Source: a virus
Reading direction: 5' to 3' (one strand)
Virus record (IMG/VR): IMGVR_UViG_3300025102_000019
Span: 6,342 to 70,341 of that record
DNA length: 64,000 bases
In this document: one piece after another, positions 1 through 64,000 of the stretch
How the letters are laid out: each line of letters opens with the position of its first letter
How positions within the stretch are numbered: the stretch's first letter is position 1
The notes under the pieces: model-generated
What the model was told of the DNA's origin: nothing
The model's database searches: none
The model's input: the letters and a program-made list of their open reading frames with translations, nothing else
Translations under genes and position numbers: made by a program

Positions 1-2387
1 TCGGCATCATCTCCCTTGAAGAGTATCTGACCGAGCACATCGTCAGTAGCACCTGCCGTACCCTTGTCCAGTAGGAAGTTCATCACAGGACCGCTTGTGT
101 CGTTGAAGATGTGAGCAAGAGTCAGTTGAGGTGGAGTGTTATCCACAGAGGACTGGAAGTAAGCATCACCAGCAGACGAGTATATAGCATAGTTATTCGT
201 AGAGCCGCTCGCTGATAGTTGAAGGGCCTTGGATGTGGCTGAAGTCCCTCCAGCGGTATTGGTCTGCAACGCTGATATGTTGAGACCAGTGACAGAGACA
301 CCGTGTCCTGCGTTGTGTCCGTCTGCTACGTCTATCGCTTGTATCCTAGCACCTAGAACCTGACTCCCAACGCCAGACCCTATGTCTACATTCTGCCTTC
401 TGACGATGTGCAGGTGAGGGTCGCTCTCGCTTGAGGTGGTTTCACCTGAGCCAGACTGCTCGCCTAGCAGCATCTTGTGCCCGTCGAGAGTGGCCTTGGC
501 CTCGCCATCCAACTCAGTGGTCGTGCTGCCCATCGTGACTAGCCTGTTCTCTGATTGGTTGTTCAGGGCTGATATACTGCCACCTGACCCTGATACCCAA
601 GAGAGCGCACCAGTAGTCGTAGATTGCAGCACCTTGCTAGAACCGGACGGATATGCATCAGGTAGAGTGTAGATGCTGTTGGATGCCGCTAGTTGTGCTG
701 GAATGGTGAAACCTGTGAAGCGTGAAGTGCCTCCACTGTCCACCCCTTGGAACTTCAGTTGGACGGGATTGAATATGTGTGCTGACGTAGAGCCGTCAAC
801 AGTATCCCCCTTGTTACCCAAGAGTGTCACGTCACCGCCCTTCTCAATCTTGAAGACGCTCTGTGCGGCTACGAACGGGTTGAAGACGTTAGGTGCAGTG
901 GTTGATGAGTTCTTGTACCCTATGCTCTCGTATGCTTTTGGGTAGTATCCTATGGTGAAGTCACTCTGACCATTAAGCATGCGACCTATGGCCCAAGAGT
1001 CACCGGGGTCAGTGTTATTCCCCTCTCCTACAGTAAGGACCATTCCTTGACCTACCCCAGCCACGTCATCTGCGTTGTCTATGATTAGAGTGCCAGACAT
1101 CCCGCTGTAGTCGTTGTATTGACTGACGAAATCGTCTCCCCTCAAATCCGAAAAGAGTCTAGCCTCAGCATATGCTGCTGTGCTGCCGCCACTGGGACTT
1201 GTACCAACACCAGCACCAGCACCGCCATCCAAACCATCTACTTGGAATCTGGTTGTGCTTTGCAGTGCATTTACTCTGGAGATGTATCCAGTGTTTGTTG
1301 CCTTGAATATGGTGACTGTTGCGGCTGCTTGTCCAGAAGCACCTATTGTAGTTGTGTCTATATTACCTCCGTCTATGTTCACAGTGGGCATTGTTGCCAC
1401 ACCTGCTCCAGTTAATGTAAGCGCAGTAGTGAGAGAAGTGGGTGTTGAACCTGAACTTCCTCCACCACCTCCTACTTTGAAAACCATTTCTCCGCCGAGA
1501 ACGTTACCTGTGGAAGTACCTGCTTCAAAGATGAGGTCTTTACCAATTTGGTTAGTCCCTGAGGTTGGCGCTATTGATATCGTGTGGTTGGCAGAACCCT
1601 CGAATTGTATATCTTCTCCAATCTCTATTTGTTCAGCAGAAGTGTTGAACTTTATGTATGAGTTAGAACCCTCGGTGATGTTGAGAGCATCTGCTAGACT
1701 GTCTGTGAGAGTAATCTTGTTCAATGTAGTGTTCCCACCAAACACTATATCCAATCCTACCGCAGCATCATCGACGCTTATGCTGTCTGCGTTCAAGTCG
1801 CCTACGTTGGTGATGTTTCCCTCACTCATGTTGATGGAGGTGAACGTACCGGAGGTGAACGTACCAGCAGCAGGTGTAGTACCACCGACTATGCCGTCTA
1901 ACGGCCCTACGAATGCAGAAGAGGTGATTGACGTAGCCGCAGACACAGTACCTAAGTTGTGTATGTTGGTGCTGGCAAAGGTGCTGTCCTTGCCGAATGT
2001 TATCAGGCCCGAATCGGCTTCGTCACTACCGTTAGTGGTTGTGAACTTGAGGTAGGAATTACTTGCCTCTGTAATATCAAGAGCAGCAGCAACATTGTCC
2101 TTGATGCTGATTTTCATTGAATCAGCGCTGACATCAAGGTCGTCGGTATTGAATACTATTTTACCAGCGCCGTTTGGTGCAATCTTGATGTTGCCGTCAG
2201 TGGGTTGGGATGATATCTTGGATACGTTGGGTGTACCTGACACTGTGCTCAGGAGCAAACCGTCGGTCAGCCCTATCGTTCCAGCCGCTACTACCACGTT
2301 CCCTGTCGTCACAGCAACGCTAGTATTGTTACCTGCCGTACCATCGACTACCAATCCCTTCCTTACACGAAAATCCTTCTCTGTCAT
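1..2387 (-). CDS. tail fibre / receptor-binding protein (3' end runs off the window)
   Basis: Not in the ORF track because no stop lies inside the window. ATG at 2387 gives MTEKDFRVRKGLVVDGTAGNNTSVAVTTG..., and the same frame reads ...LLDKGTAGATDDVLGQILFKGDDA at base 3. G/T/S/N-rich beta-repeat composition with an internal repeat (AAALDITEASNSYLKF / ADALNITEGSNSYIKF). Directly follows another fibre gene. Confidence 0.8.
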   Translation of the reverse strand, partial: MTEKDFRVRKGLVVDGTAGNNTSVAVTTGNVVVAAGTIGLTDGLLLSTVSGTPNVSKISSQPTDGNIKIAPNGAGKIVFNTDDLDVSADSMKISIKDNVAAALDITEASNSYLKFTTTNGSDEADSGLITFGKDSTFASTNIHNLGTVSAATSITSSAFVGPLDGIVGGTTPAAGTFTSGTFTSINMSEGNITNVGDLNADSISVDDAAVGLDIVFGGNTTLNKITLTDSLADALNITEGSNSYIKFNTSAEQIEIGEDIQFEGSANHTISIAPTSGTNQIGKDLIFEAGTSTGNVLGGEMVFKVGGGGGSSGSTPTSLTTALTLTGAGVATMPTVNIDGGNIDTTTIGASGQAAATVTIFKATNTGYISRVNALQSTTRFQVDGLDGGAGAGVGTSPSGGSTAAYAEARLFSDLRGDDFVSQYNDYSGMSGTLIIDNADDVAGVGQGMVLTVGEGNNTDPGDSWAIGRMLNGQSDFTIGYYPKAYESIGYKNSSTTAPNVFNPFVAAQSVFKIEKGGDVTLLGNKGDTVDGSTSAHIFNPVQLKFQGVDSGGTSRFTGFTIPAQLAASNSIYTLPDAYPSGSSKVLQSTTTGALSWVSGSGGSISALNNQSENRLVTMGSTTTELDGEAKATLDGHKMLLGEQSGSGETTSSESDPHLHIVRRQNVDIGSGVGSQVLGARIQAIDVADGHNAGHGVSVTGLNISALQTNTAGGTSATSKALQLSASGSTNNYAIYSSAGDAYFQSSVDNTPPQLTLAHIFNDTSGPVMNFLLDKGTAGATDDVLGQILFKGDDA

Positions 2388-2399
2388 TCATTTACCCCC

Positions 2400-5186
2400 T
2401 TATGCTGCCATTCCTATCCATGCTATCTCTGTTGTGAAGTTCTTGTTCGCTCCGCCTATCTGGTTGTAGTTCAGAGTCAGCCTCACGTTGTCCCCGTTTA
2501 TGTCTATGGTGTGTGTGCCGACGACATCAGCACCGTGATTCACAGTGGCATATGCAGTCCTGTACACTGCACCACCATTCTGACCGTTGTGCGTGAATGC
2601 CACCTCTGTGAACTCGAAGGCAGTGTCATCGTCTGTCGTCTTCGTGGATATGAATAGTTTGCAGCCTCTGAACTGGGTTCTCGTGAAGAGCGTGTGTACT
2701 GCATTGGATGTAGTTGAGCCTGTGAGTGTGACGCTCTCAACACCCACCTTGTCTATCTGTAGTTGGGTGAGTGGTGTCGCTTGATTGATGCCCACCTTAT
2801 CCTCACTTACATCCACAAACAATGTGTTGGTGTCTATCGTCAAATCACCTGTACCTACTATCGTGGTAGCGGATACAGTTCCACCTGACATGTTGCCAGT
2901 GAGGTTGGCGCTTATCGTGGCTATTGTACCAGATATTGTGTTTGTATTGTCAGTTGCGTCAGTAAAGAAGGCGAAATTGCCAGCATCCTCGTCGTACCCG
3001 AAGAAGCCGAGTCTGGCTTGTGAATCATAGTACCTGAACAAGATTCCCTTGTCGAGGTTGTCATTGCTAGTGGGAGCAGTGTCACCACCCAGTGTGAGTA
3101 TAACGTCGTCTGTAGTCAGCGTGGTGCTGTTGACTGTAGTGGTAGTGCCGTTCACCGTGAGGTTACCTGTGACAACCACCTCACCGGCAAGCGTGGTCTT
3201 CTGTGCTGAATCTATAGTGAGGGCCGTGGTCAGCGATGTGCCGTTGTGGGTGCTCAGGATGAGTTTGCCCTTGGTGTCGTCGTTAGTGCCATGATGACTG
3301 CCCTGTATTTTGGCTAAATGTGCGTCTGCATGGTCAGCGAAGAAGATGTTACTTTCAGCAACACCATCGGTGTGCTCATCAACGGTATTCTGGAGTGTGA
3401 TTGCAGGACCGTTTCCAGATATATGCAAGGGAGACTGAGGTGATATTTCATTAATACCAAGAGAAGCAGCGCCGCCCAGTATGAGGTCATCCTGACTCTC
3501 ATCCCATAGCATGTAAGAGCCAGCAGTAGCACCGAAGAACTTGACATCGTAGCCAGTGTCATCCACACCTACATTCACAGGACCGTCTATGTCCAAGTTC
3601 GATGTCACGAAGAAGGTGTCAGTGGATGCATCCCAGTGTATGAACTTGGAAGCGGTATCCCCGAATGCCTTGAAGTCTATTCCGTAGTCATTCGCCCCTA
3701 GTACCAGTGAGCCGTTGGTAGCGTCGTCATGTGTCCACTTAGCGCCGACGTTATTGGCTGTGGCTGAGTGCAGCAGTAGGTCAGCACCGTTGCCAGAAAC
3801 ACCAACGTTGAGAGTATTACTAGCGAAAGTGAGGAGAGACTGTGCATCTAATTCTGTTGTAGTACTACCAACCGTCACCAACTCGTTCACACTTGCGTCG
3901 TTCAAGGCACTGACAGCACCAGTGCCGCTGGTTGATGCGTTGATGAGAACGGACCACTTGGGGTTGCTGCTGCTGTTGTTACGAATGATGATGGCACTTT
4001 GCCCACCAGTGATTTGGTAATTCAAAGCACTGCCACCAATTGTGTCGAAGTTGACTGGGTGACCGCTTGATGCGTTGGTGTTCCTGATGTACACTATCGA
4101 ACCGGGTGCGAACTCATTGCTGGTGTTGTCTGGGTTGAGTGTGCACCCAGAGGCGCTTGGTGCGATGATGAAGATGTTAGGACCGTCGTGCGTGAAGTGA
4201 TTGACACCAGAGGGCGTGCCTGTGTATATCCTGTCAGGAGCGAGCCTCAGTGTCTTTGCTGTGCCGTCTGACTCATGTGATGCGAAGAAGAGCACGTCAT
4301 CTCCTACGTCTCCCAGTCTAGTTCCACCACCGGTCACCTTGTCTGTGGAGTGTGACATCCATATCGCACCGAATGGTGAGTTGGAGAAGTCACCACCCTC
4401 TGTGTGTAGTGCATCTAGGTCAGTGTGGCTGTTGATTGAGTTGGCAGAGTCCTTGTTCTTCGGTATGCCCTTAGTAAGAGGAGTAATGAACATCGGTGAT
4501 GGTTTGAGAAAGACCCGCTTGTCGTTTATCTCTGTGATTCTTATGGCTAAGGTATTAGCAGCAGCGACCGTACCTGTCTCGAATATGGCTCTCACAGTTG
4601 CTAGGACTACAGTATCCTTGACCGATGTGTTAGTACCGTCATCTATGAGATAGGTGTTGGGTGATGAGGGGTACACACCAGTCCCAGTATCGACTAGACT
4701 GCTCTGTTGAAATCTGATGTGCTTGGTGCTACTAGAGTCATTGGCGTTCACGAATATGGTGAACAAGCACTCCTTGCCATTGGTCAGGGTATTGGTAGTT
4801 CCTGTTTTGTTGGTACTACCAGAAGTCAAGTCTATCGTGATGTCATCTGGAGTTCCATCAGTGTCGTAACCATCAGCGAACTCGTACATAGCCCCATCTA
4901 GTATCACATATCCACCTTGTATCTTGATTTGATGTGCGTTGGTGTCGTGCTTCGTCACTGCTCCGGGCAGGAAGTCCGGGTTGTTTCTGTTAGTGCCGCT
5001 GACTGCACCTCCCTCAAGCATGAGTATCCCATTGCCGTGTACGCCCTCCAATATGTTGGTGAATGATGCTGATAGTATCTGGTCGCCATCTCTCAGACCA
5101 TCAACTGCTCTTCCTAGACTTGCACTCAATGACGTGTTGTAGTTAGCCGCTGTATGTCCTGAAAGTGGATTGCCTGTCGTTCCCAT
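2400..5186 (-). CDS. tail fibre protein (928 aa)
   Basis: G/T/S/D-rich. Three related repeats (VGVDDTGYDVKFFGATAGSYMLWD, LGANDYGIDFKAFGDTASKFIHWD, VGVSGNGADLLLHSAT). The segment GNLTVNGTTTTVNSTTL and the C-terminal ...INGDNVRLTL domain are typical of phage fibres. Distal position in the tail module. Confidence 0.8.
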   Translation of the reverse strand: MGTTGNPLSGHTAANYNTSLSASLGRAVDGLRDGDQILSASFTNILEGVHGNGILMLEGGAVSGTNRNNPDFLPGAVTKHDTNAHQIKIQGGYVILDGAMYEFADGYDTDGTPDDITIDLTSGSTNKTGTTNTLTNGKECLFTIFVNANDSSSTKHIRFQQSSLVDTGTGVYPSSPNTYLIDDGTNTSVKDTVVLATVRAIFETGTVAAANTLAIRITEINDKRVFLKPSPMFITPLTKGIPKNKDSANSINSHTDLDALHTEGGDFSNSPFGAIWMSHSTDKVTGGGTRLGDVGDDVLFFASHESDGTAKTLRLAPDRIYTGTPSGVNHFTHDGPNIFIIAPSASGCTLNPDNTSNEFAPGSIVYIRNTNASSGHPVNFDTIGGSALNYQITGGQSAIIIRNNSSSNPKWSVLINASTSGTGAVSALNDASVNELVTVGSTTTELDAQSLLTFASNTLNVGVSGNGADLLLHSATANNVGAKWTHDDATNGSLVLGANDYGIDFKAFGDTASKFIHWDASTDTFFVTSNLDIDGPVNVGVDDTGYDVKFFGATAGSYMLWDESQDDLILGGAASLGINEISPQSPLHISGNGPAITLQNTVDEHTDGVAESNIFFADHADAHLAKIQGSHHGTNDDTKGKLILSTHNGTSLTTALTIDSAQKTTLAGEVVVTGNLTVNGTTTTVNSTTLTTDDVILTLGGDTAPTSNDNLDKGILFRYYDSQARLGFFGYDEDAGNFAFFTDATDNTNTISGTIATISANLTGNMSGGTVSATTIVGTGDLTIDTNTLFVDVSEDKVGINQATPLTQLQIDKVGVESVTLTGSTTSNAVHTLFTRTQFRGCKLFISTKTTDDDTAFEFTEVAFTHNGQNGGAVYRTAYATVNHGADVVGTHTIDINGDNVRLTLNYNQIGGANKNFTTEIAWIGMAA

Positions 5187-5530
5187 TACCTCACCTCTAT
5201 CAATAATTGAATCTTCACTTCATTTCCACTCGTCTTGGTCACCGGGCTTATCACATGTCGTGAGACAGGAACAAAATCGCTCGTGCCCCTCAACTGTATG
5301 AATACCTCCTTGAGGGGTTCGGAGAAAGAATGTTCCGTTCCGAGAGTACCCTCGACCATCAAAGTGGAGTCATCTATCACAGTCACCGTTGGTGTGATTG
5401 TGACAGCCGGTCTTCCAGCAGCACCGTCTGACGCTGTTGCAGGTGTGCCGTCGAATCCTAGTATCATCTCATTGATGTTAGACGCTATCGTATCTAGCAT
5501 CAATCTCTTCATGTAATCACTTGCTGGCAT
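5186..5530 (-). CDS. small baseplate/tail-tip protein
   Basis: 114 aa, beta-rich, overlaps both neighbours by one base, lies between the hub-like gene and the fibres. Confidence 0.55.
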   Translation of the reverse strand: MPASDYMKRLMLDTIASNINEMILGFDGTPATASDGAAGRPAVTITPTVTVIDDSTLMVEGTLGTEHSFSEPLKEVFIQLRGTSDFVPVSRHVISPVTKTSGNEVKIQLLIEVR

Positions 5531-6966
5531 TACTCTCCACCTCTTACGCTCACTTCGCTAAACTTAGACATTCCAATCACCTTAGTAGTCCCTGCTTTCC
5601 CTATAGTGGCCCTCCCAGCAGCCTTGCCGATTGCAAACTTGGAATTGAGGCTTTCTACAACTCTTACGGTTATTATGGGAATAGTGGATATTTCAAATGA
5701 TGAGAACAGAGATAGATTTCTCTCGACCTGTTGGCTTATCGTATCCGGGTTGTCACCCGAAGATGATGATACCATACCCTCACTGATACCTTGTAATACA
5801 CCTTCTATACCAGTCTGCACTGATATGAAGTTCATGTCTGATAGTCTGGATGACAGGGTGTGTCTGGACTCTGTGATTAGTTTCTTCTCCCCCTTGTAGG
5901 ATACGACCTTTCCGGGTCTCAAGTCCCAAGCGTCTGGGTGACCGCTGCTTCTCAATGAGCCTTGCTCTAGGGAGTTGGCCTTCAATATCTGTCTAGCGAC
6001 TTTCTTAGCAGCAGCGTTGGTCTTCACTGTTGCATCGAAGATTGGTGTGACTGTCTCCTGCACATCAGTGTCGAACTTGCCCTGTTGTCTCTCAGCATCA
6101 TCAACTATGACTGATGCGCTCTCGTTCTTTGCTAAGGGCACACCTTGTATTGATATTCTGTTCTCGTTGTGCGAGGACGGGTTGGTTTCTTCGTTACCTT
6201 GTCTTAGAGTCTCATCAAGGAATCTAGTGGCTGTCGTGAATGTGAATGGTGTGTACATCAGATTGGCGAATCTGTCGAAGTGAATGATGTTGCCATCATG
6301 ACGTGAGGTGAACTTCAACGCTGATATGAGAGTCACATTGTAGAAGTCTTCTGCTAGGAACTTGCTGGTGTGCTTTCTCCTAGCGCTGTTAGTGTTGGCT
6401 GCGTGTCTCAACGAGCCTATCTGCACAGACGTTAGAGTGGATGCTATATCTGTTCCCAGTTTCATTGCCAAATCGCTGGTTCTTAAACCAACATCAATAG
6501 GGTCTCCTAGGTGAACTGTTCCACCTTGGAAGCCTATGTCTTTGAGGCTTCTTCCCTTCATGTTCTTCAAGTTGATTCTGACTCCTTGGTTAGATGATTC
6601 TGCTGTAGATAAGGTGAGTCTGTCAGATGTATCTTCACCGTTGTACATCAACGTAGGTAGGGTCGAGGTGGTTGATATCACACCACTCTCATAGAATGGT
6701 GCTGATGTGCTGGTATGTCCGGGCACACTAACATGTGAGAGTTGCACTGATGCTTCACCCTCAACCAACTCGTACCTCTTCTCGCTGAATACGTTGTATG
6801 TAGCGTTGTTCCTGTTCTCTATGGTCACCTTGTGTTTGTAATCTGCTTGTGATTCAACTAGAGCGTGGTGCACCGCATTGTCTACGAACACTGGTTTCCT
6901 GACATGTTTCATCGCCTCGTTCACTGTGTCAGTGAACTTACCTGTGCTCGCTAGTAGTTTGGTCAT
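5530..6966 (-). CDS. putative baseplate hub / tail-tip protein
   Basis: 478 aa. The C-terminal pattern (AKKVARQILKAN...WDLRPGKVVSY...ITESRH) resembles hub proteins. Position in the tail module. Confidence 0.5.
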   Translation of the reverse strand: MTKLLASTGKFTDTVNEAMKHVRKPVFVDNAVHHALVESQADYKHKVTIENRNNATYNVFSEKRYELVEGEASVQLSHVSVPGHTSTSAPFYESGVISTTSTLPTLMYNGEDTSDRLTLSTAESSNQGVRINLKNMKGRSLKDIGFQGGTVHLGDPIDVGLRTSDLAMKLGTDIASTLTSVQIGSLRHAANTNSARRKHTSKFLAEDFYNVTLISALKFTSRHDGNIIHFDRFANLMYTPFTFTTATRFLDETLRQGNEETNPSSHNENRISIQGVPLAKNESASVIVDDAERQQGKFDTDVQETVTPIFDATVKTNAAAKKVARQILKANSLEQGSLRSSGHPDAWDLRPGKVVSYKGEKKLITESRHTLSSRLSDMNFISVQTGIEGVLQGISEGMVSSSSGDNPDTISQQVERNLSLFSSFEISTIPIITVRVVESLNSKFAIGKAAGRATIGKAGTTKVIGMSKFSEVSVRGGE

Positions 6967-9900
6967 GCTGCATCACCACTGTGGTCACTCACGTTGAAAG
7001 ACACATCACCTTTGTGCCCCTTAGGGTGTAGAGACTGGCTGAATCTAGGTTTGACGCTGTAGTCCAGTCTTCTCACTATCTGGTTGGATTCATCTATCTG
7101 CCTTCTTCTAGATGCATCTGCTCTGTAGTGCTGTAGGGTGTTCTCGCTCATTATCATCCTAGTCACTGGGCTTGTGATTGTGGTCTTGTCGAAACCTGTA
7201 GCCTCTGTTCCCAGTATCTTAGGACCTTTGGATGTGGGTGTGCTGGCGCTGCTGTTGCTGATGTACACCACAGGTACGTATGGTCCGTTGGCATCTGGTG
7301 CTGCGCTTCTTGGGAAGTTGCCTGTCGCCACTCTAGGTGTGGGTGTCTCATATGTGAACAGACCGTACTTACCACCAGCGGATGCCCTGAAGAAGTTGGA
7401 TGAGGGTTGTGGTGTGTTGCCTGCCACGGATGGTACTGGTCTGAACATCTCCACATGCTGCTTGTCTAACACACGGACGGGTCGTAGCAACCACTTCACG
7501 CTCTGGTCCTTCTGGTTGTTCTTCACAGTGTTCCTGCTGAACTCCGTACTCTGATACGGGTTCGTGGTCTTTGCACCACCAGATAGGCTATCTAACCCCC
7601 ACCCTGTGTCATCGAAGAAAGAGCCGTAACTCTTGGTCTCCAACACGTAACTACCACCCAATGGGTTGACGTTGCTGGTATGGCTGAACCTGAGCACGTT
7701 GTTTATGTTACTGTTGAACACCGGTGAGGTTAGGTCCAAGTCACCTAGTGATTGGCTGTTTGCTATTAGAGCACCGTGAAGCACCGTCCTCTGTCCAACC
7801 CCTCTGTCAGTGTGCAGGCTGTGTGCTTCGGTGTTGATAGCGATGTGGTCCTTCTCAAGTCCCTCCATGTTATCAGCGTCAATGCCTATTCTAGGAGTGC
7901 TCCTGCTGATTGCATCCTTGTGTGGTGACACACCTACAATCTCCTCTACCCTGTCACTAACCACTGCGTCTGGCTTGAGTAATCCGTCTTCTGCTATCTC
8001 CAGTCTGGCGCTGATTCCCCTTGGAATCTCATCGGCTTGCAGTACATCGTTACGGGGGCGTAACAAGCCCGTTACGGCTGGTGGTTCTGCTGTGTTGTGA
8101 CTCAGTACTACACCAGTGGAGTGCACAGGTTCTGACAACTCTGTGAGAATGTCCTCGTTGAATTGACTAGGATATCTCACTCCTCTGCCGTTACCCATGT
8201 CCCCTACACGCATTGAGTGTGTAGGTGCAAACACATCGACTAATTCTGTGGTGCTGCCACTAAGTGACTGAGTACCACCCAGTCTAGGTACATTGCTACT
8301 GCTTCTTTCTCCTGAGGAATCAATCACACCAAGCACATCGAATACTGGTCTACCATTGTTGAATATCCTAGCGTGAGGCGACCTGTTGTTGGTTCTGTCA
8401 TACTCGTATGCATCTCCGCAGTCCCATGCTGGGCGAATACCGAATCCACGCACTGGAGCACGCCTTACGTCCTCTCCACGCTCGTTGCCCCACCAATCTA
8501 CCAGATAGTACTGGGCGGCCTCTGTGAGGCTGTATACTCCTTTTCCAAATCTTCTGTCTCCCCACCAGTCACCAATTTGATTGCTGTTCGCTATGAGTGT
8601 CCTCAGTGGTGCACCGAACGGTCTAGTCATCCTTCTGCCATCGCTGTACCTCACTTGATACTCAGGCCTGTCTGCTGCGAGCATACCGGCGAAGTTGGTC
8701 TGCCTCTCCATGATACCGACGTATGTTGTTGATAGAGGAACGCTAGACTGCGACCCATCTCCACCTATGTATTCCCATGTTGATGCAGGCATCTGTACCA
8801 ATGGCCCTGCAACGTAATCAGTAGTGTACTGCGTCTCTGATGAGTTGTCGTCCTCTAGTTTGCCTCTACCGGGCAGTATACCGTATGTTGGTTTGTTGTA
8901 CACCTGTCTCAGGGATATTCTCCATCCGTATGAGTAACGGTTGTCAGTGTGCGAACTACTCATCGTATCGAACGTGATACCACTGCTGGCCATGTTGTAA
9001 CTTGAGTTAGCGACATCCTCATCTTTCCAGAAGTAGAAGTCGTTTGCAGCGTATTTACGGGGTATTGACCATGATACGCTCGCTTCTGTGTATAGGTCCA
9101 AACGGCTCACCAGAGGCCCACCACGGCTACCGCACGGCCAGAACTTGCTGTACATCACCTTCTGGCTATCCAGTGTAGTACCACCTTGTGCCTCGTATCC
9201 AGAAAGTGCCTCTATTGCCGCTCCTGTGGCTGAAGCCCCTGTTTTCGTGTCTGGGTTAGCAGACTTAATCCTCAGTGATAGAGGTCCTAGGCTCATCGCA
9301 TATACCGAATCATGGTAGTGTATGCTCTCGAAATGCTCAGGTAGGCTGTTGTATGGCTTCTTGTCCACTGCTCTATCACTGGTTGGGTTGTTGAAAGTAC
9401 GTGAACTATCTGAGTAGAATGTATATGGTCTTCCCAAATTACTATTCCACATACATAGATATGCATCAGGTATATGTAAATTAGTTGTATCTCTAGTACC
9501 TTTTTCTAATTGTGAAAGTACTTTTGTAAATATACTACTATTAGTATCTGTAAATACATTCTTGGAACTGTATATGTCATACGGTTGTGATAATCTAATT
9601 GTAACATCGAGTCCTGCTGCTAAATCAGTAGTTATACTGTCCCAAAATGGCCCAGAAACAACGTTTGACTGTAGTTTATCTGGTTTGTTTATTGCATTTA
9701 ATTGCAATCCTGAGCGTCTTGTGTATGCTAGTGTCTGTCTAATACCATTAGAATCTGTATATTCCAGTACTTCTGAGTATTGTGGAGTCTCTGGGAATCT
9801 ACTTGCATCATCTACAGTAATTGTTCTGAGACCATTTGCTGCACTTTCAATACTTTTTACTATACATTTTGGATTTAGAGATGTATTTTGTAATATATGT

Positions 9901-12900
9901 GAATATATATTTGGATATATTGAAGGATATCCTGCAATTGTTAATTGTACTCCTATACTTCCGAAGGTACTTCTCTTTATCTGATAGTAATTATCTGGGC
10001 GATGAAGTGCTATGTGTTTGAAATTGTTAGAGGAACTGTCGTCTGGAGCGACCTTGTGGATGAACGACCACCAAGGTGTGCTGACTGTGTATCCGGGCGT
10101 GGCATTCCTGAACTGACCCGGTGTGTACGGTAGTGCTCTACGTGTGAAAACGGGTGATTCCGTGCCTTCTACCCCGAATTGATTGTACAATAGTAAGGGT
10201 GGTAAGTTGGTGAATTGGCTGCCGTGGTCCGGGTTTATGTCAAGCATTGCCTCGTTGATGAACACTTCACAACCTCTGACATCAGCCTGCGTAGCCTGTG
10301 CTAGAATCAGGGAAACAGTGCCTAGAGTGTTGTTGGCAGGTCTTTTGCCTATCACCGTATGTACCTGCTGACTGGTCAGCGATTGTGTGGAAGCACCTAC
10401 ATCTGCGTGGAAACCGATTAATTGCGTGGAGAAAGTGTTGGGTTGTATCACAATCTGATATGCACCCACTTCAGCAGGGTCTGGGAAGTTCTTGCCCAAA
10501 GTGTAGTAGTATGCGGATTCAAGAACTATGGTGTGTCCACCTTGTTGATTTACCGTACCTGCGTCACCTGTAGATGCGAGAATGCCGTAACCATCATATT
10601 TGATACCCGTCTCGAACATAAGCGTAAACGCACCTCCATGGATATCGCTGGGCAGCGATGGAGCAGCGTTTACACCACTGAATGCCAACTCAGGGTCGTG
10701 GACGTTGAACTGGTCTACTACTGCGCCTGACGCTAAAGCAGTCAACTCTGCTTTGTTCATGGTGGCAGTTACGCTATCAGCCAGTATGTTCTTGTCAGCA
10801 AAGCCTCGCAGTGATGCGTTTTCTGCTCTGTGCATCGTGAATAGACTCTGGTAAACAGGGTGTGCCCAGTGACCGGGAAGCATAGGCATTGTCGGTGTGA
10901 CGAAGTGATGACCCATGCGTGGTAGAGGCATTGGTGTCAATACCTGCTTGTTGTAGATGTTGTATGCTAGGGTATTGGCATTGACCGTACCGTATGTTCC
11001 TGAGGAGTATTGCGTCTTAGCCATGTCTGGTGAGTTACCACTTACCTCTGCGTGGTCACGTAGCCTTCTAGATGCGAAGAAGCGATTGCTACCGGCTGGA
11101 ATGTAGTATGATGGTGAGATGTTGATTGTAGTCGAGGCTGGTGGGTTCGCTGCTAGGAAGGTGGTGAAGTCCACGTCTCCTACCACCCCTTCAAACGTGC
11201 TTCCGCTGATGTTTGTGTAAGAGACCACCACTGAGTCAGTGCTAGTAGCAAGGCGTAGGAAGCGTCTGTTGTCGCCTACCTCCTTAGTTCCGAACCCAGC
11301 GTCGTATATCGAGGAGTCTACGGTGGATGACACAGTGAGTATAGTGCCGCTGAAACCACTGACTGTGAGGCTTTGACTTACCACACCGCCTGCATGAGTG
11401 TACTCTGTGGGGTATCTCTCGGTGCTGCTGTGTCCCATCTTCGTCACATGGAAGTACAGTGTCCTGTCATGCTGCTCGTAACTGGATTGCAGAGGTGCGC
11501 TGTTGGTCGCTTCCTTCCAACCAGCATTGGTGCTGTCCTTGGTCAGCACGTCGATGTGCTCCCAGTTGTGGTCCTCGTATGTAGGACCTGTGCGTGGACT
11601 GGACACTGAGTTATCGAACAGGCTTCCTATGTAGTTCTCATTCAGGTCTGGGTGTATCATGCCACCAGAACCCATGGTCTCGTTCTGGTACGCCTGTAAC
11701 CTGTCGAACCCTGACCTCACCACGATGTTGCCGGGTATGGAGTTGGGGTCAGGCAACTGTATCTTGAGGTTGGGTGCAACGTCGCTGTTGGCGAGAGCAG
11801 GGGACATGCCCTTCGTTTGCCTGTCAGTGACCTTTCTGAAACCACGTATGATTGTACCCAGAGGACTGCCACCCTCAAGGACGTGCTCCTGCCCTGAATC
11901 GTCAGTGACGGTCATCTCACCGAACTGCATCTCCTCGTTGGGTATCTCCAAGACGTTCTGTATGTTGAGTGGGAACTTGGATGCGAGTTGAGGGTGATTC
12001 AACTCCTGTGCCTGTAGCACTGGTAGCATGGCACTGTTGGTGGTCTCGAACGTGAATCTGACGTTGCCGTATATCTTCTCACCCATGGTGTAGGCGTTGT
12101 TGCCACTCACCCTGTTCACGAAAGGCACAGCGCCCAGACCACGTGCATTGACCGCTGGTAGAGAGAGGTTGCCACCATCCATCCTCTTCCACACTATGTG
12201 CTCTATCGAGAAGTTCTTCGCTGCTGACCTCTTGTACAGGTCGTATGCATTCACATCACCGACCCAGAAGTCGTCGTGTGATGGTGTACCGCTGTCATCG
12301 TATAACTGTGTAAAGTCCTCACCACTACTACCACCAATACCATTACCGTATAGGTCGGCTGCGACGTTTCTCTCCACACCATCCTCCTCAAGGAAGAAAG
12401 AGCCTACTGAGTGGTCTAGGTCGAATATCAGGTCGCCTGTCTTGTGCAGGCTGGGTATGGCGTTTCTAAGAGTGGAGTTGCTAGCAGTGCCGTGCAGGAA
12501 GTACTCCGCATCGAAGGTCGTGTCCAGCACATGGTCCGTCGTGTAATCACTGATAGTCTTGACAGTAGGTGTGGTGTGTACCATCGCCTCTACGTTAGGA
12601 CCTGCGTTCGCTGGTGCTATGAATCGGTCTTGACCGTGGAATCGCTCATCCCACCTCGTAGTACCAGCATAGTGGATGGGGTTGGCTACACTGTTAGCAG
12701 CAGCACCCTTGACTTGCAGCCAATCACCTAGGCCTGTGATACCGTCCCTGTCGTACTTAGCCACGAGAGCACTCTCACACTCGTAACTCACCACTATGAA
12801 TGCCCTGCCGAACACCCCCTGTGGGTGTGTCATGAAGTCAGGTAGAGTGGTGTCGATGTACGTGGGAGGCTTGGTGTGTATCGTGTGGGGGGCAACGAAA

Positions 12901-15900
12901 ACATCGTGCCCGATTTGATAAGCAGCCTGCCTATCAAGATTCACCCTAAATCCAGTGGAATTACTGTATGGGTCACCTAGGTATGTCATCAGGTTTGCTC
13001 CATTAGCACCCATTCCATCTATTGGTGGTGATGCCTCAGGGCTGTGCACCATAGCGCCAACAACGGGTAGATGACCTAATGCTGTGATTGCCGAGGATGC
13101 ACTACCATACGGTGAGAAGCCGAGCATCGGATGCCAAGCACCTAATCCAGCGGCATATCCCTGTGTACCAACCTTCAGGCTGTTGAGGTAGGAGTATCTC
13201 TCTCCTGCCCAACCGACCGCACCTATCGGTCTTGTCCTGTCTATGGCATCTACCAGACCTGAGAAGTGAGTCTGGCACATGTGGTCACGACCAGTGTCAT
13301 TCTCGTTGTTGAATCTGTGAACGCCTGCTTTAGACCAAATCCATATAGAGCCTGTGGATGGTGTAGCAAACTTGCTGTTATTACTCCAAGTAACCTTGTC
13401 CTCAAACTTCATGTGTCCAGTTATTCTATTAGGTGCAAGGTAGAACTTGACTTTGATTCCACTGTCATCGAACACCTCTCTGGCGTAGTAGGGAGCGAAA
13501 CCTGAAGAGTTTGTCCTGAGCCACCCACATGCAGGTATCTCCTCACTTCCAGTGAAAGTGTCATCTATGTATACTGTGAGATGGTTTTCGGATGGATTTT
13601 CAGCAGTAGTATCACCTGTCTGGGCTATTGATACGAAGGTACTCTCAATCCAACCATACCTATCTTGCCTCATCGCATTACCCATTGATGGCATGTGTGT
13701 ACCACCCATGGCCTTGAGTGCACCAGCGCCGGGGAAGGTATTGATTGCAGAACCCACTATTGTGGCGAGTTCCTCACCGTTCTGACATCTCGTGGCATCC
13801 ACGATGATGTACTCCATGTCCACCTCGCTAGAGGCAACGTCTTCGCTGTATGCCAGTACCTTGGTGGTGATTGGTCCTGCCACCCTGTATGCGCTTGGAT
13901 GTAGCACTGTGTTCGCTGAACCGCTACCCCATCTCTGTAGTATGGTTTCGCCCTTGGGGTGTGGGGGGTTGAATGTGATTTGGTTGTCCATCCAATGACC
14001 ACCGGGGTGGTATCCACCATCCATGTGATACACCATGTCTGCGGCCATGGCTACACCGTGGCCAATCACTGAGCAGTGTCTCATTGGGTGGGCCTTCTTC
14101 AAATCGTCATCTATGCCAGATGTCGCTGTCCTGTAATTGAAGTGATTACCGTACATCCTGCCTGATGCCTGTGACTGCTTGAGTATCGCTAGGTTGGGTT
14201 TGCCTTGTGGTGTCTCCCAATTGAGAGTAGTCCTCCAGTGGAATCTGCCTCTTGCCAACTGGTAGGCAGAGGCCTCAGGCATGAAGTAGCCATCACCGAA
14301 TGTACCATTGGCCAACACCCCGTCGCTTTCTATGTGGTTGGGGAATCTCCTTGCATCAGTCGCCTTGGGTACTTTGCTGTGCCCGTTACCGTTCACTATG
14401 ACCCTGCCCGGATGAGGCTGCTTGATGTTGTAACTACCGGCGTTGTCTGCTACCTCCTGTGCGAATGGGAACGCCTGACCCGGTCCGAAGATGATGTATG
14501 TCGTCTTGTTCTCCACACTAGCGTCCTTGTGGTCCTCGTATCTGGCGGTGGGATGTGCGAACCTCAGAATCAGTGGGCTGGGTTTCTGCACTCTTACATT
14601 AGTGCCGGAGTTGTTGGTGTAAGGGGTGCTGTTCGGGTGACTGCTGTTGATTGTCACACCACCCCTCGATATGTCTGGGGACAGTATGTTGTCCCTGTTG
14701 AACATCGGTGGTAGTATGCTTCCCCTGTGTTGATTACATAAAGCAGCACCGGGGAAGAAGGCGAACATCGCATTGCCGTCAAGCAGGGCGAAACTGGTGG
14801 ATATCTCGTTGGCGTTCTGTATGCCTGTAGTTCCTGTAGGGCCATTCGCATACGGGTGTGTGTAGAATGAGGAGTAGTCGTTCTTCGTACCGTCGTTGAT
14901 GTCGAGCGTCACACCGCTGAATCCACCACCGAAGAACAGGGGCACGCTGTGGTCAGTGCTGCTCTTCCCTCCTCTGAAGAACACGTATGGCTCGGAGAAC
15001 ACGCTGCCTAGCGAGCGCAGTCCATCGAAGTGCTTGGTCACATCCAGAGTGGCCCAGTGCGAGAAGACTACGTTGTCGTTTACTTCAGTTGCAGGCCAGT
15101 CCTCCGATGAGTTTGACCAGACGAACTTGGTCGTGCTATTTCCACCGTTGAGGCTCTCCACAGTGACAGACTTCTTGTCATTCATGAAGATGGTCTTGGT
15201 CTCACCGAAGGATGGTATCCTGCTGCTAGAACCCTCTTGTCCTGCTGGTATGAGGAAGTTCCACATCTCGTGGTCTAGTGTGATGTTCTGAGTGTTATCT
15301 GCCTCCCAGTCGGTGTTTGTTGCGTTCTTGTCGAACATAGCAGTCGGGTTGTTTATCATAGGCAGGATGTGGTCACCGCTGTGGCGTGTGAAACTCTCAC
15401 CCTTCAGGTTCTTCCTCCAATCGCTGATGTCAACGGGGTTGTTCAGGGAGTCAACCAGCACTGGTGTGGCTGTGTTGCCGTTAGGCCCTCTGCTTCTGGT
15501 GGCTATCTGTAGCACGGTCTTGGGTATGTAGCCACAGGCAATCCTCCTGTTGGTCTCTATGTCTGTATCTGCTGTGGCTCTTGATGTGCCGAAAGCCCAA
15601 CCTGTTGATAGCAGTTCAGTCTTCTCCACTTCTCCTAATTCGACGTGTGCTGCCTGTATCCCCAAGTCGCTGTGTATGGATGCGCTGAAGAGGTCTGATA
15701 TGGGAGTGATGTTCTTGGTCGGGTCGAATGCTCGTATGGTGATGGCATCGGCAGACACACCCATGTCACCGAACGTCTTGCCGTTGGTGGCGTACATCTC
15801 GGTGCAGTCGAAGTTCACTCCCTCAATCAACTGGCTCGTTGTCGCATTGATTGCAGCAGTAGTGACAGCAGCCATCAACTCGTCAGTCACGAGTGTGGTC

Positions 15901-18900
15901 CAATTGAGTACAGGACTAATGAGGTATCCAGCAGTATCGTATGTGTGTTCTACCTCATCACCAGCAATACCGAAGAACTGGTGAGTACCGTCCTTGTCGT
16001 TCTGCGTTCTCCTTGTATAGGAATAGGTCATACCCTCGTTGCCTCCTCCAGAATCAGTCACCTGTATCATACCGTCGGTTAGTGGGAAACCTAGGTAGCC
16101 AAGCACATCATGATGTACAAGTCCACTAGCGTTGTTGAATGGCGCTTGTAACGACACCGTGAGAGTGGTACTGCTTCTGCTTATTCCACAGTTGACCGCT
16201 ATGTTCGGTGCAGACACACCTCTCCATCTGTTGCCAGTCCACTCCTTCTGAGTCATAGTGCTGGCATTGCTGGTGTCCATTCTACCAGTGGCATCACCTT
16301 TGCCACGCATGTGCTTGCCTATGGTGAAACCACCCTGAGCCATATCCCTATCATCGAAGAAGACGCAGACCTCGTTGGATATGGTGTCTGGGAGAACTGT
16401 GTTGTCGTTTGCGAAACCTAGTCCTGCACCTCTGTAGATGTATCGTATACCATGATTGCCACCCCTGTGGTCTGTGAGTTTGAGTCCGTATATCGGTGAG
16501 TCACCTAGTGTGTCGGACTTCAGTTGATTCGCATCTGTGTGGTCGGTGTAGGCTACTGCCACGCTCGACCTACCGTATGTGTCTCGGAATGACTGAGAAC
16601 CCTTCTTGCCAAAGCCCCAAGGTCCTGCTATTGGTGAGAAACCGGGTACGCCACTGGCTACCAGCCCACCGAAGTTCACTCTACCAAAGGAGTTCTTACC
16701 GACTCTGAGTCCCTGTATTATGGTTGATGATGAGCCTATTGTGGAGAATGACTCTGTATTGACTGTGTTGAACTGCTGCCCCCCACCTAAGGCATTTGAT
16801 ATTGCTCTGATGACAGGACTGCTGTCATCGTCAGAATCAGTGAAGTCAGTCGTGCTGATTACATCCTCACCCGTCTCCTCTGGATTTATGTATTGTGTGA
16901 GAGTGGTTATCGGTGCGAACGGTCTGCCGTGCTTGTTGAGTGGCATGGGTGCAGGGTGCATGTTCTCACCCTCCTTCTCCTCAGGAAGCGCCCAGAAGTT
17001 ACGCCATCTACCACCATGTCCTATGAGGAAGTCTGGTTGGTAGACGCTCTGCCCCTTGCTGTTGTCTAGCCATACGCAGAAGTTCCTACCACTAGCACCC
17101 GGAACGGTGCTGTGTATGACCACGGTGAATCCCCTGTTGCCGTTCTTGTCCTGCACCTCCCTGCCCATGTGTGCTCTGACGTATCCCATGTGCGTTCCTC
17201 TATCACGAGAGGAGAACGCCTTGTCTGTATCCCAAAAGGGAGCGGGGTCATGGGCACTACCAGTAGTGTCTTTGTCAACTACGATTTGTCCCTTGGGTGC
17301 GCCTGATTGGTTGATTTGCCTGACAATCTCCTGAGTTGCTGATTCTATGGATACCACACCGGATTTACCTGCAACAGCGCCGCAGTCTATCGAGAGTCTT
17401 CTCAGGAAATCCATGTCCGTCCATTGCTTCAGATGCTGTAGCCTGCTCTCCTCATGCCCTGTGAGGTCTAGCGGTGTGTCTCTTATCCCCTTGAGGCACA
17501 GGAAGGCTGGTATGACACGAGTGCCGTCTGGTGTGTCGAAGAAGGTTGACGGGTCTCTCAGTGTAGCACCGCTGGTGTCTGTTCTCAGTTTGACGAGTGC
17601 AGCAGTGAATGCCTCGGTCAATGACCTCTTGGTCCTTGAGAATGCATGGTCGCTGTTCGCTGTGAATGGATTGACTGTCGAGTCGTTTGTCCTCGGTAGA
17701 ACACTGTCTCCCATTGAGTACTTGTTGGCCTCACCGAATATGCTGTACCCAGTATGTACGTGATGGCCGTGAGCCTTGCCGTATATTCCCGGTGATGAGG
17801 ATGTGGTTGCGCTAGCAGGTAGGTTAGATGGTAGAGTCCCGTTGACTGCTGTCATTATGTTAGTGCCTATCCTGTTGGCTAGGTCATGCGAGTATGCACT
17901 CTCTATGAACTTGGACTGCTGTGTCGAGCGAATGTACCTGTTCTCACTTGGGAAACCGTTGGCTACGTCAATCTGGGTGGTTATCCATGATGGTCCACCA
18001 CCGTTGAAGGTAGCAGTGTACTCAGCCAAGTCCACTGGTGCTGAACCGCTACCCACCACCATGTTCCTCGGTCTGCCGATAGTGACTGCATCAGCGCTGG
18101 TCTGAACCTGCATGTGTAGGTCTTGGAATGCTATGAACTCCTTGTCATGAGCAACGTCATAGAGAAGCACCCTAGCATGCCCATCGTCAGCCAGATAGGG
18201 GTCAACGTAAGCCACCTTGGGTGCATCTGCCTCATCAAGTCCTAGTGATTTGTAGTTCTCCTTGACTGTCTGATTGACGTGCTGTGCGTAGTTTATCGCT
18301 GTCTCAAGGCAGGTGTCACCGATGAGGAAGTTCTCCAATGGCACGCTCTCCCTAGGTCTGGATGCAGCGAGACTAGCCACACCACCGTTGAAGCCCTTCC
18401 ATACCTGAGCCTCATTGAACACACCTCTGCTCTTGGAGAACAATCCCTCTGTCGCATAGGGGTTGTTGATTGTCATGTTGGCCCATATCGTATCACCGCT
18501 TCTCAGTCCACCAGCAGCATATGGATAGTTCCAAGACTTGTTGAGAATAGCGTCAGCGTCTTCCTCGTATGCGTTGGCTATGGAAAGCCTGAGTGGTACG
18601 TCGTCAGCATCTGCCGCAGCGTTAGCAGCGTTGGCTGTCAGGGTGACATCATATGTGCCGTTATCGTAATCTTCTATAGCAGCCACTGTACCTATGAAGA
18701 GTATCTTGCTGGCGGTTTCCTCTGAGTAAATCAAATCGCCTATTCTTAGATTCAAGCCTAGAGTGTTAGCACCAGCGAGTCTTCCATTACTATTTTCAAT
18801 TGTAACAGTTGCACTGTTTGTTGCCGCTATAATTGTCCAAGCATCGTCACCAGTGGGTTTGAAAGTCTTGGCTATATTCTCGTTGTTGGCCTCCTTCAAG

Positions 18901-21900
18901 GCTGCGTTGTTGCCGTCATCCCCGTCAACAGCACCGAAGATATCCCTCACCCTTCTAATGAGTTTCAACTCCTTGCCGGGTAGATTTGTAACCCAAGAAG
19001 GTGTGGATGATGATGCTGCTCTATATACGAACACCAAGACATTGGGTGCTATGGTGTCGCTGATGCTGTTCTTGGTGAGTCTTCCGTAGTAATGCAATTT
19101 CTGAACAGTGCCGTCGCTTAGTATGGTCTCTGCTTCGTAGAGGAACTCACCTGAGGAGAAGGAGTACGTGCTCATGTCCTCGTAGTCCAAGTCAGGGAAG
19201 AGGTCCATGTCCTCGTCAGACATGGTGACTAGGACTTGGTTGATGAAAGAACCATTCCCGCCTGATAGGTTCTTGTGTGCGGCAGTGACCACATTGCCGA
19301 CAGCCCTGCCTGAGACTATCCTAGGTGCGTGTGGATTGGACTCAGGACCTTCCTTGAACTCCACTGCGCTCACGTACTGGCGCATTCCGTAGTCCACATT
19401 GCCTCCCTGTGTCTTGACGCTGGCTGAGTCGTGGTAGTACTCCGACCTGTTCTCGAAATCCGAGGATGGTGTGAAGGCATCAGAGCCTATGGGAACTATA
19501 CCCTCCAGTGGAAGTGAAGGTCCACCAGTAGTTATTGAAGCACCAACAACAGCCTCATCGAGGAATCCTGACGAGAATGCCCAATTCTCTGCACCGTTGT
19601 CCTTAGGTATGTAGAGTGATGCTTGTCCCACAGTGGTCGATATTTGGACGTAGTATGCCCATTCACCACTGGGTAGGAAGACCTTCCTGTAGTTCCTGAC
19701 ATTATCGACATTCTGATAGTTCTCGTCGTCGGTGTTATCTTCATTCATCAGTAGAGCACCATATTGCGGTCTTGGGAAGATTCCGATGTCCTCTACACGA
19801 ATGAAGTAGAAGGATGGATTGGATGTCACTTTCGTGATTCTTGTCGAGGGGGCGTATTGGTTCTGCCTCTTGTTTAGGGTGTAGGCTGATATCGCTTCCC
19901 TATCTGTTGGTTCTACACCCTTCGGTCTCCTACCCACAGGACTTGGGTTGTACGTGTGTGGGGTGTGTGTAGCATCTATGTGAATCTTGAACGAGTTGTC
20001 TGGTCCGGGGAAAGTGCCCGTTCGCACGTCATCGAAGAACTGGTTTGCGAAGAACGGTATCTCTACCATCGCCCTTGTGCTTGCGTATTGAGTGCCGAGT
20101 TGGTAGTCATGCTGCACATCGCTCATGCCTTGGAACATCCTGTCGTTGATGGTAGAGCCATCCTCAGCGAGTGATGACTCATCGAAGAAGCGGTCTGCAA
20201 ACAGTGTTACTGAGACATTGATATCTTCTAACGATGATATGCCTTTGGAGATGTCAGTGGCTGATAGCCAACTTGAGAAGTCTGTGAACTCAGTGCCATT
20301 GGCTAGTAGGAACTTACCTGCTCCTGCGCTGGCTGCGTCTGTGAAGACAAACTCTGATGAGGTTTTGCTGTCATATCTAGCACTAGCACCGTCTTGTAGG
20401 TAGACCCTGCCTGCCTTGGGGAATCCGTATGTGCCCCAAGATGCTAGGTCTGATGAGTTGTTGTTGAGTGGCTTGACTGCAATTCGACCGCCCCCTGAGC
20501 CTGATACCGCTAGATAACCGACAGCACACATGTTCCTCCTCGTGGAGAACGGGAGTCTGGCTAGCGGGCTTGGGTCATATGTGGGTTTGACATCCATAGC
20601 ACCCTGACCCGGACCACCGAGGGTGACTGTGACTACTGGTGCGTTAGGCTCTATCTCCTTGACCACCTGTGAGTCTGGACTGCCCTTTCCTCTCACGTTT
20701 ACTGACCTGTTGACTGTCGATTCTGTGAGACCCACACAACGTACTGTGGTGAAACTCTCACCACCTTGGTCAGAATCCAGCACTGCCCTGATTCTGGCTC
20801 TGCTCATCAGATACATCATGGTGATGTTGTTAGGCTCTTTGAAATCGGTAGACTGCGACCTCAATCCTGAGAGTTGGTTGACTCTCCTCCTATCGGAGGG
20901 TTGTATGAACATCCTTACGCTACCATCATCTTGAAATTGGTTGTCGATGATATCGAACATTTCGTATATGTGTGTCCCAGAGGCAGTGCCTGCTTTGTCG
21001 AACTCACCGTTGGATGGTGACTGTATGACCTCGCTAGGCTCTCTTCTGAAGTATAGTCCCTTATCTGTCAAGGAGTCGTTCTTGCTTCTGCTGGGTTCTA
21101 TGACTATCTTGTGAAACACAGAGTCGTGTTTCGTGGTAGGTGTGTGTGAGGCTGTGATTATCTGAGGTGTTTTGTTAGGATGTGCATTAGTGCCTATACC
21201 TATGAATAACTCCTCTCCATCGGTAATAGCAACAGCACGGTTATCCGTGAGGGTGATGTTAGCCCCTATCCCTCCTGACGCTATTGTGCCCACAAATGCT
21301 AGGTTTGAGTTGTAGATGTCATCTCCCTCTGCTATGTTGCTGCTCTCGCTGCTAGTGCCGTTGGTGGTGATGGTAGTACCGCCACCAGAGGCTTGCTTAC
21401 CATCTACAGTGATTCCGGTGGGGGTCATCGGTTTGTGGTTGATTGGTGTGAGACTCTCATCCAATTCGTCGTCTGACTCATATCCCTCACTGACATCACC
21501 TATCAGAGAGTGGTTCTGCCTTAATGACCCCTTGAGAACATCAACATCTGTGAAGTCGATGTATCCACCAGCAGCGAACAACTCTGACCTTATTGTGCTT
21601 GTCTCTATTGCAGTTTTGATTAGACTGAAGACAGTAGTAGTGCCGGTGACTATAGTAGAACCAGCAGGTACTGTCTTCTCCACCATCAGCAGGGGTTGTG
21701 TGACACCGCTCATGCTAGCCCCAGTAAGGTCTATCGCATTGTAGTAGACCTTGACGAAGGGAGCAAGATTGTACGAAGTCAGTGCGGGAACTTTGAGAAG
21801 GGCTATTCTGCTCTTCTCACTGGGTCTGAGGTGAAGTCTGCGTGTCTCTGTGTTCAGATTGTCTAGGTCTTGTGGGACAGGTCCTTTCAGCATGAATGGT

Positions 21901-23666
21901 AGATAGTCGAAACTAGGACCACCAATTGCAATCACCTCTTTCTCTGCATCAACCAACCCGTTGTCAAATACTACTTGTGCCTCTGTGTTATTGATTAACT
22001 CGTCAATCAGAACCGTACCTTGGTCTCTGTAGACATCGACTCTGCTGTTTATTGATATCTGGTCGGAGATGCCACCTTTGGAGACATCGTACATCACATC
22101 TATGATGTCAGCAGAACCGTCTATCTGCTGGTCGATTATCTCCTCCTGTGCTCTTGGCATCATCTTGAGGAAATCATGACCATCAACGTGGTTGAGAGTG
22201 TGTCTACCACTGTGACCCAATTGGAGAGATGTGTCTACGTCAGTGGGCCAAGTGACTGCGTATGCGTTGTCTGAGGTGTCTGTTGCCATGTTAGTCGAGT
22301 AGACGAATCCGTGCAAACCAAACTGACTTTCGTCAATCACCATTTGCCCTGTCCTGTCTATCATCTGTGTGGAATGATGAGGTGGTTGGTATGGTCTACC
22401 ACTGGCACTGTCTATCAGTAGGTCAGCACCTATGACTACGAAGTAGTTGTCAACACCCGCTGTTCTGCTATGTAGAGCCTTACGAAGTCCGTTCAGTGAA
22501 CTGGAGAAGTCCAGATGCACGCTGGACACGAGACAGTTACCGGTAGATGTGTTGATGTTGTGAAGCCTGACTCTCTCTGGCGGTTTGTTGTTGGGCTTGA
22601 ACACATCTCTGTCTGTAGCACCGGCATTGATGAGCAGGTTGTATGGTGTGTGAGAGACTGCGTATGTGGTTGGAGTACCTGTGTTCTGTAGGTAGTTGAC
22701 GACCTTGTAGTCCCCTCCTGAGAACTTGTGTGTGCTGTCCTTCGAGAACACGTAGTTACCCGATACCGTTTCCAAACCAGTGAGTTTCTTGGCTAGTTTG
22801 ACTGCATCAGCAGTGCTGAGTGATATCTGGGATATGGTAACACTCTGTCCATCCATGGTAGTGCTGTTATCTGATATCGAGGAGAAGGTATAGACATCCT
22901 CTATAGGTGCTATTGGTTCTTCAAACCTATAAAGCAGCAACGTATTCTCGTTGGCTATGGGTGCAGACCTCTCTATAGTACCCTCATCGAAGTGACCAGA
23001 GATGTGAAGTGACTCCATCACTCCCCTGAATTGTCCTCCTTTACCACCCACATACACATGTGCGTTGCCCTTGGCTATGCTCAGGGTTCTGTTTACCAAC
23101 TCCTTGGATACCATGAGTTCACCATTGATGTAGAGTTCTATGGAGTTGTTTCTCACTGCTGCTACTATGTGCATCAGTGGTCGCTGGTCTGTGTTGAGCG
23201 TGGTTGGGTCGTCGTGTGAGCCGCTGTACTTGTTGTAAGACGAGTGTATACCGCCGAAATCTGAAGCAGGATACACTACACCTTCGTATCCTCTCCCAGA
23301 GACTTTCGTTCCTGTTGATAGGAAATGATGTTCTTGACCCGCATCAGTGTTCAGAAACACCTCGAATGTCGCAGGACCGGGTGTGTCTACCTCGCCCAAT
23401 GATAACTTGAACTGGTCTTCCTTCTCTACCACGACACCGCCACAATCAGGTATGACCCAAGCCTCTATGCATATCTGAGTACTCAGTACACCAGACAGTG
23501 TACCCTCGCCCTCTATGTGTTGCTTTTCACCCAGTATGTTTACCTTCGATTTAATGCCATCTGATGTCTGCTTTCCCAAGCGGCTCATAGTGCCCTGTGG
23601 TACTACTATGCTGTCTGACACGCCGTCAAACAAGAAAGCGTGATTTGAGCGTCCGAGTATAGGCAT
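6963..23666 (-). CDS. giant (5567 aa) virion tail/adhesin protein with N-terminal LamG (concanavalin A-like) domain
   Basis: 16.7-kb uninterrupted ORF. The N-terminus AFLFDGVSD...IEAWV...HIVAAV...LYINGEL...VGG...FRGVM...LLYRFEE matches the LamG/ConA pattern. Located after the tape measure and a distal-tail-like gene. Confidence 0.8.
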   Translation of the reverse strand: MPILGRSNHAFLFDGVSDSIVVPQGTMSRLGKQTSDGIKSKVNILGEKQHIEGEGTLSGVLSTQICIEAWVIPDCGGVVVEKEDQFKLSLGEVDTPGPATFEVFLNTDAGQEHHFLSTGTKVSGRGYEGVVYPASDFGGIHSSYNKYSGSHDDPTTLNTDQRPLMHIVAAVRNNSIELYINGELMVSKELVNRTLSIAKGNAHVYVGGKGGQFRGVMESLHISGHFDEGTIERSAPIANENTLLLYRFEEPIAPIEDVYTFSSISDNSTTMDGQSVTISQISLSTADAVKLAKKLTGLETVSGNYVFSKDSTHKFSGGDYKVVNYLQNTGTPTTYAVSHTPYNLLINAGATDRDVFKPNNKPPERVRLHNINTSTGNCLVSSVHLDFSSSLNGLRKALHSRTAGVDNYFVVIGADLLIDSASGRPYQPPHHSTQMIDRTGQMVIDESQFGLHGFVYSTNMATDTSDNAYAVTWPTDVDTSLQLGHSGRHTLNHVDGHDFLKMMPRAQEEIIDQQIDGSADIIDVMYDVSKGGISDQISINSRVDVYRDQGTVLIDELINNTEAQVVFDNGLVDAEKEVIAIGGPSFDYLPFMLKGPVPQDLDNLNTETRRLHLRPSEKSRIALLKVPALTSYNLAPFVKVYYNAIDLTGASMSGVTQPLLMVEKTVPAGSTIVTGTTTVFSLIKTAIETSTIRSELFAAGGYIDFTDVDVLKGSLRQNHSLIGDVSEGYESDDELDESLTPINHKPMTPTGITVDGKQASGGGTTITTNGTSSESSNIAEGDDIYNSNLAFVGTIASGGIGANITLTDNRAVAITDGEELFIGIGTNAHPNKTPQIITASHTPTTKHDSVFHKIVIEPSRSKNDSLTDKGLYFRREPSEVIQSPSNGEFDKAGTASGTHIYEMFDIIDNQFQDDGSVRMFIQPSDRRRVNQLSGLRSQSTDFKEPNNITMMYLMSRARIRAVLDSDQGGESFTTVRCVGLTESTVNRSVNVRGKGSPDSQVVKEIEPNAPVVTVTLGGPGQGAMDVKPTYDPSPLARLPFSTRRNMCAVGYLAVSGSGGGRIAVKPLNNNSSDLASWGTYGFPKAGRVYLQDGASARYDSKTSSEFVFTDAASAGAGKFLLANGTEFTDFSSWLSATDISKGISSLEDINVSVTLFADRFFDESSLAEDGSTINDRMFQGMSDVQHDYQLGTQYASTRAMVEIPFFANQFFDDVRTGTFPGPDNSFKIHIDATHTPHTYNPSPVGRRPKGVEPTDREAISAYTLNKRQNQYAPSTRITKVTSNPSFYFIRVEDIGIFPRPQYGALLMNEDNTDDENYQNVDNVRNYRKVFLPSGEWAYYVQISTTVGQASLYIPKDNGAENWAFSSGFLDEAVVGASITTGGPSLPLEGIVPIGSDAFTPSSDFENRSEYYHDSASVKTQGGNVDYGMRQYVSAVEFKEGPESNPHAPRIVSGRAVGNVVTAAHKNLSGGNGSFINQVLVTMSDEDMDLFPDLDYEDMSTYSFSSGEFLYEAETILSDGTVQKLHYYGRLTKNSISDTIAPNVLVFVYRAASSSTPSWVTNLPGKELKLIRRVRDIFGAVDGDDGNNAALKEANNENIAKTFKPTGDDAWTIIAATNSATVTIENSNGRLAGANTLGLNLRIGDLIYSEETASKILFIGTVAAIEDYDNGTYDVTLTANAANAAADADDVPLRLSIANAYEEDADAILNKSWNYPYAAGGLRSGDTIWANMTINNPYATEGLFSKSRGVFNEAQVWKGFNGGVASLAASRPRESVPLENFLIGDTCLETAINYAQHVNQTVKENYKSLGLDEADAPKVAYVDPYLADDGHARVLLYDVAHDKEFIAFQDLHMQVQTSADAVTIGRPRNMVVGSGSAPVDLAEYTATFNGGGPSWITTQIDVANGFPSENRYIRSTQQSKFIESAYSHDLANRIGTNIMTAVNGTLPSNLPASATTSSSPGIYGKAHGHHVHTGYSIFGEANKYSMGDSVLPRTNDSTVNPFTANSDHAFSRTKRSLTEAFTAALVKLRTDTSGATLRDPSTFFDTPDGTRVIPAFLCLKGIRDTPLDLTGHEESRLQHLKQWTDMDFLRRLSIDCGAVAGKSGVVSIESATQEIVRQINQSGAPKGQIVVDKDTTGSAHDPAPFWDTDKAFSSRDRGTHMGYVRAHMGREVQDKNGNRGFTVVIHSTVPGASGRNFCVWLDNSKGQSVYQPDFLIGHGGRWRNFWALPEEKEGENMHPAPMPLNKHGRPFAPITTLTQYINPEETGEDVISTTDFTDSDDDSSPVIRAISNALGGGQQFNTVNTESFSTIGSSSTIIQGLRVGKNSFGRVNFGGLVASGVPGFSPIAGPWGFGKKGSQSFRDTYGRSSVAVAYTDHTDANQLKSDTLGDSPIYGLKLTDHRGGNHGIRYIYRGAGLGFANDNTVLPDTISNEVCVFFDDRDMAQGGFTIGKHMRGKGDATGRMDTSNASTMTQKEWTGNRWRGVSAPNIAVNCGISRSSTTLTVSLQAPFNNASGLVHHDVLGYLGFPLTDGMIQVTDSGGGNEGMTYSYTRRTQNDKDGTHQFFGIAGDEVEHTYDTAGYLISPVLNWTTLVTDELMAAVTTAAINATTSQLIEGVNFDCTEMYATNGKTFGDMGVSADAITIRAFDPTKNITPISDLFSASIHSDLGIQAAHVELGEVEKTELLSTGWAFGTSRATADTDIETNRRIACGYIPKTVLQIATRSRGPNGNTATPVLVDSLNNPVDISDWRKNLKGESFTRHSGDHILPMINNPTAMFDKNATNTDWEADNTQNITLDHEMWNFLIPAGQEGSSSRIPSFGETKTIFMNDKKSVTVESLNGGNSTTKFVWSNSSEDWPATEVNDNVVFSHWATLDVTKHFDGLRSLGSVFSEPYVFFRGGKSSTDHSVPLFFGGGFSGVTLDINDGTKNDYSSFYTHPYANGPTGTTGIQNANEISTSFALLDGNAMFAFFPGAALCNQHRGSILPPMFNRDNILSPDISRGGVTINSSHPNSTPYTNNSGTNVRVQKPSPLILRFAHPTARYEDHKDASVENKTTYIIFGPGQAFPFAQEVADNAGSYNIKQPHPGRVIVNGNGHSKVPKATDARRFPNHIESDGVLANGTFGDGYFMPEASAYQLARGRFHWRTTLNWETPQGKPNLAILKQSQASGRMYGNHFNYRTATSGIDDDLKKAHPMRHCSVIGHGVAMAADMVYHMDGGYHPGGHWMDNQITFNPPHPKGETILQRWGSGSANTVLHPSAYRVAGPITTKVLAYSEDVASSEVDMEYIIVDATRCQNGEELATIVGSAINTFPGAGALKAMGGTHMPSMGNAMRQDRYGWIESTFVSIAQTGDTTAENPSENHLTVYIDDTFTGSEEIPACGWLRTNSSGFAPYYAREVFDDSGIKVKFYLAPNRITGHMKFEDKVTWSNNSKFATPSTGSIWIWSKAGVHRFNNENDTGRDHMCQTHFSGLVDAIDRTRPIGAVGWAGERYSYLNSLKVGTQGYAAGLGAWHPMLGFSPYGSASSAITALGHLPVVGAMVHSPEASPPIDGMGANGANLMTYLGDPYSNSTGFRVNLDRQAAYQIGHDVFVAPHTIHTKPPTYIDTTLPDFMTHPQGVFGRAFIVVSYECESALVAKYDRDGITGLGDWLQVKGAAANSVANPIHYAGTTRWDERFHGQDRFIAPANAGPNVEAMVHTTPTVKTISDYTTDHVLDTTFDAEYFLHGTASNSTLRNAIPSLHKTGDLIFDLDHSVGSFFLEEDGVERNVAADLYGNGIGGSSGEDFTQLYDDSGTPSHDDFWVGDVNAYDLYKRSAAKNFSIEHIVWKRMDGGNLSLPAVNARGLGAVPFVNRVSGNNAYTMGEKIYGNVRFTFETTNSAMLPVLQAQELNHPQLASKFPLNIQNVLEIPNEEMQFGEMTVTDDSGQEHVLEGGSPLGTIIRGFRKVTDRQTKGMSPALANSDVAPNLKIQLPDPNSIPGNIVVRSGFDRLQAYQNETMGSGGMIHPDLNENYIGSLFDNSVSSPRTGPTYEDHNWEHIDVLTKDSTNAGWKEATNSAPLQSSYEQHDRTLYFHVTKMGHSSTERYPTEYTHAGGVVSQSLTVSGFSGTILTVSSTVDSSIYDAGFGTKEVGDNRRFLRLATSTDSVVVSYTNISGSTFEGVVGDVDFTTFLAANPPASTTINISPSYYIPAGSNRFFASRRLRDHAEVSGNSPDMAKTQYSSGTYGTVNANTLAYNIYNKQVLTPMPLPRMGHHFVTPTMPMLPGHWAHPVYQSLFTMHRAENASLRGFADKNILADSVTATMNKAELTALASGAVVDQFNVHDPELAFSGVNAAPSLPSDIHGGAFTLMFETGIKYDGYGILASTGDAGTVNQQGGHTIVLESAYYYTLGKNFPDPAEVGAYQIVIQPNTFSTQLIGFHADVGASTQSLTSQQVHTVIGKRPANNTLGTVSLILAQATQADVRGCEVFINEAMLDINPDHGSQFTNLPPLLLYNQFGVEGTESPVFTRRALPYTPGQFRNATPGYTVSTPWWSFIHKVAPDDSSSNNFKHIALHRPDNYYQIKRSTFGSIGVQLTIAGYPSIYPNIYSHILQNTSLNPKCIVKSIESAANGLRTITVDDASRFPETPQYSEVLEYTDSNGIRQTLAYTRRSGLQLNAINKPDKLQSNVVSGPFWDSITTDLAAGLDVTIRLSQPYDIYSSKNVFTDTNSSIFTKVLSQLEKGTRDTTNLHIPDAYLCMWNSNLGRPYTFYSDSSRTFNNPTSDRAVDKKPYNSLPEHFESIHYHDSVYAMSLGPLSLRIKSANPDTKTGASATGAAIEALSGYEAQGGTTLDSQKVMYSKFWPCGSRGGPLVSRLDLYTEASVSWSIPRKYAANDFYFWKDEDVANSSYNMASSGITFDTMSSSHTDNRYSYGWRISLRQVYNKPTYGILPGRGKLEDDNSSETQYTTDYVAGPLVQMPASTWEYIGGDGSQSSVPLSTTYVGIMERQTNFAGMLAADRPEYQVRYSDGRRMTRPFGAPLRTLIANSNQIGDWWGDRRFGKGVYSLTEAAQYYLVDWWGNERGEDVRRAPVRGFGIRPAWDCGDAYEYDRTNNRSPHARIFNNGRPVFDVLGVIDSSGERSSSNVPRLGGTQSLSGSTTELVDVFAPTHSMRVGDMGNGRGVRYPSQFNEDILTELSEPVHSTGVVLSHNTAEPPAVTGLLRPRNDVLQADEIPRGISARLEIAEDGLLKPDAVVSDRVEEIVGVSPHKDAISRSTPRIGIDADNMEGLEKDHIAINTEAHSLHTDRGVGQRTVLHGALIANSQSLGDLDLTSPVFNSNINNVLRFSHTSNVNPLGGSYVLETKSYGSFFDDTGWGLDSLSGGAKTTNPYQSTEFSRNTVKNNQKDQSVKWLLRPVRVLDKQHVEMFRPVPSVAGNTPQPSSNFFRASAGGKYGLFTYETPTPRVATGNFPRSAAPDANGPYVPVVYISNSSASTPTSKGPKILGTEATGFDKTTITSPVTRMIMSENTLQHYRADASRRRQIDESNQIVRRLDYSVKPRFSQSLHPKGHKGDVSFNVSDHSGDAA

Positions 23667-23670
23667 GATA

Positions 23671-24885
23671 TCACAACAAGAAGTCCACAGGTACGAAGTT
23701 CATCACAATGTCGTAGACATTCTCGCCTGCGTTGTATGTGATGTCTAGTTTGTTTACTGTGCCTTTTATGCCTGTTGTGTTGCCTGTGAAGGTAGCACCT
23801 GCTGGATTGGAGTTGTTATCGCTCCTCTTGTCCTTGAATGATTTGCCGAAGCCTGTCGGCATGATGAAGTTGCGAGAGACGAAGTTATCGCCATCCGCTT
23901 GTATTGTCGAGTTGTATGGTATCTGTATACCCTTGATGTATCCGCTACCTCTACCTGCCCCGTCCATCATAATTCCCACACCTGCTGCCGCTACGCCAAC
24001 ACCGACAGGAGCACCGATTCCGGTAAAGGCAGCAGCACTTCCTCCTACTACCATACCTAACCCTAGAGCGAACTTCTCAATACCTTCTTTCTTGGAGTTG
24101 TTCATAATGCCATATAGGTCCATCGCCTTGTCTCCTGCTGACCTCTTGGAGACGGTTAGTCCACCTGCGAACTTCTCATGTTGGGGAGGTCTGTATCCGT
24201 TAGGCTTCCGTGAGAATATAGGAGTGAGGTTGTCTCCATCCTCACCTACTGTGTTTTGTGTTATGGTGACTATGGTGTTGGATTCACCTGTGGTAACTGA
24301 ATCTGATTTAGATGCGGTGAACTTTGCCGCTAAACTGGTTGTGTTGTTTATCAGGTCTGTGAAAGCAGTGGCTAAACCTGCGTGTGTCAGTGAACCCGCA
24401 GGGTTGATTCCTATGATGTAATCGGTGTTGGTGGTATTGGTGAATGTGCCCGATGAGAGTTTCTGGAGTTTAATGACGAAGGTTGTACCGTCATGTGATG
24501 TCAACTGTATGGTAGAGAAACTGAACTCGTCTGAACCTTCAAAATAAGTATTGTTGAACAACTTGGCTATGTTGGAATTAGTAGCACCACCACCATCTAG
24601 GTAACTCTGAATCTGGCCTCCTAGTAGGATGAAAGAGAAATCTATCCTTGATTTGGAAGCAATACTAGAACCCACTAGATTCCTGTCGTCAGTAAGTACT
24701 GCGTTGATTAGTATCATCGACTTGTTCATGTTCAGGTCAAGTCCTACTCTTATACCACCAGTGAAAGGTGTGGGCATACCACCTGTCTTTCTCTGTGTTG
24801 TCATGGTCATGCTAGTGGCGTTTATCTCAGTCAACTGCCCATTGTCATGAACCAGCCTGATAGGAACACCATTTGCCGCCGCCAT
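23671..24885 (-). CDS. tail protein (distal-tail-like) with a hydrophobic Gly-rich segment
   Basis: 404 aa directly downstream of the tape measure. Contains FALGLGMVVGGSAAAFTGIGAPVGVGVAAAGVGIMM. Confidence 0.5.
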   Translation of the reverse strand: MAAANGVPIRLVHDNGQLTEINATSMTMTTQRKTGGMPTPFTGGIRVGLDLNMNKSMILINAVLTDDRNLVGSSIASKSRIDFSFILLGGQIQSYLDGGGATNSNIAKLFNNTYFEGSDEFSFSTIQLTSHDGTTFVIKLQKLSSGTFTNTTNTDYIIGINPAGSLTHAGLATAFTDLINNTTSLAAKFTASKSDSVTTGESNTIVTITQNTVGEDGDNLTPIFSRKPNGYRPPQHEKFAGGLTVSKRSAGDKAMDLYGIMNNSKKEGIEKFALGLGMVVGGSAAAFTGIGAPVGVGVAAAGVGIMMDGAGRGSGYIKGIQIPYNSTIQADGDNFVSRNFIMPTGFGKSFKDKRSDNNSNPAGATFTGNTTGIKGTVNKLDITYNAGENVYDIVMNFVPVDFLL

Positions 24886-25757
24886 TATGCAAACCTACTT
24901 TTTGTCGTTGTGCCACCTAGTGCTCTGGCAGTTTCCTCTTGCATCAATTCACCTAACTCTCTGGCTAGTTGTCTCTTGTCAGAACGGTCTGTCACTCCTG
25001 AGATGTTGATATTCATTGTGAAGTACTGATTAACCCCACCAGATACAGCAGTTCCTATTTGAGTACCACCAGATTCTTTCTTCTTTTTATTACCACCGAA
25101 TAGTCCTTTGGCTTTGTCTATCAGACCACCAACAGCACCAGCGATTGCATCCTTGATTTTCTTGATTATATTCCAAACTTGCTTGAAAGGCCACAGCATT
25201 ATGTCGCCTACCTTGGCGAACTGGTCGCCTATGAACTTACCAACACCTGCTAATTTGCTCTTTAATCCACTGACCAACTTGCCTATTTTACTGAATGCCT
25301 TCCCTATTGCTTCGCTTATCTTAGACGGTATACCGAAGATGAAGTCCTTTAGAGCAACCAGTTTGTCTATTGCTTTATCCTTGAGAGTGCCAAACAAATC
25401 AGGTATGCCCACTATGGCATTTGTCAGTTTCTCTTTTATCGTGCCGAAAGCCTCAGGTATCTTCTTGAAGCCATCAACGATGAAGCCTATTACTTTCTTT
25501 GCTATATTCAACACACCATTGAACACCTTCTTCGCTATACCTATGAAAGGCTCAAGTGCAGGTATCACCTTGTCTTTTATGAAATCCTTAATCTTGGTGA
25601 ATATCTTCACAGCGAGTTGTCCTAGTTTGTTGAATACTGCACTGAAAAGCGTGCCTATCATACTTATACCGCCTTGTACAGCAGTTATACCGCCTTGAAT
25701 CAAAGTGGTTGATGAGTTGATGGCTGCAAGGGATGCCAATATTGGAGCGAATGCCAT
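24885..25757 (-). CDS. tape measure protein (short, 290 aa)
   Basis: Amphipathic helical repeats with periodic F/I/K/G (e.g. IFTKIKDFIKD, VFNGVLNIAKK, FIVDGFKKIP). Follows the tail-chaperone pair. Confidence 0.65.
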   Translation of the reverse strand: MAFAPILASLAAINSSTTLIQGGITAVQGGISMIGTLFSAVFNKLGQLAVKIFTKIKDFIKDKVIPALEPFIGIAKKVFNGVLNIAKKVIGFIVDGFKKIPEAFGTIKEKLTNAIVGIPDLFGTLKDKAIDKLVALKDFIFGIPSKISEAIGKAFSKIGKLVSGLKSKLAGVGKFIGDQFAKVGDIMLWPFKQVWNIIKKIKDAIAGAVGGLIDKAKGLFGGNKKKKESGGTQIGTAVSGGVNQYFTMNINISGVTDRSDKRQLARELGELMQEETARALGGTTTKSRFA

Positions 25758-26062
25758 TAGAAGTCATCCTCCTGCAAGAAGGAGTAGTCTAGTTTTACTA
25801 TGTCATTGCTCTCAGTATTGGACCTGACCCTCGCTTCCTCTGCATGTTTCTCTTCCTCTGCGTCGTACACCATGGCCCATACTAGAGACTGTCTGAATAT
25901 CTCTTCGCTCATGTTGTATACCTCTGTCAGTGAAATCCCGTAATGTTTTGCTATGTTGTATGCAAACAACTGTAGTTGGAGTTCGATGTCTTCTGATGAC
26001 TCTATTGCTTGTCTCTTCAGAAAACTCTCAACCCTCAGTTGCTCGCTTTGGTAAACCCCCCT
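25757..26062 (-). CDS. tail assembly chaperone, gpGT-like C-terminal part reached by -1 frameshift
   Basis: The frame of the 25757..25969 ORF stays open upstream to the GGGGGGTTT run (26053-26061). It is closed by TGA TGA a few codons further upstream and has no ATG before the annotated TTG. Confidence 0.65.
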   Translation of the reverse strand, partial: RGVYQSEQLRVESFLKRQAIESSEDIELQLQLFAYNIAKHYGISLTEVYNMSEEIFRQSLVWAMVYDAEEEKHAEEARVRSNTESNDIVKLDYSFLQEDDF

Positions 26063-26400
26063 TGCATAGCCTCCGCCATCTCATCAGGCTTCGGGAGGAG
26101 CGATGCTAGTTGCTCACCAGCATATGCATTGAGTTGTCTCATTTCTTCTATGGTCAGTTCCGGGTTAGTGCCTACGACCCAATTAGTGAAAGCATACGAC
26201 CAGTATGCCTCTAAATCAAGAGAAACGCCAGATTCATTCACCACGAACATCGTTTGTGCTGCTTTCTGTACATCTAGATAAGTTATGTCTCTTATCCACA
26301 CTTCCATGATAGCCTCAGGGTCGTCCCTATCGACTTGTATCTCATGTTTGTGTTCTTCTTTATTCGTTAATATCTTCCTCTTGTTCACTACTTTCGTCAT
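26035..26400 (-). CDS. tail assembly chaperone (gpG-like)
   Basis: 121-aa acidic protein between the tail tube and tape measure genes. Ends ...CAA GGG GGG TTT ACC, a slippery run. Confidence 0.7.
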   Translation of the reverse strand: MTKVVNKRKILTNKEEHKHEIQVDRDDPEAIMEVWIRDITYLDVQKAAQTMFVVNESGVSLDLEAYWSYAFTNWVVGTNPELTIEEMRQLNAYAGEQLASLLPKPDEMAEAMQGGFTKASN

Positions 26401-27034
26401 TGTTTGTCACTTCCTCGGTTACAGCCGCTTCTTCAGCGGGGGCATCCGACGATTCCTCAGCAGCCATTTCTTCGGTCACAGTGTCACCGGGTGAGGTTGG
26501 TATTTCCTCTTCGGGGGCTTCGGTCTCATCATCTGGTTGTGTTTCTTCGGTAATGCCTTCGTCGTCTCTCCTTAGTCGGAGCACGACTTCAGCCTTAGTA
26601 CCTCGAATCGTAAGTCCTCTGTCTCTACATATGTCACGTAGTTCTGCGACAGTCATCGAATCGTAATTTATGTCTATGTCAAATGGAGAATCGGTTGTTA
26701 TTCCCTCAGGAACGTCAGGTTGTTCCTCATCCTCATCAGGGTCAGGTATTTCCTCAGGAACGTCAGGTTGCATTTCTGGCTCAGGTTCTGGCTCAGGTTC
26801 TGGCTCAGGTTCTACTTGCGCTAGTACTTCCTCAGCAGCATCCACCCAAGCGGGTTGCTCTTCTACCACCTCAGGTGCAGCAAGAGCAGCCTCGAAAGCA
26901 GCGTCTATGTGCGCTCTCTCCCTTGATGGTACATGTGTGATTTCTACACCAGTCCTACTGGACATCCAAGAGAGGTAGTCCTCTTTGGAGATTCTGTTGA
27001 ATCTCTTGGCTCTCTCTCTTAGTGCTGGCATCAT
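26360..27034 (-). CDS. acidic SAP-domain protein
   Basis: YDSMTVAELRDICRDRGLTIRGTKAEVVLRL fits the SAP motif. Contains EP repeats and is very acidic. Start placed at ATG ATG 27034 (MMPALRER), just after the tail tube stop. Confidence 0.7.
   Translation of the reverse strand: MMPALRERAKRFNRISKEDYLSWMSSRTGVEITHVPSRERAHIDAAFEAALAAPEVVEEQPAWVDAAEEVLAQVEPEPEPEPEPEPEMQPDVPEEIPDPDEDEEQPDVPEGITTDSPFDIDINYDSMTVAELRDICRDRGLTIRGTKAEVVLRLRRDDEGITEETQPDDETEAPEEEIPTSPGDTVTEEMAAEESSDAPAEEAAVTEEVTNNDESSEQEEDINE
26778..26813. repeat. 3 x 12-bp tandem repeat GGCTCAGGTTCT encoding an EPEP linker
   Basis: Read directly in the sequence; translates to EPEPEPEPEPEP. Confidence 0.85.
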
Positions 27035-27044
27035 CTTCAAAACC

Positions 27045-29285
27045 TCAGGAATGGAACACAGGGTCAATCGTTATGACCTTGATTGACTTAGGCATTATCT
27101 TCAGCATGCTCCTTATCGGTCCTTTGTCCTCAGGTATGGGCAGTGGTGCTTCTGTAATGAAGTAGTCATCAATTAGAATCTCTATGGTCTCTTTAGTACC
27201 ACTACCGCCCTGTTTGACGAATGATAAACGTATCATGTCAGCGTCAGTGGTGTCTGTTGTAGTGTCATCGAAGTTATCTATGCTTCTTCTCATGTTGTGG
27301 TAGAACAGCGGGTCGTCTACTATTATCTCCATCTCCATGTCGTACTCGGTCTTGCCAGCGACGGATATGGTTGGGTTTCTAGTGCCTGCGTATGGTACTT
27401 GGTCGGTCTTAGAGTCAGCGACGTTAGCACCTGTGATGGTGTAGAACTGCTGCACTCCGGTGCTGCCGTTGAGTTGGAAACTGACGACTTGCCCAAGGGT
27501 AGTGCCCTTGACCCTCATCGTACCATTGTAGAACATGAATGGCTTCTGAGTCCTCTTGGCTATGCCGGACTCCTTCCTCTTGACCTCTGTGTTGGCCGTA
27601 TCCTCGAAGAGTCTGTGTGCGTCGTACCTGTCACCTTCTTCTGAGTCTTCCAATCTACCAGTGTCGGTGTAACATAGAGCAGCATCGAAGTTCACTGTCA
27701 TTTTTAAGGCAGCATCAGTATCAGCCTTGAGTGAGAAGTCTTTCACCTTGCATCCACGGAAGACACGTGTGAGTTGCTTTGAGTCACCTGCACTACCATC
27801 CACGACCTCTGTCGCTGCTGTGCCTGCACCAAGACCTGTGTCATTTCTCCTGATGCTAACCTCCATAGCGAAAGATGGTAGGTTGGTTCTGGAGTAGATG
27901 AGTTTCTCAACTGGATTCTGTAATGTACCGAAAGTCCCAGCACTAGAACTAGCCGCTGTGGTGAGGAGATTAGGACTACCGTTAGACCCGTCTGCCATGA
28001 ACCTACAGAAGTAGATGTCCATGTCGGTGTCATGATTGAAGTTGAAAGGGTCATCGACCCATATCTTGCTGTTGTTTATGGCGACTATCCTTCTTATCTC
28101 GGTCTTGATAGCCTTGCTTATGACGCTATCAGCGCCCTGTGCTGGCCAAGTGCCGTCGCTTGCTGTTTCCCTGTGAGTGTGTACATCTGTGGTGTTGAAC
28201 TCAGGGATTATCACATAGTCGCCTGCTGCTGGTGCTTCGTTGTCACCCGCACCTAGTTCGCTGACAGCAGTGCCACTGTAGGCGAAGTAGGAGTCACCGG
28301 GCGAGATAGCACCGTCAGTCTCTAGGCTTGTTGTAGTACTTGTAGGACCACACAGAGCAGATGGACTGAAAGCGAGCGTGTCTGCTGTCGTCAACTGAAC
28401 CTTAGTGCCACCCTCCTCGAATCTCATGGTACTGTTTGCTCCGCTATCGGAAACAGCGGTCAATCTACCTACATATGTCCCGTCGCTCTTGAAGATTGCA
28501 TCTCCAGCACCGACTCCTGTGATTGCCCCGTCTAATTGTATATGGGTGGCCGTTCCTGCTGCGATAGTTTCTTCGACTTTACCGGTTATGGTTGTTAGTG
28601 GTAGTTTGGCCAACTCGTGACCTAGTGCGTAGTAGAACCAACGACCGTTGTGTATGTTGCACTCGAAAGAGCCGCCTGTATTGATGAACCTGCCCGGAGT
28701 CTGTACTGCTACGTCTCGACCTAGACCGACCACGTGGTATCTCTTCAGGTCCACGACGGTCTCAGGTAGAGCCACAGTGCCTACCAGTCCTACGAACTGG
28801 TCAGTGAGAACCCTCTCAGCAGCATCATTTGCGTGACCTGCATGAGTCATGGATGTGTCCATGCTGGGAGTTTTGAATGGAAGTATGTGCAGAGCACCTG
28901 AGTCTGACGTTATGTCACCACTGCTGTGGTCTGTAAGCAGATGTGGGGATATGGTGAGTTCGATGTCGGATTGAGCGACTATGGTGTATACCCTACCAGA
29001 CACGCTGTAGTTGTCATTAGCATCCCAAGGGTCGCCATCCAGACCGCTGAAGACGAGTTGACTGCCGACCAACATGCCTCTTGGGAAGGCAATCTTGGTG
29101 CTGTCTATCGGTGCTCCCGATGCGCCACCACTGAACTTGATGACGCTTGTATCCTTGATTTTGTCTCTTGCACCGGACTTGGCAATGAACCTCACAGTGC
29201 CGAATGCATTGTGCTCTATTGTGATACCTGACTCGTGACCGAACGTGATTTCAGTCAGGTCTCCACGATAAACTGTTGACGGCAT
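27045..29285 (-). CDS. major tail (tube) protein with inserted accessory domains
   Basis: 746 aa, located after the tail terminator and before the chaperones. The C-terminal part (RVFRGCKVKDFSLKA...PFMFYNGTM...VVSFQL...EMEIIV) resembles tail tube folds. GGTGA RBS upstream. Confidence 0.7.
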   Translation of the reverse strand: MPSTVYRGDLTEITFGHESGITIEHNAFGTVRFIAKSGARDKIKDTSVIKFSGGASGAPIDSTKIAFPRGMLVGSQLVFSGLDGDPWDANDNYSVSGRVYTIVAQSDIELTISPHLLTDHSSGDITSDSGALHILPFKTPSMDTSMTHAGHANDAAERVLTDQFVGLVGTVALPETVVDLKRYHVVGLGRDVAVQTPGRFINTGGSFECNIHNGRWFYYALGHELAKLPLTTITGKVEETIAAGTATHIQLDGAITGVGAGDAIFKSDGTYVGRLTAVSDSGANSTMRFEEGGTKVQLTTADTLAFSPSALCGPTSTTTSLETDGAISPGDSYFAYSGTAVSELGAGDNEAPAAGDYVIIPEFNTTDVHTHRETASDGTWPAQGADSVISKAIKTEIRRIVAINNSKIWVDDPFNFNHDTDMDIYFCRFMADGSNGSPNLLTTAASSSAGTFGTLQNPVEKLIYSRTNLPSFAMEVSIRRNDTGLGAGTAATEVVDGSAGDSKQLTRVFRGCKVKDFSLKADTDAALKMTVNFDAALCYTDTGRLEDSEEGDRYDAHRLFEDTANTEVKRKESGIAKRTQKPFMFYNGTMRVKGTTLGQVVSFQLNGSTGVQQFYTITGANVADSKTDQVPYAGTRNPTISVAGKTEYDMEMEIIVDDPLFYHNMRRSIDNFDDTTTDTTDADMIRLSFVKQGGSGTKETIEILIDDYFITEAPLPIPEDKGPIRSMLKIMPKSIKVITIDPVFHS

Positions 29286-29299
29286 GGCTCTCTCTCACC

Positions 29300-29749
29300 T
29301 CATGGGATTAACTCTGCAAAGATAACAACTTCTATCTGAAAGGTCGTTCTGAACAACATTTTGCTCCTATCGGACAAATCCGTTCGTGTTTTGAACACCA
29401 GTCTGTCGTAGTTCTCACCGTCTCCTTTGCGCTTGGTGTGGATTGCTCTTCTTATCTCATTCTCCATGAGTTGCAAGTGCTTTCTGCTTCTCATGGTTCT
29501 CGCATCCAACGTGATATTTATTCTAGTGGTAACGAAGTCATACAATAGTTCCGGTGTCTCTTCGTTGTGTGCCGTCTCGAAGACCATGATGTAGTCGTGG
29601 TTCTTCATGTCCAGCCTCTTTCCACGCTCTGGTCCTACGTCTGCTATGTCTATGATGATAGGCTTGTAGTTGCCCGTATTCCCCCTGTTCCAATTGTCTT
29701 TCAGGACAGCGAGAACAGCGTCTATGCCCTCTAGGAAAGTCGCTACCAT
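29300..29749 (-). CDS. tail terminator / tail completion protein
   Basis: 149 aa. Pattern (RINITLDAR...LMENEIRRAI...LFRTTFQIEV) and position directly before the tail tube gene. Confidence 0.6.
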   Translation of the reverse strand: MVATFLEGIDAVLAVLKDNWNRGNTGNYKPIIIDIADVGPERGKRLDMKNHDYIMVFETAHNEETPELLYDFVTTRINITLDARTMRSRKHLQLMENEIRRAIHTKRKGDGENYDRLVFKTRTDLSDRSKMLFRTTFQIEVVIFAELIP

Positions 29750-30090
29750 TAGTTCTTCACCTCTGCAATCGGTAGTAGTTTGCCACCTCTGTAGTTGAAG
29801 TTGTGCTCCCTTATCTCAGGATTTCCCTCTGTGAGCATCCTCTCGTCCACTCTCTTCATCACCTTGTCTATGATTTCCTGTGATGCTGGGAGACCTGTCT
29901 TTGTTACAGTAATGAGACCATCATCGTTCGTCAGTCCCTCAGACATCATCTCCTCCCTCTCCTTCCTCGTTCTGAGGTTGGATGGATTCTTTGTGAAGTA
30001 GTTGAGTAGTTCTGCTTGGTTGGATATATTCTCAGAAAAGGTATCCCTGATTCTACCTCGCATCTCGTCTCCTGCGTCATACTTGGTCAT
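29749..30090 (-). CDS. hypothetical neck-region protein
   Basis: 113 aa, translationally coupled within the head-tail joining block. Confidence 0.5.
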   Translation of the reverse strand: MTKYDAGDEMRGRIRDTFSENISNQAELLNYFTKNPSNLRTRKEREEMMSEGLTNDDGLITVTKTGLPASQEIIDKVMKRVDERMLTEGNPEIREHNFNYRGGKLLPIAEVKN

Positions 30091-31748
30091 AGGAAACTTA
30101 CCACCTCTTTGTAACGTGGTATGGTGTTCTCTATGTCCATCTTGTACATCTGTATCTTGGATGCGAGGTCTACGTTCTGCGTTCCCTCAGGTATGAGAAC
30201 GCTCCTATCATCGCTCATGAGTAAGTCTATGGCTACCATCTTGGTGCACATGTCCTCTATCGCCTTCTCAAGATACCTCTCTCCGTAGATGTAGGATGCC
30301 TTGACTGCGTTCCACTCGAAGAACGGGTATGAGTTGTTGAAGTATATGATTCCCATCTCAGGGTCTAGCCAGAAGTCACGTAGCCTGCCACCGTCTCCAG
30401 TGCTTCCCTGTAGGTCAACATCCATTTTATGCTGAGTGACAGTAAGCCCATTCAAGTCGTCTACTGAAGAACCTACAACAGAAGAACAACCAGTGAATGT
30501 ACCATGTGAGGTCACATTCCCATTAGCATCGAGTACATTTGAGGTCTTACCTGTGTATCTGATAACTGTATCACCAACGGATAAGACTCCAGAATCCACG
30601 AAATTGGATGTTGTGTTTTTTGCTGTCACATTACCGTCTCCATCGACCGTGTGTACAGTTAGTACGCTAGTCGTAACACTATTGACAACAGCAGTATTAC
30701 CGATTGCTGCATCTATAGTGACATTGGAATTAGTGGAGGCGATTGTGCATGTTTCTCCCCCCTTTATCGGTCTCATGCTTGTTATCTTTACAATACCACT
30801 GCCTAAATCGGAGTTTGCTGTAGCAAGGAACTCGTTGTTCACTGCTACGTTAGAGGTGCTCCCCTCTAATGTGAAAGCGGGTGAGAAGTCCACTCCTGCC
30901 TTTCCGACCCTATCTTCCTTGTTGATTAGGTCAGCGAGATTCTGTGCTGTGGTTATCTTGTCGAAGTCTGCTCTCCACTGATTGGATGCAGTGCCCATAG
31001 TCAAAGTGACAGTAGATGCTGTGCTGTTTCCGGGGCATAGAACGATAGAGCCTGATAAGGTGTTCACACTATCTGGTATGATAATACGTGCTTCTGCTGC
31101 ACCAATCTCCCTGTAGTCATCTCCTTGCCATAGTTCTAGACGTAGGAGTTGCTGTACGTTTCTATATAGAAGAGGGGTAGTACCCACGTAATCCGTGTAG
31201 TACCTACGCCTGTATGGTTTGTATGTGTCGAAGTTGATGTACTCAGCAGTGACGAGATTCGGTCTCCATGAGTTGTGTGTCATGTTGTCTATCTTGTCCT
31301 GCATGCGTCTGATGATGGCATCCACCTTGTCCTTGGTCAGTCCTCTTGTCCTGCCGTTGGTGAATGATGCTTGATTCTGCACGTATCCATTGTCTGCTAC
31401 CTCGTAGTCAGTAGCAGTGAGAGTAGCGCCTGAGAATGTGAGTTTGACACTACCAGCCTTAGTTGAAGTACCTTTGCCGATAGCGGTGATGGAGAGGTCC
31501 TCTTCACCTAGGGGGTCAGCGTCACTGTAGATTCGTATTTTATCTCCTACTGAAAATCCGATATTACGATAGTCAGCACCAGTGATGTATATGGCATCAG
31601 AGTCTGCATCTTTGCTCATTAGAACTGCTTCTTGTGGTCCTATGTCTAGTAAATCTGCGACTTTCTGTGCTGTGGTGTATACAATCGCAGTGGGGTCAAG
31701 AGGCCTTGTCTCTGCCTCACCGGGACTGAACACCTGTGGCATTACCAC
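30087..31748 (-). CDS. head-tail adaptor/connector with inserted domains
   Basis: N-terminal YTTAQKVADLL and C-terminal YIYGE...AIEDMCTKMVAIDLL resemble gp6/gp15-type adaptors. The middle carries extra beta domains. Confidence 0.6.
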   Translation of the reverse strand: MVMPQVFSPGEAETRPLDPTAIVYTTAQKVADLLDIGPQEAVLMSKDADSDAIYITGADYRNIGFSVGDKIRIYSDADPLGEEDLSITAIGKGTSTKAGSVKLTFSGATLTATDYEVADNGYVQNQASFTNGRTRGLTKDKVDAIIRRMQDKIDNMTHNSWRPNLVTAEYINFDTYKPYRRRYYTDYVGTTPLLYRNVQQLLRLELWQGDDYREIGAAEARIIIPDSVNTLSGSIVLCPGNSTASTVTLTMGTASNQWRADFDKITTAQNLADLINKEDRVGKAGVDFSPAFTLEGSTSNVAVNNEFLATANSDLGSGIVKITSMRPIKGGETCTIASTNSNVTIDAAIGNTAVVNSVTTSVLTVHTVDGDGNVTAKNTTSNFVDSGVLSVGDTVIRYTGKTSNVLDANGNVTSHGTFTGCSSVVGSSVDDLNGLTVTQHKMDVDLQGSTGDGGRLRDFWLDPEMGIIYFNNSYPFFEWNAVKASYIYGERYLEKAIEDMCTKMVAIDLLMSDDRSVLIPEGTQNVDLASKIQMYKMDIENTIPRYKEVVSFL

Positions 31749-32041
31749 CGAGCCTCCTCATTCCTGTGGCCCATGTTGTACTCCATCGGTTTCTTGCATG
31801 AACTGCACTTCTCCACGAACATGAAGTGAAGGAGACCACAGTGCTTGCACCGTGTTCCTGCACCTATGTTGAGTATATCGCTTATGTCTTCGACTCTCTT
31901 GTTCTGCTTGCTGACAGTGCCTGCCAGAGGTTTGTCGGTATTGAATACCGAGCCAGTTCCAAGAGTCTCTGCTAGTTTGACGTTCTGCTTCTGTGCACGT
32001 TCTATGTCGCTGAGTTCAAGAGTTTGTATATCGAAACCCAT
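31742..32041 (-). CDS. small zinc-ribbon protein
   Basis: CKHC...CSSC motif. GGTGA RBS upstream. Confidence 0.6.
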   Translation of the reverse strand: MGFDIQTLELSDIERAQKQNVKLAETLGTGSVFNTDKPLAGTVSKQNKRVEDISDILNIGAGTRCKHCGLLHFMFVEKCSSCKKPMEYNMGHRNEEARW

Positions 32042-32056
32042 TCATATCCCTCACCA

Positions 32057-32230
32057 TCAACTCGTTGTCACAAATATATACACGTTACCCAGAATCGTAT
32101 GTGGGTCAACTGCCACAGGTGCGTTACTGCCTATAGCAGCAATCACTGCGTTCTGCATCGTCGTCTTCGCACTACTGCTGTTGAAGTCAGTAGGGGCGAA
32201 CGGTCCAAGTATCGTAAGTGTCTTTGCCAT
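32057..32230 (-). CDS. small virion protein (57 aa, below the ORF-track cutoff)
   Basis: ATG 32230 gives MAKTLTILGPFAPTDFNSSSAKTTMQNAVIAAIGSNAPVAVDPHTILGNVYIFVTTS*. GGTGA RBS upstream; fills the gap between neighbouring genes. Confidence 0.65.
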   Translation of the reverse strand: MAKTLTILGPFAPTDFNSSSAKTTMQNAVIAAIGSNAPVAVDPHTILGNVYIFVTTS

Positions 32231-32243
32231 CTAGGTCACCGCC

Positions 32244-32507
32244 TTAATTGCGGAAACCTATGCCAATGAACCTTCCGCCTAGAGATGCGCTCTCACTAAA
32301 GTGCAGGGTAGTGCCGTTTGCACCAATTGCTACCGGGTTTGCTTCCTCAGTCGGGTTGTTGTCTCCGCCTACTACTATTACATCGCCGTAAACTAGACTA
32401 GCCAAGTGTCCTGAGAAGTCTATGCTTGTATCGCCGTCTGCAAAAGTACCAGTCACTAGCACTAGGTTTCCTATTATCGTTGGTCTTGGGTCAAATGATA
32501 TTGCCAT
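32244..32507 (-). CDS. small beta-rich virion protein (possible capsid decoration)
   Basis: 87 aa. GGAGG RBS upstream; located downstream of the MCP gene. Confidence 0.55.
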   Translation of the reverse strand: MAISFDPRPTIIGNLVLVTGTFADGDTSIDFSGHLASLVYGDVIVVGGDNNPTEEANPVAIGANGTTLHFSESASLGGRFIGIGFRN

Positions 32508-32511
32508 TTTT

Positions 32512-32934
32512 TTATTCCTCCATTATTGTTTCTGTTGCCGTCTCTTCGACCGCTTCCTCAACCACTTCTTCCACAACTGGCTCTTCGGCTATCTCTTCGA
32601 CAACCGGCTCAGGTGCGGGTGGGTTTAGAATTGTATCGACTTGTGCTAGTAGTTGAGTCTTGGTTTGGTAGACCCTACCGACAGTTCCGCCGTTATCTCT
32701 TATCCAATCTATGATATCGGCTCTGCGCCATCCATCATCTGGTAGACCGTCGTTACCAGCATCGGTGGTGAGGGGTTCGTCTCCCTCGATTGCCCACCTT
32801 TCTGCTGGTAATCTGTTTCTCCATTGGTCTACCCACTCTTGGGTTTTTTCCTGCGATTCCGTCCTAACAAACTCAGGCCCACCATCAGGAGAGTTTCTCC
32901 TGTGGTGAGGTCCGAGAAAAGTTACGGTTGGCAA
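32512..32934 (-). CDS. hypothetical protein with HeH/SAP-like helical motif and acidic tail
   Basis: WRRADIIDWIRDNGG...TKTQLLAQV; E/V-rich C-terminus. Confidence 0.55.
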   Translation of the reverse strand: MPTVTFLGPHHRRNSPDGGPEFVRTESQEKTQEWVDQWRNRLPAERWAIEGDEPLTTDAGNDGLPDDGWRRADIIDWIRDNGGTVGRVYQTKTQLLAQVDTILNPPAPEPVVEEIAEEPVVEEVVEEAVEETATETIMEE

Positions 32935-32945
32935 CTGAAACCACC

Positions 32946-33413
32946 TCAGCCTACTATAGCCGTTAGTAGAACTACGTCTGTGTTTCCAGCGGTGGTGTAA
33001 GCGACTGTTCCAGCCTCATGAGCAACTACTGTTGCTGCTGCGAGTAGGGACTCGTCGGTATCTGTGTCGTTGATTAGACTCAGAACTGCGTAGACCTTGC
33101 TGTAATTGCTGTTGAAAGCATTCACATCGAAGGTGTGTGCAGTACCAGTATCACCAGTCAGACTAACCGAAATCAATCGTAGACCTGATACTGGTTTGTT
33201 AGTACCTTGCGTGTTCGTTGCTCCGAAAGCATCCAGAGTACCGGGGTATCCTGACGTTCCTGCAACGAATGCTGCTCCACCTGCACTTTGCCATGCTGTG
33301 TTAGCGGCTACTGTGCCGTCTGCGTTAGGGACATTTTCTAATGCCCCACCAGTGTTTCCACCCATTGGTATGTCTAAGTATGTCGTTGTTACTGTTGTTT
33401 GTACGTGTGCCAT
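32946..33413 (-). CDS. putative capsid decoration / minor capsid protein
   Basis: 155 aa, T/A/G-rich, immediately after the MCP gene, with a strong GGAGG RBS. Confidence 0.55.
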   Translation of the reverse strand: MAHVQTTVTTTYLDIPMGGNTGGALENVPNADGTVAANTAWQSAGGAAFVAGTSGYPGTLDAFGATNTQGTNKPVSGLRLISVSLTGDTGTAHTFDVNAFNSNYSKVYAVLSLINDTDTDESLLAAATVVAHEAGTVAYTTAGNTDVVLLTAIVG

Positions 33414-33443
33414 TTTTTATTCCTCCATTATCTCCAGACTGAC

Positions 33444-34589
33444 TCACTTAAGGTCACGAATGCTCCCTTGTCCACCGAAGAAAGTCGTCCATAGTTCTCC
33501 CATGGTCCTGTACATTCCTTCTTGCCCTAGTCTGTTGATTGCGAATGGGTCACCAGTCTCAATTCCACTCTCGTAGTATTGTGTTGGTATCGCCGTGCTG
33601 AAGTACATGTAGTCAGTGTCTAGGAAGTACATCCTGCTGATTACATCTGATTCTACGTCTTTGGAAGGGATGATTGGAACTCCGTTGTAGGTTGCTACTA
33701 CGAATCCGGCTTCCATTCCCGGTACACCCTTGACACCGTTGTAGGTTGGGGTGACTCTCTTCTCTTCCATGAACCTCTGCTGGGACTGTAGCAGTTGCTG
33801 TAGTCTCATCAGAGTGTCGTATCCAGTTAGAATGACCTTGGGGTTTCCACCACGTACCCAGATTTTCTGGAATAGGTCGTCTAGTTGGTCTAGGCTTAGA
33901 ACCCTGTCAGTTGCGCCAGTGCCACCAGTGTTAGCCTCAGCATATCCCCAGCCGCCAGTAGTTGCGCTTCTGTCGATGGAGTAGATGTCCTCGTCGTTGT
34001 CATCGTAGTGAGTACCGCCAGCGGCCATTACACTCGTGTCACCGATAGTTACTCTGTCAAGAGACTCGAAGTTGTTACCAGCCTTTGTAGATACATCTGT
34101 TAGAAGCATCTTGTTGGTCATCTCTGCGTGGTGCTTGCCCATCTCTTCTTTCAGGACTGAGCGTATGTCGCCCATTCCGTCATCCTTGTCAGCAAGGAAG
34201 ATAGCAGTCTCGGACATGTCGAACGTGTGAACGATTGTCTTTGGTTTTGCTGCCACGTGCTCGAACTTTGGCTTTACTGTGTCTGGTAGGGCTGCATTCT
34301 CTGCAACTCCACCGTGTATTGCGCCTGAGTTAGGTTTGTCAGTTAGAACTCTCCATCCTGACCTGTCCCAAGGTCTCTTCGGTAGTATGCTGAATGCGTT
34401 GAACTCTTGGTTCATCTGCGACCATACTTTGCGTCCGTAGATTGCATTGTATGTTCCAGCGGTTGAAGAGAGCATTGGTGCATCTGCTTTCAATAGTTCA
34501 CTGCCGGAGTAGGAGTAACCCATTGAGTTACCTGCTCCGTAGTAGTATCTTTCCATGTCTGTTATTGTGCGTACGTAGTTTCTTGCCAT
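33444..34589 (-). CDS. major capsid protein (HK97 fold)
   Basis: 381 aa directly after the prohead protease. Motifs GGVAENAALP, TYNGVPIIPS and MYFLDTDY resemble HK97-type archaeal virus MCPs. GGAGTGA RBS. Candidate maturation site ELLK/ADAP near the N-terminus. Confidence 0.85.
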   Translation of the reverse strand: MARNYVRTITDMERYYYGAGNSMGYSYSGSELLKADAPMLSSTAGTYNAIYGRKVWSQMNQEFNAFSILPKRPWDRSGWRVLTDKPNSGAIHGGVAENAALPDTVKPKFEHVAAKPKTIVHTFDMSETAIFLADKDDGMGDIRSVLKEEMGKHHAEMTNKMLLTDVSTKAGNNFESLDRVTIGDTSVMAAGGTHYDDNDEDIYSIDRSATTGGWGYAEANTGGTGATDRVLSLDQLDDLFQKIWVRGGNPKVILTGYDTLMRLQQLLQSQQRFMEEKRVTPTYNGVKGVPGMEAGFVVATYNGVPIIPSKDVESDVISRMYFLDTDYMYFSTAIPTQYYESGIETGDPFAINRLGQEGMYRTMGELWTTFFGGQGSIRDLK

Positions 34590-34591
34590 TC

Positions 34592-35995
34592 TTAATCACT
34601 CCTGAAGGTGCTGTTTGCGAGGTTATGTACCTCGTCCCAACTCATTGTTGCGAGTTCCTCAGTTGAAGGGATTTCAACGGTTGGAAGGGATGCTGCTGAT
34701 TTTGCGATTGTAGAACCGGACTCTACTGAGCCGATGCTGTCGATGCGCTCTGTAAGAGCGGCTAGAGACTTCTCGATAGCGGCTAGTGGGCTGCGAGCAT
34801 CGAATGCTGCTGCTTCTGCTTTTGCTATTTCGTGTTGCCTCTCTGATGCGAATCTGCTGGAGAAGTGGTTTTCTAGGCTTCCCTTGAACTCCTGCTCCAG
34901 TGCTGCTGCTTTGTAGACCTCGTATGCTGCCTCGATGTCTGAGTCAGATACTCTGTCTGCTGTTAGGAAGTCAGACTTCTCTAGTGTGGATTTCTTGCCT
35001 TTTCCACCAGAGCCAAAGTTGGCCTTGGGGACTTCTGGCTTTCCGTCTACGGATTCCCTCTTTGGTGCTTGTCCACCAAACCTTGTTGCTCCGTCTCCAA
35101 TTTCTTCTGGGGTAGAACCAAGGTTTGCCTTGTTGACATCATCAAAGTGAGCACGTGCGGAAATTGTGTCCACACCTGCACTCTTCAGAGTGTCTTCCAT
35201 CCAATTTAGGTACTCAGAGGAGATAACGTCAGAGTATTGTGATTTTTCGACATCTTTGTCTTCTTCATCTTTCATGGCTTCTTTCTTGTCACCATACATT
35301 TTCTCTTCGTCGTCTTTCTCATCGCCGTCGTCGTCGTTCTTCTTGCCTTGCATATGCTCTTTCAAGCCCGGTGGCATTTCCCCTTTCTCCATGGAGTCGA
35401 GTCTTCCTTCCAGACGTGACAGGACATCTGTCATTTGCGTCATTACATCATTTTCTGCTTCTGTCATTTTTTTCACCTTGTTTTTATCTTCTTTTAATAT
35501 CCTAAATGTTGCTTCTGGATTTATTCCTTTCTCACAAATTGTGATTTCGTGTAGTTCAAGTTTGCTGATTTCTTGGTAGTCTCCATGTACCGGGTCTGAT
35601 TTTCTGACTCGTTTGAATGCCTGCCCTCCAATACTAAAACCTCTCAATGAGCCTTTTCGTATTTCGGCAGCGACTTCCTTTGCTTTTTCGATGTCGTCTC
35701 GTAATTCTACAACTACAAACATTCCGACATCGTCAACTTCGCTTTTCCACAACCTCCCTTCACTATCTGTATAATTAGGAATTACTTCACCCACTTGAAT
35801 GTTAGAATGCGCTAATTGCACGTTTCTGTATCTGTGGTCCTCCATGTATTTCTTGAATGCGCCTTTCAATGCTTCTTTCGTAATTTTGTCTCCTTGCTTG
35901 TCAACTACTTCTACGCTAGCATACCCGGCAACAACGAGGTCTCCACCCTTGATGAGTGTAATTCCAGACTGAGGTTGTCGCAATGGGGATAGCAC
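34592..35995 (-). CDS. prohead protease fused to scaffolding domain
   Basis: HK97-type protease motifs VAGYASVEVVDKQGDKIT, QLAHSNIQVG, GFSIGG and LHEITICEKGINPEA, followed by an acidic/coiled-coil scaffold containing many [hydrophobic]-x-K-[S/A/G] sites. Confidence 0.88.
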   Translation of the reverse strand: MLSPLRQPQSGITLIKGGDLVVAGYASVEVVDKQGDKITKEALKGAFKKYMEDHRYRNVQLAHSNIQVGEVIPNYTDSEGRLWKSEVDDVGMFVVVELRDDIEKAKEVAAEIRKGSLRGFSIGGQAFKRVRKSDPVHGDYQEISKLELHEITICEKGINPEATFRILKEDKNKVKKMTEAENDVMTQMTDVLSRLEGRLDSMEKGEMPPGLKEHMQGKKNDDDGDEKDDEEKMYGDKKEAMKDEEDKDVEKSQYSDVISSEYLNWMEDTLKSAGVDTISARAHFDDVNKANLGSTPEEIGDGATRFGGQAPKRESVDGKPEVPKANFGSGGKGKKSTLEKSDFLTADRVSDSDIEAAYEVYKAAALEQEFKGSLENHFSSRFASERQHEIAKAEAAAFDARSPLAAIEKSLAALTERIDSIGSVESGSTIAKSAASLPTVEIPSTEELATMSWDEVHNLANSTFRSD

Positions 35996-36023
35996 ACTGA
36001 CTCAGAGTTACTGTGTCATACTA

Positions 36024-36033
36024 CTTATATGAA
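36024..36033 (-). promoter_or_regulatory. archaeal TATA-like element upstream of the protease-MCP operon
   Basis: The minus strand reads TTCATATAAG about 30 nt upstream of the GTG start at 35995, inside an intergenic gap. Confidence 0.4.
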
Positions 36034-36044
36034 GCGGCAACAAA

Positions 36045-39000
36045 CTAAACTGTTGTTGCTTCTTTATCTGGACCTGAATCTTCGTTTTTGATACCCTTAT
36101 CCTTCTTTTGTTGTCGCTTCATATGTGGATATGGTTTTTCATCATCTTCTGTGGGTCTTGCCCTCATATCATAGTCAGGCAAGGTCTGCTCCCCATCTAG
36201 GGTTGTTGGTCCTCTAGGACTTTCTACACTACCACCTAGTTCTATTCCTAGTCCCTTTCCACCGCTCATTGGAAAATGTCCCTTCTCTAGAGCATCCAGA
36301 ACCCTAACCATAACACCGAGGGCTTTCTCCATCTGTGGTTTGAGCAGTTGGTTCTTTTCTGCTAAGGTCTTGGCCTTGTCCTGTACTTTCTTCTCAGGTA
36401 TGGGTCTTTTCTCGACCTTGCCTTTGAGTATCATGCTAGCAACCTGAGACCAATATGGTTTGAGACTGTCAGACAATCTGATTGAGTAGTCTGACTCACC
36501 GAACTCCGAGAGGAGTGTGCGTGGTGAGTGTACCCAATATCCCAAGTCTGATTTTTCCAATGTGTAGAATACGTCGTTGTCAATGCATGTCTTGACAATC
36601 AAGGTGTTGTCCTCTATATCCACATCATGCGGGAAGTGTAGATTTGGTACGGACTTGGCTAGTATGTTGAGTGTCTCCATGCTGACGCTGGACTCACCTT
36701 CTCCCTCACCCACTATCTTCACTGGATTCAAGTCGTATACTTCTCTCCCATTGATTTTCTTTCTTTTGATGCCAGTAACTTCCACCTCGACTATGTCACC
36801 CTCTTCAAATGATTTAGGACTAGATACCGTACCTACGTCTAGATATACTTCCCCTTCGTAGTCTACTGTGGCATTCTCTATACCCTCATCGTCAATCAGA
36901 GGTCCTGCACCTAACCTGTATGTGATGCTCTTCTTGCCTCTCTTGTCTAGAATCCTGAGGTTGACATTCTTGTTGGGTCTGAGTAGAACCCACTTCGGGT
37001 GTCTCTTCTCTCCCTTCATGTATGTGCTTTTACCGTCTCTGATGAGTAGGCAGTCATGTTCCTCAAGAAGTGACTTTACCGTGTCTTCCAGACCATCATC
37101 GTCAGTCATGCGTGTGTCGTGTGGTCCGGGCACAGTGACGTTGTCGTATCCATCGAACTGTCCCCTGAGTATCTTCAGTCTCTCTTGTATGGTCATATCT
37201 GTTATATCGGTATCATCGTAGTAGGTGATGTCGATGATGTGCAACTCGTCATCTGAGAGTATACCGTCTAATGTGCAGTCCTTCTTCCCTAGGTTGTTGA
37301 CACCATCCTTGACCCAATCAGGAATGCTCATTCTTGAGTTATGTTCGTTGTACGCTGATACCTTGTCGTTCAACTTCATGACCACGACCCTCTCTCCCTC
37401 ATACCACTTGGATACCACCCAAGAGCCAGTGAAACCCCTGAGTTGCTCCATGTCCTTGAAGTTGAATATCCTGTGCATGGGTCGTATTGGCGGTACGAAG
37501 TTCGGTGTGTCATCCCCTTTCAGCATCAGTGAGTCTGGGTTGAGAAGGAAGGCTGCGTAGTCAGATGGCTCGCTGGTCGTTATCGAGTAAGGCTGGGCTG
37601 CTGGTACAGTACCGTCTGGGTAGACCATGTACTGATTAGCACCCGTCATAGAGACGTTCTGGTCATCGAGGCTCTGGACTGCTGCTGCCACTTCTCCCCC
37701 GAAATGTTGTTGGATGACTGACATGGGTACTGCGTGCATCGGCTGAGGAGCGGCTGTCGGTCCTGACGTGAGTTTACCGAAGGTGGCATCGAATGACTCG
37801 GCTGGTTTCCTGAGTCTGTGGTTGCCGTGCTCCATGAGTCCTGAGTATCCGTAGAGGTCCATGACGGGTGTGCCTTGTACTCCTATAGGGTGCAAATCCC
37901 TTGCTCCGAATCCTATGGCCTCACTCTCAATCATAGCAGGTGACGATGATAGGTCGAAGTTGGGGTCATGCACGAAGAGGTCCTTGCTCGCATGTTGAAT
38001 GTAGTCTGCTCTTCTTCTCAAATCACCACCCTCTGCTTGACCACTTCGTCGTGCTTTGATTGGTTTATTGGAGAGCAGAGAGCGTCTTTCCCTACCCCTA
38101 CCTATCTCAGGGGCTGCGAAGTACGTCAGACCTAGATTGTCCTGAACCTCCTTGGGAAGGCTGTTGACCTGACCCCTGAGTCCCCTCATCTGGGACTCTA
38201 TGCGTTTTGTGTACCCAAGTAAACCATCTTGGGAAAAACCGTACTTCTCCTCAGACTCCTCGTTGGAGAGTCTCTTGTTGTCGGAGGTGCGGTCTCTAGT
38301 GGATGCGAATATCTTCCCTGCATGGTCATGCATGTGCTCTATGTCATCATAACCCAAGAACATCCTTTGGCCCTCTCCTATATACAACTCAGGGGGATTT
38401 GTCGTCATGGAATTGAGAGACATGATTACTCTGTGGTCATCCTCGTTGTTGGGGTCGAGTGACGCTTTTATCGAGTCCAGCACGTTTCCATAGTGCGCTG
38501 AGTGAGTACCATCCTCACCCATGCCTAGATGTTTTACTAGGTCGTCTAGGGTTGTTTTCGAGTCTACTCTGAATCCGTGCTCTCGCATGTGCTCTGGTAG
38601 TCTGTGGAGTCCAGTCCTCTGCAAGTCTGTTTGCTTTTTGTCTAAACCATGCTCCATCACCTTGAGGTTGTTTGTCCAAGTCTCACCGTTGGGTAGTTCT
38701 ATCTCCGCACCCCTCGGTAGATGCATCAAGACCATGTTGGCATCCCTGAACAGACCGTCAATCTCCGCATCCAAGTTGGGGTTGTCAGGGCTGAACGTGC
38801 CCTCTGGTTTGAGTTGCCTGAGAACTATCGCCATCCGTTCTATTGCTTGGTGATGGGATTGTACCCTGTCCATGCGCTCCCTTAATCTACTTTCAGCCTT
38901 TGGAGCATCAGAATAAACTGTTCTGGTTTGGCCTTGTAAGTGCTTTCCACGTAATTCTTTCTCTTTCGGTAGGTCAATATCCATATGCTGGAAAAACTCG

Positions 39001-41624
39001 TTAATGGCCTGCTCATCACCGCTCCTAGCACCGAAAGATGGAAGGTTCACTCCCAACACTTTTTTGTCCAGTCTCAGTCTACCACGAGGTCTTTCGTTTC
39101 CGGTTCTTCCCAACATGGTTGCTATGGCGTGTGCCCAGATATGTTGATGTGTAGAAACTTGGTCTGGGTCTATCTTCTCCTCGTATGTATCCTGCACGTT
39201 GTCTCCGGTCGATAACGCCTCACCCACTCCTATGGTTGATGCTAGGTTCGTAGCGCCTATGTCTGCCTCTTTCTTTTTTGACCTCTTGTACCCCTTGCCG
39301 TGCGGTATTCTTGAGTTGGTAGCACCGGAAGCGTAGTCGGGTTTGGTGATTTTGAAGAACTTGCCGTACTTCTCCTTCACATCATCTTCTGACATTCTGG
39401 ATATGGTGTTGACCAGACCGGGTGACAAGTGTGAAAGGTTTGCGAGAATCTGATTCTTCGGAGTCGTGCCGTCTCCTCCTACGACCATAGACTGTCCGTA
39501 CTTGGATAGTATATTTGCTGGGGTGTTGAAGACACCACGCTTGTGATTGAGGAAAGGTGCAATCATTCCTATGTTGAACTCATTGGGTGTTATGCGCTCA
39601 CCATCTACCATCCCTAGATGACTCTCACCCTCTGCGTTTGAGAAGTGCCTGAAAATCATCTCCATCAACGTGTGTGGGTTTCTACCAAGACCACCAGCAG
39701 CGAAGGCCGGAGCGAAGAAAGCACCTAGGCCGTAGTGACCTGTGCTATCGGGAATCCTCAAGTCCTGCATGACCTCGGCCATCTCCGGGTCAATCTCGGA
39801 CTCATCGAAGTACAGACCTCCATGTAGGAGCATGTCGTTGCGTATGTCCTTGGCATCCTTGCCTAGGTCTCCTTGAGACTTGGCTTTGGAGAGTACCGAC
39901 ATTAGTGTGTCCCTGTCGAGCAGAGGACCTGAGAAGTTGGGATAGTGATGGTTGTCATCCTCGCTCATCTCAGTCATGTCCTCGTTGTATCCCAATGCGT
40001 AGAGAATCTCCTTCTTGGATAGCCTAACATCTTCTTTATGGCCTGTGTTGATTATGTCATTCAGGGACTTGTCATAGTGAGCGGCTATCGCATCCTCCTC
40101 GGATGCACCCTCTTTCTTCTTCTGGTATCTCTTGATTGACCTCTCACTGTGCTTCGACAACTTGGGTAGGTGGTTGAACTCCTTGTGTGCCTTGCCGGTC
40201 TCCTTGTGGAAGTGACCATCCTTGTCAAGACCGTTCTCATCATTGGCTTTGACGAACTCCAGACCCAGAGCCTCTCTGAGGTTGTCGTGTATAGTGTCCC
40301 TGTGCTCGAAGTCGTCATCATGCACTATGTCGTGAAGTGCTGAGAAGAACTCGTCTTGTTGTTTGTTGGATAATTGCTCCTCGTTATTCTCCCTATGTGG
40401 TATGATATTCTCGTTAGTGAAGCCATGCTTCCTGCCACCCCAGTTTGACATTGAATTGAGTATGTGTTGTGTTGACCTCTTTATCCTCCCAGCAGATACC
40501 GTAGTGCCGTCTGGTAGTTTGATGTCTTGGTTTCCCACCTTGTCCAAACCATCCTGCATCTTGTTCATTATCGCTGTCCTCTCTCTGGGAGAGAACCACT
40601 GTAGTTGGTGTATGAAACCACCAAGACCCAGATTGTATCCATGGTCGATAGTCTCCGCTGGTGGCATTTTGCCTTCCTTGTCTGCTAGTGCGTAGTCGAA
40701 GGGCTGCTCCTTGACCTCAGTGTCCATGTGTTTGTGATTCCAACTCCTAGCCCTGTCGTCTGCGTGTAGTTTCCTAAGAGCCAGTTCCTCCTGCGAATGG
40801 AAGTGACCTTCTGGTATCTCGTCTGACAGCCCCTCTGCTCTGGCATCTGCGATAGAGCCTGTCCTCCAAGACCCGTCGTGGTCCACCTCACCAGTCTCAG
40901 GGTTGATGCTCTTCCACTCCTCGTCACCACTGAGCCAGCGCTGGTAGTCCCTCTCGTACACGTCTTGCATGGTCTTGAGTGATACGTCCTTCAGACCACC
41001 GAGAGGACCGAGACCGTGGAAGTTCCTCACTGTGTTGCCCTCTAGGTCCAACTTCTCCATACCCTTGTGGTGTGGACTGCCCTTCTTCCTGAGCATCCTG
41101 TCTTGTGCATGCTCCACAGCCGCTGATATCTTTCCGTGGGTCTTGTGGTTGGTGAGCGTGGGTAGCATCTGCCTGACCATCAACTCGTCTCTGATTGAAC
41201 GCCCTGAGGGTAGCATCCTCTTCGACGGGTCGTAGTGACTGCTGAAGGGATTGGACTTGGAATCACCGTAGGGTACTATACCCATATCTGCGACCTCAAG
41301 GTCGTGATGGTGCGAAGCCCCTCTCCTCTTGACCCTGCCTCTCCAAGGTTGAGTCTTGGAGAGATGTTGTTGGTTCTGCTCGGCTTGTATGGCTAGGAAT
41401 TGTTGTTTCGGTATGTATCCTTTACCATTGTAAGTCATTTTTCTGACGAAGGATTCGCATATGTTCTCCTTCCAAGTGATGTCATTGGTGAAGCCATCCT
41501 GCTCCATCACCGCTTTGGCGATGACGTATTCCTCTATACTTCCATCTACGTCTAGTCCGTCTAGAATACTGAGCAGGAGTTGTTCTCTTGCCTTCACGAA
41601 CGTGGATACTGAGTCTTCATACAC
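36045..41624 (-). CDS. 1859-aa head-module protein with C-terminal degenerate ATP-dependent DNA ligase (nucleotidyltransferase + OB) fold
   Basis: Ligase-like motifs in order: SKWYEGER, CTLDGIL, HIIDITYY, ERLKIL, DCLLIRDGKSTY, RHPKWVLLR, then OB-like GDIVEVEVTG. The long H/D/E-rich N-terminal region was not recognised. Confidence 0.7.
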   Translation of the reverse strand: MYEDSVSTFVKAREQLLLSILDGLDVDGSIEEYVIAKAVMEQDGFTNDITWKENICESFVRKMTYNGKGYIPKQQFLAIQAEQNQQHLSKTQPWRGRVKRRGASHHHDLEVADMGIVPYGDSKSNPFSSHYDPSKRMLPSGRSIRDELMVRQMLPTLTNHKTHGKISAAVEHAQDRMLRKKGSPHHKGMEKLDLEGNTVRNFHGLGPLGGLKDVSLKTMQDVYERDYQRWLSGDEEWKSINPETGEVDHDGSWRTGSIADARAEGLSDEIPEGHFHSQEELALRKLHADDRARSWNHKHMDTEVKEQPFDYALADKEGKMPPAETIDHGYNLGLGGFIHQLQWFSPRERTAIMNKMQDGLDKVGNQDIKLPDGTTVSAGRIKRSTQHILNSMSNWGGRKHGFTNENIIPHRENNEEQLSNKQQDEFFSALHDIVHDDDFEHRDTIHDNLREALGLEFVKANDENGLDKDGHFHKETGKAHKEFNHLPKLSKHSERSIKRYQKKKEGASEEDAIAAHYDKSLNDIINTGHKEDVRLSKKEILYALGYNEDMTEMSEDDNHHYPNFSGPLLDRDTLMSVLSKAKSQGDLGKDAKDIRNDMLLHGGLYFDESEIDPEMAEVMQDLRIPDSTGHYGLGAFFAPAFAAGGLGRNPHTLMEMIFRHFSNAEGESHLGMVDGERITPNEFNIGMIAPFLNHKRGVFNTPANILSKYGQSMVVGGDGTTPKNQILANLSHLSPGLVNTISRMSEDDVKEKYGKFFKITKPDYASGATNSRIPHGKGYKRSKKKEADIGATNLASTIGVGEALSTGDNVQDTYEEKIDPDQVSTHQHIWAHAIATMLGRTGNERPRGRLRLDKKVLGVNLPSFGARSGDEQAINEFFQHMDIDLPKEKELRGKHLQGQTRTVYSDAPKAESRLRERMDRVQSHHQAIERMAIVLRQLKPEGTFSPDNPNLDAEIDGLFRDANMVLMHLPRGAEIELPNGETWTNNLKVMEHGLDKKQTDLQRTGLHRLPEHMREHGFRVDSKTTLDDLVKHLGMGEDGTHSAHYGNVLDSIKASLDPNNEDDHRVIMSLNSMTTNPPELYIGEGQRMFLGYDDIEHMHDHAGKIFASTRDRTSDNKRLSNEESEEKYGFSQDGLLGYTKRIESQMRGLRGQVNSLPKEVQDNLGLTYFAAPEIGRGRERRSLLSNKPIKARRSGQAEGGDLRRRADYIQHASKDLFVHDPNFDLSSSPAMIESEAIGFGARDLHPIGVQGTPVMDLYGYSGLMEHGNHRLRKPAESFDATFGKLTSGPTAAPQPMHAVPMSVIQQHFGGEVAAAVQSLDDQNVSMTGANQYMVYPDGTVPAAQPYSITTSEPSDYAAFLLNPDSLMLKGDDTPNFVPPIRPMHRIFNFKDMEQLRGFTGSWVVSKWYEGERVVVMKLNDKVSAYNEHNSRMSIPDWVKDGVNNLGKKDCTLDGILSDDELHIIDITYYDDTDITDMTIQERLKILRGQFDGYDNVTVPGPHDTRMTDDDGLEDTVKSLLEEHDCLLIRDGKSTYMKGEKRHPKWVLLRPNKNVNLRILDKRGKKSITYRLGAGPLIDDEGIENATVDYEGEVYLDVGTVSSPKSFEEGDIVEVEVTGIKRKKINGREVYDLNPVKIVGEGEGESSVSMETLNILAKSVPNLHFPHDVDIEDNTLIVKTCIDNDVFYTLEKSDLGYWVHSPRTLLSEFGESDYSIRLSDSLKPYWSQVASMILKGKVEKRPIPEKKVQDKAKTLAEKNQLLKPQMEKALGVMVRVLDALEKGHFPMSGGKGLGIELGGSVESPRGPTTLDGEQTLPDYDMRARPTEDDEKPYPHMKRQQKKDKGIKNEDSGPDKEATTV

Positions 41625-41634
41625 ACGTTACCAC

Positions 41635-41988
41635 CTAGTCTCTATCTGGTTGTTTGTTGTCTGTGGAAACGTCACGGTCTTGGTCTCCACCTTGATGTGC
41701 ATTCATCCTCTTTGCAAGTTCTTCGACATTGAAGGAACTGGAAGTTGCACCTTTGTTGGCTACGTCCTCCACATCTAGTAGATGTCCGTTGGTCGAGTAC
41801 CCTGCGCTTTTGGTCTGTCCACCGGTCTCTGATACGAAATGCATGCCCTCTGGTTTTGTGGAGAAAGTCTGTTCGTAGTTAGGTTGAGCGGATTTCTCAA
41901 GTTTCTCTGCCCTCTTTGCTAGATTTTGTGCTTTCTTCAATAGTGCTTCTGCCTCATTGGAAACTTCTTCATATCTCGGTCTCATCAT
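41635..41988 (-). CDS. hypothetical head-module protein
   Basis: 117 aa. GGAGG RBS; contains ALLKKA and LEKSA. Confidence 0.6.
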   Translation of the reverse strand: MMRPRYEEVSNEAEALLKKAQNLAKRAEKLEKSAQPNYEQTFSTKPEGMHFVSETGGQTKSAGYSTNGHLLDVEDVANKGATSSSFNVEELAKRMNAHQGGDQDRDVSTDNKQPDRD

Positions 41989-42335
41989 AATACCTCCACG
42001 TTCTTGGTGCTGTCTGCCAAATCGTGAATGTCATCCCAAGACATCTGGTGTACGTCTTCGTTGCTCATCACACCAATGTCTACTCTTTTGCCTTTCAATA
42101 GAGTAGCCTCTCCCATATCTAGGTCTGCTCTGAAATTATCAGTTTCTACATCCTCAGAGAGAGGTGTGTTGACTGATATGAAACCTGCTCTTTTGAGTAG
42201 GTTTCCGGGTCTTTGAATCATTTTCTTGAGTTCTATGTTCTCTTGTTTCAAACTATCGAGAGAACGGTCCATGGACTCCATCTTGTTGATTAGAGCATTC
42301 ATTAACCGCTCTGTTCCACTCTCTTCGGTTGTCAC
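41985..42335 (-). CDS. small coiled-coil scaffold-like protein
   Basis: N-terminal coiled coil. The C-terminal MSWDDIHDLA matches the protease-scaffold C-terminus MSWDEVHNLA. Confidence 0.6.
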   Translation of the reverse strand: MTTEESGTERLMNALINKMESMDRSLDSLKQENIELKKMIQRPGNLLKRAGFISVNTPLSEDVETDNFRADLDMGEATLLKGKRVDIGVMSNEDVHQMSWDDIHDLADSTKNVEVL

Positions 42336-42344
42336 ACTTAATCC

Positions 42345-42701
42345 TCACTCTGGTCTGTATGCTCTTCCGAAAGTACCAGTGTGGGGTCTCATCCTGCTGT
42401 TGCTTCGTGCAGAAATGATTGTGCCCGGCAACTGACTGTCTCTTTGATTGACATCGAAATTAGTGCCTCTCTCATTGAACTTCATAGGTGCTACACCATT
42501 TACGTATTCGGAAAGCGGGTTATCCGCTTTGGTTAGTTTGACACTTAGGTCCTCGTGCAGGTATCCACCGAACTTCAGCATCTCCTCTAGATGTTGTTTC
42601 GCATCATCTGCGTTTCCATTTTCAAAAGCCTTGGTGAAGGCTTCTGCATGCACGTTTAACTTCCTAGCCATCGGGTCTAACTTCAATAGGTCCATACTCA
42701 C
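42345..42701 (-). CDS. hypothetical head-module protein
   Basis: 118 aa after the portal gene. An AATTAAAG TATA-like box lies upstream (42725-42732). Confidence 0.55.
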   Translation of the reverse strand: MSMDLLKLDPMARKLNVHAEAFTKAFENGNADDAKQHLEEMLKFGGYLHEDLSVKLTKADNPLSEYVNGVAPMKFNERGTNFDVNQRDSQLPGTIISARSNSRMRPHTGTFGRAYRPE

Positions 42702-42736
42702 TCGTGCCCTCCGAAGTGTTGTTCCTTTAATTATCC

Positions 42737-44473
42737 TTATGCACCACGAGGGCGTTTTGCGTCTGAAATGCCACGTTGTGCTCTCTGAACGGGAGTTTGT
42801 TGTGGTCCTCTCTGTTGGACGTTGGAAAACGGTGAGCCTGCTCCTGCTGTGGCTCTTTGTTCAGGCCTTGCTGGTGGTGCGTTTCTGATACCCATACCTT
42901 CACCACCGGGATTTGCTATTCCGGGTGGCATACCCTGTACTCTCTGCATGACTCCGGGCGGCATACCGGGCGGCATTGCCCCTCCCGGTGGCATTCCGGG
43001 TGGCATTCCGGGTGGCATCATAGGCATACCACCGCCTCCGGGCGGCATCCCTTGTCCTTCCATAGGGTCTACCTTCTTGTATACGAAACGAATGTCCCTC
43101 TCTCCCTCTTCGAGTAGTTCGGGTTTGTATCCTAGCATCATCATTCGTTGTGCTAGGTTGGCTTCCATCTCGTCTCTTCTGAGTCTGGTTATCTCATCTT
43201 CCTCCTCGTTCGGGTAGAGTGTTAATTTCCAGTCTTCTACTCCCATCTCTTTGAGCATGCGTGGGAATAGCACATCGGTGTATACCTTCTGACCATACTC
43301 CACAGCCCGATTGGTAACGAGAATCTGCATCCCCTCGTTGTTGAGACCGCCACTCTTGCCGTTGTCAATCATGAAGACTGCTGATACCCCATAGAATGCT
43401 GCTATCCTGTTTCTCATCTCGTCACGAACAGCGATGTACTGCATCTCCTCAAGCGTGTCCATGAACTTAATCCAATTGACACCCCCTCTTCCACTGGAAC
43501 TCTCTATACCGACTTTAGGAATGTAGTGGGGGTCTCTCTCCATCTTCTCATCGACTGTCTTCCAGAAGGATTTCATCGACTCTAGATTGTCGGTCGTGAC
43601 TGATATGATTCCCTTGGGTGCTCTTCTTTTCTGATAGGATGTGTACATGTAATTGTCCATCGCTGTGAGTGTCATGGCCTGTCTCCACATTGTGTTGACT
43701 GGACTTCTTCCGTAGAGTTTCGAGGGATTGTACTTGCTGACGTGTAGTACCTCACCCTTGAGGTAGTACTGACTCTTACCGCTACCAGCCATGTTGATGT
43801 AATGCACGTCTTCCATCTGCCCACCGCAGACTTGGCAGTCACCCTCTTGACCGGGATATGATACCTGCGTCCTGTGAAGAGGGCAGACCTTGTACCTACC
43901 ACCTCTGACTCCTCTCTTGTCTGATACTATACGCATGAATATGGGGTCGCCACGAATGAGTTCCTTTACTCTGAAAAACTGTATCTCTCCATTATCTGGG
44001 TCAACGTAATACTCCTTCACTATAATTAGAAATGCGTCGTCAACGACATTGAGGTCCTTCTCTATCTCATACAGAACATGCATGAAATCTTGCTCCATCG
44101 AGTTCTGCTCCTTGAGAAGCCATCTTGGGTAGATAATCTCGTCTGGACTTGGTGGTCTTACCGGACTTTGACATGATGTGCACATCTCTACGTCATGATG
44201 GTATTCCTCGCCGCAGGTGTCACACTTGAATCTGAATCTCTTTTCCCAGAAGTACCCTCTCCTGAATATCTCCTGCTGTAGTTTTGACAGGACTGTTCTG
44301 AGAATCAGGTTCTCATGTGATACAGCGTACAGGGCTGGGATGGTAATACCCTGAGCCAGCACTGGTTCTTGTATCCCAGTGGTATACAGGGGCATCTGTG
44401 GTTGAGGTGTAGTTCGCCTCTTGAAAGGGTTCAAAGAGTCTAGGAATCTTCTAACAGGACTCTCATCTGCCAT
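42737..44473 (-). CDS. portal protein with zinc-ribbon insertions and Pro/Gly/Met-rich tail
   Basis: HK97-family portal features: EVLHV..YNP..LYGRSP, RNRIAAFYGVSAVF, GLNNEGMQI. Contains CDTC..CTSC and CPLH..CQVC motifs and MPPG repeats. Located downstream of the terminase gene. Confidence 0.85.
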   Translation of the reverse strand: MADESPVRRFLDSLNPFKRRTTPQPQMPLYTTGIQEPVLAQGITIPALYAVSHENLILRTVLSKLQQEIFRRGYFWEKRFRFKCDTCGEEYHHDVEMCTSCQSPVRPPSPDEIIYPRWLLKEQNSMEQDFMHVLYEIEKDLNVVDDAFLIIVKEYYVDPDNGEIQFFRVKELIRGDPIFMRIVSDKRGVRGGRYKVCPLHRTQVSYPGQEGDCQVCGGQMEDVHYINMAGSGKSQYYLKGEVLHVSKYNPSKLYGRSPVNTMWRQAMTLTAMDNYMYTSYQKRRAPKGIISVTTDNLESMKSFWKTVDEKMERDPHYIPKVGIESSSGRGGVNWIKFMDTLEEMQYIAVRDEMRNRIAAFYGVSAVFMIDNGKSGGLNNEGMQILVTNRAVEYGQKVYTDVLFPRMLKEMGVEDWKLTLYPNEEEDEITRLRRDEMEANLAQRMMMLGYKPELLEEGERDIRFVYKKVDPMEGQGMPPGGGGMPMMPPGMPPGMPPGGAMPPGMPPGVMQRVQGMPPGIANPGGEGMGIRNAPPARPEQRATAGAGSPFSNVQQRGPQQTPVQRAQRGISDAKRPRGA

Positions 44474-45611
44474 CTACATCACCCACCTGTTTAGCAGAGT
44501 CGTGTAGAGCGTCGTGCTTGAGTGTTTCCATCTTTTCAAGCACATATTCCGCTTGTTCCTTCTTAGAAGATAGATATGGTAGCATGTTCTTGAGGATATT
44601 AGACACCTCATTGTCCATGCTGAAGATGAGTCTGTGTTGAGTTGTATGTTGTTTCGAGATTTTTCTATTGAGTTGCAGAGAGCCACCTTGAATCATCTTG
44701 TGCAGTTGCTCGCAATGCACCTTGCCTCTTTTTCCCGGTGATATGAAGCCCAGTGAAACCTCACCTCGCTCAGAGATTTTGATGAATCCATCCGACTCTA
44801 GGAAGTCAGCGGCATATGACCAAGGATTCTTGATGATGATTCCATCGTCATCCATCTTGACGAATGTGCCCTTCTTAGGACCGCTGATGATATCGTACTC
44901 CTCACCGTACATCGAGAGCAACTTGGACAATTTGCCTGCTGTCATGCTCTTGTGTAATATGGACTGGTCTAGCATTCTCTCCTGTAGTCTCCTGCTGGAG
45001 AGAGCACCTTCTAATTGCAGTATATGTGATGCCTTGGTCAGTGTGTCCTGCTCCTTCTGTGTCAGACGTTTAGATTGATGTAGGGTGCTTCTCCACATCT
45101 TCTTGGCATCGGTTTTGCTCTGCATTGCGGTTGCCCAAGCCTGTGATTCATGTTCTCCCCATACATCTGTGAATTGGTCTAGCATCTTCAATGATGAGTC
45201 TGCGCTGTCCCATAGATTACAGGCTTGTATGAGACCGACTCTTCGACTCTCACCGAATCTCCTGAGGCTCTTGAGGTCTCTATCACTAGCACCAAGTTGT
45301 TTTATCGTGCTCTCTTTGCCGTTTGCCCAAGATATTCCTTTGAGTGTGGTCTTCACCTCTAGCGCCTTGAGTGTCCTGACATCGTCAATCAATAGGTCGA
45401 TGTCGGCCTTTACGTCCTTGTTGTTTCTCCTCATCTTCCTAAGTCTCAGTACAAAATCGGAAGCACTGCAACCTAAGTGAGTCTCGAACCAACCGTTTCC
45501 TGTGTTGGAGAATGCATATGAGGGAGTGAACTTCTCCTCTTCCTTCTGTATGGTTTCAGTCTGGAAGTCTATGTCTTCCTTCAGTATGGCACTATACCAG
45601 ATTGTCTTCAC
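44463..45611 (-). CDS. protein with C-terminal LAGLIDADG endonuclease-like domain
   Basis: YAADFLESDGFIKI resembles the LAGLIDADG helix, and ILKNMLPYLSSKKEQA matches the typical end of that domain. No intein termini. Confidence 0.6.
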   Translation of the reverse strand: MKTIWYSAILKEDIDFQTETIQKEEEKFTPSYAFSNTGNGWFETHLGCSASDFVLRLRKMRRNNKDVKADIDLLIDDVRTLKALEVKTTLKGISWANGKESTIKQLGASDRDLKSLRRFGESRRVGLIQACNLWDSADSSLKMLDQFTDVWGEHESQAWATAMQSKTDAKKMWRSTLHQSKRLTQKEQDTLTKASHILQLEGALSSRRLQERMLDQSILHKSMTAGKLSKLLSMYGEEYDIISGPKKGTFVKMDDDGIIIKNPWSYAADFLESDGFIKISERGEVSLGFISPGKRGKVHCEQLHKMIQGGSLQLNRKISKQHTTQHRLIFSMDNEVSNILKNMLPYLSSKKEQAEYVLEKMETLKHDALHDSAKQVGDVDGR

Positions 45612-45694
45612 CCCAGTATGTGTAGAAAACGCCTGTCGTATTGTCTGATATGTTTGTACTAATGTTATTGTTGTATCTTACCATCTCTCTCACC

Positions 45695-47173
45695 TCAGGG
45701 TATTAGCCACCCTCCGCCGGACTGTTCCTTCCCGCCGAACATGCTGTCGAAGCCCGGCATATAATCATCTAGGAGGACAACCGTTCCTTTGAACTCCTTT
45801 GATGCCCAATTAGCGAGAGCCAGACTCATCGCCAAGTCGTCATGAACACCCACGCTCTCAAGCCTGCCGTTCTTCTGCATGCCGAATCTGTTTAACTGGC
45901 TCTCAACCTCATGTGTGTACTTTCTGCTTCTCTCGTCGCCGTATGGTAGTTTGATGTGACCTTGCTCAAACGCCAGAAGTAATGACATGAACAATGACTC
46001 CTTCTTGGCTCTGGTGGTCATGAATACACGGATTGGCATGTCTGCCGCCATCTCCCTCATCTCCTGCTCAAGCATCCTCTGGAAGTTGTTACCCTCAAGT
46101 TCTATCAGTTCGGGACTGAACTTGTTGTTGAGCATTACCATCATCCTCTTTTGTGCCATCGAAGACATACCACGCTCGTGTACGACGTGTACTATCTGCT
46201 TGAACTCCTCATCTGGAATCTGCCTCATGACAGTCATTGCTGTGAAGTCAGCGTTCTTGTCGGATGATATGGCTGGGTCGTGCCCTATGAAGTGTTGACC
46301 GAAGACACCGTCAGGCTCTCCCTCCTCGTTGTAGTTAGTTTCAGCCCTGTCTATCAGGGTGAGTTCTGTATCCCTAGCACCTTCTAGTATGTCCATCGGG
46401 AACATACTGGCCACATCGTGGATAGGCTCGCATAGATACTCACGGCTGAATTGTATTGCTGGCATGGAAAGCCTCCTCTGTTCCAGTGCCTCTATGTTCC
46501 AACGTTCAGGCCAAAGTGCAATTCCCTCGTTGTTTATCGCAGGGAAGGTCTCCACACGGAACGTCTCCTTCTGCTCCAACTCAGCATACAGGTCGTTGTA
46601 ACTGAATGGAGTTCCTACCATCATGAGTTTGCTGCTGTGGTGGAGAACTGGAAGTAGTACACCGTAGAACCAATCTGCGGTTCTCTGTAGTTCAGTGCCG
46701 CTAGTGCCCCACAGGATATCGTCACAGACAACCACGTCGGGGTGGAAACCACGAGTAGCACCACCGACCGACTTGGCCATGATACGAGAGCCGTTGGAGA
46801 ACTCGAAGTACGATTTAGCCCAAGGTCTGCCCTCTGGTATGAGGTCACGAAGACAATCGGTCCTGTCGATGTTGCTTTTTATGAAGCGCATGTGCTCAAG
46901 CGTCTGCTCAAGGGAGTGTGAGAAAATCATGATGTGCTTGCCGGGATTGAATGCGGCAAGCCACAATGCATAGGACATGAAGAACACGGACTTGCCGTGG
47001 TCACGAGATGCTTTCACGCAGTAGTACTGCGATTCTTCAAGTCCGTCCTTCCAAGATTGGTGATGGCCGCTGAACAGGAAACCGAGTATGTCCACGAAGA
47101 AGTACTCGAATGACTTCTTGCACATCTCCCTGTCCATCTGGATGATGAAGTCATCCATCGACTCGTCGCTCAT
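45695..47173 (-). CDS. terL: terminase large subunit
   Basis: Walker A ASRDHGKS, Walker B VVCDD, coupling motif VGTP, RNase H-like nuclease FIGHDPA ... HDDLAMSLALA. Confidence 0.92.
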   Translation of the reverse strand: MSDESMDDFIIQMDREMCKKSFEYFFVDILGFLFSGHHQSWKDGLEESQYYCVKASRDHGKSVFFMSYALWLAAFNPGKHIMIFSHSLEQTLEHMRFIKSNIDRTDCLRDLIPEGRPWAKSYFEFSNGSRIMAKSVGGATRGFHPDVVVCDDILWGTSGTELQRTADWFYGVLLPVLHHSSKLMMVGTPFSYNDLYAELEQKETFRVETFPAINNEGIALWPERWNIEALEQRRLSMPAIQFSREYLCEPIHDVASMFPMDILEGARDTELTLIDRAETNYNEEGEPDGVFGQHFIGHDPAISSDKNADFTAMTVMRQIPDEEFKQIVHVVHERGMSSMAQKRMMVMLNNKFSPELIELEGNNFQRMLEQEMREMAADMPIRVFMTTRAKKESLFMSLLLAFEQGHIKLPYGDERSRKYTHEVESQLNRFGMQKNGRLESVGVHDDLAMSLALANWASKEFKGTVVLLDDYMPGFDSMFGGKEQSGGGWLIP

Positions 47174-48216
47174 TCCATCACCGATTTCAATAACATAAAA
47201 GCCAGTTCCATCGGTTCTCCTGCGGTTTTCTGATTCATAATCATCTGCCGTACCTCAGGAGAGAGTGTAGCGTAGTACTCAGAGGTAGCATCGACACTTG
47301 ATTCTGGGGGAGGAGTCACGCTGGTGGTTGGTGCACTGGGATTGAACATGTTGGGCTGTATTCCTTTCTGCCCCGGTATCGCTTGGTTGCCCCCACCCAT
47401 TGGTGTTCCGTACACTCCGAGTTGGAAGTTCTGGGGCACGTTAAACGCTGAATCTTGGAAATTAGGTCCTAGTTTCTTGTTGGCATCCTCAAGAGACATT
47501 GTAGGAGTTGCTGGAGGGGAGACTCCCACTTGTCCTCCTAGAATCTGGTTTGCTTGGTTTGTACCCATGGTCTGGTAAGGTCCTAGTTGTACCTCTTGTC
47601 CGTACTTCTCTCCGGGTTGAGTGGGTACTGGTTTGGGGTTGCCGTAGCCCGGCATCACAGTTCCGACTGGTAGTTGATTCTCCTTTTCCTGACCTGCATT
47701 GAATGCATCTACCATTGCTGTGTTCTGTCTTGAAAGATTGGCCATGGCTGTTTGCTGTGCGTCAACCGGGTCAAACATCGTGGAGTCGAAGGATGGTTGG
47801 ACTTGGGTGTATGTCCTCGCACCCTGCTCGTTGAAGCCCCTGACCCCTCTGCTTTCAGGTGCTGCACCTTGAGAGTAGTCAGAACTAGGTGCGTTGTATC
47901 TCCCTACCTGATTGCGTCGGTCTTTGAAGTCCTGCACCTTCGCTCCTATCACTGGTGACGCTGTGTCTGCTACCTTACCTGCACCGATATACGTACCCAC
48001 ACCACGACCAGCGGCCATTTGTGCTCCACTCATGAAATCCTGTTGGTTCTCGCTCGCATCTGCTAGGGATGTCAGCGCTGAAAGGCCACCGAGAGCACCA
48101 CCGATTCCTCTTCCTAGTGGTGTCTTTACCCTGAAGGCATCTTGAACTGTATTACCCAGAGCCGCAGATAGAGGTGCAGCAACTGCTGGCGACTTGACGA
48201 GAATCTTGCCCATCAT
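47170..48216 (-). CDS. Q/P/G-rich putative internal (ejected) virion protein
   Basis: Start placed at ATG 48216 (MMGKILVKS), overlapping the upstream stop. Contains a Gly-rich hydrophobic segment GRGIGGALGGLSALTSLA and C-terminal EPMELAFMLLKS. Confidence 0.55.
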   Translation of the reverse strand: MMGKILVKSPAVAAPLSAALGNTVQDAFRVKTPLGRGIGGALGGLSALTSLADASENQQDFMSGAQMAAGRGVGTYIGAGKVADTASPVIGAKVQDFKDRRNQVGRYNAPSSDYSQGAAPESRGVRGFNEQGARTYTQVQPSFDSTMFDPVDAQQTAMANLSRQNTAMVDAFNAGQEKENQLPVGTVMPGYGNPKPVPTQPGEKYGQEVQLGPYQTMGTNQANQILGGQVGVSPPATPTMSLEDANKKLGPNFQDSAFNVPQNFQLGVYGTPMGGGNQAIPGQKGIQPNMFNPSAPTTSVTPPPESSVDATSEYYATLSPEVRQMIMNQKTAGEPMELAFMLLKSVME

Positions 48217-50483
48217 TCTCCCCCCAGTGTGACCTTGACCACCTTGACTACTGATGGTTTGATTTTGTATGCCTTGGCAATCCTGTCCCAATCGCCCTTG
48301 CTGTTGGATATGGTTCTGACATCCTGCTTGGTGATACCGAGTTTCATGGCGAGGAATGACACGTCGTCCTCCTTGTTAGCACTAAGGTTCTCCTTGGGCA
48401 TCTGCTTGAGCACAGCCACGTCCCTTTTGGCCTCAAGCATCTGGACTCTTTCCATTGCTTTCACCAGTCTGTCTTCGATGGATAGTGTATCGAAACTGGT
48501 TGCCACTGGGAAGGAGTCAGTCAACTTTGTTTGATAAGGGCTTTGTGCCGCAGCAGCGGAAGCGACCCTTGCGAGCATATCTCTTCGCTTTTCTTGGTCA
48601 ACGTCTTCTACGGGGTTCATGATGTTAGGTGGTATTTTCCTACCGGTCATCTGCTCGAATTGTGGTATGAATTGTTGCGGGTTCTTAGCCTGTTCTCTGG
48701 CTATCATATCACGAAGCCTATTCATATCTACGCCCGGAGGCACATCAGATGGTGACCACGACGGTTTAGGTGGTGGTGCTTCTGGCTTTGCTTCTGGTTT
48801 CGCCATCGGGTCTGCGTCATCTGTCGATAGTGGTGAGTAGTATGCCTCCGTCATTGCGCTTGGCACGAAGTAGTTCTGCATGTGCTCAGGTAGTGGTCTG
48901 TTGACATCGAGGTGACCATCCAAGTACTTGGGGACTAGGCCGGGTGTGGCCTCTCCTGACACAGGTGCGAACTCACGCACCGTGCCACCGTGACCCAATG
49001 TGATGAGAGAGCCTAAGAGGGAGAACATGTCTTTCTGACCCTGAGAAGTCTCATGAGCAGGTTCTTCTTGGGAGAAGTTAGTGAGAGCGTCTAGACTTCC
49101 TATGACACCTGAGAGTGCGAGGAACTCGGCTGCTGGCATATGCACCGCCTTGCCCTTCTTCTCGTGAGTTCCTTGCTTGTTACCGGCAGTGACCCTCTCC
49201 ATTGCATTGTCGAACATCTGCTGCCCCTGCCCCTTCAAATCGGGATGTCCTATCAGGGTATCTTTGAGAGTATTCACCAACTTATTGACACGTGATGTCT
49301 TCTGAGCGGGGTTGCCGAGCATGAATTGAAGAGCATCAGGACTCATGGCCATCTGGTCTATCAAACTGTCAAGTTCAGGGAACTTCTTTCCGAATCTAGT
49401 CTCTTCGTATATCTCCCTGATTGTAGGCCCTTCAACAGGACCTGATGCGTCTTGTCTCGTGAATAGGGGAGCGTCTAGCATCTCGGTGTTATTCTCGTTG
49501 AGATTGGAGACAATCGCTGGTAGCAATTCCAACATGTATTTACGATAGTTTTCTTTCTTTATGTTAGTGCCACCCGGATTCTTTACTCCCTTTCCATATT
49601 CAGGAAGGGGGTTGAATATGTCAAGAGGCATGTGTTGAACCATCTCCCAGTTGTGAACATCGTCGTGCACCACATCACCTACGGATGAGTGGCCGAGCAT
49701 CTCCCTGAACTCAGGTGGTAGTGTCATGTCATCTGCTAGGTTCTCACCGACCACACCTCTGAGTCTCCTAGTGTTGGGGGATATGTGCCTGCCTGAGATG
49801 TAGCCATGCGTGATTCCCTCATCAAAGTTTGATTTGTAGTTGAAGTCCTCCTTGAGGATGTCGTGTAGATAAGGTGCAAATGGTATCCTGTACGACTCAG
49901 GGTGCTGTGCTAGACCCTGCTTGGAGTGCTTGAGACGGGCATCGCTACTCATGTTGAGGTTGATGAAAGTGCCACCCTTGCCACGAGCGGAGAACTGGTT
50001 CGCCTGCTCTGTGGTTTTTGGACTGGAGAAATCACCCTTGGTCAGCCTCCTCCATTCAGGTGACATGATGTCCTCAGGTAGACTCTGGTTCTTCGCATCC
50101 TGATGGTCGTCGTTGTAGTCGCCTATCGCATCGGTTATCATCTGTCTAGCGACATCACCGCTGCCGACTATCTTGGACACCTTCGCTATCAGTGCGTCGA
50201 TTCCGTGTCGGTGCTCGTTGCCGTGTATGTCGGTGTAGACATGCTCGCCATCAGCGCCCATGCCCCAATCTCCCTCTGCTGCCCTGTCGCCGTATCTGGC
50301 GTTCTTGGGTAGGTCGAACCCCATGTCATTGGTGGGGTTGAGGTCGTGGTACTGGTCTGGGTGGGTGTCTCCTAGAAACACCAACTCACCAGTCAGGGGG
50401 TCAACGGTGTACGTTCCCTCTCCCTTTCTGAGCATGCCACTTGCAAGTAAGGCATGTGTGACGGATTTGAAGAGCAGGCTCAT
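48213..50483 (-). CDS. 756-aa hypothetical protein (putative internal virion protein)
   Basis: Long coupled ORF containing LLFKS, MLRKG and LVKA sites, a PIP-box-like QTKLTDSF and a C-terminal helical HTH-like segment. Confidence 0.6.
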   Translation of the reverse strand: MSLLFKSVTHALLASGMLRKGEGTYTVDPLTGELVFLGDTHPDQYHDLNPTNDMGFDLPKNARYGDRAAEGDWGMGADGEHVYTDIHGNEHRHGIDALIAKVSKIVGSGDVARQMITDAIGDYNDDHQDAKNQSLPEDIMSPEWRRLTKGDFSSPKTTEQANQFSARGKGGTFINLNMSSDARLKHSKQGLAQHPESYRIPFAPYLHDILKEDFNYKSNFDEGITHGYISGRHISPNTRRLRGVVGENLADDMTLPPEFREMLGHSSVGDVVHDDVHNWEMVQHMPLDIFNPLPEYGKGVKNPGGTNIKKENYRKYMLELLPAIVSNLNENNTEMLDAPLFTRQDASGPVEGPTIREIYEETRFGKKFPELDSLIDQMAMSPDALQFMLGNPAQKTSRVNKLVNTLKDTLIGHPDLKGQGQQMFDNAMERVTAGNKQGTHEKKGKAVHMPAAEFLALSGVIGSLDALTNFSQEEPAHETSQGQKDMFSLLGSLITLGHGGTVREFAPVSGEATPGLVPKYLDGHLDVNRPLPEHMQNYFVPSAMTEAYYSPLSTDDADPMAKPEAKPEAPPPKPSWSPSDVPPGVDMNRLRDMIAREQAKNPQQFIPQFEQMTGRKIPPNIMNPVEDVDQEKRRDMLARVASAAAAQSPYQTKLTDSFPVATSFDTLSIEDRLVKAMERVQMLEAKRDVAVLKQMPKENLSANKEDDVSFLAMKLGITKQDVRTISNSKGDWDRIAKAYKIKPSVVKVVKVTLGGE

Positions 50484-51799
50484 GCTGTTCGACCTGCCCT
50501 GCTGGTGTAGATACCAACAGGGTCAGCACCATGCATCTCCTCTTCCTCTATGTTCTCTGTTGGTCCGTTGGGTTTGCTGGTCTGGTCTCTTGAGTTAGAG
50601 GGATGTTTTGGTAAGTTAGAGCCACCACCTGATGTGTCTTTGTCTCCCTTCCCTTTCTTTTTGTTATCCTTCTTGTCAAGTAGCCTTGCCACCTTTTGTG
50701 CGAGTATTCTGAGTTCCTGCTTGTCTCCCCACGTCATCTTGCGACTCTTGCCTATCATCGACATTGATTGGTTGGACATTCTAGGGGAGAAGGATTGTGT
50801 AGAGCCACCCATGTTGAGATGTGGCATACCACTGATTCTGGGTGGTACTATTGGAGGAGCACGATGTGGTTTGAGTCTTGGTCTTGGTACTTTCGGCTTC
50901 ATCTCGCTCGGTAGTTTGGATTGGATTGTGCCCGCACCTGTCTCACCAGCCTTGTACGACCTAGGATTCTTGGGATTGGGTGTTGATTCTGTGACTCTGA
51001 CGTTTCCTGTTCTCTTCCTACCACCTTGAGCACCCATGTAACTCCTGTATGCACCGGGGTCTTTGCTCATCGGTTGCTTGGTTGCGATGGCTCTGTGCTC
51101 CATCTCGACGGAGAGTGGCGCTTGCATCATTCCTCTTTTCTTGCCTCTCGTGACACCTCTTCTCTTGGCTTTGTAAGAACGCTCGGTAGCGTTGATACCA
51201 CCGCTCATCCCTCCCGGTCCTGTCTTGAACTGCCCTGTGCTGGGCTTGAACTTCTTTCTTCTCTCTCGCACCGCTTCCTTGTCGTCTGCTCTACCTGACT
51301 CACTAAGTGGTCTGAGCATAGCGGTATCCGCACTCTCACCGAATGACTTGAGCAATGAGGACCAAGCGTTCTCCATAGGCTCGCTTGTGAATACCGGGTG
51401 GCCGTATGCCGCTCCCGGTCCTTTTGCCTGATTTGCTAAACTGGTCATGAACCCACCATTGCCGGGCGGCCCAGTGAGTGCGTTGATTTCTCCCTCGTTC
51501 GTCAATCTACCTGATAGGCTTCTGGGGTCTTCTTCAGTATCGTCTCTCGTTTCTGATGGGTCGTCCTTGAATTGTTGGAGCATAGCAGGTGTGACCTTGA
51601 CATGCTTTCTATTCTTGAGTTTCTCCTCTTGCTTGTCCTGCTCCTTCTGCTTCTTCTCCTTCTCAGCATCTAGGTACTTAGGGTCACCGGGGTTGTAGCG
51701 ACTCTCGTATCCATCGTTGTACCTGAACATCGTGGATGATTCGCTTCTTGAGTTGTATAGTCTGGTATCGCTACCACGACCCATCATTCCCTCGGTCAT
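50480..51799 (-). CDS. basic low-complexity protein (putative internal/DNA-condensing)
   Basis: K/R/P/G-rich; carries EPMENAWSSLLKS. Confidence 0.6.
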   Translation of the reverse strand: MTEGMMGRGSDTRLYNSRSESSTMFRYNDGYESRYNPGDPKYLDAEKEKKQKEQDKQEEKLKNRKHVKVTPAMLQQFKDDPSETRDDTEEDPRSLSGRLTNEGEINALTGPPGNGGFMTSLANQAKGPGAAYGHPVFTSEPMENAWSSLLKSFGESADTAMLRPLSESGRADDKEAVRERRKKFKPSTGQFKTGPGGMSGGINATERSYKAKRRGVTRGKKRGMMQAPLSVEMEHRAIATKQPMSKDPGAYRSYMGAQGGRKRTGNVRVTESTPNPKNPRSYKAGETGAGTIQSKLPSEMKPKVPRPRLKPHRAPPIVPPRISGMPHLNMGGSTQSFSPRMSNQSMSMIGKSRKMTWGDKQELRILAQKVARLLDKKDNKKKGKGDKDTSGGGSNLPKHPSNSRDQTSKPNGPTENIEEEEMHGADPVGIYTSRAGRTA

Positions 51800-52215
51800 A
51801 TCGCCTCAGTCTCCCCCATCATGGAGTTAGCGGTCTGTGATATCGCATCTGATAGTTCGATGTAGAACGATTTGACGAATGGTGGGTTGGTGAAACACTT
51901 ACCCATTCTCCTGCATTCGTCTTCAAAGAGTGGTAGTAGTGATTTCAGAGTGTCCCTCACTGGCCAAACCGTCACTGGGTCGTCATCCTCAGATAGGGTC
52001 TTCAAAGCATCCACTATGTCATTGAGGAACGATGAGTACTCAAGATTGCCATATGAATCTCGATTGACATAGAACTTGAATCTCTTGTACACCAGAGTAG
52101 CGTAGTCTAGTAGTACGGGTAGTTCGTTTTCGTTGATTACCCTACCATTCTTGATGAGTCTGTAGCCCGGATGGGACATCTGTAGTAAATCAGTAATTAC
52201 TATCCTCTGCTCCAT
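51796..52215 (-). CDS. hypothetical protein
   Basis: 139 aa; GGTGGGGAG RBS-like sequence upstream. Confidence 0.6.
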   Translation of the reverse strand: MEQRIVITDLLQMSHPGYRLIKNGRVINENELPVLLDYATLVYKRFKFYVNRDSYGNLEYSSFLNDIVDALKTLSEDDDPVTVWPVRDTLKSLLPLFEDECRRMGKCFTNPPFVKSFYIELSDAISQTANSMMGETEAI

Positions 52216-52224
52216 CTCCCCACC

Positions 52225-52902
52225 TCACTCGCCTTGCTGTTCTAATAACTGCTCTTTAATCCTCTTCCAACTATCGGGGCTTTCCTTTGCTAATTCGACT
52301 TTTAGTATGTTAAACGTCTGGTTAATTTGAGTACCATCACTGTCTGCCCCCCAACTGTCATTTAACTTCACTAGGTCTTTGATGCTCTCCCTTACCTCTT
52401 TGTGTAGTTTCACTGCATCACCGACGAAACCATCTTCATGCACACTACCGTAATCTAACAACTCATTGAACTTGTCGTTGAGTTTCTCGACATTGGTACG
52501 GAGAACATTGACTTCTTGACCTAGAGTGATAGCGACCTCGAATGCTGCTGCCTTCTTGACGAGAGGTTGGAAGTGGTGTTTCATGTGATGGTAGACCGAG
52601 TTCTCGGAGCAACCGATGACTTCTGCTATATCCTCACTAGGCAGTATACCCTCGAAGTATCCTGTCTCGAACTCCCCTCTCCTGTCATGTGTGCAAACCA
52701 CACAGGAATGGTTGGAATCCATGTGATACTCACCCATGTGATTCTTGAAGTGACGGTCTGCTGTATTGGCCCTCCAATTCATGTCCTTGTCTAGTTGCTT
52801 GCAACTGATTTCACCGTTCAAGAGCGACTGTTCTAGTTGCTCTCTATCATCAGATTGGCAAAAGGCGCAGGACCTCTTGACCACTCGCTCTCGCTCGGTC
52901 AC
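52225..52902 (-). CDS. tandem zinc-finger/HTH protein with C-terminal coiled coil, probable terminase small subunit
   Basis: Two repeats of CxxC...helix-turn-helix...HxxxH (CAFC..RHFKNH; CVVC..HHMKHH) followed by a coiled coil. Upstream of terL. Confidence 0.55.
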   Translation of the reverse strand: MTERERVVKRSCAFCQSDDREQLEQSLLNGEISCKQLDKDMNWRANTADRHFKNHMGEYHMDSNHSCVVCTHDRRGEFETGYFEGILPSEDIAEVIGCSENSVYHHMKHHFQPLVKKAAAFEVAITLGQEVNVLRTNVEKLNDKFNELLDYGSVHEDGFVGDAVKLHKEVRESIKDLVKLNDSWGADSDGTQINQTFNILKVELAKESPDSWKRIKEQLLEQQGE

Positions 52903-52950
52903 GAGTGACCGGAGGTATAATCACCAAATGAACGTTGTTGATTTATAGGT

Positions 52951-53217
52951 TTACATCCTACTTATTCTGGTGTATATCGTAGTCAACCCCATCATGGAGA
53001 CGAATATCGCAATCATAGCCATTGAAGCATCAGTTTGACTGATGTCAGAGGCCTTGAAGACCAGAACGAAAAGCATGACGAGTATTGCGCTGATGAGTTG
53101 AATCATCACCATGTCGATAATGACACTTCTCTTGTGGGAGAACATGTTTAACGACAAGTTGGCCACTTGGTTCGGCACTCCTAGAGGAAGCGAACCTCTG
53201 CTAGGTCCTGACATCAT
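52951..53217 (-). CDS. small two-TM membrane protein (holin-like topology)
   Basis: Two hydrophobic helices (VIIDMVMIQLISAILVMLFVLVF; AMIAIFVSMMGLTTIY) and a basic C-terminus. Confidence 0.6.
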   Translation of the reverse strand: MMSGPSRGSLPLGVPNQVANLSLNMFSHKRSVIIDMVMIQLISAILVMLFVLVFKASDISQTDASMAMIAIFVSMMGLTTIYTRISRM

Positions 53218-53855
53218 ACTCTACCCCCGAATAGTGCTCTGTTGATGAAGCCACCAGTGGCTTGTCCTACAGATTCCATCATACCGGGGTCTGCTAATGC
53301 TGTGTTCAACATACCCTGCATGAGAGATTGGTCAGCCATCTGTAGTATCTGCTGTCTCTCAGCCTCGGCCTTCTGTATTATCTGCATAGATGTATTCTGT
53401 AGACTGTTTAGTTGTGCTATAATATTCTCAGCACTTAGAGTTTGTAGGTCGCTCGGCATAGAAGTGACATCAAGTGAGAGACTGCCTGTCTCCTCATCCA
53501 TAGTAAAACTTGCATTCTTCAACACATTGAGAAGGGAGAAAGTGGTGATATTAGACAACATCTCGATGAATATAGGCATGTTCTGACTGATGATGAACTT
53601 GTCAATTGGTTGAATTGTGTTGAGCATCGAAGCCAGAATCTGAGTTTCCGAAGGTGGCGCTACTGGTGCGTTGTATTGTTGAGGAGATATACCTGCACCC
53701 CCTAGAATACCACCCATTAGAGGGGAAGTTCCGTATTGATTGGAAGCGTATCCGTTCTGCATGGGTTGTTGACCGAAAGCGTTTGATTGACCAGTGCCTA
53801 GACTAAGCGAGGTGGTGTTTTGAGTGCCCCCTAGATTTGAAAGTCCTAATGTCAT
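53214..53855 (-). CDS. hypothetical Q/S/G-rich helical protein
   Basis: 213 aa, coupled by ATGA overlaps within the GTPase operon. Confidence 0.6.
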   Translation of the reverse strand: MTLGLSNLGGTQNTTSLSLGTGQSNAFGQQPMQNGYASNQYGTSPLMGGILGGAGISPQQYNAPVAPPSETQILASMLNTIQPIDKFIISQNMPIFIEMLSNITTFSLLNVLKNASFTMDEETGSLSLDVTSMPSDLQTLSAENIIAQLNSLQNTSMQIIQKAEAERQQILQMADQSLMQGMLNTALADPGMMESVGQATGGFINRALFGGRV

Positions 53856-54886
53856 TGTATCACCTCTGCTGGATTTACTGCTGTTGCTATAGTGGGCACT
53901 ACCGGAGGTGGTGCTTGCATAGTCGCAGCGGGGTTCAGGGTTTGAGCCTGTTGGTTGAGAACTGTGTTGAACGCTTGTTGTGCTGCTAATTGTTGTTCAT
54001 GAGCCTCTCTTTGAAACATTCTCATGTCAAATTGCACCATAGTGATATCATTTGACCCTGTTTCTGGATTTGGTATGTGCCATACGTTGATTCCCTTCGT
54101 TCTCTGTGAGTCTTTCTCAATCTCTTGAAAGAAAGGCTCGTACTTCTGAACTAAGTCGGGCGCTCTAACCTCATTGGCTTGCAGTGATGACACTGGTATA
54201 GTAACTAGACTGACTCCTTTCTTCACCTTGTCCTTGAATCTGCTAGGTCTCATCTCATCTTCCTTGTCTTGAGCGGCTTCCCATTTGCAGAGCAGGTGAT
54301 AGAGGTGTAGATGTTCAGGGCAGTATGTTCCTTTGAGAGTCTTACCGCTGGTTACTCCACTTCTCGCTAAGAATGCTTCAGTTTGACCTGAAATAGGATT
54401 CTGCCAGTACATGTCCCAAAGACTTCTACCTGTATCTTCATCTGTGATTCGTGCGTAGAGGTTGTCGTATTCTATGAGTTGCTTGCAATCACAACCATCG
54501 ACAACACAAGTACCGCTGTCTTTGGTGTATCTGTATGGACTTCCCAACCACCTTCTTGGGTCTAAAACAGACCTCCTTGTTGGTTTGAGTAGTCTGTATG
54601 CCTGTTTGATATCTTTTCTTCTGGCTTTGCGAGGGTCAGCGTGATTGGAGGGGTAGAAGTTTACTTTTGGGACTTCGAGATTCTTCTGTCCTGCTATCTG
54701 CTGCATCTGTTGCTGTGCTATTGCTTGTTCCATAATCGCTGCTTGATTAAACTGAGGATTGCCCATTTGGGCCATGTTCAACATTGCTGCGTCATTCAAA
54801 TTGCTTAGACTCTGAGTTTGCATCGGAGTTCTTGTTATTGTGCGATACATATTATCGGGTACATCTAAGAGACCGCCTACCATCAT
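53852..54886 (-). CDS. hypothetical protein with Cys/His zinc-binding motif and Q-rich ends
   Basis: CVVDGC...YCPEH motif; 344 aa; coupled to its neighbours. Confidence 0.6.
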   Translation of the reverse strand: MMVGGLLDVPDNMYRTITRTPMQTQSLSNLNDAAMLNMAQMGNPQFNQAAIMEQAIAQQQMQQIAGQKNLEVPKVNFYPSNHADPRKARRKDIKQAYRLLKPTRRSVLDPRRWLGSPYRYTKDSGTCVVDGCDCKQLIEYDNLYARITDEDTGRSLWDMYWQNPISGQTEAFLARSGVTSGKTLKGTYCPEHLHLYHLLCKWEAAQDKEDEMRPSRFKDKVKKGVSLVTIPVSSLQANEVRAPDLVQKYEPFFQEIEKDSQRTKGINVWHIPNPETGSNDITMVQFDMRMFQREAHEQQLAAQQAFNTVLNQQAQTLNPAATMQAPPPVVPTIATAVNPAEVIQ

Positions 54887-55107
54887 TCAACCTCCGCTGG
54901 TGTCACATGAATAGACATTTGCCCGTTTTCTGCCGATAAACGCCATTCTACTTTACTTCCAGCAGTCATACCAAACTGCTGAACAATCCACATGGGTATA
55001 GTAGTTCTAAGTGAGTTACTACCCCCTCCTGTGGGGACGAGTGTTGTGGTAGTCTTACCCTTCGCCATGGAGGTCGCACACCCTACTACATCAAAAAGGT
55101 CACTCAA
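54883..55107 (-). CDS. AbrB/MazE/SpoVT-type DNA-binding protein
   Basis: GGGSNSLRTTIPMWIVQQFGMTAGSKVEW matches the swapped-hairpin AbrB pattern common in archaea. The true start may be the internal MAKGK. Confidence 0.7.
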   Translation of the reverse strand: MSDLFDVVGCATSMAKGKTTTTLVPTGGGSNSLRTTIPMWIVQQFGMTAGSKVEWRLSAENGQMSIHVTPAEVE

Positions 55108-55817
55108 GAGGTCAAGAGTTCTACTAAGGTTGGTTCAACATTCCAACCCACACGAGTAGCCATGAAAGCACGCTTTGTTGGTAACCTTGCTTTCTGCAAG
55201 CGAATTAGGTCATCTCTGAAGGGGTCGAATATCTTGTGCTCACCTATTCTGTTTTGCTGCCATAGTTCAGCAGCCTTCTTGTCGAAGAACCTGTCTGCCT
55301 TATTAGCCACTAACATGACCATTCTGGGCGTGTATTTCTTTCCCTTCAATCTGCTTCTAAGAGTTCTATATCTGTAATCTCTCTGGATAAGCCTATCTAC
55401 AAGATACTTGAAACCAGCAACTTGCTCTGCACCTTCAGGTCCACCAGCAAAGGCTCTGTCATCAAACACAAACATGACACATTCCACTTGTCTAGACACC
55501 ATATCGTCAATCCACAGATTCCAGAATCTCTCTTGACCACCTATGTCTGCTGAGTATACCACTCTCTTTTCGCCTTGCCAAGATATTCTTTTCCTAGTGG
55601 GTTTGGGTAGCATATACCTTGTTAGTAACTTGAAATGTTTGGTTCTCTCATCCTCGTGTATCTCTTCCATCTCACCGGGAGTGGTCATATAGCGGTCTAA
55701 TGTGGTCTTGCCAACCATGCTAGTGCCGTAGATACCGACTTTTCTTGGCTTCCATGAGTTGTAGAGGTGTTGTCCGTATATGGCTACACCAACGAGTACA
55801 CTCCCTCCACCTACCAT
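55104..55817 (-). CDS. Ras-superfamily (Arf/Arl-like) small GTPase
   Basis: G1 GTSMVGKTT, G3 DIGGQERFWNLW, VMFVFD strand, G4 VANKAD, G5-like MAT..GWNV. Hydrophobic N-terminal extension. Confidence 0.85.
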   Translation of the reverse strand: MVGGGSVLVGVAIYGQHLYNSWKPRKVGIYGTSMVGKTTLDRYMTTPGEMEEIHEDERTKHFKLLTRYMLPKPTRKRISWQGEKRVVYSADIGGQERFWNLWIDDMVSRQVECVMFVFDDRAFAGGPEGAEQVAGFKYLVDRLIQRDYRYRTLRSRLKGKKYTPRMVMLVANKADRFFDKKAAELWQQNRIGEHKIFDPFRDDLIRLQKARLPTKRAFMATRVGWNVEPTLVELLTS

Positions 55818-55826
55818 TTACTTCAC

Positions 55827-56087
55827 CTAGTTGGGCAATTTGGAGTAGAGCCAATCAGCAAAACTCTCAACCTGCTGATATGTCCACTCAACTGTCCAAC
55901 CCCAAAACGTGAAATCACTGTATGATTCCATTGCACTAACTGCTAGTGATGCTCCTAGTGCAGCAAGTATGGTTCTAAGCCAACCTACACCCCATTCGTA
56001 GGTGTTATCAACAGTGTTAGCAAGGTGCATTGCCCGTAGAGTTTCCTCTACAGAGTCGTCTTTTGGAGTCTTGAATATCCTGCCCAT
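55827..56087 (-). CDS. small membrane protein
   Basis: Hydrophobic WGVGWLRTILAALGASLAVSAM and a Trp-rich C-terminus. Confidence 0.6.
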   Translation of the reverse strand: MGRIFKTPKDDSVEETLRAMHLANTVDNTYEWGVGWLRTILAALGASLAVSAMESYSDFTFWGWTVEWTYQQVESFADWLYSKLPN

Positions 56088-56725
56088 CAGTTATCGCCAC
56101 TACCCTTCGTATATCTAAGGTCTGGCGTTCCGTCCTTCTTCAAACGGATATTATTCGATGATATGTCTCTAGGCGGAACTACTGATTCACGAACCATTTC
56201 ATCAGCCAGAGAATCTAAACCAAAACTTGTTGATTGGGTAACATTAGCGTTATGAGACGGAGGTTTTGATGTGTTAAATAGGTCAACTCCTAATCCTGAG
56301 ATACCGGATTGACTGTTAGACATCATAGAAGGGGGCATCTTACCGGGATTCTGCTGCATCCAAAGTAGTTCCTTCTCCAACTGCATCTCCTGCATGCGTA
56401 GTTCCATGTCTGAACGACGCTGGTCGTAGTTGAATTGCTGCTCTCTGAAGCGGTAATCCCTCTGCCTCTGCATCTCTGACATCCTAACTCGCTCTTGCAT
56501 CTGCTCCTCAAAGAACATCTTGAACAAGTAATATGCTAGAATCTGGACTGCTAAAGCCCCCATAGCATATGTCATTCCGTTGACATACTGATTTGCATTC
56601 TCTCCACCGGGCAACCACAATCCAGCATCGTAGATACCTATTGCGACTCCCACTAGAGCCGACTGGGTTAGTATCAACCCAGTCAATCTCATTTCTGATT
56701 TATCCGAAGGGTCTTGTCTACTCAT
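56087..56725 (-). CDS. two-TM membrane protein with coiled coil
   Basis: Two N-terminal TM helices, a Q/R/E coiled coil and C-terminal LKKDGTPDLRY. Confidence 0.65.
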   Translation of the reverse strand: MSRQDPSDKSEMRLTGLILTQSALVGVAIGIYDAGLWLPGGENANQYVNGMTYAMGALAVQILAYYLFKMFFEEQMQERVRMSEMQRQRDYRFREQQFNYDQRRSDMELRMQEMQLEKELLWMQQNPGKMPPSMMSNSQSGISGLGVDLFNTSKPPSHNANVTQSTSFGLDSLADEMVRESVVPPRDISSNNIRLKKDGTPDLRYTKGSGDN

Positions 56726-56778
56726 CTTAGTGACCTCTAGAAAGACCCCACGAGGGTGGCTATCATAAGCCTTCTGTA

Positions 56779-57651
56779 TTATTCATCCGTCTCGTTATCT
56801 GAATATTCGCCTAATTCAAATGGTCTAGTCTCATAATGTGTGGAAGCACGATAGTCCTTAACGGCGCTCGGTTGCACCATACCTAATAACGCTGACAGGG
56901 CAGCAGGTTGCCAATCTTGACTTACAGCGGGATGAAGAGTGTCTGATGCCGAGGTTTTGGATGGTATCTCACCGTGATATCTATTGTATATCACATTCTT
57001 TTTCTCAGGGTCTAAATGAGTCTTTGCTGCGTTGATTCTATGTGCTATTTCTTCAAAACTCTTTTCTATTGGTCTCAAAGTTCCTTTGTCTTTGAAATGC
57101 CTAGCCCTGTTCGCATGCTCCCCCTCCAACGTGAGACTCCCACCTTGTGTATGACTGACATCCTTACGGTTGTGAGACCCGTAGATGCCTCGTCGTCTTC
57201 TTTCCCTATTGAGTTCTTCACGGTATTTTACACGCTCAGGGCTAGACTCGTATTTTGTGTCATACTCTTTCTTATGACGCTGGGCTTCTGGTGAGAGTTC
57301 TCTCTTGAGTAGTTGAAAGATGTGGTCGAAGTCAATATCTTCACTCTTAACAATCGTCGGCTTCCCACCAATCCCCTGTTTCTTGGCTCTTTTGCGTTTT
57401 GTGGCTGACCTTTTTTGTCCACTTGACATCGAACCAGAAGTCTTTGGAGTTTTGCCTGAAACTTTCACCGATGGCCTGCACTTCGGGTATCCTTTTCCAG
57501 ACAATTTTGCTTTCCCCCTCCCGCATGGTGGGTGTTTCCCATCCTTGTCCTTTCTCGATACGTCTACCCACTTTTCCTTGAACCATCGGTTCAGGTTCTT
57601 TACCACTAACGTATTGTGGCAGGTGCAGCGGGAGTCTGAATCGGTACTCAT
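56779..57651 (-). CDS. multi-module basic protein (RWFKEKWVD..C..YPKCRP module + HNH-like module)
   Basis: Modules are separated by LVVK/N, IVK/S, LLK/R and IEK/S sites. The second module (YREELNRERRRRG...DVSH...NRARH) resembles small phage HNH-like proteins. Confidence 0.6.
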   Translation of the reverse strand: MSTDSDSRCTCHNTLVVKNLNRWFKEKWVDVSRKDKDGKHPPCGRGKAKLSGKGYPKCRPSVKVSGKTPKTSGSMSSGQKRSATKRKRAKKQGIGGKPTIVKSEDIDFDHIFQLLKRELSPEAQRHKKEYDTKYESSPERVKYREELNRERRRRGIYGSHNRKDVSHTQGGSLTLEGEHANRARHFKDKGTLRPIEKSFEEIAHRINAAKTHLDPEKKNVIYNRYHGEIPSKTSASDTLHPAVSQDWQPAALSALLGMVQPSAVKDYRASTHYETRPFELGEYSDNETDE

Positions 57652-57839
57652 TTCTTCTTACCTTTCCCTCGAAACTTTCCCCTGCAATATTGTACAGCCC
57701 ATCCATTAGCATAGGCAGACGGATAGACCTTGAACTTCCTTTTTGCAGCGGCTTTACCTGCTGGACAGAGTTTCTTTTCAAGTGTGTCCCATGCACCATT
57801 CATACCGACGCAATGACCACAATCACAAGAACCTATCAT
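57648..57839 (-). CDS. small basic protein (KFKVYPSAYAN family seen in marine phages)
   Basis: LCPAGKAAAKRKFKVYPSAYANGWAVQYC preceded by AWDTLEK. Confidence 0.6.
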   Translation of the reverse strand: MIGSCDCGHCVGMNGAWDTLEKKLCPAGKAAAKRKFKVYPSAYANGWAVQYCRGKFRGKGKKK

Positions 57840-58024
57840 ATCACAAACACCATTTTAGTGATTTTATCAGCGGCTTTTCTCTGAGCATACAGTAAACTGT
57901 AGCAGGGGCATCGAGGTGGTTTCATGGAGCACTTCATCACGCCCTTCTCCATGCATTTGCATGGATTCTTCTTATTTCCACCACAACAACAACTATCTCT
58001 TTTCAATGCCATTAACAATTCCAC
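57836..58024 (-). CDS. small Cys-rich protein
   Basis: CCCGG..C.C....C.....C.C; coupled to its neighbours. Confidence 0.5.
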   Translation of the reverse strand: MELLMALKRDSCCCGGNKKNPCKCMEKGVMKCSMKPPRCPCYSLLYAQRKAADKITKMVFVI

Positions 58025-58791
58025 CTTTTCAATGCTGCTCCTTTCGGGGTTAATTTACCATCCTTGCTCGTAGGGCCTTTACTTCCACCCATTCTAGCAC
58101 AGAAGGACTTTCTTCTCTTCGCCTTTTTACTACCCGGCTTGAGTTTGGATGGCTTGGTGGTGACTGGTGCTTTTAGATTAGCACCTGTTTCTCTTTTCGC
58201 TTTGGCTCGACCTTTCGCATTGAGACCGCCTTTCTTGTGGTGTCTGTTTGGGTTGTAGCCGTGAAACGGCTTGGATTTCTTCTTTGCCTTCTCAAAAAAG
58301 TCCTCAATCAGAGTGCCGAATGCCTGTGTAGTAGGAGAACAGCAGTCACAAAGCGCTTTGACTTGCACGTAAGCGTCTGATTTCATCGTCATGGGGGCTA
58401 GATTGGCCCTAGGAATGCTTCCACTCCTCACATTACTTTCAGTACCACTGAAAATACCGCCGCTAGGCTCTGGTTGCGAGACCGAATCGGTCAGCCCTCC
58501 ACCCCTTACGCCTACTACACCCACATTGCCCTGAGGCAGGCCGAACTTTTTGGCCCTTTCTAATGCGAACTGGTACGCTAGTTCTGGATTATCGGTTGTG
58601 TAGGACACCCTGTCCTCATTCCTGAGACTGGGTGGAACGTAGTGTTTCGAGCGTGTTTTCGGGTTTCCGCCTCTGATTCCTTGGTCGAGAACACCCTGCA
58701 TGTCGATTGTACCGTGATATTCACTGACCGGACCGAGGCTGCTGGGAAAATCAGGGTGGAACTCACCCAGTTCAGTCTGTCTGCTTACCAT
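58012..58791 (-). CDS. ADP-ribosyltransferase-like domain fused to a basic phage module
   Basis: YHGT...VLDQGI...SYTTDNPELAYQFA...VVGV...GSIP pattern of HYE/KptA-like ARTs. C-terminal GGLNAKGR...RRKSFCARM...KRWNC module. N-terminal QTELGEF. Confidence 0.55.
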   Translation of the reverse strand: MVSRQTELGEFHPDFPSSLGPVSEYHGTIDMQGVLDQGIRGGNPKTRSKHYVPPSLRNEDRVSYTTDNPELAYQFALERAKKFGLPQGNVGVVGVRGGGLTDSVSQPEPSGGIFSGTESNVRSGSIPRANLAPMTMKSDAYVQVKALCDCCSPTTQAFGTLIEDFFEKAKKKSKPFHGYNPNRHHKKGGLNAKGRAKAKRETGANLKAPVTTKPSKLKPGSKKAKRRKSFCARMGGSKGPTSKDGKLTPKGAALKRWNC

Positions 58792-58803
58792 GGATAGCCC
58801 TCC

Positions 58804-59319
58804 TTAACGTCTCTGTAGAGGACTCCTTCGCTCGATTGGCGAGTTTTCTCGATTTACCTGTGATAGAATCTCATTTATCGCATTGCGGTAGTAGTCCGTG
58901 GCTTCCGGTGGAGTCTGTGGTAGGTTCTCCCTGCCTTTGTCAGGCTTCCTGTCCATGGGGTTGGGCATGTCGAAGAGGTCTGGCCTCACTCTCTTGAGGT
59001 GCTCTTGGTCTATGTGTAGACCTGAATCTAGAACATCTTCTAAATCAGGCTCGTCTTGTTCGTCATATGAAGGAAAACCATCATCGTCGTATTGTACTGG
59101 TATACCATACTCGTCAAAGTTCTCGTTTGCTCTGCTCAGAGGCCTGCCCATTGCGTCTATGAGGGGCTGGCCCGGCTCGAACTTGAGGAACTGCCACGCC
59201 TTCTTCATGGCTTTCTTGTCTGGTTTCGAGGTTTCAGTGGGTTTTTTCGGCATTTTAGGGCCTACAGCGATAACCAGTGTCATCCCTGCTTTCTTGCCCT
59301 TGTCCTTCATACATATCAC
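58804..59319 (-). CDS. hypothetical protein with internal KKAWQFLK tag
   Basis: 171 aa; acidic domain after the motif. Confidence 0.55.
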   Translation of the reverse strand: MICMKDKGKKAGMTLVIAVGPKMPKKPTETSKPDKKAMKKAWQFLKFEPGQPLIDAMGRPLSRANENFDEYGIPVQYDDDGFPSYDEQDEPDLEDVLDSGLHIDQEHLKRVRPDLFDMPNPMDRKPDKGRENLPQTPPEATDYYRNAINEILSQVNRENSPIERRSPLQRR

Positions 59320-59858
59320 TGATTACGCTGCTCTGGAATCTGAGGGGAGGAAACCCCTACTCTTGAAGGTGCGCTGTCTCTGCCAGAGATACCACTATTC
59401 ATGGCATTCATGTCCCTCATGTGCTCCACGAAGTACTCTTGAGCCACATCGCTGGCCAAACCGTGCATCTCATCATCCATTCCCTGCTCCTCTGCCGTCA
59501 AACCCGGAATAATATTCAGTTTGTTCATGTAGTGGTGTAGTATCTGCTGCTCCTTCTCGTTTCTAGGCTTGTGGTCATCGAAAATCATACCATCGTTGTC
59601 GTCTGACATTGCCTGAGCACGCTCGAAATCATTCAAATCAGGTCCGTCGGAATAATCCTCGTAATCATCTCTGTACGATTTTCTGAGTGTGTTGTAGTCG
59701 TATTGTAGTTTGAAAGCGGCTTTTCTCATGATATAGGCCTTCTTCATCTCGCCACCGCAGCCCATTTTCTTCATGCACTCTGACTTCTTCATGCCGCAAC
59801 TTGGGCACTTCTCGTTGTCTGCTTTCAATAGAGTCCATGCTGTGTCAAATGCGCTCAT
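59316..59858 (-). CDS. AFDxAWxLLK-leader protein with CxxC motif
   Basis: Begins MSAFDTAWTLLKADNEKCPSC. GGAG RBS-like sequence upstream. Confidence 0.65.
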   Translation of the reverse strand: MSAFDTAWTLLKADNEKCPSCGMKKSECMKKMGCGGEMKKAYIMRKAAFKLQYDYNTLRKSYRDDYEDYSDGPDLNDFERAQAMSDDNDGMIFDDHKPRNEKEQQILHHYMNKLNIIPGLTAEEQGMDDEMHGLASDVAQEYFVEHMRDMNAMNSGISGRDSAPSRVGVSSPQIPEQRNQ

Positions 59859-59864
59859 ATTCTT

Positions 59865-60104
59865 CTATCTCCTTCTGGATACTCTTACTAGGCCTGTCTG
59901 CCTACGCATCCTCGGACGTGTGTTACCCCTATCTAGGTTGCGTTTGTAGCGAGCCTTCGTCTTGCGGTTCTTCGTCTTCCTCGCTAGACGCTGGACCTTG
60001 GCTTTAGCCCTCGCTTTTGGTCTATTTGAGATATATTGAGAGGTTTTCATACCGAATTGACCTTTCTTGAGTGACTCGAACGCCAAATCGAACTCAAACC
60101 CCAT
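59865..60104 (-). CDS. small very basic protein with FDLAFESLKK leader
   Basis: R/K-rich, 79 aa. Confidence 0.6.
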   Translation of the reverse strand: MGFEFDLAFESLKKGQFGMKTSQYISNRPKARAKAKVQRLARKTKNRKTKARYKRNLDRGNTRPRMRRQTGLVRVSRRR

Positions 60105-60157
60105 GATTGCAGCGTATAAGGCGACACCATAATTAGTTTCTGCTTCTCCGACGTATC

Positions 60158-60508
60158 ATGGAGTCGGATTACGACATTGAGAAGTTTCTCCCGGCTCTAG
60201 TCGCTGGATTGGCCAGAGTAGGCCCGGCAGCAGCGAAATTAGGCTCAAAAGCCGTACAATCCGCTAAAAAAGTCGGTGTGGCGGCCAAAAACTCGAAAAT
60301 GGGTCAAAATATGGCTAATTTAGCCGATAAAAGCAAGGAAATGAAGGAAACTTTTGATGCAGCGAAGGAAAGTCCGATGGGACAGGCCATGGGTAGTCTG
60401 CAAGAGGCCGCAGCCCGAAATCAGCAGGATACAGCCAGAATGGAGCAGGAAGCACGTCAAAGAATGATGTCTGGTGCTTCCACTGGAAGCACAACCACTC
60501 GTTCTTAG
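60158..60508 (+). CDS. small A/K/M-rich helical protein (only substantial + strand gene in the cassette)
   Basis: No overlapping minus-strand gene; divergent from the gene at 60104; begins MESDYDIEK/FLPALVAGLARVG. Confidence 0.6.
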   Translation: MESDYDIEKFLPALVAGLARVGPAAAKLGSKAVQSAKKVGVAAKNSKMGQNMANLADKSKEMKETFDAAKESPMGQAMGSLQEAAARNQQDTARMEQEARQRMMSGASTGSTTTRS

Positions 60509-60696
60509 GGTTTCATGCCTCTATAGCGTGCGTAAAGCATGCCTGCTTCCTCTTGAAGCCTCAAATCCTCTGAGTTCATCATCTTGAGGATAGTTCCAGT
60601 GATGAATTGGTCCTCTTCAGAGGTGAAATCTACCCCATTCTCCTGATGCTTGAGTAGAAGCCACGCCGCAGCGAAGGCACTCTCGGATACTGTCAT
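60505..60696 (-). CDS. small protein with SAFAAAWLLLK leader
   Basis: 63 aa. A TTATTAAAG TATA-like box lies about 25 nt upstream (60720-60728). Confidence 0.6.
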   Translation of the reverse strand: MTVSESAFAAAWLLLKHQENGVDFTSEEDQFITGTILKMMNSEDLRLQEEAGMLYARYRGMKP

Positions 60697-60772
60697 CGGG
60701 AATACTATGTATGGTGCTGCTTTAATAAGGGTTTAGTTAAAAGACCGTCTTTTGCTCGATGAAACGTCGGTT

Positions 60773-60892
60773 ATGGGTATCAGCGAACTCATTTTTAGCA
60801 AGTTTAGGATGGTAGTAATTGATTTGCTAATCAAAATAGGACTAGCAGGTATGGTTTTGCTGTTCGGAGTCAGTTGGTTACTGTCCCTCTGA
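60773..60892 (+). CDS. possible 39-aa hydrophobic peptide
   Basis: MGISELIFSKFRMVVIDLLIKIGLAGMVLLFGVSWLLSL*; fills an otherwise empty gap. Confidence 0.3.
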   Translation: MGISELIFSKFRMVVIDLLIKIGLAGMVLLFGVSWLLSL

Positions 60893-61156
60893 CCTTTTCT
60901 GCGCTTCCATGGCCTGTCTTGCCCTTTCAATCATGGATTGCTGACCCGGTGAGTGCATATTTCCGTCTCCCATGACGTTTCTCATGCTGTTTCCAGTAGG
61001 TGCACCGCAGTTTTCACAGCGTGGGCTACCCGGATTGAGGCCCTGCTTGCAACTCTGGCAGAACATCGAGTCTATCGCTCGTGTGCCCATTGGGTCATCA
61101 GGCGATGTGGGCATGATGTTCTTCAGAACAGCCCAAGACTTGTCGAATGCGCTCAT
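60878..61156 (-). CDS. AFDxAWxLLK-leader zinc-ribbon protein
   Basis: MSAFDKSWAVLKN...CQSC...CENCG. Confidence 0.65.
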   Translation of the reverse strand: MSAFDKSWAVLKNIMPTSPDDPMGTRAIDSMFCQSCKQGLNPGSPRCENCGAPTGNSMRNVMGDGNMHSPGQQSMIERARQAMEAQKRSEGQ

Positions 61157-61482
61157 TGTCCTTCAACCCCTGATTCATTTTGTGGGTCATATGGTATGCG
61201 AGTCTGACTCTGACCGGGGTCTGGCATCATGCTGTTAGGAGGAGGACTTGCTCTAAAACCCATAGACAATTCAATCAGATACTTGTTATATGCCTCCGGG
61301 TCACTTTGCTTCATGCTGTCAAGATTAGCCTTTGTCTCAGGACTTAGCGTCTCCATGACTTCTGGTGGTAACTGCATTGGTCTTCTGAAACGCCTCTGAT
61401 TGGAGACCTGTTGACCTCTTCTGTTGTTTCTGCTACGCCTACCCATTTTGAGTAAGGACCATGCAGAGTCAAAAGCACTCAT
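61153..61482 (-). CDS. AFDxAWxLLK-leader protein
   Basis: MSAFDSAWSLLKMGRR...; an alternative start two codons upstream overlaps the previous stop. Confidence 0.65.
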   Translation of the reverse strand: MSAFDSAWSLLKMGRRSRNNRRGQQVSNQRRFRRPMQLPPEVMETLSPETKANLDSMKQSDPEAYNKYLIELSMGFRASPPPNSMMPDPGQSQTRIPYDPQNESGVEGQ

Positions 61483-61484
61483 AT

Positions 61485-62096
61485 TCAACCAAACCTTTGT
61501 TTAATGTAGTCTTGAAGCGCTTGGCCCTGTAGTTCTTTGGTGTATTTACTGTCCGGCTGGTCGATAATACCATATTCCTCGTTAGTCATGCCCTCTGGGG
61601 CACTGAAAGACTCCGGTGCTCCCATTGGTTGAGGACCTTTTGCTTCTGGTGGGGCAGAATCACCTACTACAGGAGACCCTCTTTTTCTGGCTCTTCTTTC
61701 CATTTCTGCCCGTAGAGCCTCCATTCTGTCGTTCATCTGAGGTCTTGTGGTGTTCAGGAGTTGTGCATCCTGTGGATTTTCTCGGTCATATTTGTTTCTA
61801 TAAAAGTCCGAATCGTAGTCTTGGAGATGAAAATCAGGGTTTCTCCTACCTTCTCTACGCTGAATCTCGGCAAGTATCTGTTCTATCTGGGCACTCATAT
61901 CAGGTCCTTTCATTCTGAATGGGTCATCACCCATCTGTGGTGTTCTCCTTGGTGGTGGAGCATCCATCACCCTTCGATATTCATCCATCTCCTCTTGAGT
62001 AGTTGGTCCGTCGATTCCATTCGGGTCTACCCGTATTGGGCCTCTCTTCTCATCGAAGTTTTTGAGAAGTGACCATGCAGAGTCGAATGCACCCAT
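61485..62096 (-). CDS. AFDxAWxLLK-leader protein
   Basis: MGAFDSAWSLLKNF... from ATG 62096. A TTTTATC TATA-like box lies about 25 nt upstream. Confidence 0.65.
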   Translation of the reverse strand: MGAFDSAWSLLKNFDEKRGPIRVDPNGIDGPTTQEEMDEYRRVMDAPPPRRTPQMGDDPFRMKGPDMSAQIEQILAEIQRREGRRNPDFHLQDYDSDFYRNKYDRENPQDAQLLNTTRPQMNDRMEALRAEMERRARKRGSPVVGDSAPPEAKGPQPMGAPESFSAPEGMTNEEYGIIDQPDSKYTKELQGQALQDYIKQRFG

Positions 62097-62144
62097 GTCC
62101 AAGCGCAAGGGGGGTCAGGATAAAACCGTTGCTGGCTTTTAGGT

Positions 62145-62233
62145 GTGGCCGGTATCACCTGCGATAGAAACATGAAAGAGTGTTGTCAATTTCGGAACAG
62201 GTTGAGAGATGACAAACAGATGACACCGGCCAC
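62145..62233 (-). ncRNA. candidate structured RNA element (17-bp closing stem)
   Basis: Arms 62145-62161 and 62217-62233 pair fully on the minus strand with two G-U wobbles; these are A-C mismatches on the + strand. Inner TTGTCA/TGACAA stem. Confidence 0.4.
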
Positions 62234-62253
62234 GATGCATGATTACAAGCATT

Positions 62254-62310
62254 CTACTTGTATGTTCTGCTCTTCATTATGCCTCACGCTTGGTCGAAGG
62301 GTTCAATCAT
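62254..62310 (-). pseudogene. relic of a leader-tagged gene (MIEPFDQA*GIMKSRTYK*)
   Basis: TGA (62284-62286) replaces the conserved Trp codon. Shares TTCGACCAAGCGTG with the leader of the 62303..62707 gene. Confidence 0.55.
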
Positions 62311-62707
62311 AAAGACCACCTAATCCTTTCCAATCCTCAACACCATAAGGTGTTTGAGCATCAAAATGAAGCCCGGAAGCAGGGTGATACACCCATTGGT
62401 GAATTGCAGGGTCATCGGGATGATTCATAATCTGAGCCTCGCCGCCGTTTTCCTCGATTAAATGATGGAGATTATCGGAGAAGTCGAAACAATGACTTTC
62501 ATGCTCACTAGGGTCAGAGGGCCAATCGCCACCATCTGCTAGTATGCTTCTCTTTGACGGGCCATTTTCAAGAGAATGATGGATGAAATCTGTTATGTCG
62601 CTCGTATCTATCTTGAGCAAAGCCCACGCTTGGTCGAACGGCGTGCTGACAGACGACTTGCCAATGCGTGCAGCCATGCTATTATGGACAAGGCCTTCTG
62701 CCAACAC
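62303..62707 (-). CDS. transglutaminase/papain-like (Cys-His-Asp) domain protein with PFDQAWALLK leader
   Basis: HCFDFSDNL...HQWVY...HFDAQ gives a C-H-D triad pattern. Confidence 0.55.
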   Translation of the reverse strand: MLAEGLVHNSMAARIGKSSVSTPFDQAWALLKIDTSDITDFIHHSLENGPSKRSILADGGDWPSDPSEHESHCFDFSDNLHHLIEENGGEAQIMNHPDDPAIHQWVYHPASGLHFDAQTPYGVEDWKGLGGLYD

Positions 62708-62751
62708 GGTAGAGGGGAGGGGGGTTGGATTATTGATTTTTTTCTGTAATT

Positions 62752-62783
62752 TTTTTTCGGGAAAGGGCCTTCCACCGAAAAAA
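62752..62783. repeat. inverted repeat TTTTTTCGG...CCGAAAAAA
   Basis: Read directly; lies in the non-coding strand-switch region next to T-tracts and G-tracts. Confidence 0.7.
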
Positions 62784-62812
62784 TGGTGCAGCGCTGTGTG
62801 GGACTAAAAGAT

Positions 62813-62898
62813 GCGATTAACCAATGCGATTAACATCGCCTCCGGCGATTAACCCTGCGATTAACCCTGCGATTAACTGTTTTCGGGGTGCGATTAAC
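62813..62898 (+). repeat. six direct repeats of GCGATTAAC (iteron-like)
   Basis: Copies start at 62813, 62826, 62845, 62857, 62869 and 62890. Confidence 0.9.
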
Positions 62899-62992
62899 TA
62901 GGCCACTGGGGATACAAGTATCCCAACACATGTATGTACACACGTGAACGTACCGTTCTAAAGAACGGAACGTTTAGACTAGGGCTTTCCCA

Positions 62993-62998
62993 TTTAAA
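62993..62998 (+). promoter_or_regulatory. archaeal TATA-like box (TTTAAA) for the + strand gene
   Basis: 21-26 nt upstream of ATG 63019, consistent with a leaderless archaeal transcript. Confidence 0.45.
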
Positions 62999-63018
62999 GG
63001 CTCAACACATAAGAGTCG

Positions 63019-64000: not shown

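What the first reader, a model, noticed from the sequence alone, without database searches (positions are those of the whole stretch)
47170..62707. Shared 'AFDxAWxLLK' tag on unrelated small proteins: a candidate capsid-loading signal for an injected-effector cassette
Seen in sequence: otherwise unrelated ORFs carry the same short helix ending in L-L-K. N-terminal copies: PFDQAWALLK (62303..62707), MGAFDSAWSLLK (62096), MSAFDSAWSLLK (61482), MSAFDKSWAVLK (61156), SAFAAAWLLLK (60696), FEFDLAFESLKK (60104), MSAFDTAWTLLK (59858). Internal or C-terminal variants: AMKKAWQFLK (58804..59319), MNGAWDTLEK (57648..57839), FDHIFQLLK (56779..57651), PMENAWSSLLKS (50480..51799), PMELAFMLLKS (47170..48216). 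The cargo after the tag differs each time: C-H-D enzyme, zinc ribbon, basic peptide or acidic domain. The same hydrophobic-x-K ending appears at the MCP N-terminus (ELLK/ADAP) and throughout the scaffold. Established: T4 internal proteins are loaded by a short N-terminal capsid-targeting sequence that the prohead protease removes, and HK97 protease cuts after Lys. Inference: this is a modular 'address label + protease site' system that lets the virus swap cargo proteins into its head for delivery to an archaeal host. I am not aware of a description of this for such viruses.
Basis: partly seen in the sequence, partly recalled or inferred. Interest (0 to 1): 0.9.

Follow-up and report, generated by a model that had tools for sequence, protein, structure and literature searches.

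The report
Portable address tag on magrovirus proteins
An abundant ocean virus of archaea puts the same 12-residue helix ending in Leu-Leu-Lys on many unrelated small proteins, most likely to load them into its head, though this has not been measured.

Summary
A scoring matrix trained on tags from other contigs finds 8 copies of at least 10 bits in the window, all on the gene strand. Shuffles give a mean of 0.03. The window is a magrovirus, a tailed virus of marine Poseidoniales archaea.

In related viral contigs the peptide M-[TS]-A-F-D-x-A-W-x-L-L-K heads 268 distinct proteins. Their cargo falls into 125 unrelated BLAST groups, almost none with a Pfam family. The commonest group has an ADP-ribosyltransferase fold. 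Copies also sit at module junctions inside polyproteins and at one C-terminus.

Tags lie on the strand of the structural genes, clustered upstream of the terminase, with at most one weak copy in a replication block. The ending, two hydrophobic residues then Lys, also occurs in the capsid protein's N-terminal arm and at the protease-scaffold junction in 8 of 8 magroviruses compared.

Best reading, probability about 0.5: a capsid-loading address that ends in a head-protease site, working like the T4 capsid targeting sequence. Neither loading nor cutting is shown. The claimed resemblance "throughout the scaffold" is not supported.

This scan noted the same system earlier on other magrovirus DNA. 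My three literature searches found no description.

The parts
62303..62677 (-). Tagged gene t62 (125 aa from the ATG at 62677). The tag PFDQAWALLK lies at 62612-62641, 12 residues after the start. The cargo has no known family.
   Evidence: (32.2 bits)
61485..62096 (-). Tagged gene t61b (203 aa). N-terminal tag MGAFDSAWSLLK at 62061-62096. The cargo is charged and low in complexity.
   Evidence: (32.5 bits)
61153..61482 (-). Tagged gene t61a (109 aa). N-terminal tag MSAFDSAWSLLK at 61447-61482. The peptide after the tag is basic.
   Evidence: (35.7 bits)
60878..61156 (-). Tagged gene t60z (92 aa). N-terminal tag MSAFDKSWAVLK at 61121-61156. The cargo is zinc-ribbon-like.
   Evidence: DZR_2, E 1.4e-4, below the Pfam cut-off; 27.9 bits
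60505..60696 (-). Tagged gene t60 (63 aa). Tag SAFAAAWLLLK at 60649-60681, five residues after the Met.
   Evidence: (23.8 bits)
59865..60104 (-). Gene t59b (79 aa, basic). It carries a degenerate tag-like N-terminus FEFDLAFESLKK at 60063-60098.
   Evidence: (-0.7 bits)
59316..59858 (-). Tagged gene t59 (180 aa). N-terminal tag MSAFDTAWTLLK at 59823-59858. The cargo is a Cys-rich segment followed by an acidic segment.
   Evidence: (36.9 bits, the best in the window)
58804..59319 (-). Gene g58b. Tag MKKAWQFLK at 59182-59208. Translation may start at that Met.
   Evidence: (18.2 bits)
57648..57839 (-). Gene g57b (63 aa). MNGAWDTLEK at 57774-57803 is a doubtful, degenerate copy.
   Evidence: not in the best 30; kept in 5 of 9 homologues
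56779..57651 (-). DUF5872 protein (290 aa). A degenerate internal tag FDHIFQLLK at 57304-57330 sits at the junction before its C-terminal module.
   Evidence: 2.9 bits; canonical tag at this junction in 8 of 14 homologues
50480..51799 (-). p439, a conserved basic, low-complexity protein. Internal tag PMENAWSSLLK at 51347-51379, with one extra residue.
   Evidence: (clear in 5 of 7 homologues; two copies in L155)
47170..48216 (-). p373, a Gly/Gln/Asn/Pro-rich protein just upstream of the terminase. Tag PMELAFMLLK at 47185-47214, four residues from the C-terminus.
   Evidence: (13.5 bits)
34592..35995 (-). Prohead serine protease (S78 type, residues about 16-175) fused to a scaffold. The proposed cutter. 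It has a conserved FRILK at the protease-scaffold junction (35492-35506) and a conserved C-terminal tail MSWDEVHNLA (34616-34645).
33444..34589 (-). Major capsid protein (HK97 type). It has a conserved ELLK followed by Ala at residues 31-35 (ELLK = 34488-34499) in the N-terminal arm. The proposed maturation site.

Best explanation
The 12-residue peptide (Met, a small residue, then A-F-D-x-A-W-x-L-L-K, often followed by Ala or Met and then Pro) is a portable address label. It forms a short amphipathic helix that docks a protein onto a conserved virus-encoded receptor while the procapsid assembles, so the tagged protein ends up inside the head. Its invariant ending, two hydrophobic residues then Lys, is the kind of site that the virus's own S78 prohead protease would cut. 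Cutting would free N-terminally tagged cargo from the label and split multi-module polyproteins. The cargo is a fast-changing set of small, mostly uncharacterised proteins, including ADP-ribosyltransferase-fold enzymes. It would then enter a Poseidoniales cell together with the DNA.

Shown: the tag exists, it is portable, its Lys is conserved, it is restricted to viruses, and it lies where described in the genome. The same ending is conserved in the capsid protein and at the protease-scaffold junction.

Inferred: docking in the procapsid, cleavage, and injection.
For: 1. Portability. 283 N-terminal copies give 268 distinct proteins. The 260 cargo parts of 40 residues or more fall into 125 BLAST groups, 83 of them singletons. 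Homologues keep the tag with the same boundary.
2. Selection acts on the peptide. Codons differ synonymously. F4, A7 and W8 are at least 90% conserved and K12 is invariant in 119 representatives. Lys follows the hydrophobic pair in 266 of 270 copies. AlphaFold models of two cargo families put a helix at residues 3-11.
3. The receptor is probably viral. A scan of 185,579 species genomes with the strict DNA pattern gave 54 single hits. Only one is an N-terminal tag with further copies nearby, and it lies on a 106-kb contig of a Poseidoniales single-cell assembly that also encodes a capsid protein 63% identical to the window's.
4. Position in the genome. In three near-complete relatives, 38 of 40 matrix hits of 10 bits or more lie on the structural strand outside the replication block. 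They cluster upstream of the terminase. G002 has tagged genes inserted 1.6 to 2.6 kb downstream of the capsid gene, inside the head-tail operon.
5. The ending matches likely maturation sites. [LI][LI]K[AS] is present in the N-terminal arm of 8 of 8 magrovirus capsid proteins, although the flanks vary and five of them carry a 20-30 residue insertion just after it. HVTV-1 has M-S-K-A at the aligned place. A hydrophobic pair followed by Lys ends the protease domain in 8 of 8.
6. Internal copies sit at module junctions. There are up to three per DUF5872-type polyprotein, and two flank an inserted zinc-ribbon module in a p439 homologue.
7. Cargo looks like effectors. The largest family has a Tpt1/KptA-type ADP-ribosyltransferase fold (Foldseek E 1.8e-4, probability 1.00).
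8. There is a precedent. [quoted passage not shown] The N-terminal 30 residues of P1 DarB direct a reporter into the capsid (PMC9024508, passages read).
Against: - There is no measurement of virion content or of cleavage for any magrovirus.
- The main cassette is the promoter-proximal end of the long structural-strand gene array, next to a divergent region. It lies 12 kb (window) to about 25 kb (G003) upstream of the terminase, so it could be an early host-takeover block.
- Cargo is mostly acidic: 71% are net negative and 7% net basic, of 262. T4 internal proteins contact DNA phosphates through lysines.
- The tag matrix finds nothing significant in the scaffold: best score -7.6 bits, tail -33 bits.
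- The C-terminal copy in p373 is followed by only four residues. Cutting there achieves little, so at least that copy must act by binding.
- A virus-encoded chaperonin is present in 3 of 4 near-complete tagged genomes and could be the receptor instead.
- One tag-like N-terminus (14.5 bits) lies at the end of the replication block of G003.
- The 41-kb head region of halovirus HVTV-1 shares this type of capsid protein and protease but has no tag.
Confidence: 0.5

Rival explanations
1. The tag is a docking peptide for a conserved hub that is not the capsid. Candidates are the virus-encoded group II chaperonin, a replication or assembly compartment built from the Gln/Asn-rich proteins of the conserved block, or a host complex. 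Tagged proteins act inside the infected cell and are never packaged.
For: - The strict conservation of F, A, W, L-L and K indicates a specific protein groove but does not say which one.
- A Cpn60/TCP-1 chaperonin is found in 3 of 4 near-complete tagged genomes, and in G003 it lies among tagged genes.
- The T4 review notes that the N-terminus of gp23 targets fusion proteins to GroEL (PMC3012670, passage read).
- The cassette is promoter-proximal and far from the capsid gene.
- Cargo is mostly acidic.
Against: - No host genome carries the tag, so a host-derived sorting system is unlikely.
- Very small zinc ribbons and unstructured peptides are odd chaperonin clients.
- This reading does not explain why the ending matches the conserved motif in the capsid protein and at the protease-scaffold junction.
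- It does not explain why tagged genes are inserted in the head-tail operon.
Confidence: 0.22
2. The peptide is mainly a processing signal. It marks where a protease, viral or host, cuts precursors and polyproteins, for example to activate toxic enzymes only at the right time. It has no role in packaging.
For: - Lys is invariant at the last position.
- Ala or Met at +1 and Pro at +2 are enriched 4.6- to 6.2-fold.
- Internal copies sit exactly at module junctions.
- Hydrophobic-pair-plus-Lys motifs are conserved at two expected cleavage points of head proteins.
Against: - Nine conserved positions upstream of the Lys are far more than a protease site normally needs.
- A 12-residue N-terminal propeptide on 60-90 residue zinc ribbons or unstructured peptides has no obvious inhibitory role.
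- The C-terminal copy in p373 would release only four residues.
- An S78 prohead protease is expected to act inside the procapsid (recalled general knowledge), which brings back packaging.
Confidence: 0.12
3. The shared start is a by-product of how the cassette evolves. A conserved gene start would serve as a recombination joint or an efficient translation start for newly captured genes, and the peptide itself would have no function.
For: - Met stands right after the tag in 60 of 262 proteins, 6.2 times background, as if the tag had been placed in front of an existing start codon.
- Cassettes differ greatly between close relatives.
Against: - The copies differ by synonymous codons and the upstream DNA is unrelated.
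- The peptide also occurs inside proteins and at a C-terminus.
- Divergent homologues keep the residue pattern rather than the DNA.
Confidence: 0.05

Closest known systems
Capsid targeting sequence (CTS) of phage T4 internal proteins and Alt, with the polymorphic internal-protein locus of T-even phages
   Same: - A short N-terminal peptide is the only thing shared by a diverse, fast-changing set of small proteins encoded together.
- In T4 it loads them into the scaffolding core, and foreign proteins can be loaded with it (PMC3012670, passages read).
- One packaged T4 protein, Alt, is an ADP-ribosyltransferase (recalled), as the largest cargo family here appears to be by fold.
   Different: - There is no sequence relation.
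- The protease here is the HK97-type S78 family, not the T4 type.
- The proposed cut is after Lys.
- There are far more carriers per genome: 7-12 N-terminal copies, against a handful in T4 (recalled).
- The tag is also used inside polyproteins and at a C-terminus.
- Cargo is mostly acidic.
- The host is an archaeon.
- Nothing has been measured.
N-terminal packaging signal of phage P1 DarB (Dar anti-restriction system)
   Same: An N-terminal stretch of at most 30 residues is sufficient to send a reporter into the capsid of a phage whose head is HK97-like. The cargo is injected and protects the DNA (PMC9024508, abstract and passages read).
   Different: The P1 Dar proteins share no consensus N-terminus (same paper). 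Here one consensus heads more than a hundred families.
Cargo-loading peptides of encapsulins (HK97-fold protein shells)
   Same: Short terminal peptides on unrelated cargo bind the inside of an HK97-fold shell.
   Different: - Encapsulins hold no DNA and have no portal or protease, and their peptides are not removed.
- This element is a tailed virus with terminase, portal and protease.
- No sequence comparison was made here.
The 'M-S-W-x-x-I-L-K' tag of another magrovirus group
   Same: - It is a sister system. 21 of 120 fetched loci carry three or more such N-termini, up to 12 in 14 kb.
- 5 of 5 such records encode a homologue of this window's protease-scaffold (E 3e-79 to 4e-91).
- Both tags end in a hydrophobic pair followed by Lys.
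   Different: - It is shorter, at 8 residues, and has W-x-x-I-L-K spacing. That spacing is seen in the window only in the p439 copy.
- In that group the tag's start resembles the scaffold tail (M-[SD]-W-x-[DE]-[IV]). In the window's group that resemblance is not significant. G003 and G004 use the same tag as the window but have a different scaffold tail.

Membership tests
T4-type capsid targeting sequence system | One short N-terminal peptide shared by otherwise unrelated proteins encoded in a variable locus | tested here: met
   268 distinct tagged proteins whose cargo falls into 125 groups. The window's cargo is unrelated, best E 0.22.
T4-type capsid targeting sequence system | The peptide ends at the consensus site of the prohead protease and is removed in the head | tested here: inconclusive
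   The ending matches conserved motifs in the capsid protein and at the protease-scaffold junction in 8 of 8 genomes. The protease's specificity is unknown and no mature N-terminus is available.
T4-type capsid targeting sequence system | Tagged proteins are physically present in virions and are ejected with the DNA | not testable with these tools
   The virus is uncultured and no proteome was accessible.
T4-type capsid targeting sequence system | Homology of the head protease to the T4 type | tested here: not met
   The protease matches Peptidase_S78 (E 2.4e-10) and PHROG head-maturation proteases of the HK97 kind. This is therefore an analogue of the T4 system, not a member.
Encapsulin cargo-loading peptide | HK97-fold shell without genome, portal or terminase | tested here: not met
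   Terminase, portal, protease and tail genes are present.
ADP-ribosyltransferase fold, Tpt1/KptA-like (largest cargo family; not encoded in the window) | Fold match to solved ADP-ribosyltransferase-fold enzymes | tested here: met
   AlphaFold model from 24 sequences, mean pLDDT 81.3. The best 17 listed Foldseek hits are Tpt1/KptA, E 1.8e-4 to 1.1e-2, probability 1.00, TM 0.36-0.41. DarT and toxin ADP-ribosyltransferases follow at E above 0.04.
ADP-ribosyltransferase fold, Tpt1/KptA-like (largest cargo family; not encoded in the window) | Complete catalytic motif set | tested here: inconclusive
   His 16 is invariant and Gly 17 and Thr 18 are at least 90% conserved in 24 sequences. The other catalytic positions were not mapped.
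Magroviruses (tailed viruses of Poseidoniales) | Capsid protein most similar, at about one third identity, to haloarchaeal siphoviruses; a ligase in the structural module; a virus chaperonin; a link to Poseidoniales | tested here: met
   - The capsid protein is 32-35% identical to HVTV-1, HCTV-1 and HCTV-5, as described for magroviruses (PMC5434244, passages read).
- There is a weak ligase-domain hit in the 1859-residue head-module protein, E 0.0024, below the Pfam cut-off.
- A chaperonin is present in 3 of 4 relatives.
- A Poseidoniales single-cell assembly holds a related 106-kb contig.

The most novel reading that the evidence does not exclude
Magroviruses, among the most abundant archaeal viruses of the surface ocean, run a plug-and-play protein-delivery system. 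Any protein given a 12-residue helix ending in Leu-Leu-Lys is docked into the assembling head, clipped by the HK97-type protease and injected with the genome. More than a hundred unrelated effector families, ADP-ribosyltransferases among them, would then act in the Poseidoniales cell before any viral gene is expressed. This would be the first capsid-targeting code described for an archaeal virus and the largest cargo repertoire known for any virus. It would also turn a large block of viral dark matter into a defined class of injected effectors.
Probability: 0.4. Interest if true: 0.88.

Novelty: new variant of a known kind. Interest (0 to 1): 0.77.

Why it matters
Magroviruses are reported to dominate the archaeal virome of surface seawater (PMC5434244, passage read), and most of their genes have no assigned function.

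A single sequence rule now picks out a coherent class of these genes: 7-12 per genome and 125 cargo groups in the sample examined. It also gives them a testable common fate.

If the tag is a loading signal, three things follow:
- Capsid-targeting codes would extend from T4 and P1 to archaeal viruses with HK97-type proteases.
- The tagged set would be a ready list of candidate anti-defence and host-takeover effectors for an uncultured and ecologically important host.
- The tag would be a short peptide that could be tried for packaging foreign proteins.

If the tag docks somewhere else, it still defines an unknown virus-specific sorting system.

Tried and rejected
1. Complex prediction of capsid protein, protease-scaffold and the first 40 residues of a tagged protein, each with an alignment. 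The score was 0.00 against a mark of 0.32. The verdict was 'no answer', so this is no evidence either way.

2. Resemblance of the tag to the scaffold.
- The matrix scores in the protease-scaffold are at best -7.6 bits, and the tail scores -33 bits.
- A profile-profile comparison of internal tags with the scaffold alignment aligned only 7 columns (wrLLK against FrILKED), P 0.035.
- A reduced pattern that I wrote after seeing the tail hits it, but that test is circular.
- This part of the reading is rejected for this tag type.

3. Excess of the tripeptide LLK in head proteins. Seven of 9 non-tag LLK sites lie in the head module. Only the capsid-protein site and one small protein's site are conserved in orthologues, so I do not use this as evidence.

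4. Second-largest checked cargo family (14 sequences). The model has pLDDT 75.5 but no fold match (best E 0.71).

5. Pfam on 119 cargo representatives. Nine families matched, each by one member. Pfam and PHROGs on the window's tagged proteins returned only weak zinc-ribbon hits plus DUF6321 and DUF5872.

6. ESM Atlas search with t62 gave no informative neighbour.

7. A sequence search of solved structures with the capsid-protein profile gave one weak hit, E 0.0067. There is no close structure that would show a mature N-terminus.

8. The paper that reported HVTV-1 virion proteins (PMC3592136) is not held. I could not learn the mature N-terminus of the HVTV-1 capsid protein.

9. A look for shared promoter motifs in the intergenic gaps found nothing recognisable by eye.

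10. The 142-kb record behind L145 has one tag-like match and no homologue of the capsid protein. I treat it as chance.


Full report
WHAT THE WINDOW IS

The window is bases 6342-70341 of a 70,341-base IMG/VR virus record rated 66% complete. Nearly all its genes lie on the minus strand. Reading in the direction of transcription, the order is as follows.
- A cassette of small genes (62.7 to 59.3 kb).
- A conserved block. It holds DUF6321 and DUF5872 proteins, a small GTPase-like protein, an AbrB/MazE-like protein, Gln-rich proteins, a helix-turn-helix protein, and three large low-complexity proteins of 439, 756 and about 350 residues.
- The head module:
  - large terminase, 45695-47173
  - an HNH protein
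  - portal, 42737-44473
  - a 1859-residue protein with a weak ligase-domain hit
  - an S78 prohead protease fused to a scaffold, 34592-35995
  - an HK97-type capsid protein, 33444-34589
- Tail genes, including a 5567-residue ORF.

The capsid protein is 32-35% identical to those of the haloarchaeal siphoviruses HVTV-1, HCTV-1 and HCTV-5. That is the relation described for magroviruses, which also carry a ligase in the structural module (PMC5434244, passages read). Hundreds of IMG/VR contigs encode capsid proteins 77-99% identical to this one.

- A matrix trained only on 264 tags from other contigs gives 8 windows of 10 bits or more among 21,275 residues. All are in minus-strand frames. One hundred shuffles give a mean of 0.03.
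- Six of the eight are at or near N-termini. One is at a possible internal start (g58b). One is four residues from the C-terminus of the protein just upstream of the terminase.
- Four listed copies are weak by score. Orthologues back three of them.
- MNGAWDTLEK remains doubtful.
- The copies use different synonymous codons and have unrelated upstream DNA.
- The cargo parts are unrelated to each other: best pairwise E 0.22 among ten.

HOW WIDE THE TAG REACHES

A scan of IMG/VR with the back-translated core found 78 stretches.
- 71 of the 77 newly fetched loci have at least one ATG-headed tag, 50 have two or more, 32 have four or more, and the maximum is 12.
- In all loci then held, 395 loose matches were found, and 227 had Met exactly three residues upstream.
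- Many of the remaining matches start with GTG or TTG at that place.
- The 283 N-terminal copies give 268 distinct proteins of 13-663 residues, median 176.
- The consensus is M-[TS]-A-F-[DE]-x-A-W-x-[LVI]-[LV]-K.
- Lys follows the hydrophobic pair in 266 of 270 copies. In the four exceptions it comes one residue later.
- After the Lys, Ala (85 of 262) and Met (60 of 262) and then Pro (87 of 262) are enriched 4.6- to 6.2-fold.

The cargo is diverse.
- The 260 cargo parts fall into 125 BLAST groups, 83 of them singletons.
- Of 119 representatives, at most nine have any Pfam family.
- Homologues nearly always keep a tag, often a diverged one, at the same boundary.

A second form, [GS]-E-P-M-[DE]-[IL]-A-[WFY]-x-L-L-K, sits inside proteins at module junctions. 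There are up to three per DUF5872-type polyprotein. Two copies flank an inserted zinc-ribbon module in a homologue of p439.

THE TAG IS RESTRICTED TO VIRUSES

The same strict pattern run over one genome for each of 185,579 prokaryote species gave 54 stretches, each with a single match.
- Thirty are in frame.
- Thirteen of those belong to one bacterial family that has the peptide near its C-terminus.
- Only one is an N-terminal tag with more copies nearby. It lies on a 106-kb contig of a Poseidoniales single-cell assembly, and that contig also encodes a capsid protein 63% identical to the window's.

The host therefore does not use this peptide. The single-cell contig also ties the virus group to Poseidoniales.

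WHERE THE TAGS LIE IN WHOLE GENOMES

I fetched three relatives rated 92-94% complete, with capsid proteins 62-84% identical to the window's.
- G003: 14 of 16 matrix hits lie on the structural strand between 69 and 99 kb, eight of them in the last 5 kb. One weak hit lies at the end of the opposite-strand block, which holds DNA polymerase B, a cytosine methylase and a primase subunit.
- G004: all 16 hits lie on the structural strand, 15 between 76 and 95 kb and one among tail genes.
- G002: all 8 hits lie on the structural strand. Two are inserted genes 1.6 to 2.6 kb downstream of the capsid gene, between conserved head-tail genes.

The description 'near head genes' needs qualifying. The main cassette is the promoter-proximal end of the long array, 12-25 kb upstream of the terminase and next to a divergent region.

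WHAT THE CARGO IS

- The largest family (24 full-length sequences) begins its fold two to four residues after the Lys, with an invariant His followed by Gly-Thr.
- Its model has mean pLDDT 81.3. It matches Tpt1/KptA ADP-ribosyltransferase-fold enzymes: E 1.8e-4, probability 1.00.
- Another large family folds with confidence but matches nothing.
- Other cargo carries zinc ribbons.
- Of 262 cargo parts, 71% are net acidic.

WHAT BEARS ON MECHANISM

The conserved face (F, A, W, L, L), the invariant small Ala and the invariant Lys fit a helix that docks into a specific groove. Two models put a helix at residues 3-11.

The ending is shared with two landmark sites of head proteins.
- [LI][LI]K[AS] stands in the N-terminal arm of all eight magrovirus capsid proteins compared. 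The flanks vary, and a 20-30 residue insertion follows the motif in five of them. HVTV-1 has M-S-K-A at the aligned place.
- A hydrophobic pair followed by Lys ends the protease domain in all eight.

That HK97's protease cuts its capsid protein after a Lys is recalled knowledge, not checked here.

Taken together, the tag looks like a docking helix that ends in a maturation site. That is how the T4 capsid targeting sequence works. T-even internal proteins are described as diverse defence proteins with only that sequence conserved (PMC3012670). P1 DarB has an N-terminal packaging signal of at most 30 residues (PMC9024508).

WHAT WEAKENS THE READING

- No virion content or cleavage has been measured for any magrovirus.
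- The cassette's position is also what an early host-takeover block would have.
- The cargo is acidic.
- The C-terminal copy cannot be a useful cleavage signal.
- A viral chaperonin co-occurs with the tag in 3 of 4 near-complete genomes.

EARLIER NOTES OF THIS SCAN

After forming my reading I found seven earlier notes on other magrovirus DNA. They describe the same tag or an eight-residue variant, and they suggest the variant copies the scaffold tail. I tested this.
- The variant is real. 21 of 120 fetched loci have three or more such N-termini.
- Its carriers encode homologues of this protease-scaffold, 5 of 5.
- Their scaffold tails do begin like their tag.
- In the window's group the resemblance is not significant.
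- G003 and G004 use the window's tag but have a different tail. A simple match between tag and tail therefore does not hold here.

NOVELTY

Three full-text searches found no description.
- The motif strings returned 0 papers.
- No listed paper combined magroviruses or archaeal tailed viruses with capsid-targeting or ejection-protein terms.
- Two magrovirus papers contain no mention of an N-terminal motif (term searches of their main text).
- Supplementary files could not be seen.

I class this as a new variant of a known kind. It is an analogue of the T4 system, not a member, because the protease family differs.

Noticed in passing
window 60158-60508 (+): A 116-residue ORF on the opposite strand sits inside the tagged cassette. 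It is conserved in three relatives, 38% identical in the most distant one (E 9e-9). The overlapping minus-strand ORF is less conserved. It is probably a real antisense-oriented gene that splits the cassette into two units.
   Followed up: partly
loci L296, L348, L265, L276, L317 and others: Another magrovirus group heads its small genes with a shorter tag, M-[ST]-W-x-x-I-L-K, up to 12 times in 14 kb. Its scaffold tails start with a similar peptide.
   Followed up: partly
L206 and L235 (G006, contig 2, 106 kb): A Poseidoniales single-cell assembly holds a 106-kb contig with a magrovirus capsid gene (63% identity) and six tag-like matches in 8 kb. This may be a cell caught during infection.
   Followed up: partly
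window 6963-23666 (-): A single ORF of 5567 residues lies in the tail region. G002 has a counterpart of 5576 residues.
   Followed up: no
window 36045-41624 (-): A 1859-residue protein between the portal and the protease has a weak ATP-dependent DNA ligase hit (E 0.0024, below the Pfam cut-off). This fits the ligase reported in the magrovirus structural module.
   Followed up: no
window 56779-58791 (-) and homologues in L088, L092, L094, L147: DUF5872 and DUF6321 domains, known from many marine viruses, occur here in polyproteins of very variable length. Their modules are separated by internal tags. The window's DUF6321 protein lacks the N-terminal tag that its G002 homologues carry.
   Followed up: partly
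window 24885-25757 (-), residue 191: A tag-like peptide (7.1 bits) lies inside a 290-residue protein of the tail region. G004 has a stronger one (22.6 bits) near the start of a tail-region gene.
   Followed up: no
G003 90854-92293 (+), G004 2258-3766, G002 66225-67661: A virus-encoded group II chaperonin is present. In G003 it lies among tagged genes, on the opposite strand.
   Followed up: partly
L181, L186, L190 and ten more GTDB loci: One bacterial protein family, mostly from Armatimonadota, ends with a peptide identical to the tag core about five residues before its stop. It looks like an unrelated coincidence.
   Followed up: no
window 55104-55817, 54883-55107 and 52225-52902 (-): The conserved block between the cassette and the terminase holds three recognisable proteins: a P-loop protein with a weak Roc/Ras hit, an AbrB/MazE-like protein, and a zinc-finger plus helix-turn-helix protein that could be the small terminase.
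   Followed up: no

Follow-up and report, generated by a model that had tools for sequence, protein, structure and literature searches.

The window, by which is meant the whole stretch of 64,000 nucleotides analysed here, carries a tightly coupled block of seven ORFs (g1 to g7) on the minus strand (positions 52951–56725). Profile and tree comparisons identify the product of g3 as a small GTPase of Arf type, very divergent and virus-specific. The parts of this cassette are very probably what they are taken for below, and a late, membrane-acting or egress role is tentatively given a probability of about one third.

Source virus and conservation of the cassette

The window contains hallmark genes for head, portal, protease, and terminase, and its MCP shares 35.2% identity with that of the haloarchaeal siphovirus HVTV-1 and matches only archaeal viruses (11 records). 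PolB occurs on four of five related records of 97–116 kb, and a thermosome gene adjoins the cassette in locus L082. This gene pattern (head genes, MCP affinity, PolB, thermosome) fits the magroviruses as described in the excerpted text of PMC5434244. These comparisons assign the window to a tailed virus that resembles the magroviruses and infects marine archaea; the earlier note had proposed a host without peptidoglycan.

The cassette shares a transcriptional arm with the terminase, portal, capsid, and tail genes, and on the basis of gene position only, it would be expressed late. The RNA-library contigs spanning the block are short and possibly derive from DNA. In an excerpt of a review (PMC10791045), the players in the egress of archaeal tailed viruses are termed “completely uncharacterized”, and a description of the cassette was not found in the searchable literature. 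HVTV-1 and HCTV-5, which have the same head module, match neither the GTPase profile (0/2) nor the g5 profile (0/2) at E ≤ 1. The cassette is absent from both and is therefore excluded as an exit system used by archaeal tailed viruses in general.

The run of seven genes described in the earlier note is present in full, with the same limits and on the minus strand. Genes g1 and g2 share 1 nt, g2 and g3 are separated by 9 nt, and each of the junctions g3/g4, g4/g5, g5/g6, and g6/g7 is a 4-nt overlap; the block is bordered by 53 free nt upstream and 48 nt downstream. The seven genes are collinear, with order and strand kept in 79–80 of 80 related viral loci, which exceeds chance. The seven-gene unit holds for close relatives but not beyond: in three virus groups of greater divergence, what is found again at the corresponding positions is a five-gene core (2-TM protein, 1-TM protein, GTPase, Cys/His protein, and a protein of ~240 aa). 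By this comparison, the AbrB gene (g4) and the last 2-TM gene (g7) are lineage additions. GTPase and g5 are adjacent in 17/17 and 74/75 diverged loci, and small hydrophobic ORFs lie directly 5' of the GTPase in 70–75 of 76. The GTPases of different groups are only 32–41% identical, yet the surrounding gene order is kept and stop and start codons overlap. All 16 records picked solely by MCP similarity and upstream length carry one GTPase. In the P0145-type group, the cassette lies among small head-proximal genes, before a protein of 478–1153 aa; the membrane proteins of this group are positional analogues only, for which hhalign detects no homology (P 0.16 and 0.1).

Upstream of g1, a TATA-like box (TTATGAT) precedes an inverted-repeat-like pair that ends in GGTCA (56731–56768, minus strand), an arrangement with one match in the window versus 0.01 expected. 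Among 69 distinct related regions, 21 have the TGACC..GGTCA repeat 5' of g1, versus 12 of 2020 random 160-nt pieces, and 59 have a TTAWRNT box. The element is probably a promoter/operator or the 5' leader of the cassette.

The divergent GTPase

The 237-aa protein encoded by g3 (55104–55817, minus strand) has the complete G1, G3, and G4 motifs quoted in the earlier note (GTSMVGKTT at residues 31–39, DIGGQERFWNLW at 91–102, and NKAD at 172–175) and a G5-like FMATR at 218–222. Among 143 distinct family sequences from 177 loci, P-loop and DxxG are invariant (143/143 each), NKxD is kept in 142, and a Trp at D+11 in 141. With 873 PDB matches in Foldseek (E ≤ 0.001), the protein has a Ras-superfamily fold, and no gene of the block is better conserved than g3 (68–100% identity among close loci). 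These features support a genuine small GTPase that is conserved. In ~41% of family members, Glu, Asp, or His stands in place of the catalytic Gln, suggesting that hydrolysis needs a partner.

The N-terminus consists of an uncharged hydrophobic helix at residues ~5–20, followed by a conserved basic patch. The helix, already noted earlier, is predicted by AlphaFold2 at low confidence (pLDDT 46–55) but is too weakly hydrophobic for a TM segment: no 19-residue Kyte-Doolittle window exceeds the TM threshold (maximum 1.08), and the segment is moderately amphipathic (mean hydrophobic moment 0.32). The low confidence of the model and the hydrophobicity below TM level speak against a role in egress. 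In Arf and Sar1, the N-terminal membrane anchor is a helix; in SR-beta, it is a TM segment.

The Arf-like identity that had been proposed stands in that the best affinities outside the viral family are of Arf type, but the viral proteins fail the Pfam cut-offs and form a separate clade. The best solved-structure match of the family profile is GerdArfR1 (8oun_A, E 2.1e-9), with further matches to Arl8A (1.2e-5), Arl5 (2.8e-4), and Sar1 (2.6e-3); Rab33B (5.6e-5) and KRas (8.5e-4) lie in the same score range as Arl and Sar1, and Foldseek ranks Rac, Rab, and Ras at the top for g3. The nearest named language-model clusters beyond the viral ones have Pfam Arf in 17–67% of their members. All 31 viral members compared with Pfam fail every cut-off; below threshold, Roc is found in 30 (best E 0.0012) and Arf in 8 (best E 0.13). 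In the tree, the viral family is a clade of its own, apart from Arf and Rab/Ras. Membership in the bona fide Arf family is rejected on the Pfam result and the separate clade.

The nearest cellular relative found, a heimdallarchaeial ORF type (L107), matches the viral profile at E 1e-13 and groups with the viral family with a support of 100/99. It shares the insert between switch I and strand 2, which comprises ~18 aa in g3, and has Trp residues in switch II. Unlike the viral genes, it is chromosomal in Asgard MAGs, its G3 reads DCPGD, and the ORF examined has neither an N-terminal hydrophobic helix nor a g5-like neighbour. The L107 ORF and a fringe member (P0202) both exceed the Pfam Arf cut-off, and fringe relatives of the viral GTPase pass Pfam SRPRB. 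Sources name the L107 type “ADP-ribosylation factor-like”, “Rab family GTPase”, or “50S ribosome-binding GTPase”. The viral clade is also separate from the seven Arf-family proteins of one Asgard genome. The canonical Arf-like protein of this genome matches the viral profile at only E 1.6e-4 and thus does not surpass a Rab-like one, which matches at 1.5e-5.

GerdArfR1 (8OUN/8OUM) is an Asgard Arf GTPase (ArfR) whose helix is needed for membrane binding, according to an excerpt of bioRxiv 10.1101/2024.02.28.582541. The match extends from the region of the N-terminal helix to switch II (DxGGQ...W), and in both proteins, an N-terminal helix without myristoylation precedes strand 1, whereas the viral proteins differ from ArfR by the insert after switch I and by the lack of a Trp before the G3 Asp. 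Eukaryotic Arf, Arl8, Sar1, and SR-beta share a DxGG[QH]......W switch II; as a difference from these, no GEF or GAP homologue was found among the cassette neighbours.

Membrane proteins and soluble neighbours

Kyte-Doolittle analysis with 19-residue windows agrees with the earlier description of g1 and g2 as a 2-TM and a small TM protein. The 212-aa product of g1 (56087–56725, minus strand) has hydrophobic segments at residues 14–32 and 54–72, then a helical stretch that is charged and rich in Q/R/E/M, and a tail of low complexity; it has no match in Pfam, PHROG, NCBIfam, or PADLOC. Both segments are nearly invariant in 74 sequences of the close group, unlike holins, which are usually poorly conserved, and this counts against an egress role. 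Gene g2 (55827–56087, minus strand) encodes 86 aa with one central hydrophobic segment (34–52) and a Trp-rich C-terminus. Each of the two genes is found at 79/80 close loci, and a positional analogue of g2 (72–79 aa) directly precedes the GTPase in diverged groups. The 88-aa product of g7 (52951–53217, minus strand) has hydrophobic segments at residues 36–54 and 64–82 and a short basic C-terminus. The label “holin-like” is justified by the two segments but applies to shape only; size and two-TM shape are those of a class II holin. The gene lies outside the universal core: present at 80/80 close loci, it was detected by tblastn at 0/17 diverged loci, and locus L088 has an 81-aa 2-TM ORF at its position.

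Between GTPase and g5 is inserted g4 (54883–55107, minus strand; 74 aa, TTG start), an AbrB/SpoVT-like gene found at 79/80 close loci. The regulator type assigned to it in the earlier note persists as a resemblance to AbrB/MazE, but the match to MazE_antitoxin (E 6.3e-4, 20.1 bits) is below the Pfam cut-off of 24.7. It is absent from 17/17 diverged loci (tblastn), and in the ORF maps of three diverged groups, the GTPase abuts g5. The 344-aa orphan g5 (53852–54886, minus strand), present at 80/80 close loci and always located directly 3' of the GTPase within the core, is a Cys/His protein as described (5 Cys, 6 His), with C127, C189, and P190 invariant and H192, H194, and H197 near-invariant in the alignment. 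Its model (pLDDT 73.3, core 80–94) has no PDB structure match at E ≤ 0.001, and its sequence none in the PDB. The 213-aa orphan g6 (53214–53855, minus strand) is likewise Q-rich as described (10.3% Gln); its N-terminal third is of low complexity and rich in G/Q/N/S, and its C-terminal part is conserved. It occurs at 80/80 close and 13/17 diverged loci and has a weak profile link to its P0145-type positional analogue (hhalign P 0.0017, probability 15.7%). Beyond the 48-nt spacer, g8 (52225–52902, minus strand; 80/80 close and 12/17 diverged loci) encodes a 225-aa Cys/His and helix-turn-helix protein (HTH_20 at 5.6e-5, below cut-off; phrog_867 “DNA binding domain” at 0.0031) and is probably a separate, DNA-binding unit.

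Possible roles of the cassette

The inference favoured here is egress or membrane remodelling. The GTPase would be a membrane-tethered GTP switch, and in one nucleotide state its N-terminal helix and basic patch would engage the cytoplasmic membrane beside g1 and g2. Its invariable neighbour g5 may regulate it or serve as effector, and late in infection, the GTPase with g1, g2, and g5 would reshape the host membrane or break through it, most likely for timing or executing virion release. This reading draws on the Arf affinity of the GTPase, the conserved linkage of the genes, the hydrophobic segments of g1, g2, and g7, and the uncharged, moderately amphipathic N-terminus of the GTPase. As in phage holin-endolysin cassettes, small membrane proteins are encoded together in the late region; unlike these, the cassette has no recognisable endolysin but has highly conserved TM sequences, a GTPase, two large soluble orphans, and a g7 that is not conserved beyond close groups. 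The previously reported lack of a recognisable endolysin holds for the 29 window ORFs scanned with Pfam, none of which matches a lysin family; giant ORFs and several small ones were outside the scan. The lack of a recognisable lytic enzyme nearby, the non-core status of the holin-like g7, the merely positional correspondence of the P0145-type membrane proteins, the absence of the cassette from HVTV-1 and HCTV-5, and the ranking of Roc above Arf in Pfam and of Rac, Rab, and Ras first in Foldseek also count against this reading.

Rather unlikely is non-lytic remodelling, in which the GTPase, working like ArvA, Arf, or Sar1, would bud vesicles or build a membrane-bound replication or assembly site and would recruit g5 and g6 to patches of membrane that g1 and g2 mark, without by itself killing the cell. 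This reading draws on the Arf-type affinity of the GTPase and on the low-complexity Q/N/G-rich regions of g5, g6, and g1, which could scaffold assemblies, but tailed viruses need no envelope. A parallel is ArvA of Haloferax volcanii: as far as the excerpted account goes (PMC10927574), this small GTPase has an amphipathic helix at its N-terminus and, with ArvB and ArvC, drives the formation of vesicles. By that description, ArvA resembles the viral protein in that its closest Pfam profile is Arf while direct annotation points to another family, in its hydrophobic or amphipathic N-terminal helix, and in sharing an operon with two partners that are conserved, of which one is a Cys-rich, Zn-ribbon protein; ArvA acts on the cytoplasmic membrane (PMC10927574). 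In the viral block, too, the GTPase is followed by a Cys/His protein, g5. ArvA, however, is cellular rather than viral, the operon as described there lacks flanking small membrane proteins (PMC10927574), and the DUF2073 and DUF2072 domains of ArvB and ArvC do not match g4–g6, nor was any other Pfam domain found in the neighbours.

Superinfection exclusion or takeover of the host envelope, with GTPase-switched g1, g2, and g7 blocking rival viruses or altering receptors and transport, is improbable. Small membrane proteins and a restriction to the marine lineage, with absence from haloarchaeal relatives, would suit a host-specific accessory function, but the cassette behaves as core (the GTPase in all MCP-chosen records, the core genes in four diverged groups), belongs to the structural arm and not to the early genes, and has no PADLOC defence match in the eight proteins scanned. 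Distinctly improbable is the lack of any joint function, with a GTPase acting off membranes (in ribosome, packaging, or replication processes) and merely co-transcribed late neighbours. The generic, sub-threshold Pfam hits and the family-less neighbours would agree with it, but it is opposed by the gene order kept around such divergent GTPases with overlapping stop and start codons, and a cytosolic role leaves the conserved hydrophobic N-terminus unexplained. Least probable are packaged or tail-associated products that form or gate a host-membrane channel at DNA entry: the cassette lies inside or beside morphogenetic genes, head-proximal in the P0145-type group, and its window neighbours are basic, low-complexity proteins, but a GTP switch has no fuel outside the cell, PHROG structural families match none of the cassette proteins, and the [AIFVL][WF]xxLLK tag proposed for capsid cargo is absent from g1–g7 (among 12 proteins, only g10 has it).

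Under the favoured reading of late membrane action or egress, the cassette, a hitherto undescribed combination of a viral Arf-type switch, small membrane proteins, and two orphans, is a candidate for how tailed viruses of archaea that abound in the ocean may act on or break the host membrane.

Organization and conservation of the gene cassette

The seven-gene run described in the earlier note is present in full on the minus strand, with limits exactly at positions 52951-56725. It encodes two membrane proteins (g1, 212 aa; g2, 86 aa), a GTPase (g3, 55104-55817, minus strand, 237 aa), an AbrB-like protein (g4, 74 aa), a Cys/His protein (g5, 344 aa), a Gln-rich protein (g6, 213 aa), and a third membrane protein (g7, 88 aa); the next gene downstream is g8 (225 aa). 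Genes overlap at five of the six junctions (by 1 nt at one and by 4 nt at four) and are separated by a 9-nt spacer at the remaining one; the spacers at the borders of the cassette measure 53 nt and 48 nt. The G1, G3, and G4 motifs claimed for the GTPase are all there (GTSMVGKTT at residues 31-39, DIGGQERFWNLW, and NKAD), and a Kyte-Doolittle scan finds hydrophobic segments in g1 and g7 (two each) and in g2 (one). Pfam recognizes little in the cassette: the GTPase matches only Roc (E 0.0012, below the cut-off), g4 scores 20.1 bits against MazE_antitoxin/AbrB (E 6.3e-4; cut-off 24.7), and the other five proteins have no credible match, with no family at E<=0.1 for g5 and weak spurious matches only for g6. 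Searches against PHROG gave no match, PADLOC holds no model, and NCBIfam returned only sub-threshold matches.

The IMG/VR record of the virus comprises 70.3 kb, of which the window covers 64 kb, with a completeness estimate of 66%. Genes for terminase, portal, prohead protease, an HK97-type capsid protein, and tail proteins lie on the same strand as the cassette. Among the 50,697 phage records searched, matches to the capsid protein are confined to archaeal tailed viruses, and the best is the haloarchaeal siphovirus HVTV-1 (35.2% identity). Related records span 97-116 kb, and four of five encode a family B DNA polymerase (PolB). By its HK97-type capsid protein nearest to that of haloarchaeal siphoviruses, the length and PolB genes of the related records, and a thermosome gene beside the cassette in one diverged relative, the virus matches by description the published picture of magroviruses (HK97-type head, genome of about 100 kb, archaeal replication genes), which are viruses assigned to Marine Group II archaea; the host is the inference of that literature (PMC5434244). 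The tail region also holds a single minus-strand open reading frame (ORF) of 5567 aa (6963-23666), and an ORF of 1859 aa (36045-41624) lies between portal and protease. Two basic proteins are encoded upstream of the cassette, one with DUF5872 (56779-57651; E 1.6e-9) and one with DUF6321 (58012-58791; E 2.2e-15), both domains of unknown function. The gene g10 (50480-51799) encodes a tag ending in AWSSLLK, which is found in none of g1-g7.

Metagenomic homologs of the GTPase number 495 at E<=0.001; identity is 71-86% among the 120 listed, many of which come from ocean surveys, and six of these 120 carry the name "GTPase SAR1 family protein" from a single source. In 80 viral loci gathered via the GTPase, g3, g5, g6, g7, and g8 are always present and g1, g2, and g4 occur in 79, with constant order and strand; the GTPase is the best-conserved gene of the cassette (68-100% identity). 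Ascertainment was controlled with records picked only by capsid similarity (77-99%) and by an upstream stretch of 22 kb or more before the capsid gene, and each of the 16 examined (of 17) encodes one GTPase. Among about 185,579 species genomes, the gene occurs in only three, always on contigs of 8-16 kb. These metagenome-assembled genomes (MAGs), named Promethearchaeati, Maricaulis, and Parvibaculum (G006-G008; loci L099 and L100-L108), contain one to three short contigs each with a magrovirus-type GTPase of about 70% identity, which are read as viral contigs mis-binned into cellular genomes.

Distant representatives of the GTPase led to three more diverged groups of loci (32-41% identity); the query P0130 yielded no viral contig. 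In the first two groups, a g5 homolog directly follows the GTPase in all 17 loci, and tblastn recovers g6 in 13, g8 in 12, and g1 in 8 of them but g2, g4, and g7 in none. Their ORF maps show a 2-TM ORF and a 1-TM ORF of 72-79 aa preceding the GTPase; behind g5 comes an ORF of about 200-270 aa that is rich in G, Q, and M. Among the P0145-type viruses, a large diverged group, g5 lies directly downstream of the GTPase in 74 of 75 loci, a small hydrophobic ORF directly upstream in 70 of 76, and an ORF with two hydrophobic segments before that in 75 of 76. In one diverged virus group, a group II (thermosome-like) chaperonin is encoded directly upstream of the cassette (3250-4785 of locus L082). Since profile comparison (hhalign) of the two membrane proteins with their positional analogs in the P0145-type group gives no proof of homology (P 0.16 and 0.1) and gives only a weak hint for g6 between groups (P 0.0017, probability 15.7%), the demonstrable universal pair consists of the GTPase and g5, within a five-gene architecture kept by position. 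The conservation of the neighbors with the GTPase, for which the earlier note proposed a synteny test, extends in the diverged groups to this five-gene order and to the GTPase-g5 pair but not to the AbrB-like g4 and the 2-TM protein g7, which are additions of the virus's own lineage.

The haloarchaeal relatives HVTV-1 and HCTV-5, which have the same head module, show no match at E<=1 to the GTPase and g5 profiles, which recovered every expected copy elsewhere. The absence of the cassette from these relatives argues that it is tuned to a marine host and is not a general exit route of archaeal tailed viruses.

Affiliation of the viral GTPase

A motif census of 143 distinct GTPase sequences from 177 loci finds the P-loop GxxxxGK[ST] and DxxG in all of them, NKxD in 142 (the exception reads TKKD), and a tryptophan 11 residues past the G3 aspartate in 141. 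The residue after DxxG, usually the catalytic glutamine, is variable: position 95 (about 55533-55535) is Gln in 84, Glu in 46, Asp in 8, and His in 5 sequences, which hints at catalysis in trans or slow hydrolysis. The AlphaFold2 model (pLDDT 75.8, pTM 0.76) shows the fold of a small GTPase, with a helix at the N-terminus and an insertion of extra hairpins past switch I. Foldseek returns 873 PDB matches at E<=0.001, of which the best 50 are all small GTPases or complexes containing one; because all of the Ras superfamily is represented among the matches, led by Rac, Rab, and Ras (query TM-score 0.34-0.51), the fold is not diagnostic of family. By predicted fold and motifs, the viral proteins qualify as small GTPases of the Ras superfamily (TRAFAC P-loop). 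The family is isolated: a profile search among 1.84 billion representative proteins gives 83 matches at E<=0.001, many of them fragments, and single-sequence searches found only a septin-like chain in PDB (E 0.38) and no match in the 50,697 phage records.

When a profile of 17 diverse viral GTPases is searched against solved structures, the best match is GerdArfR1 (PDB 8OUN; E 2.1e-9), described as an Asgard Arf-family GTPase (bioRxiv 10.1101/2024.02.28.582541). It is followed by RecA, a P-loop artifact, and then by Arl8A (1.2e-5), Rab33B (5.6e-5), Arl5 (2.8e-4), KRas (8.5e-4), and Sar1 (2.6e-3). Language-model neighbors other than the viral clusters are bacterial; Pfam Arf is more frequent in these clusters than any other family (17-67% of members). 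The nearest cellular relative found is a chromosomal family of Heimdallarchaeia, represented by a 216-aa GTPase (L107, 1483-2133) of the Asgard MAG with a mis-binned viral contig, which the viral profile matches at E 1e-13. This protein (38.4 bits) and a fringe member of the viral family, P0202 (36.2 bits), both exceed the cut-off of Pfam Arf (PF00025; 22.3), and the Heimdallarchaeial family likewise has an insert after switch I, with DCPGD as its G3 motif. Sources disagree on the name of this family (ARF-like, Rab family, or 50S ribosome-binding GTPase).

Among 31 viral members, Pfam Arf matches eight at E<=1, all below the cut-off (best E 0.13), and the GTPase of the window is not among the matches at that threshold; Pfam Roc matches 30 of the 31, again all below the cut-off. 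Within the same Asgard genome, a canonical Arf-like protein (1.6e-4) and a Rab-like protein (1.5e-5) score alike against the viral profile. An unrooted maximum-likelihood tree with long branches (49 rows, 207 columns), which draws its references from one Asgard genome and omits eukaryotic, MglA, Roc-only, and ArvA sequences as well as seven weaker Arf-HMM matches of that genome lacking a locus, unites the viral family (12 rows, support 98/88) with the Heimdallarchaeial family and two fringe proteins at 100/99. Together they form a third branch outside both the group that holds the seven Arf-family rows (88/62) and the Rab/Ras-like group (98/97); from the three-way junction, the stem to the Arf/Rag-like group measures 0.16 vs 0.78 for Rab/Ras.

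The earlier note had regarded the GTPase as Arf-like and proposed a phylogeny as a check. With the Asgard-genome references, that phylogeny went against it, placing the viral GTPases outside the clade of Arf-family proteins. The label survives in part: GerdArfR1 as the top match and relatives that pass the Arf threshold speak for it, but the viral proteins themselves fail the Pfam cut-off and fall outside the Arf group of the tree. Our reading of the sequences is that they constitute a new virus-centered family, probably on the Arf/Sar/SR-beta side of the Ras superfamily, and that the viral GTPase is apparently Arf-like in its working features, yet not a member of the Arf family.

Membrane association, partner proteins, and expression

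The first 20 or so residues of the GTPase form a conserved, mostly uncharged helix rich in Gly, Ala, Val, and Leu (predicted by AlphaFold2 at residues 5-20 with a pLDDT of only 46-55); an aromatic residue comes next and then, right before strand 1, a Lys/Arg-Pro-Arg-Lys patch. Averages for 62 distinct N-termini are a hydrophobic moment of 0.32 and a hydrophobicity of 0.24; in 26 of the 62, a charged residue falls inside positions 4-20. The hydrophobic N-terminal helix noted earlier is moderately hydrophobic but stays below the Kyte-Doolittle threshold. Such an N-terminus suits an in-plane or shallow membrane anchor and is by prediction comparable to the membrane-anchoring N-termini of Sar1, Arf, and the Haloferax volcanii vesiculation protein ArvA. 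In the window, the motif S-[AV]-L-V-G-V-A-I is shared by the N-terminus of the GTPase (55760-55805) and the first TM segment of g1 (56630-56665), and for 29 of 63 distinct g1-GTPase pairs, both proteins contain the looser motif [ST][AVG][LIVM][LIVM]G[AVG][AVSM], which may reflect helix packing or coincidence between small-residue helices.

In g5, C127, C189, and P190 are invariant and H192, H194, and H197 near-invariant; this set of Cys and His residues suggests a putative metal site. The core of the g5 model is confident (pLDDT 80-94 over about residues 80-220), with no fold match at E<=0.001 and no sequence match in PDB, no usable match in the ESM Atlas, and a single unnamed viral model in BFVD (A0A516LDA5; E 1.4e-4, TM 0.25). 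Neither g5 nor g8 matches the phage records, and the search with g6, which like g1 has low-complexity parts rich in Q, N, G, and S, found only an OmpH-like chain (E 0.055). Co-folding of the GTPase with residues 70-320 of g5 scored 0.00 in both runs, which lacked controls, and weighs neither way.

A TTATGAT (TATA-like) box with an inverted repeat is conserved upstream of g1 (56731-56768), and the repeat occurs in 21 of 69 regions before g1 homologs vs 12 of 2020 random pieces. The element fits a transcription unit that would start there; alternatively, it may serve as an operator for g4 or g8 or form an RNA hairpin. In each of four marine RNA-seq runs, which come from two studies, 3-9 short contigs (151-444 nt, 90-99% alike) fall at scattered places in g1-g8; they do not by themselves show transcription. 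One low-depth contig of 151 nt from these runs links two sites in g5 and g4 with opposite strand orientation (54645-54881) and is probably an assembly artifact.

Possible roles and significance of the cassette

The GTPase could be a membrane-tethered GTP switch that, late in infection, would act on the host membrane together with g1, g2, g5, and g6; this role is deduced from its Arf-type features, the membrane-protein neighbors, the tight coupling of the genes, and their position in the structural arm. A part of the cassette in egress or membrane breach is the leading reading, with a probability of roughly 35% on the sequence evidence. In agreement with the earlier note, no endolysin is recognizable, as no lysin family turned up among the 29 ORFs of the window scanned with Pfam. 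Judged as small membrane proteins encoded beside an endolysin, g1, g2, and g7 fall short of holins: they have TM segments, but these 29 ORFs include no lysin. A toxin-antitoxin role suggested by the MazE-like g4 is rejected, because the diverged cassettes lack g4 and toxin families are absent.

Non-lytic membrane remodeling of the ArvA type is a somewhat less probable explanation. The viral GTPase resembles ArvA (HVO_3014) by description, but the neighbors of ArvA, ArvB and ArvC, carry DUF2073 and DUF2072, neither of which Pfam finds in g5 or g6. Rated lower still are superinfection exclusion or host takeover, a function of the products as virion or delivery proteins, and a GTPase that merely has neighbors without joint function; the membrane segments speak for exclusion, the structural-arm location against it and for virion proteins, and the constant gene order against a lack of joint function. 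The boldest form of the egress reading, which we consider rather doubtful, is that magroviruses encode a self-contained, GTP-timed machine for membrane rupture or scission. The N-terminal helix of a virus-owned Arf-type switch would enter the membrane next to two dedicated membrane proteins, and the switch would, via g5 and g6, open the archaeal membrane for release of the tailed virions. If true, it would be the first known egress system of any archaeal tailed virus and the first lysis device driven by a small GTPase, and Arf-type membrane switches would circulate in viruses of non-Asgard archaea, with their nearest cellular kin in Heimdallarchaeia.

No literature linking magroviruses with a GTPase was found; an unnamed listing is possible in supplementary gene tables, which were outside reach, and the main texts of PMC5434244, PMC11706807, PMC10160649, and PMC8651126 lack the terms "GTP" and "GTPase". 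Judged by title and abstract, publications that combine Poseidoniales, GTPases, and viruses concern Asgard archaea only, and none was found on virus-encoded Arf-like proteins in archaea. Among the literature touching archaeal viruses and small GTPases, one article has haloarchaeal plasmids as its subject (PMC11431627), and another describes an Asgard genome in which an integrated, mobile-like region encodes Arf-type GTPases (PMC11529989). A review of viral egress mentions, as speculation only, that enveloped viruses might exploit the ArvA of their hosts and states that the players in the exit of archaeal tailed viruses from the cell are unknown (PMC10791045).

The cassette around the new Arf-like GTPase family is real, conserved, and undescribed; it belongs to the core genes of this virus lineage, and no family library contains its products. 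In the surface ocean, Marine Group II archaea and their viruses rank with the most abundant. With its combination of an Arf-type GTP switch and dedicated membrane proteins, the cassette offers a concrete, clonable candidate for egress. It also extends the range over which Arf-like GTPases are known to viruses of Euryarchaeota-type hosts, with a bearing on the spread of membrane-trafficking switches before and around eukaryogenesis.
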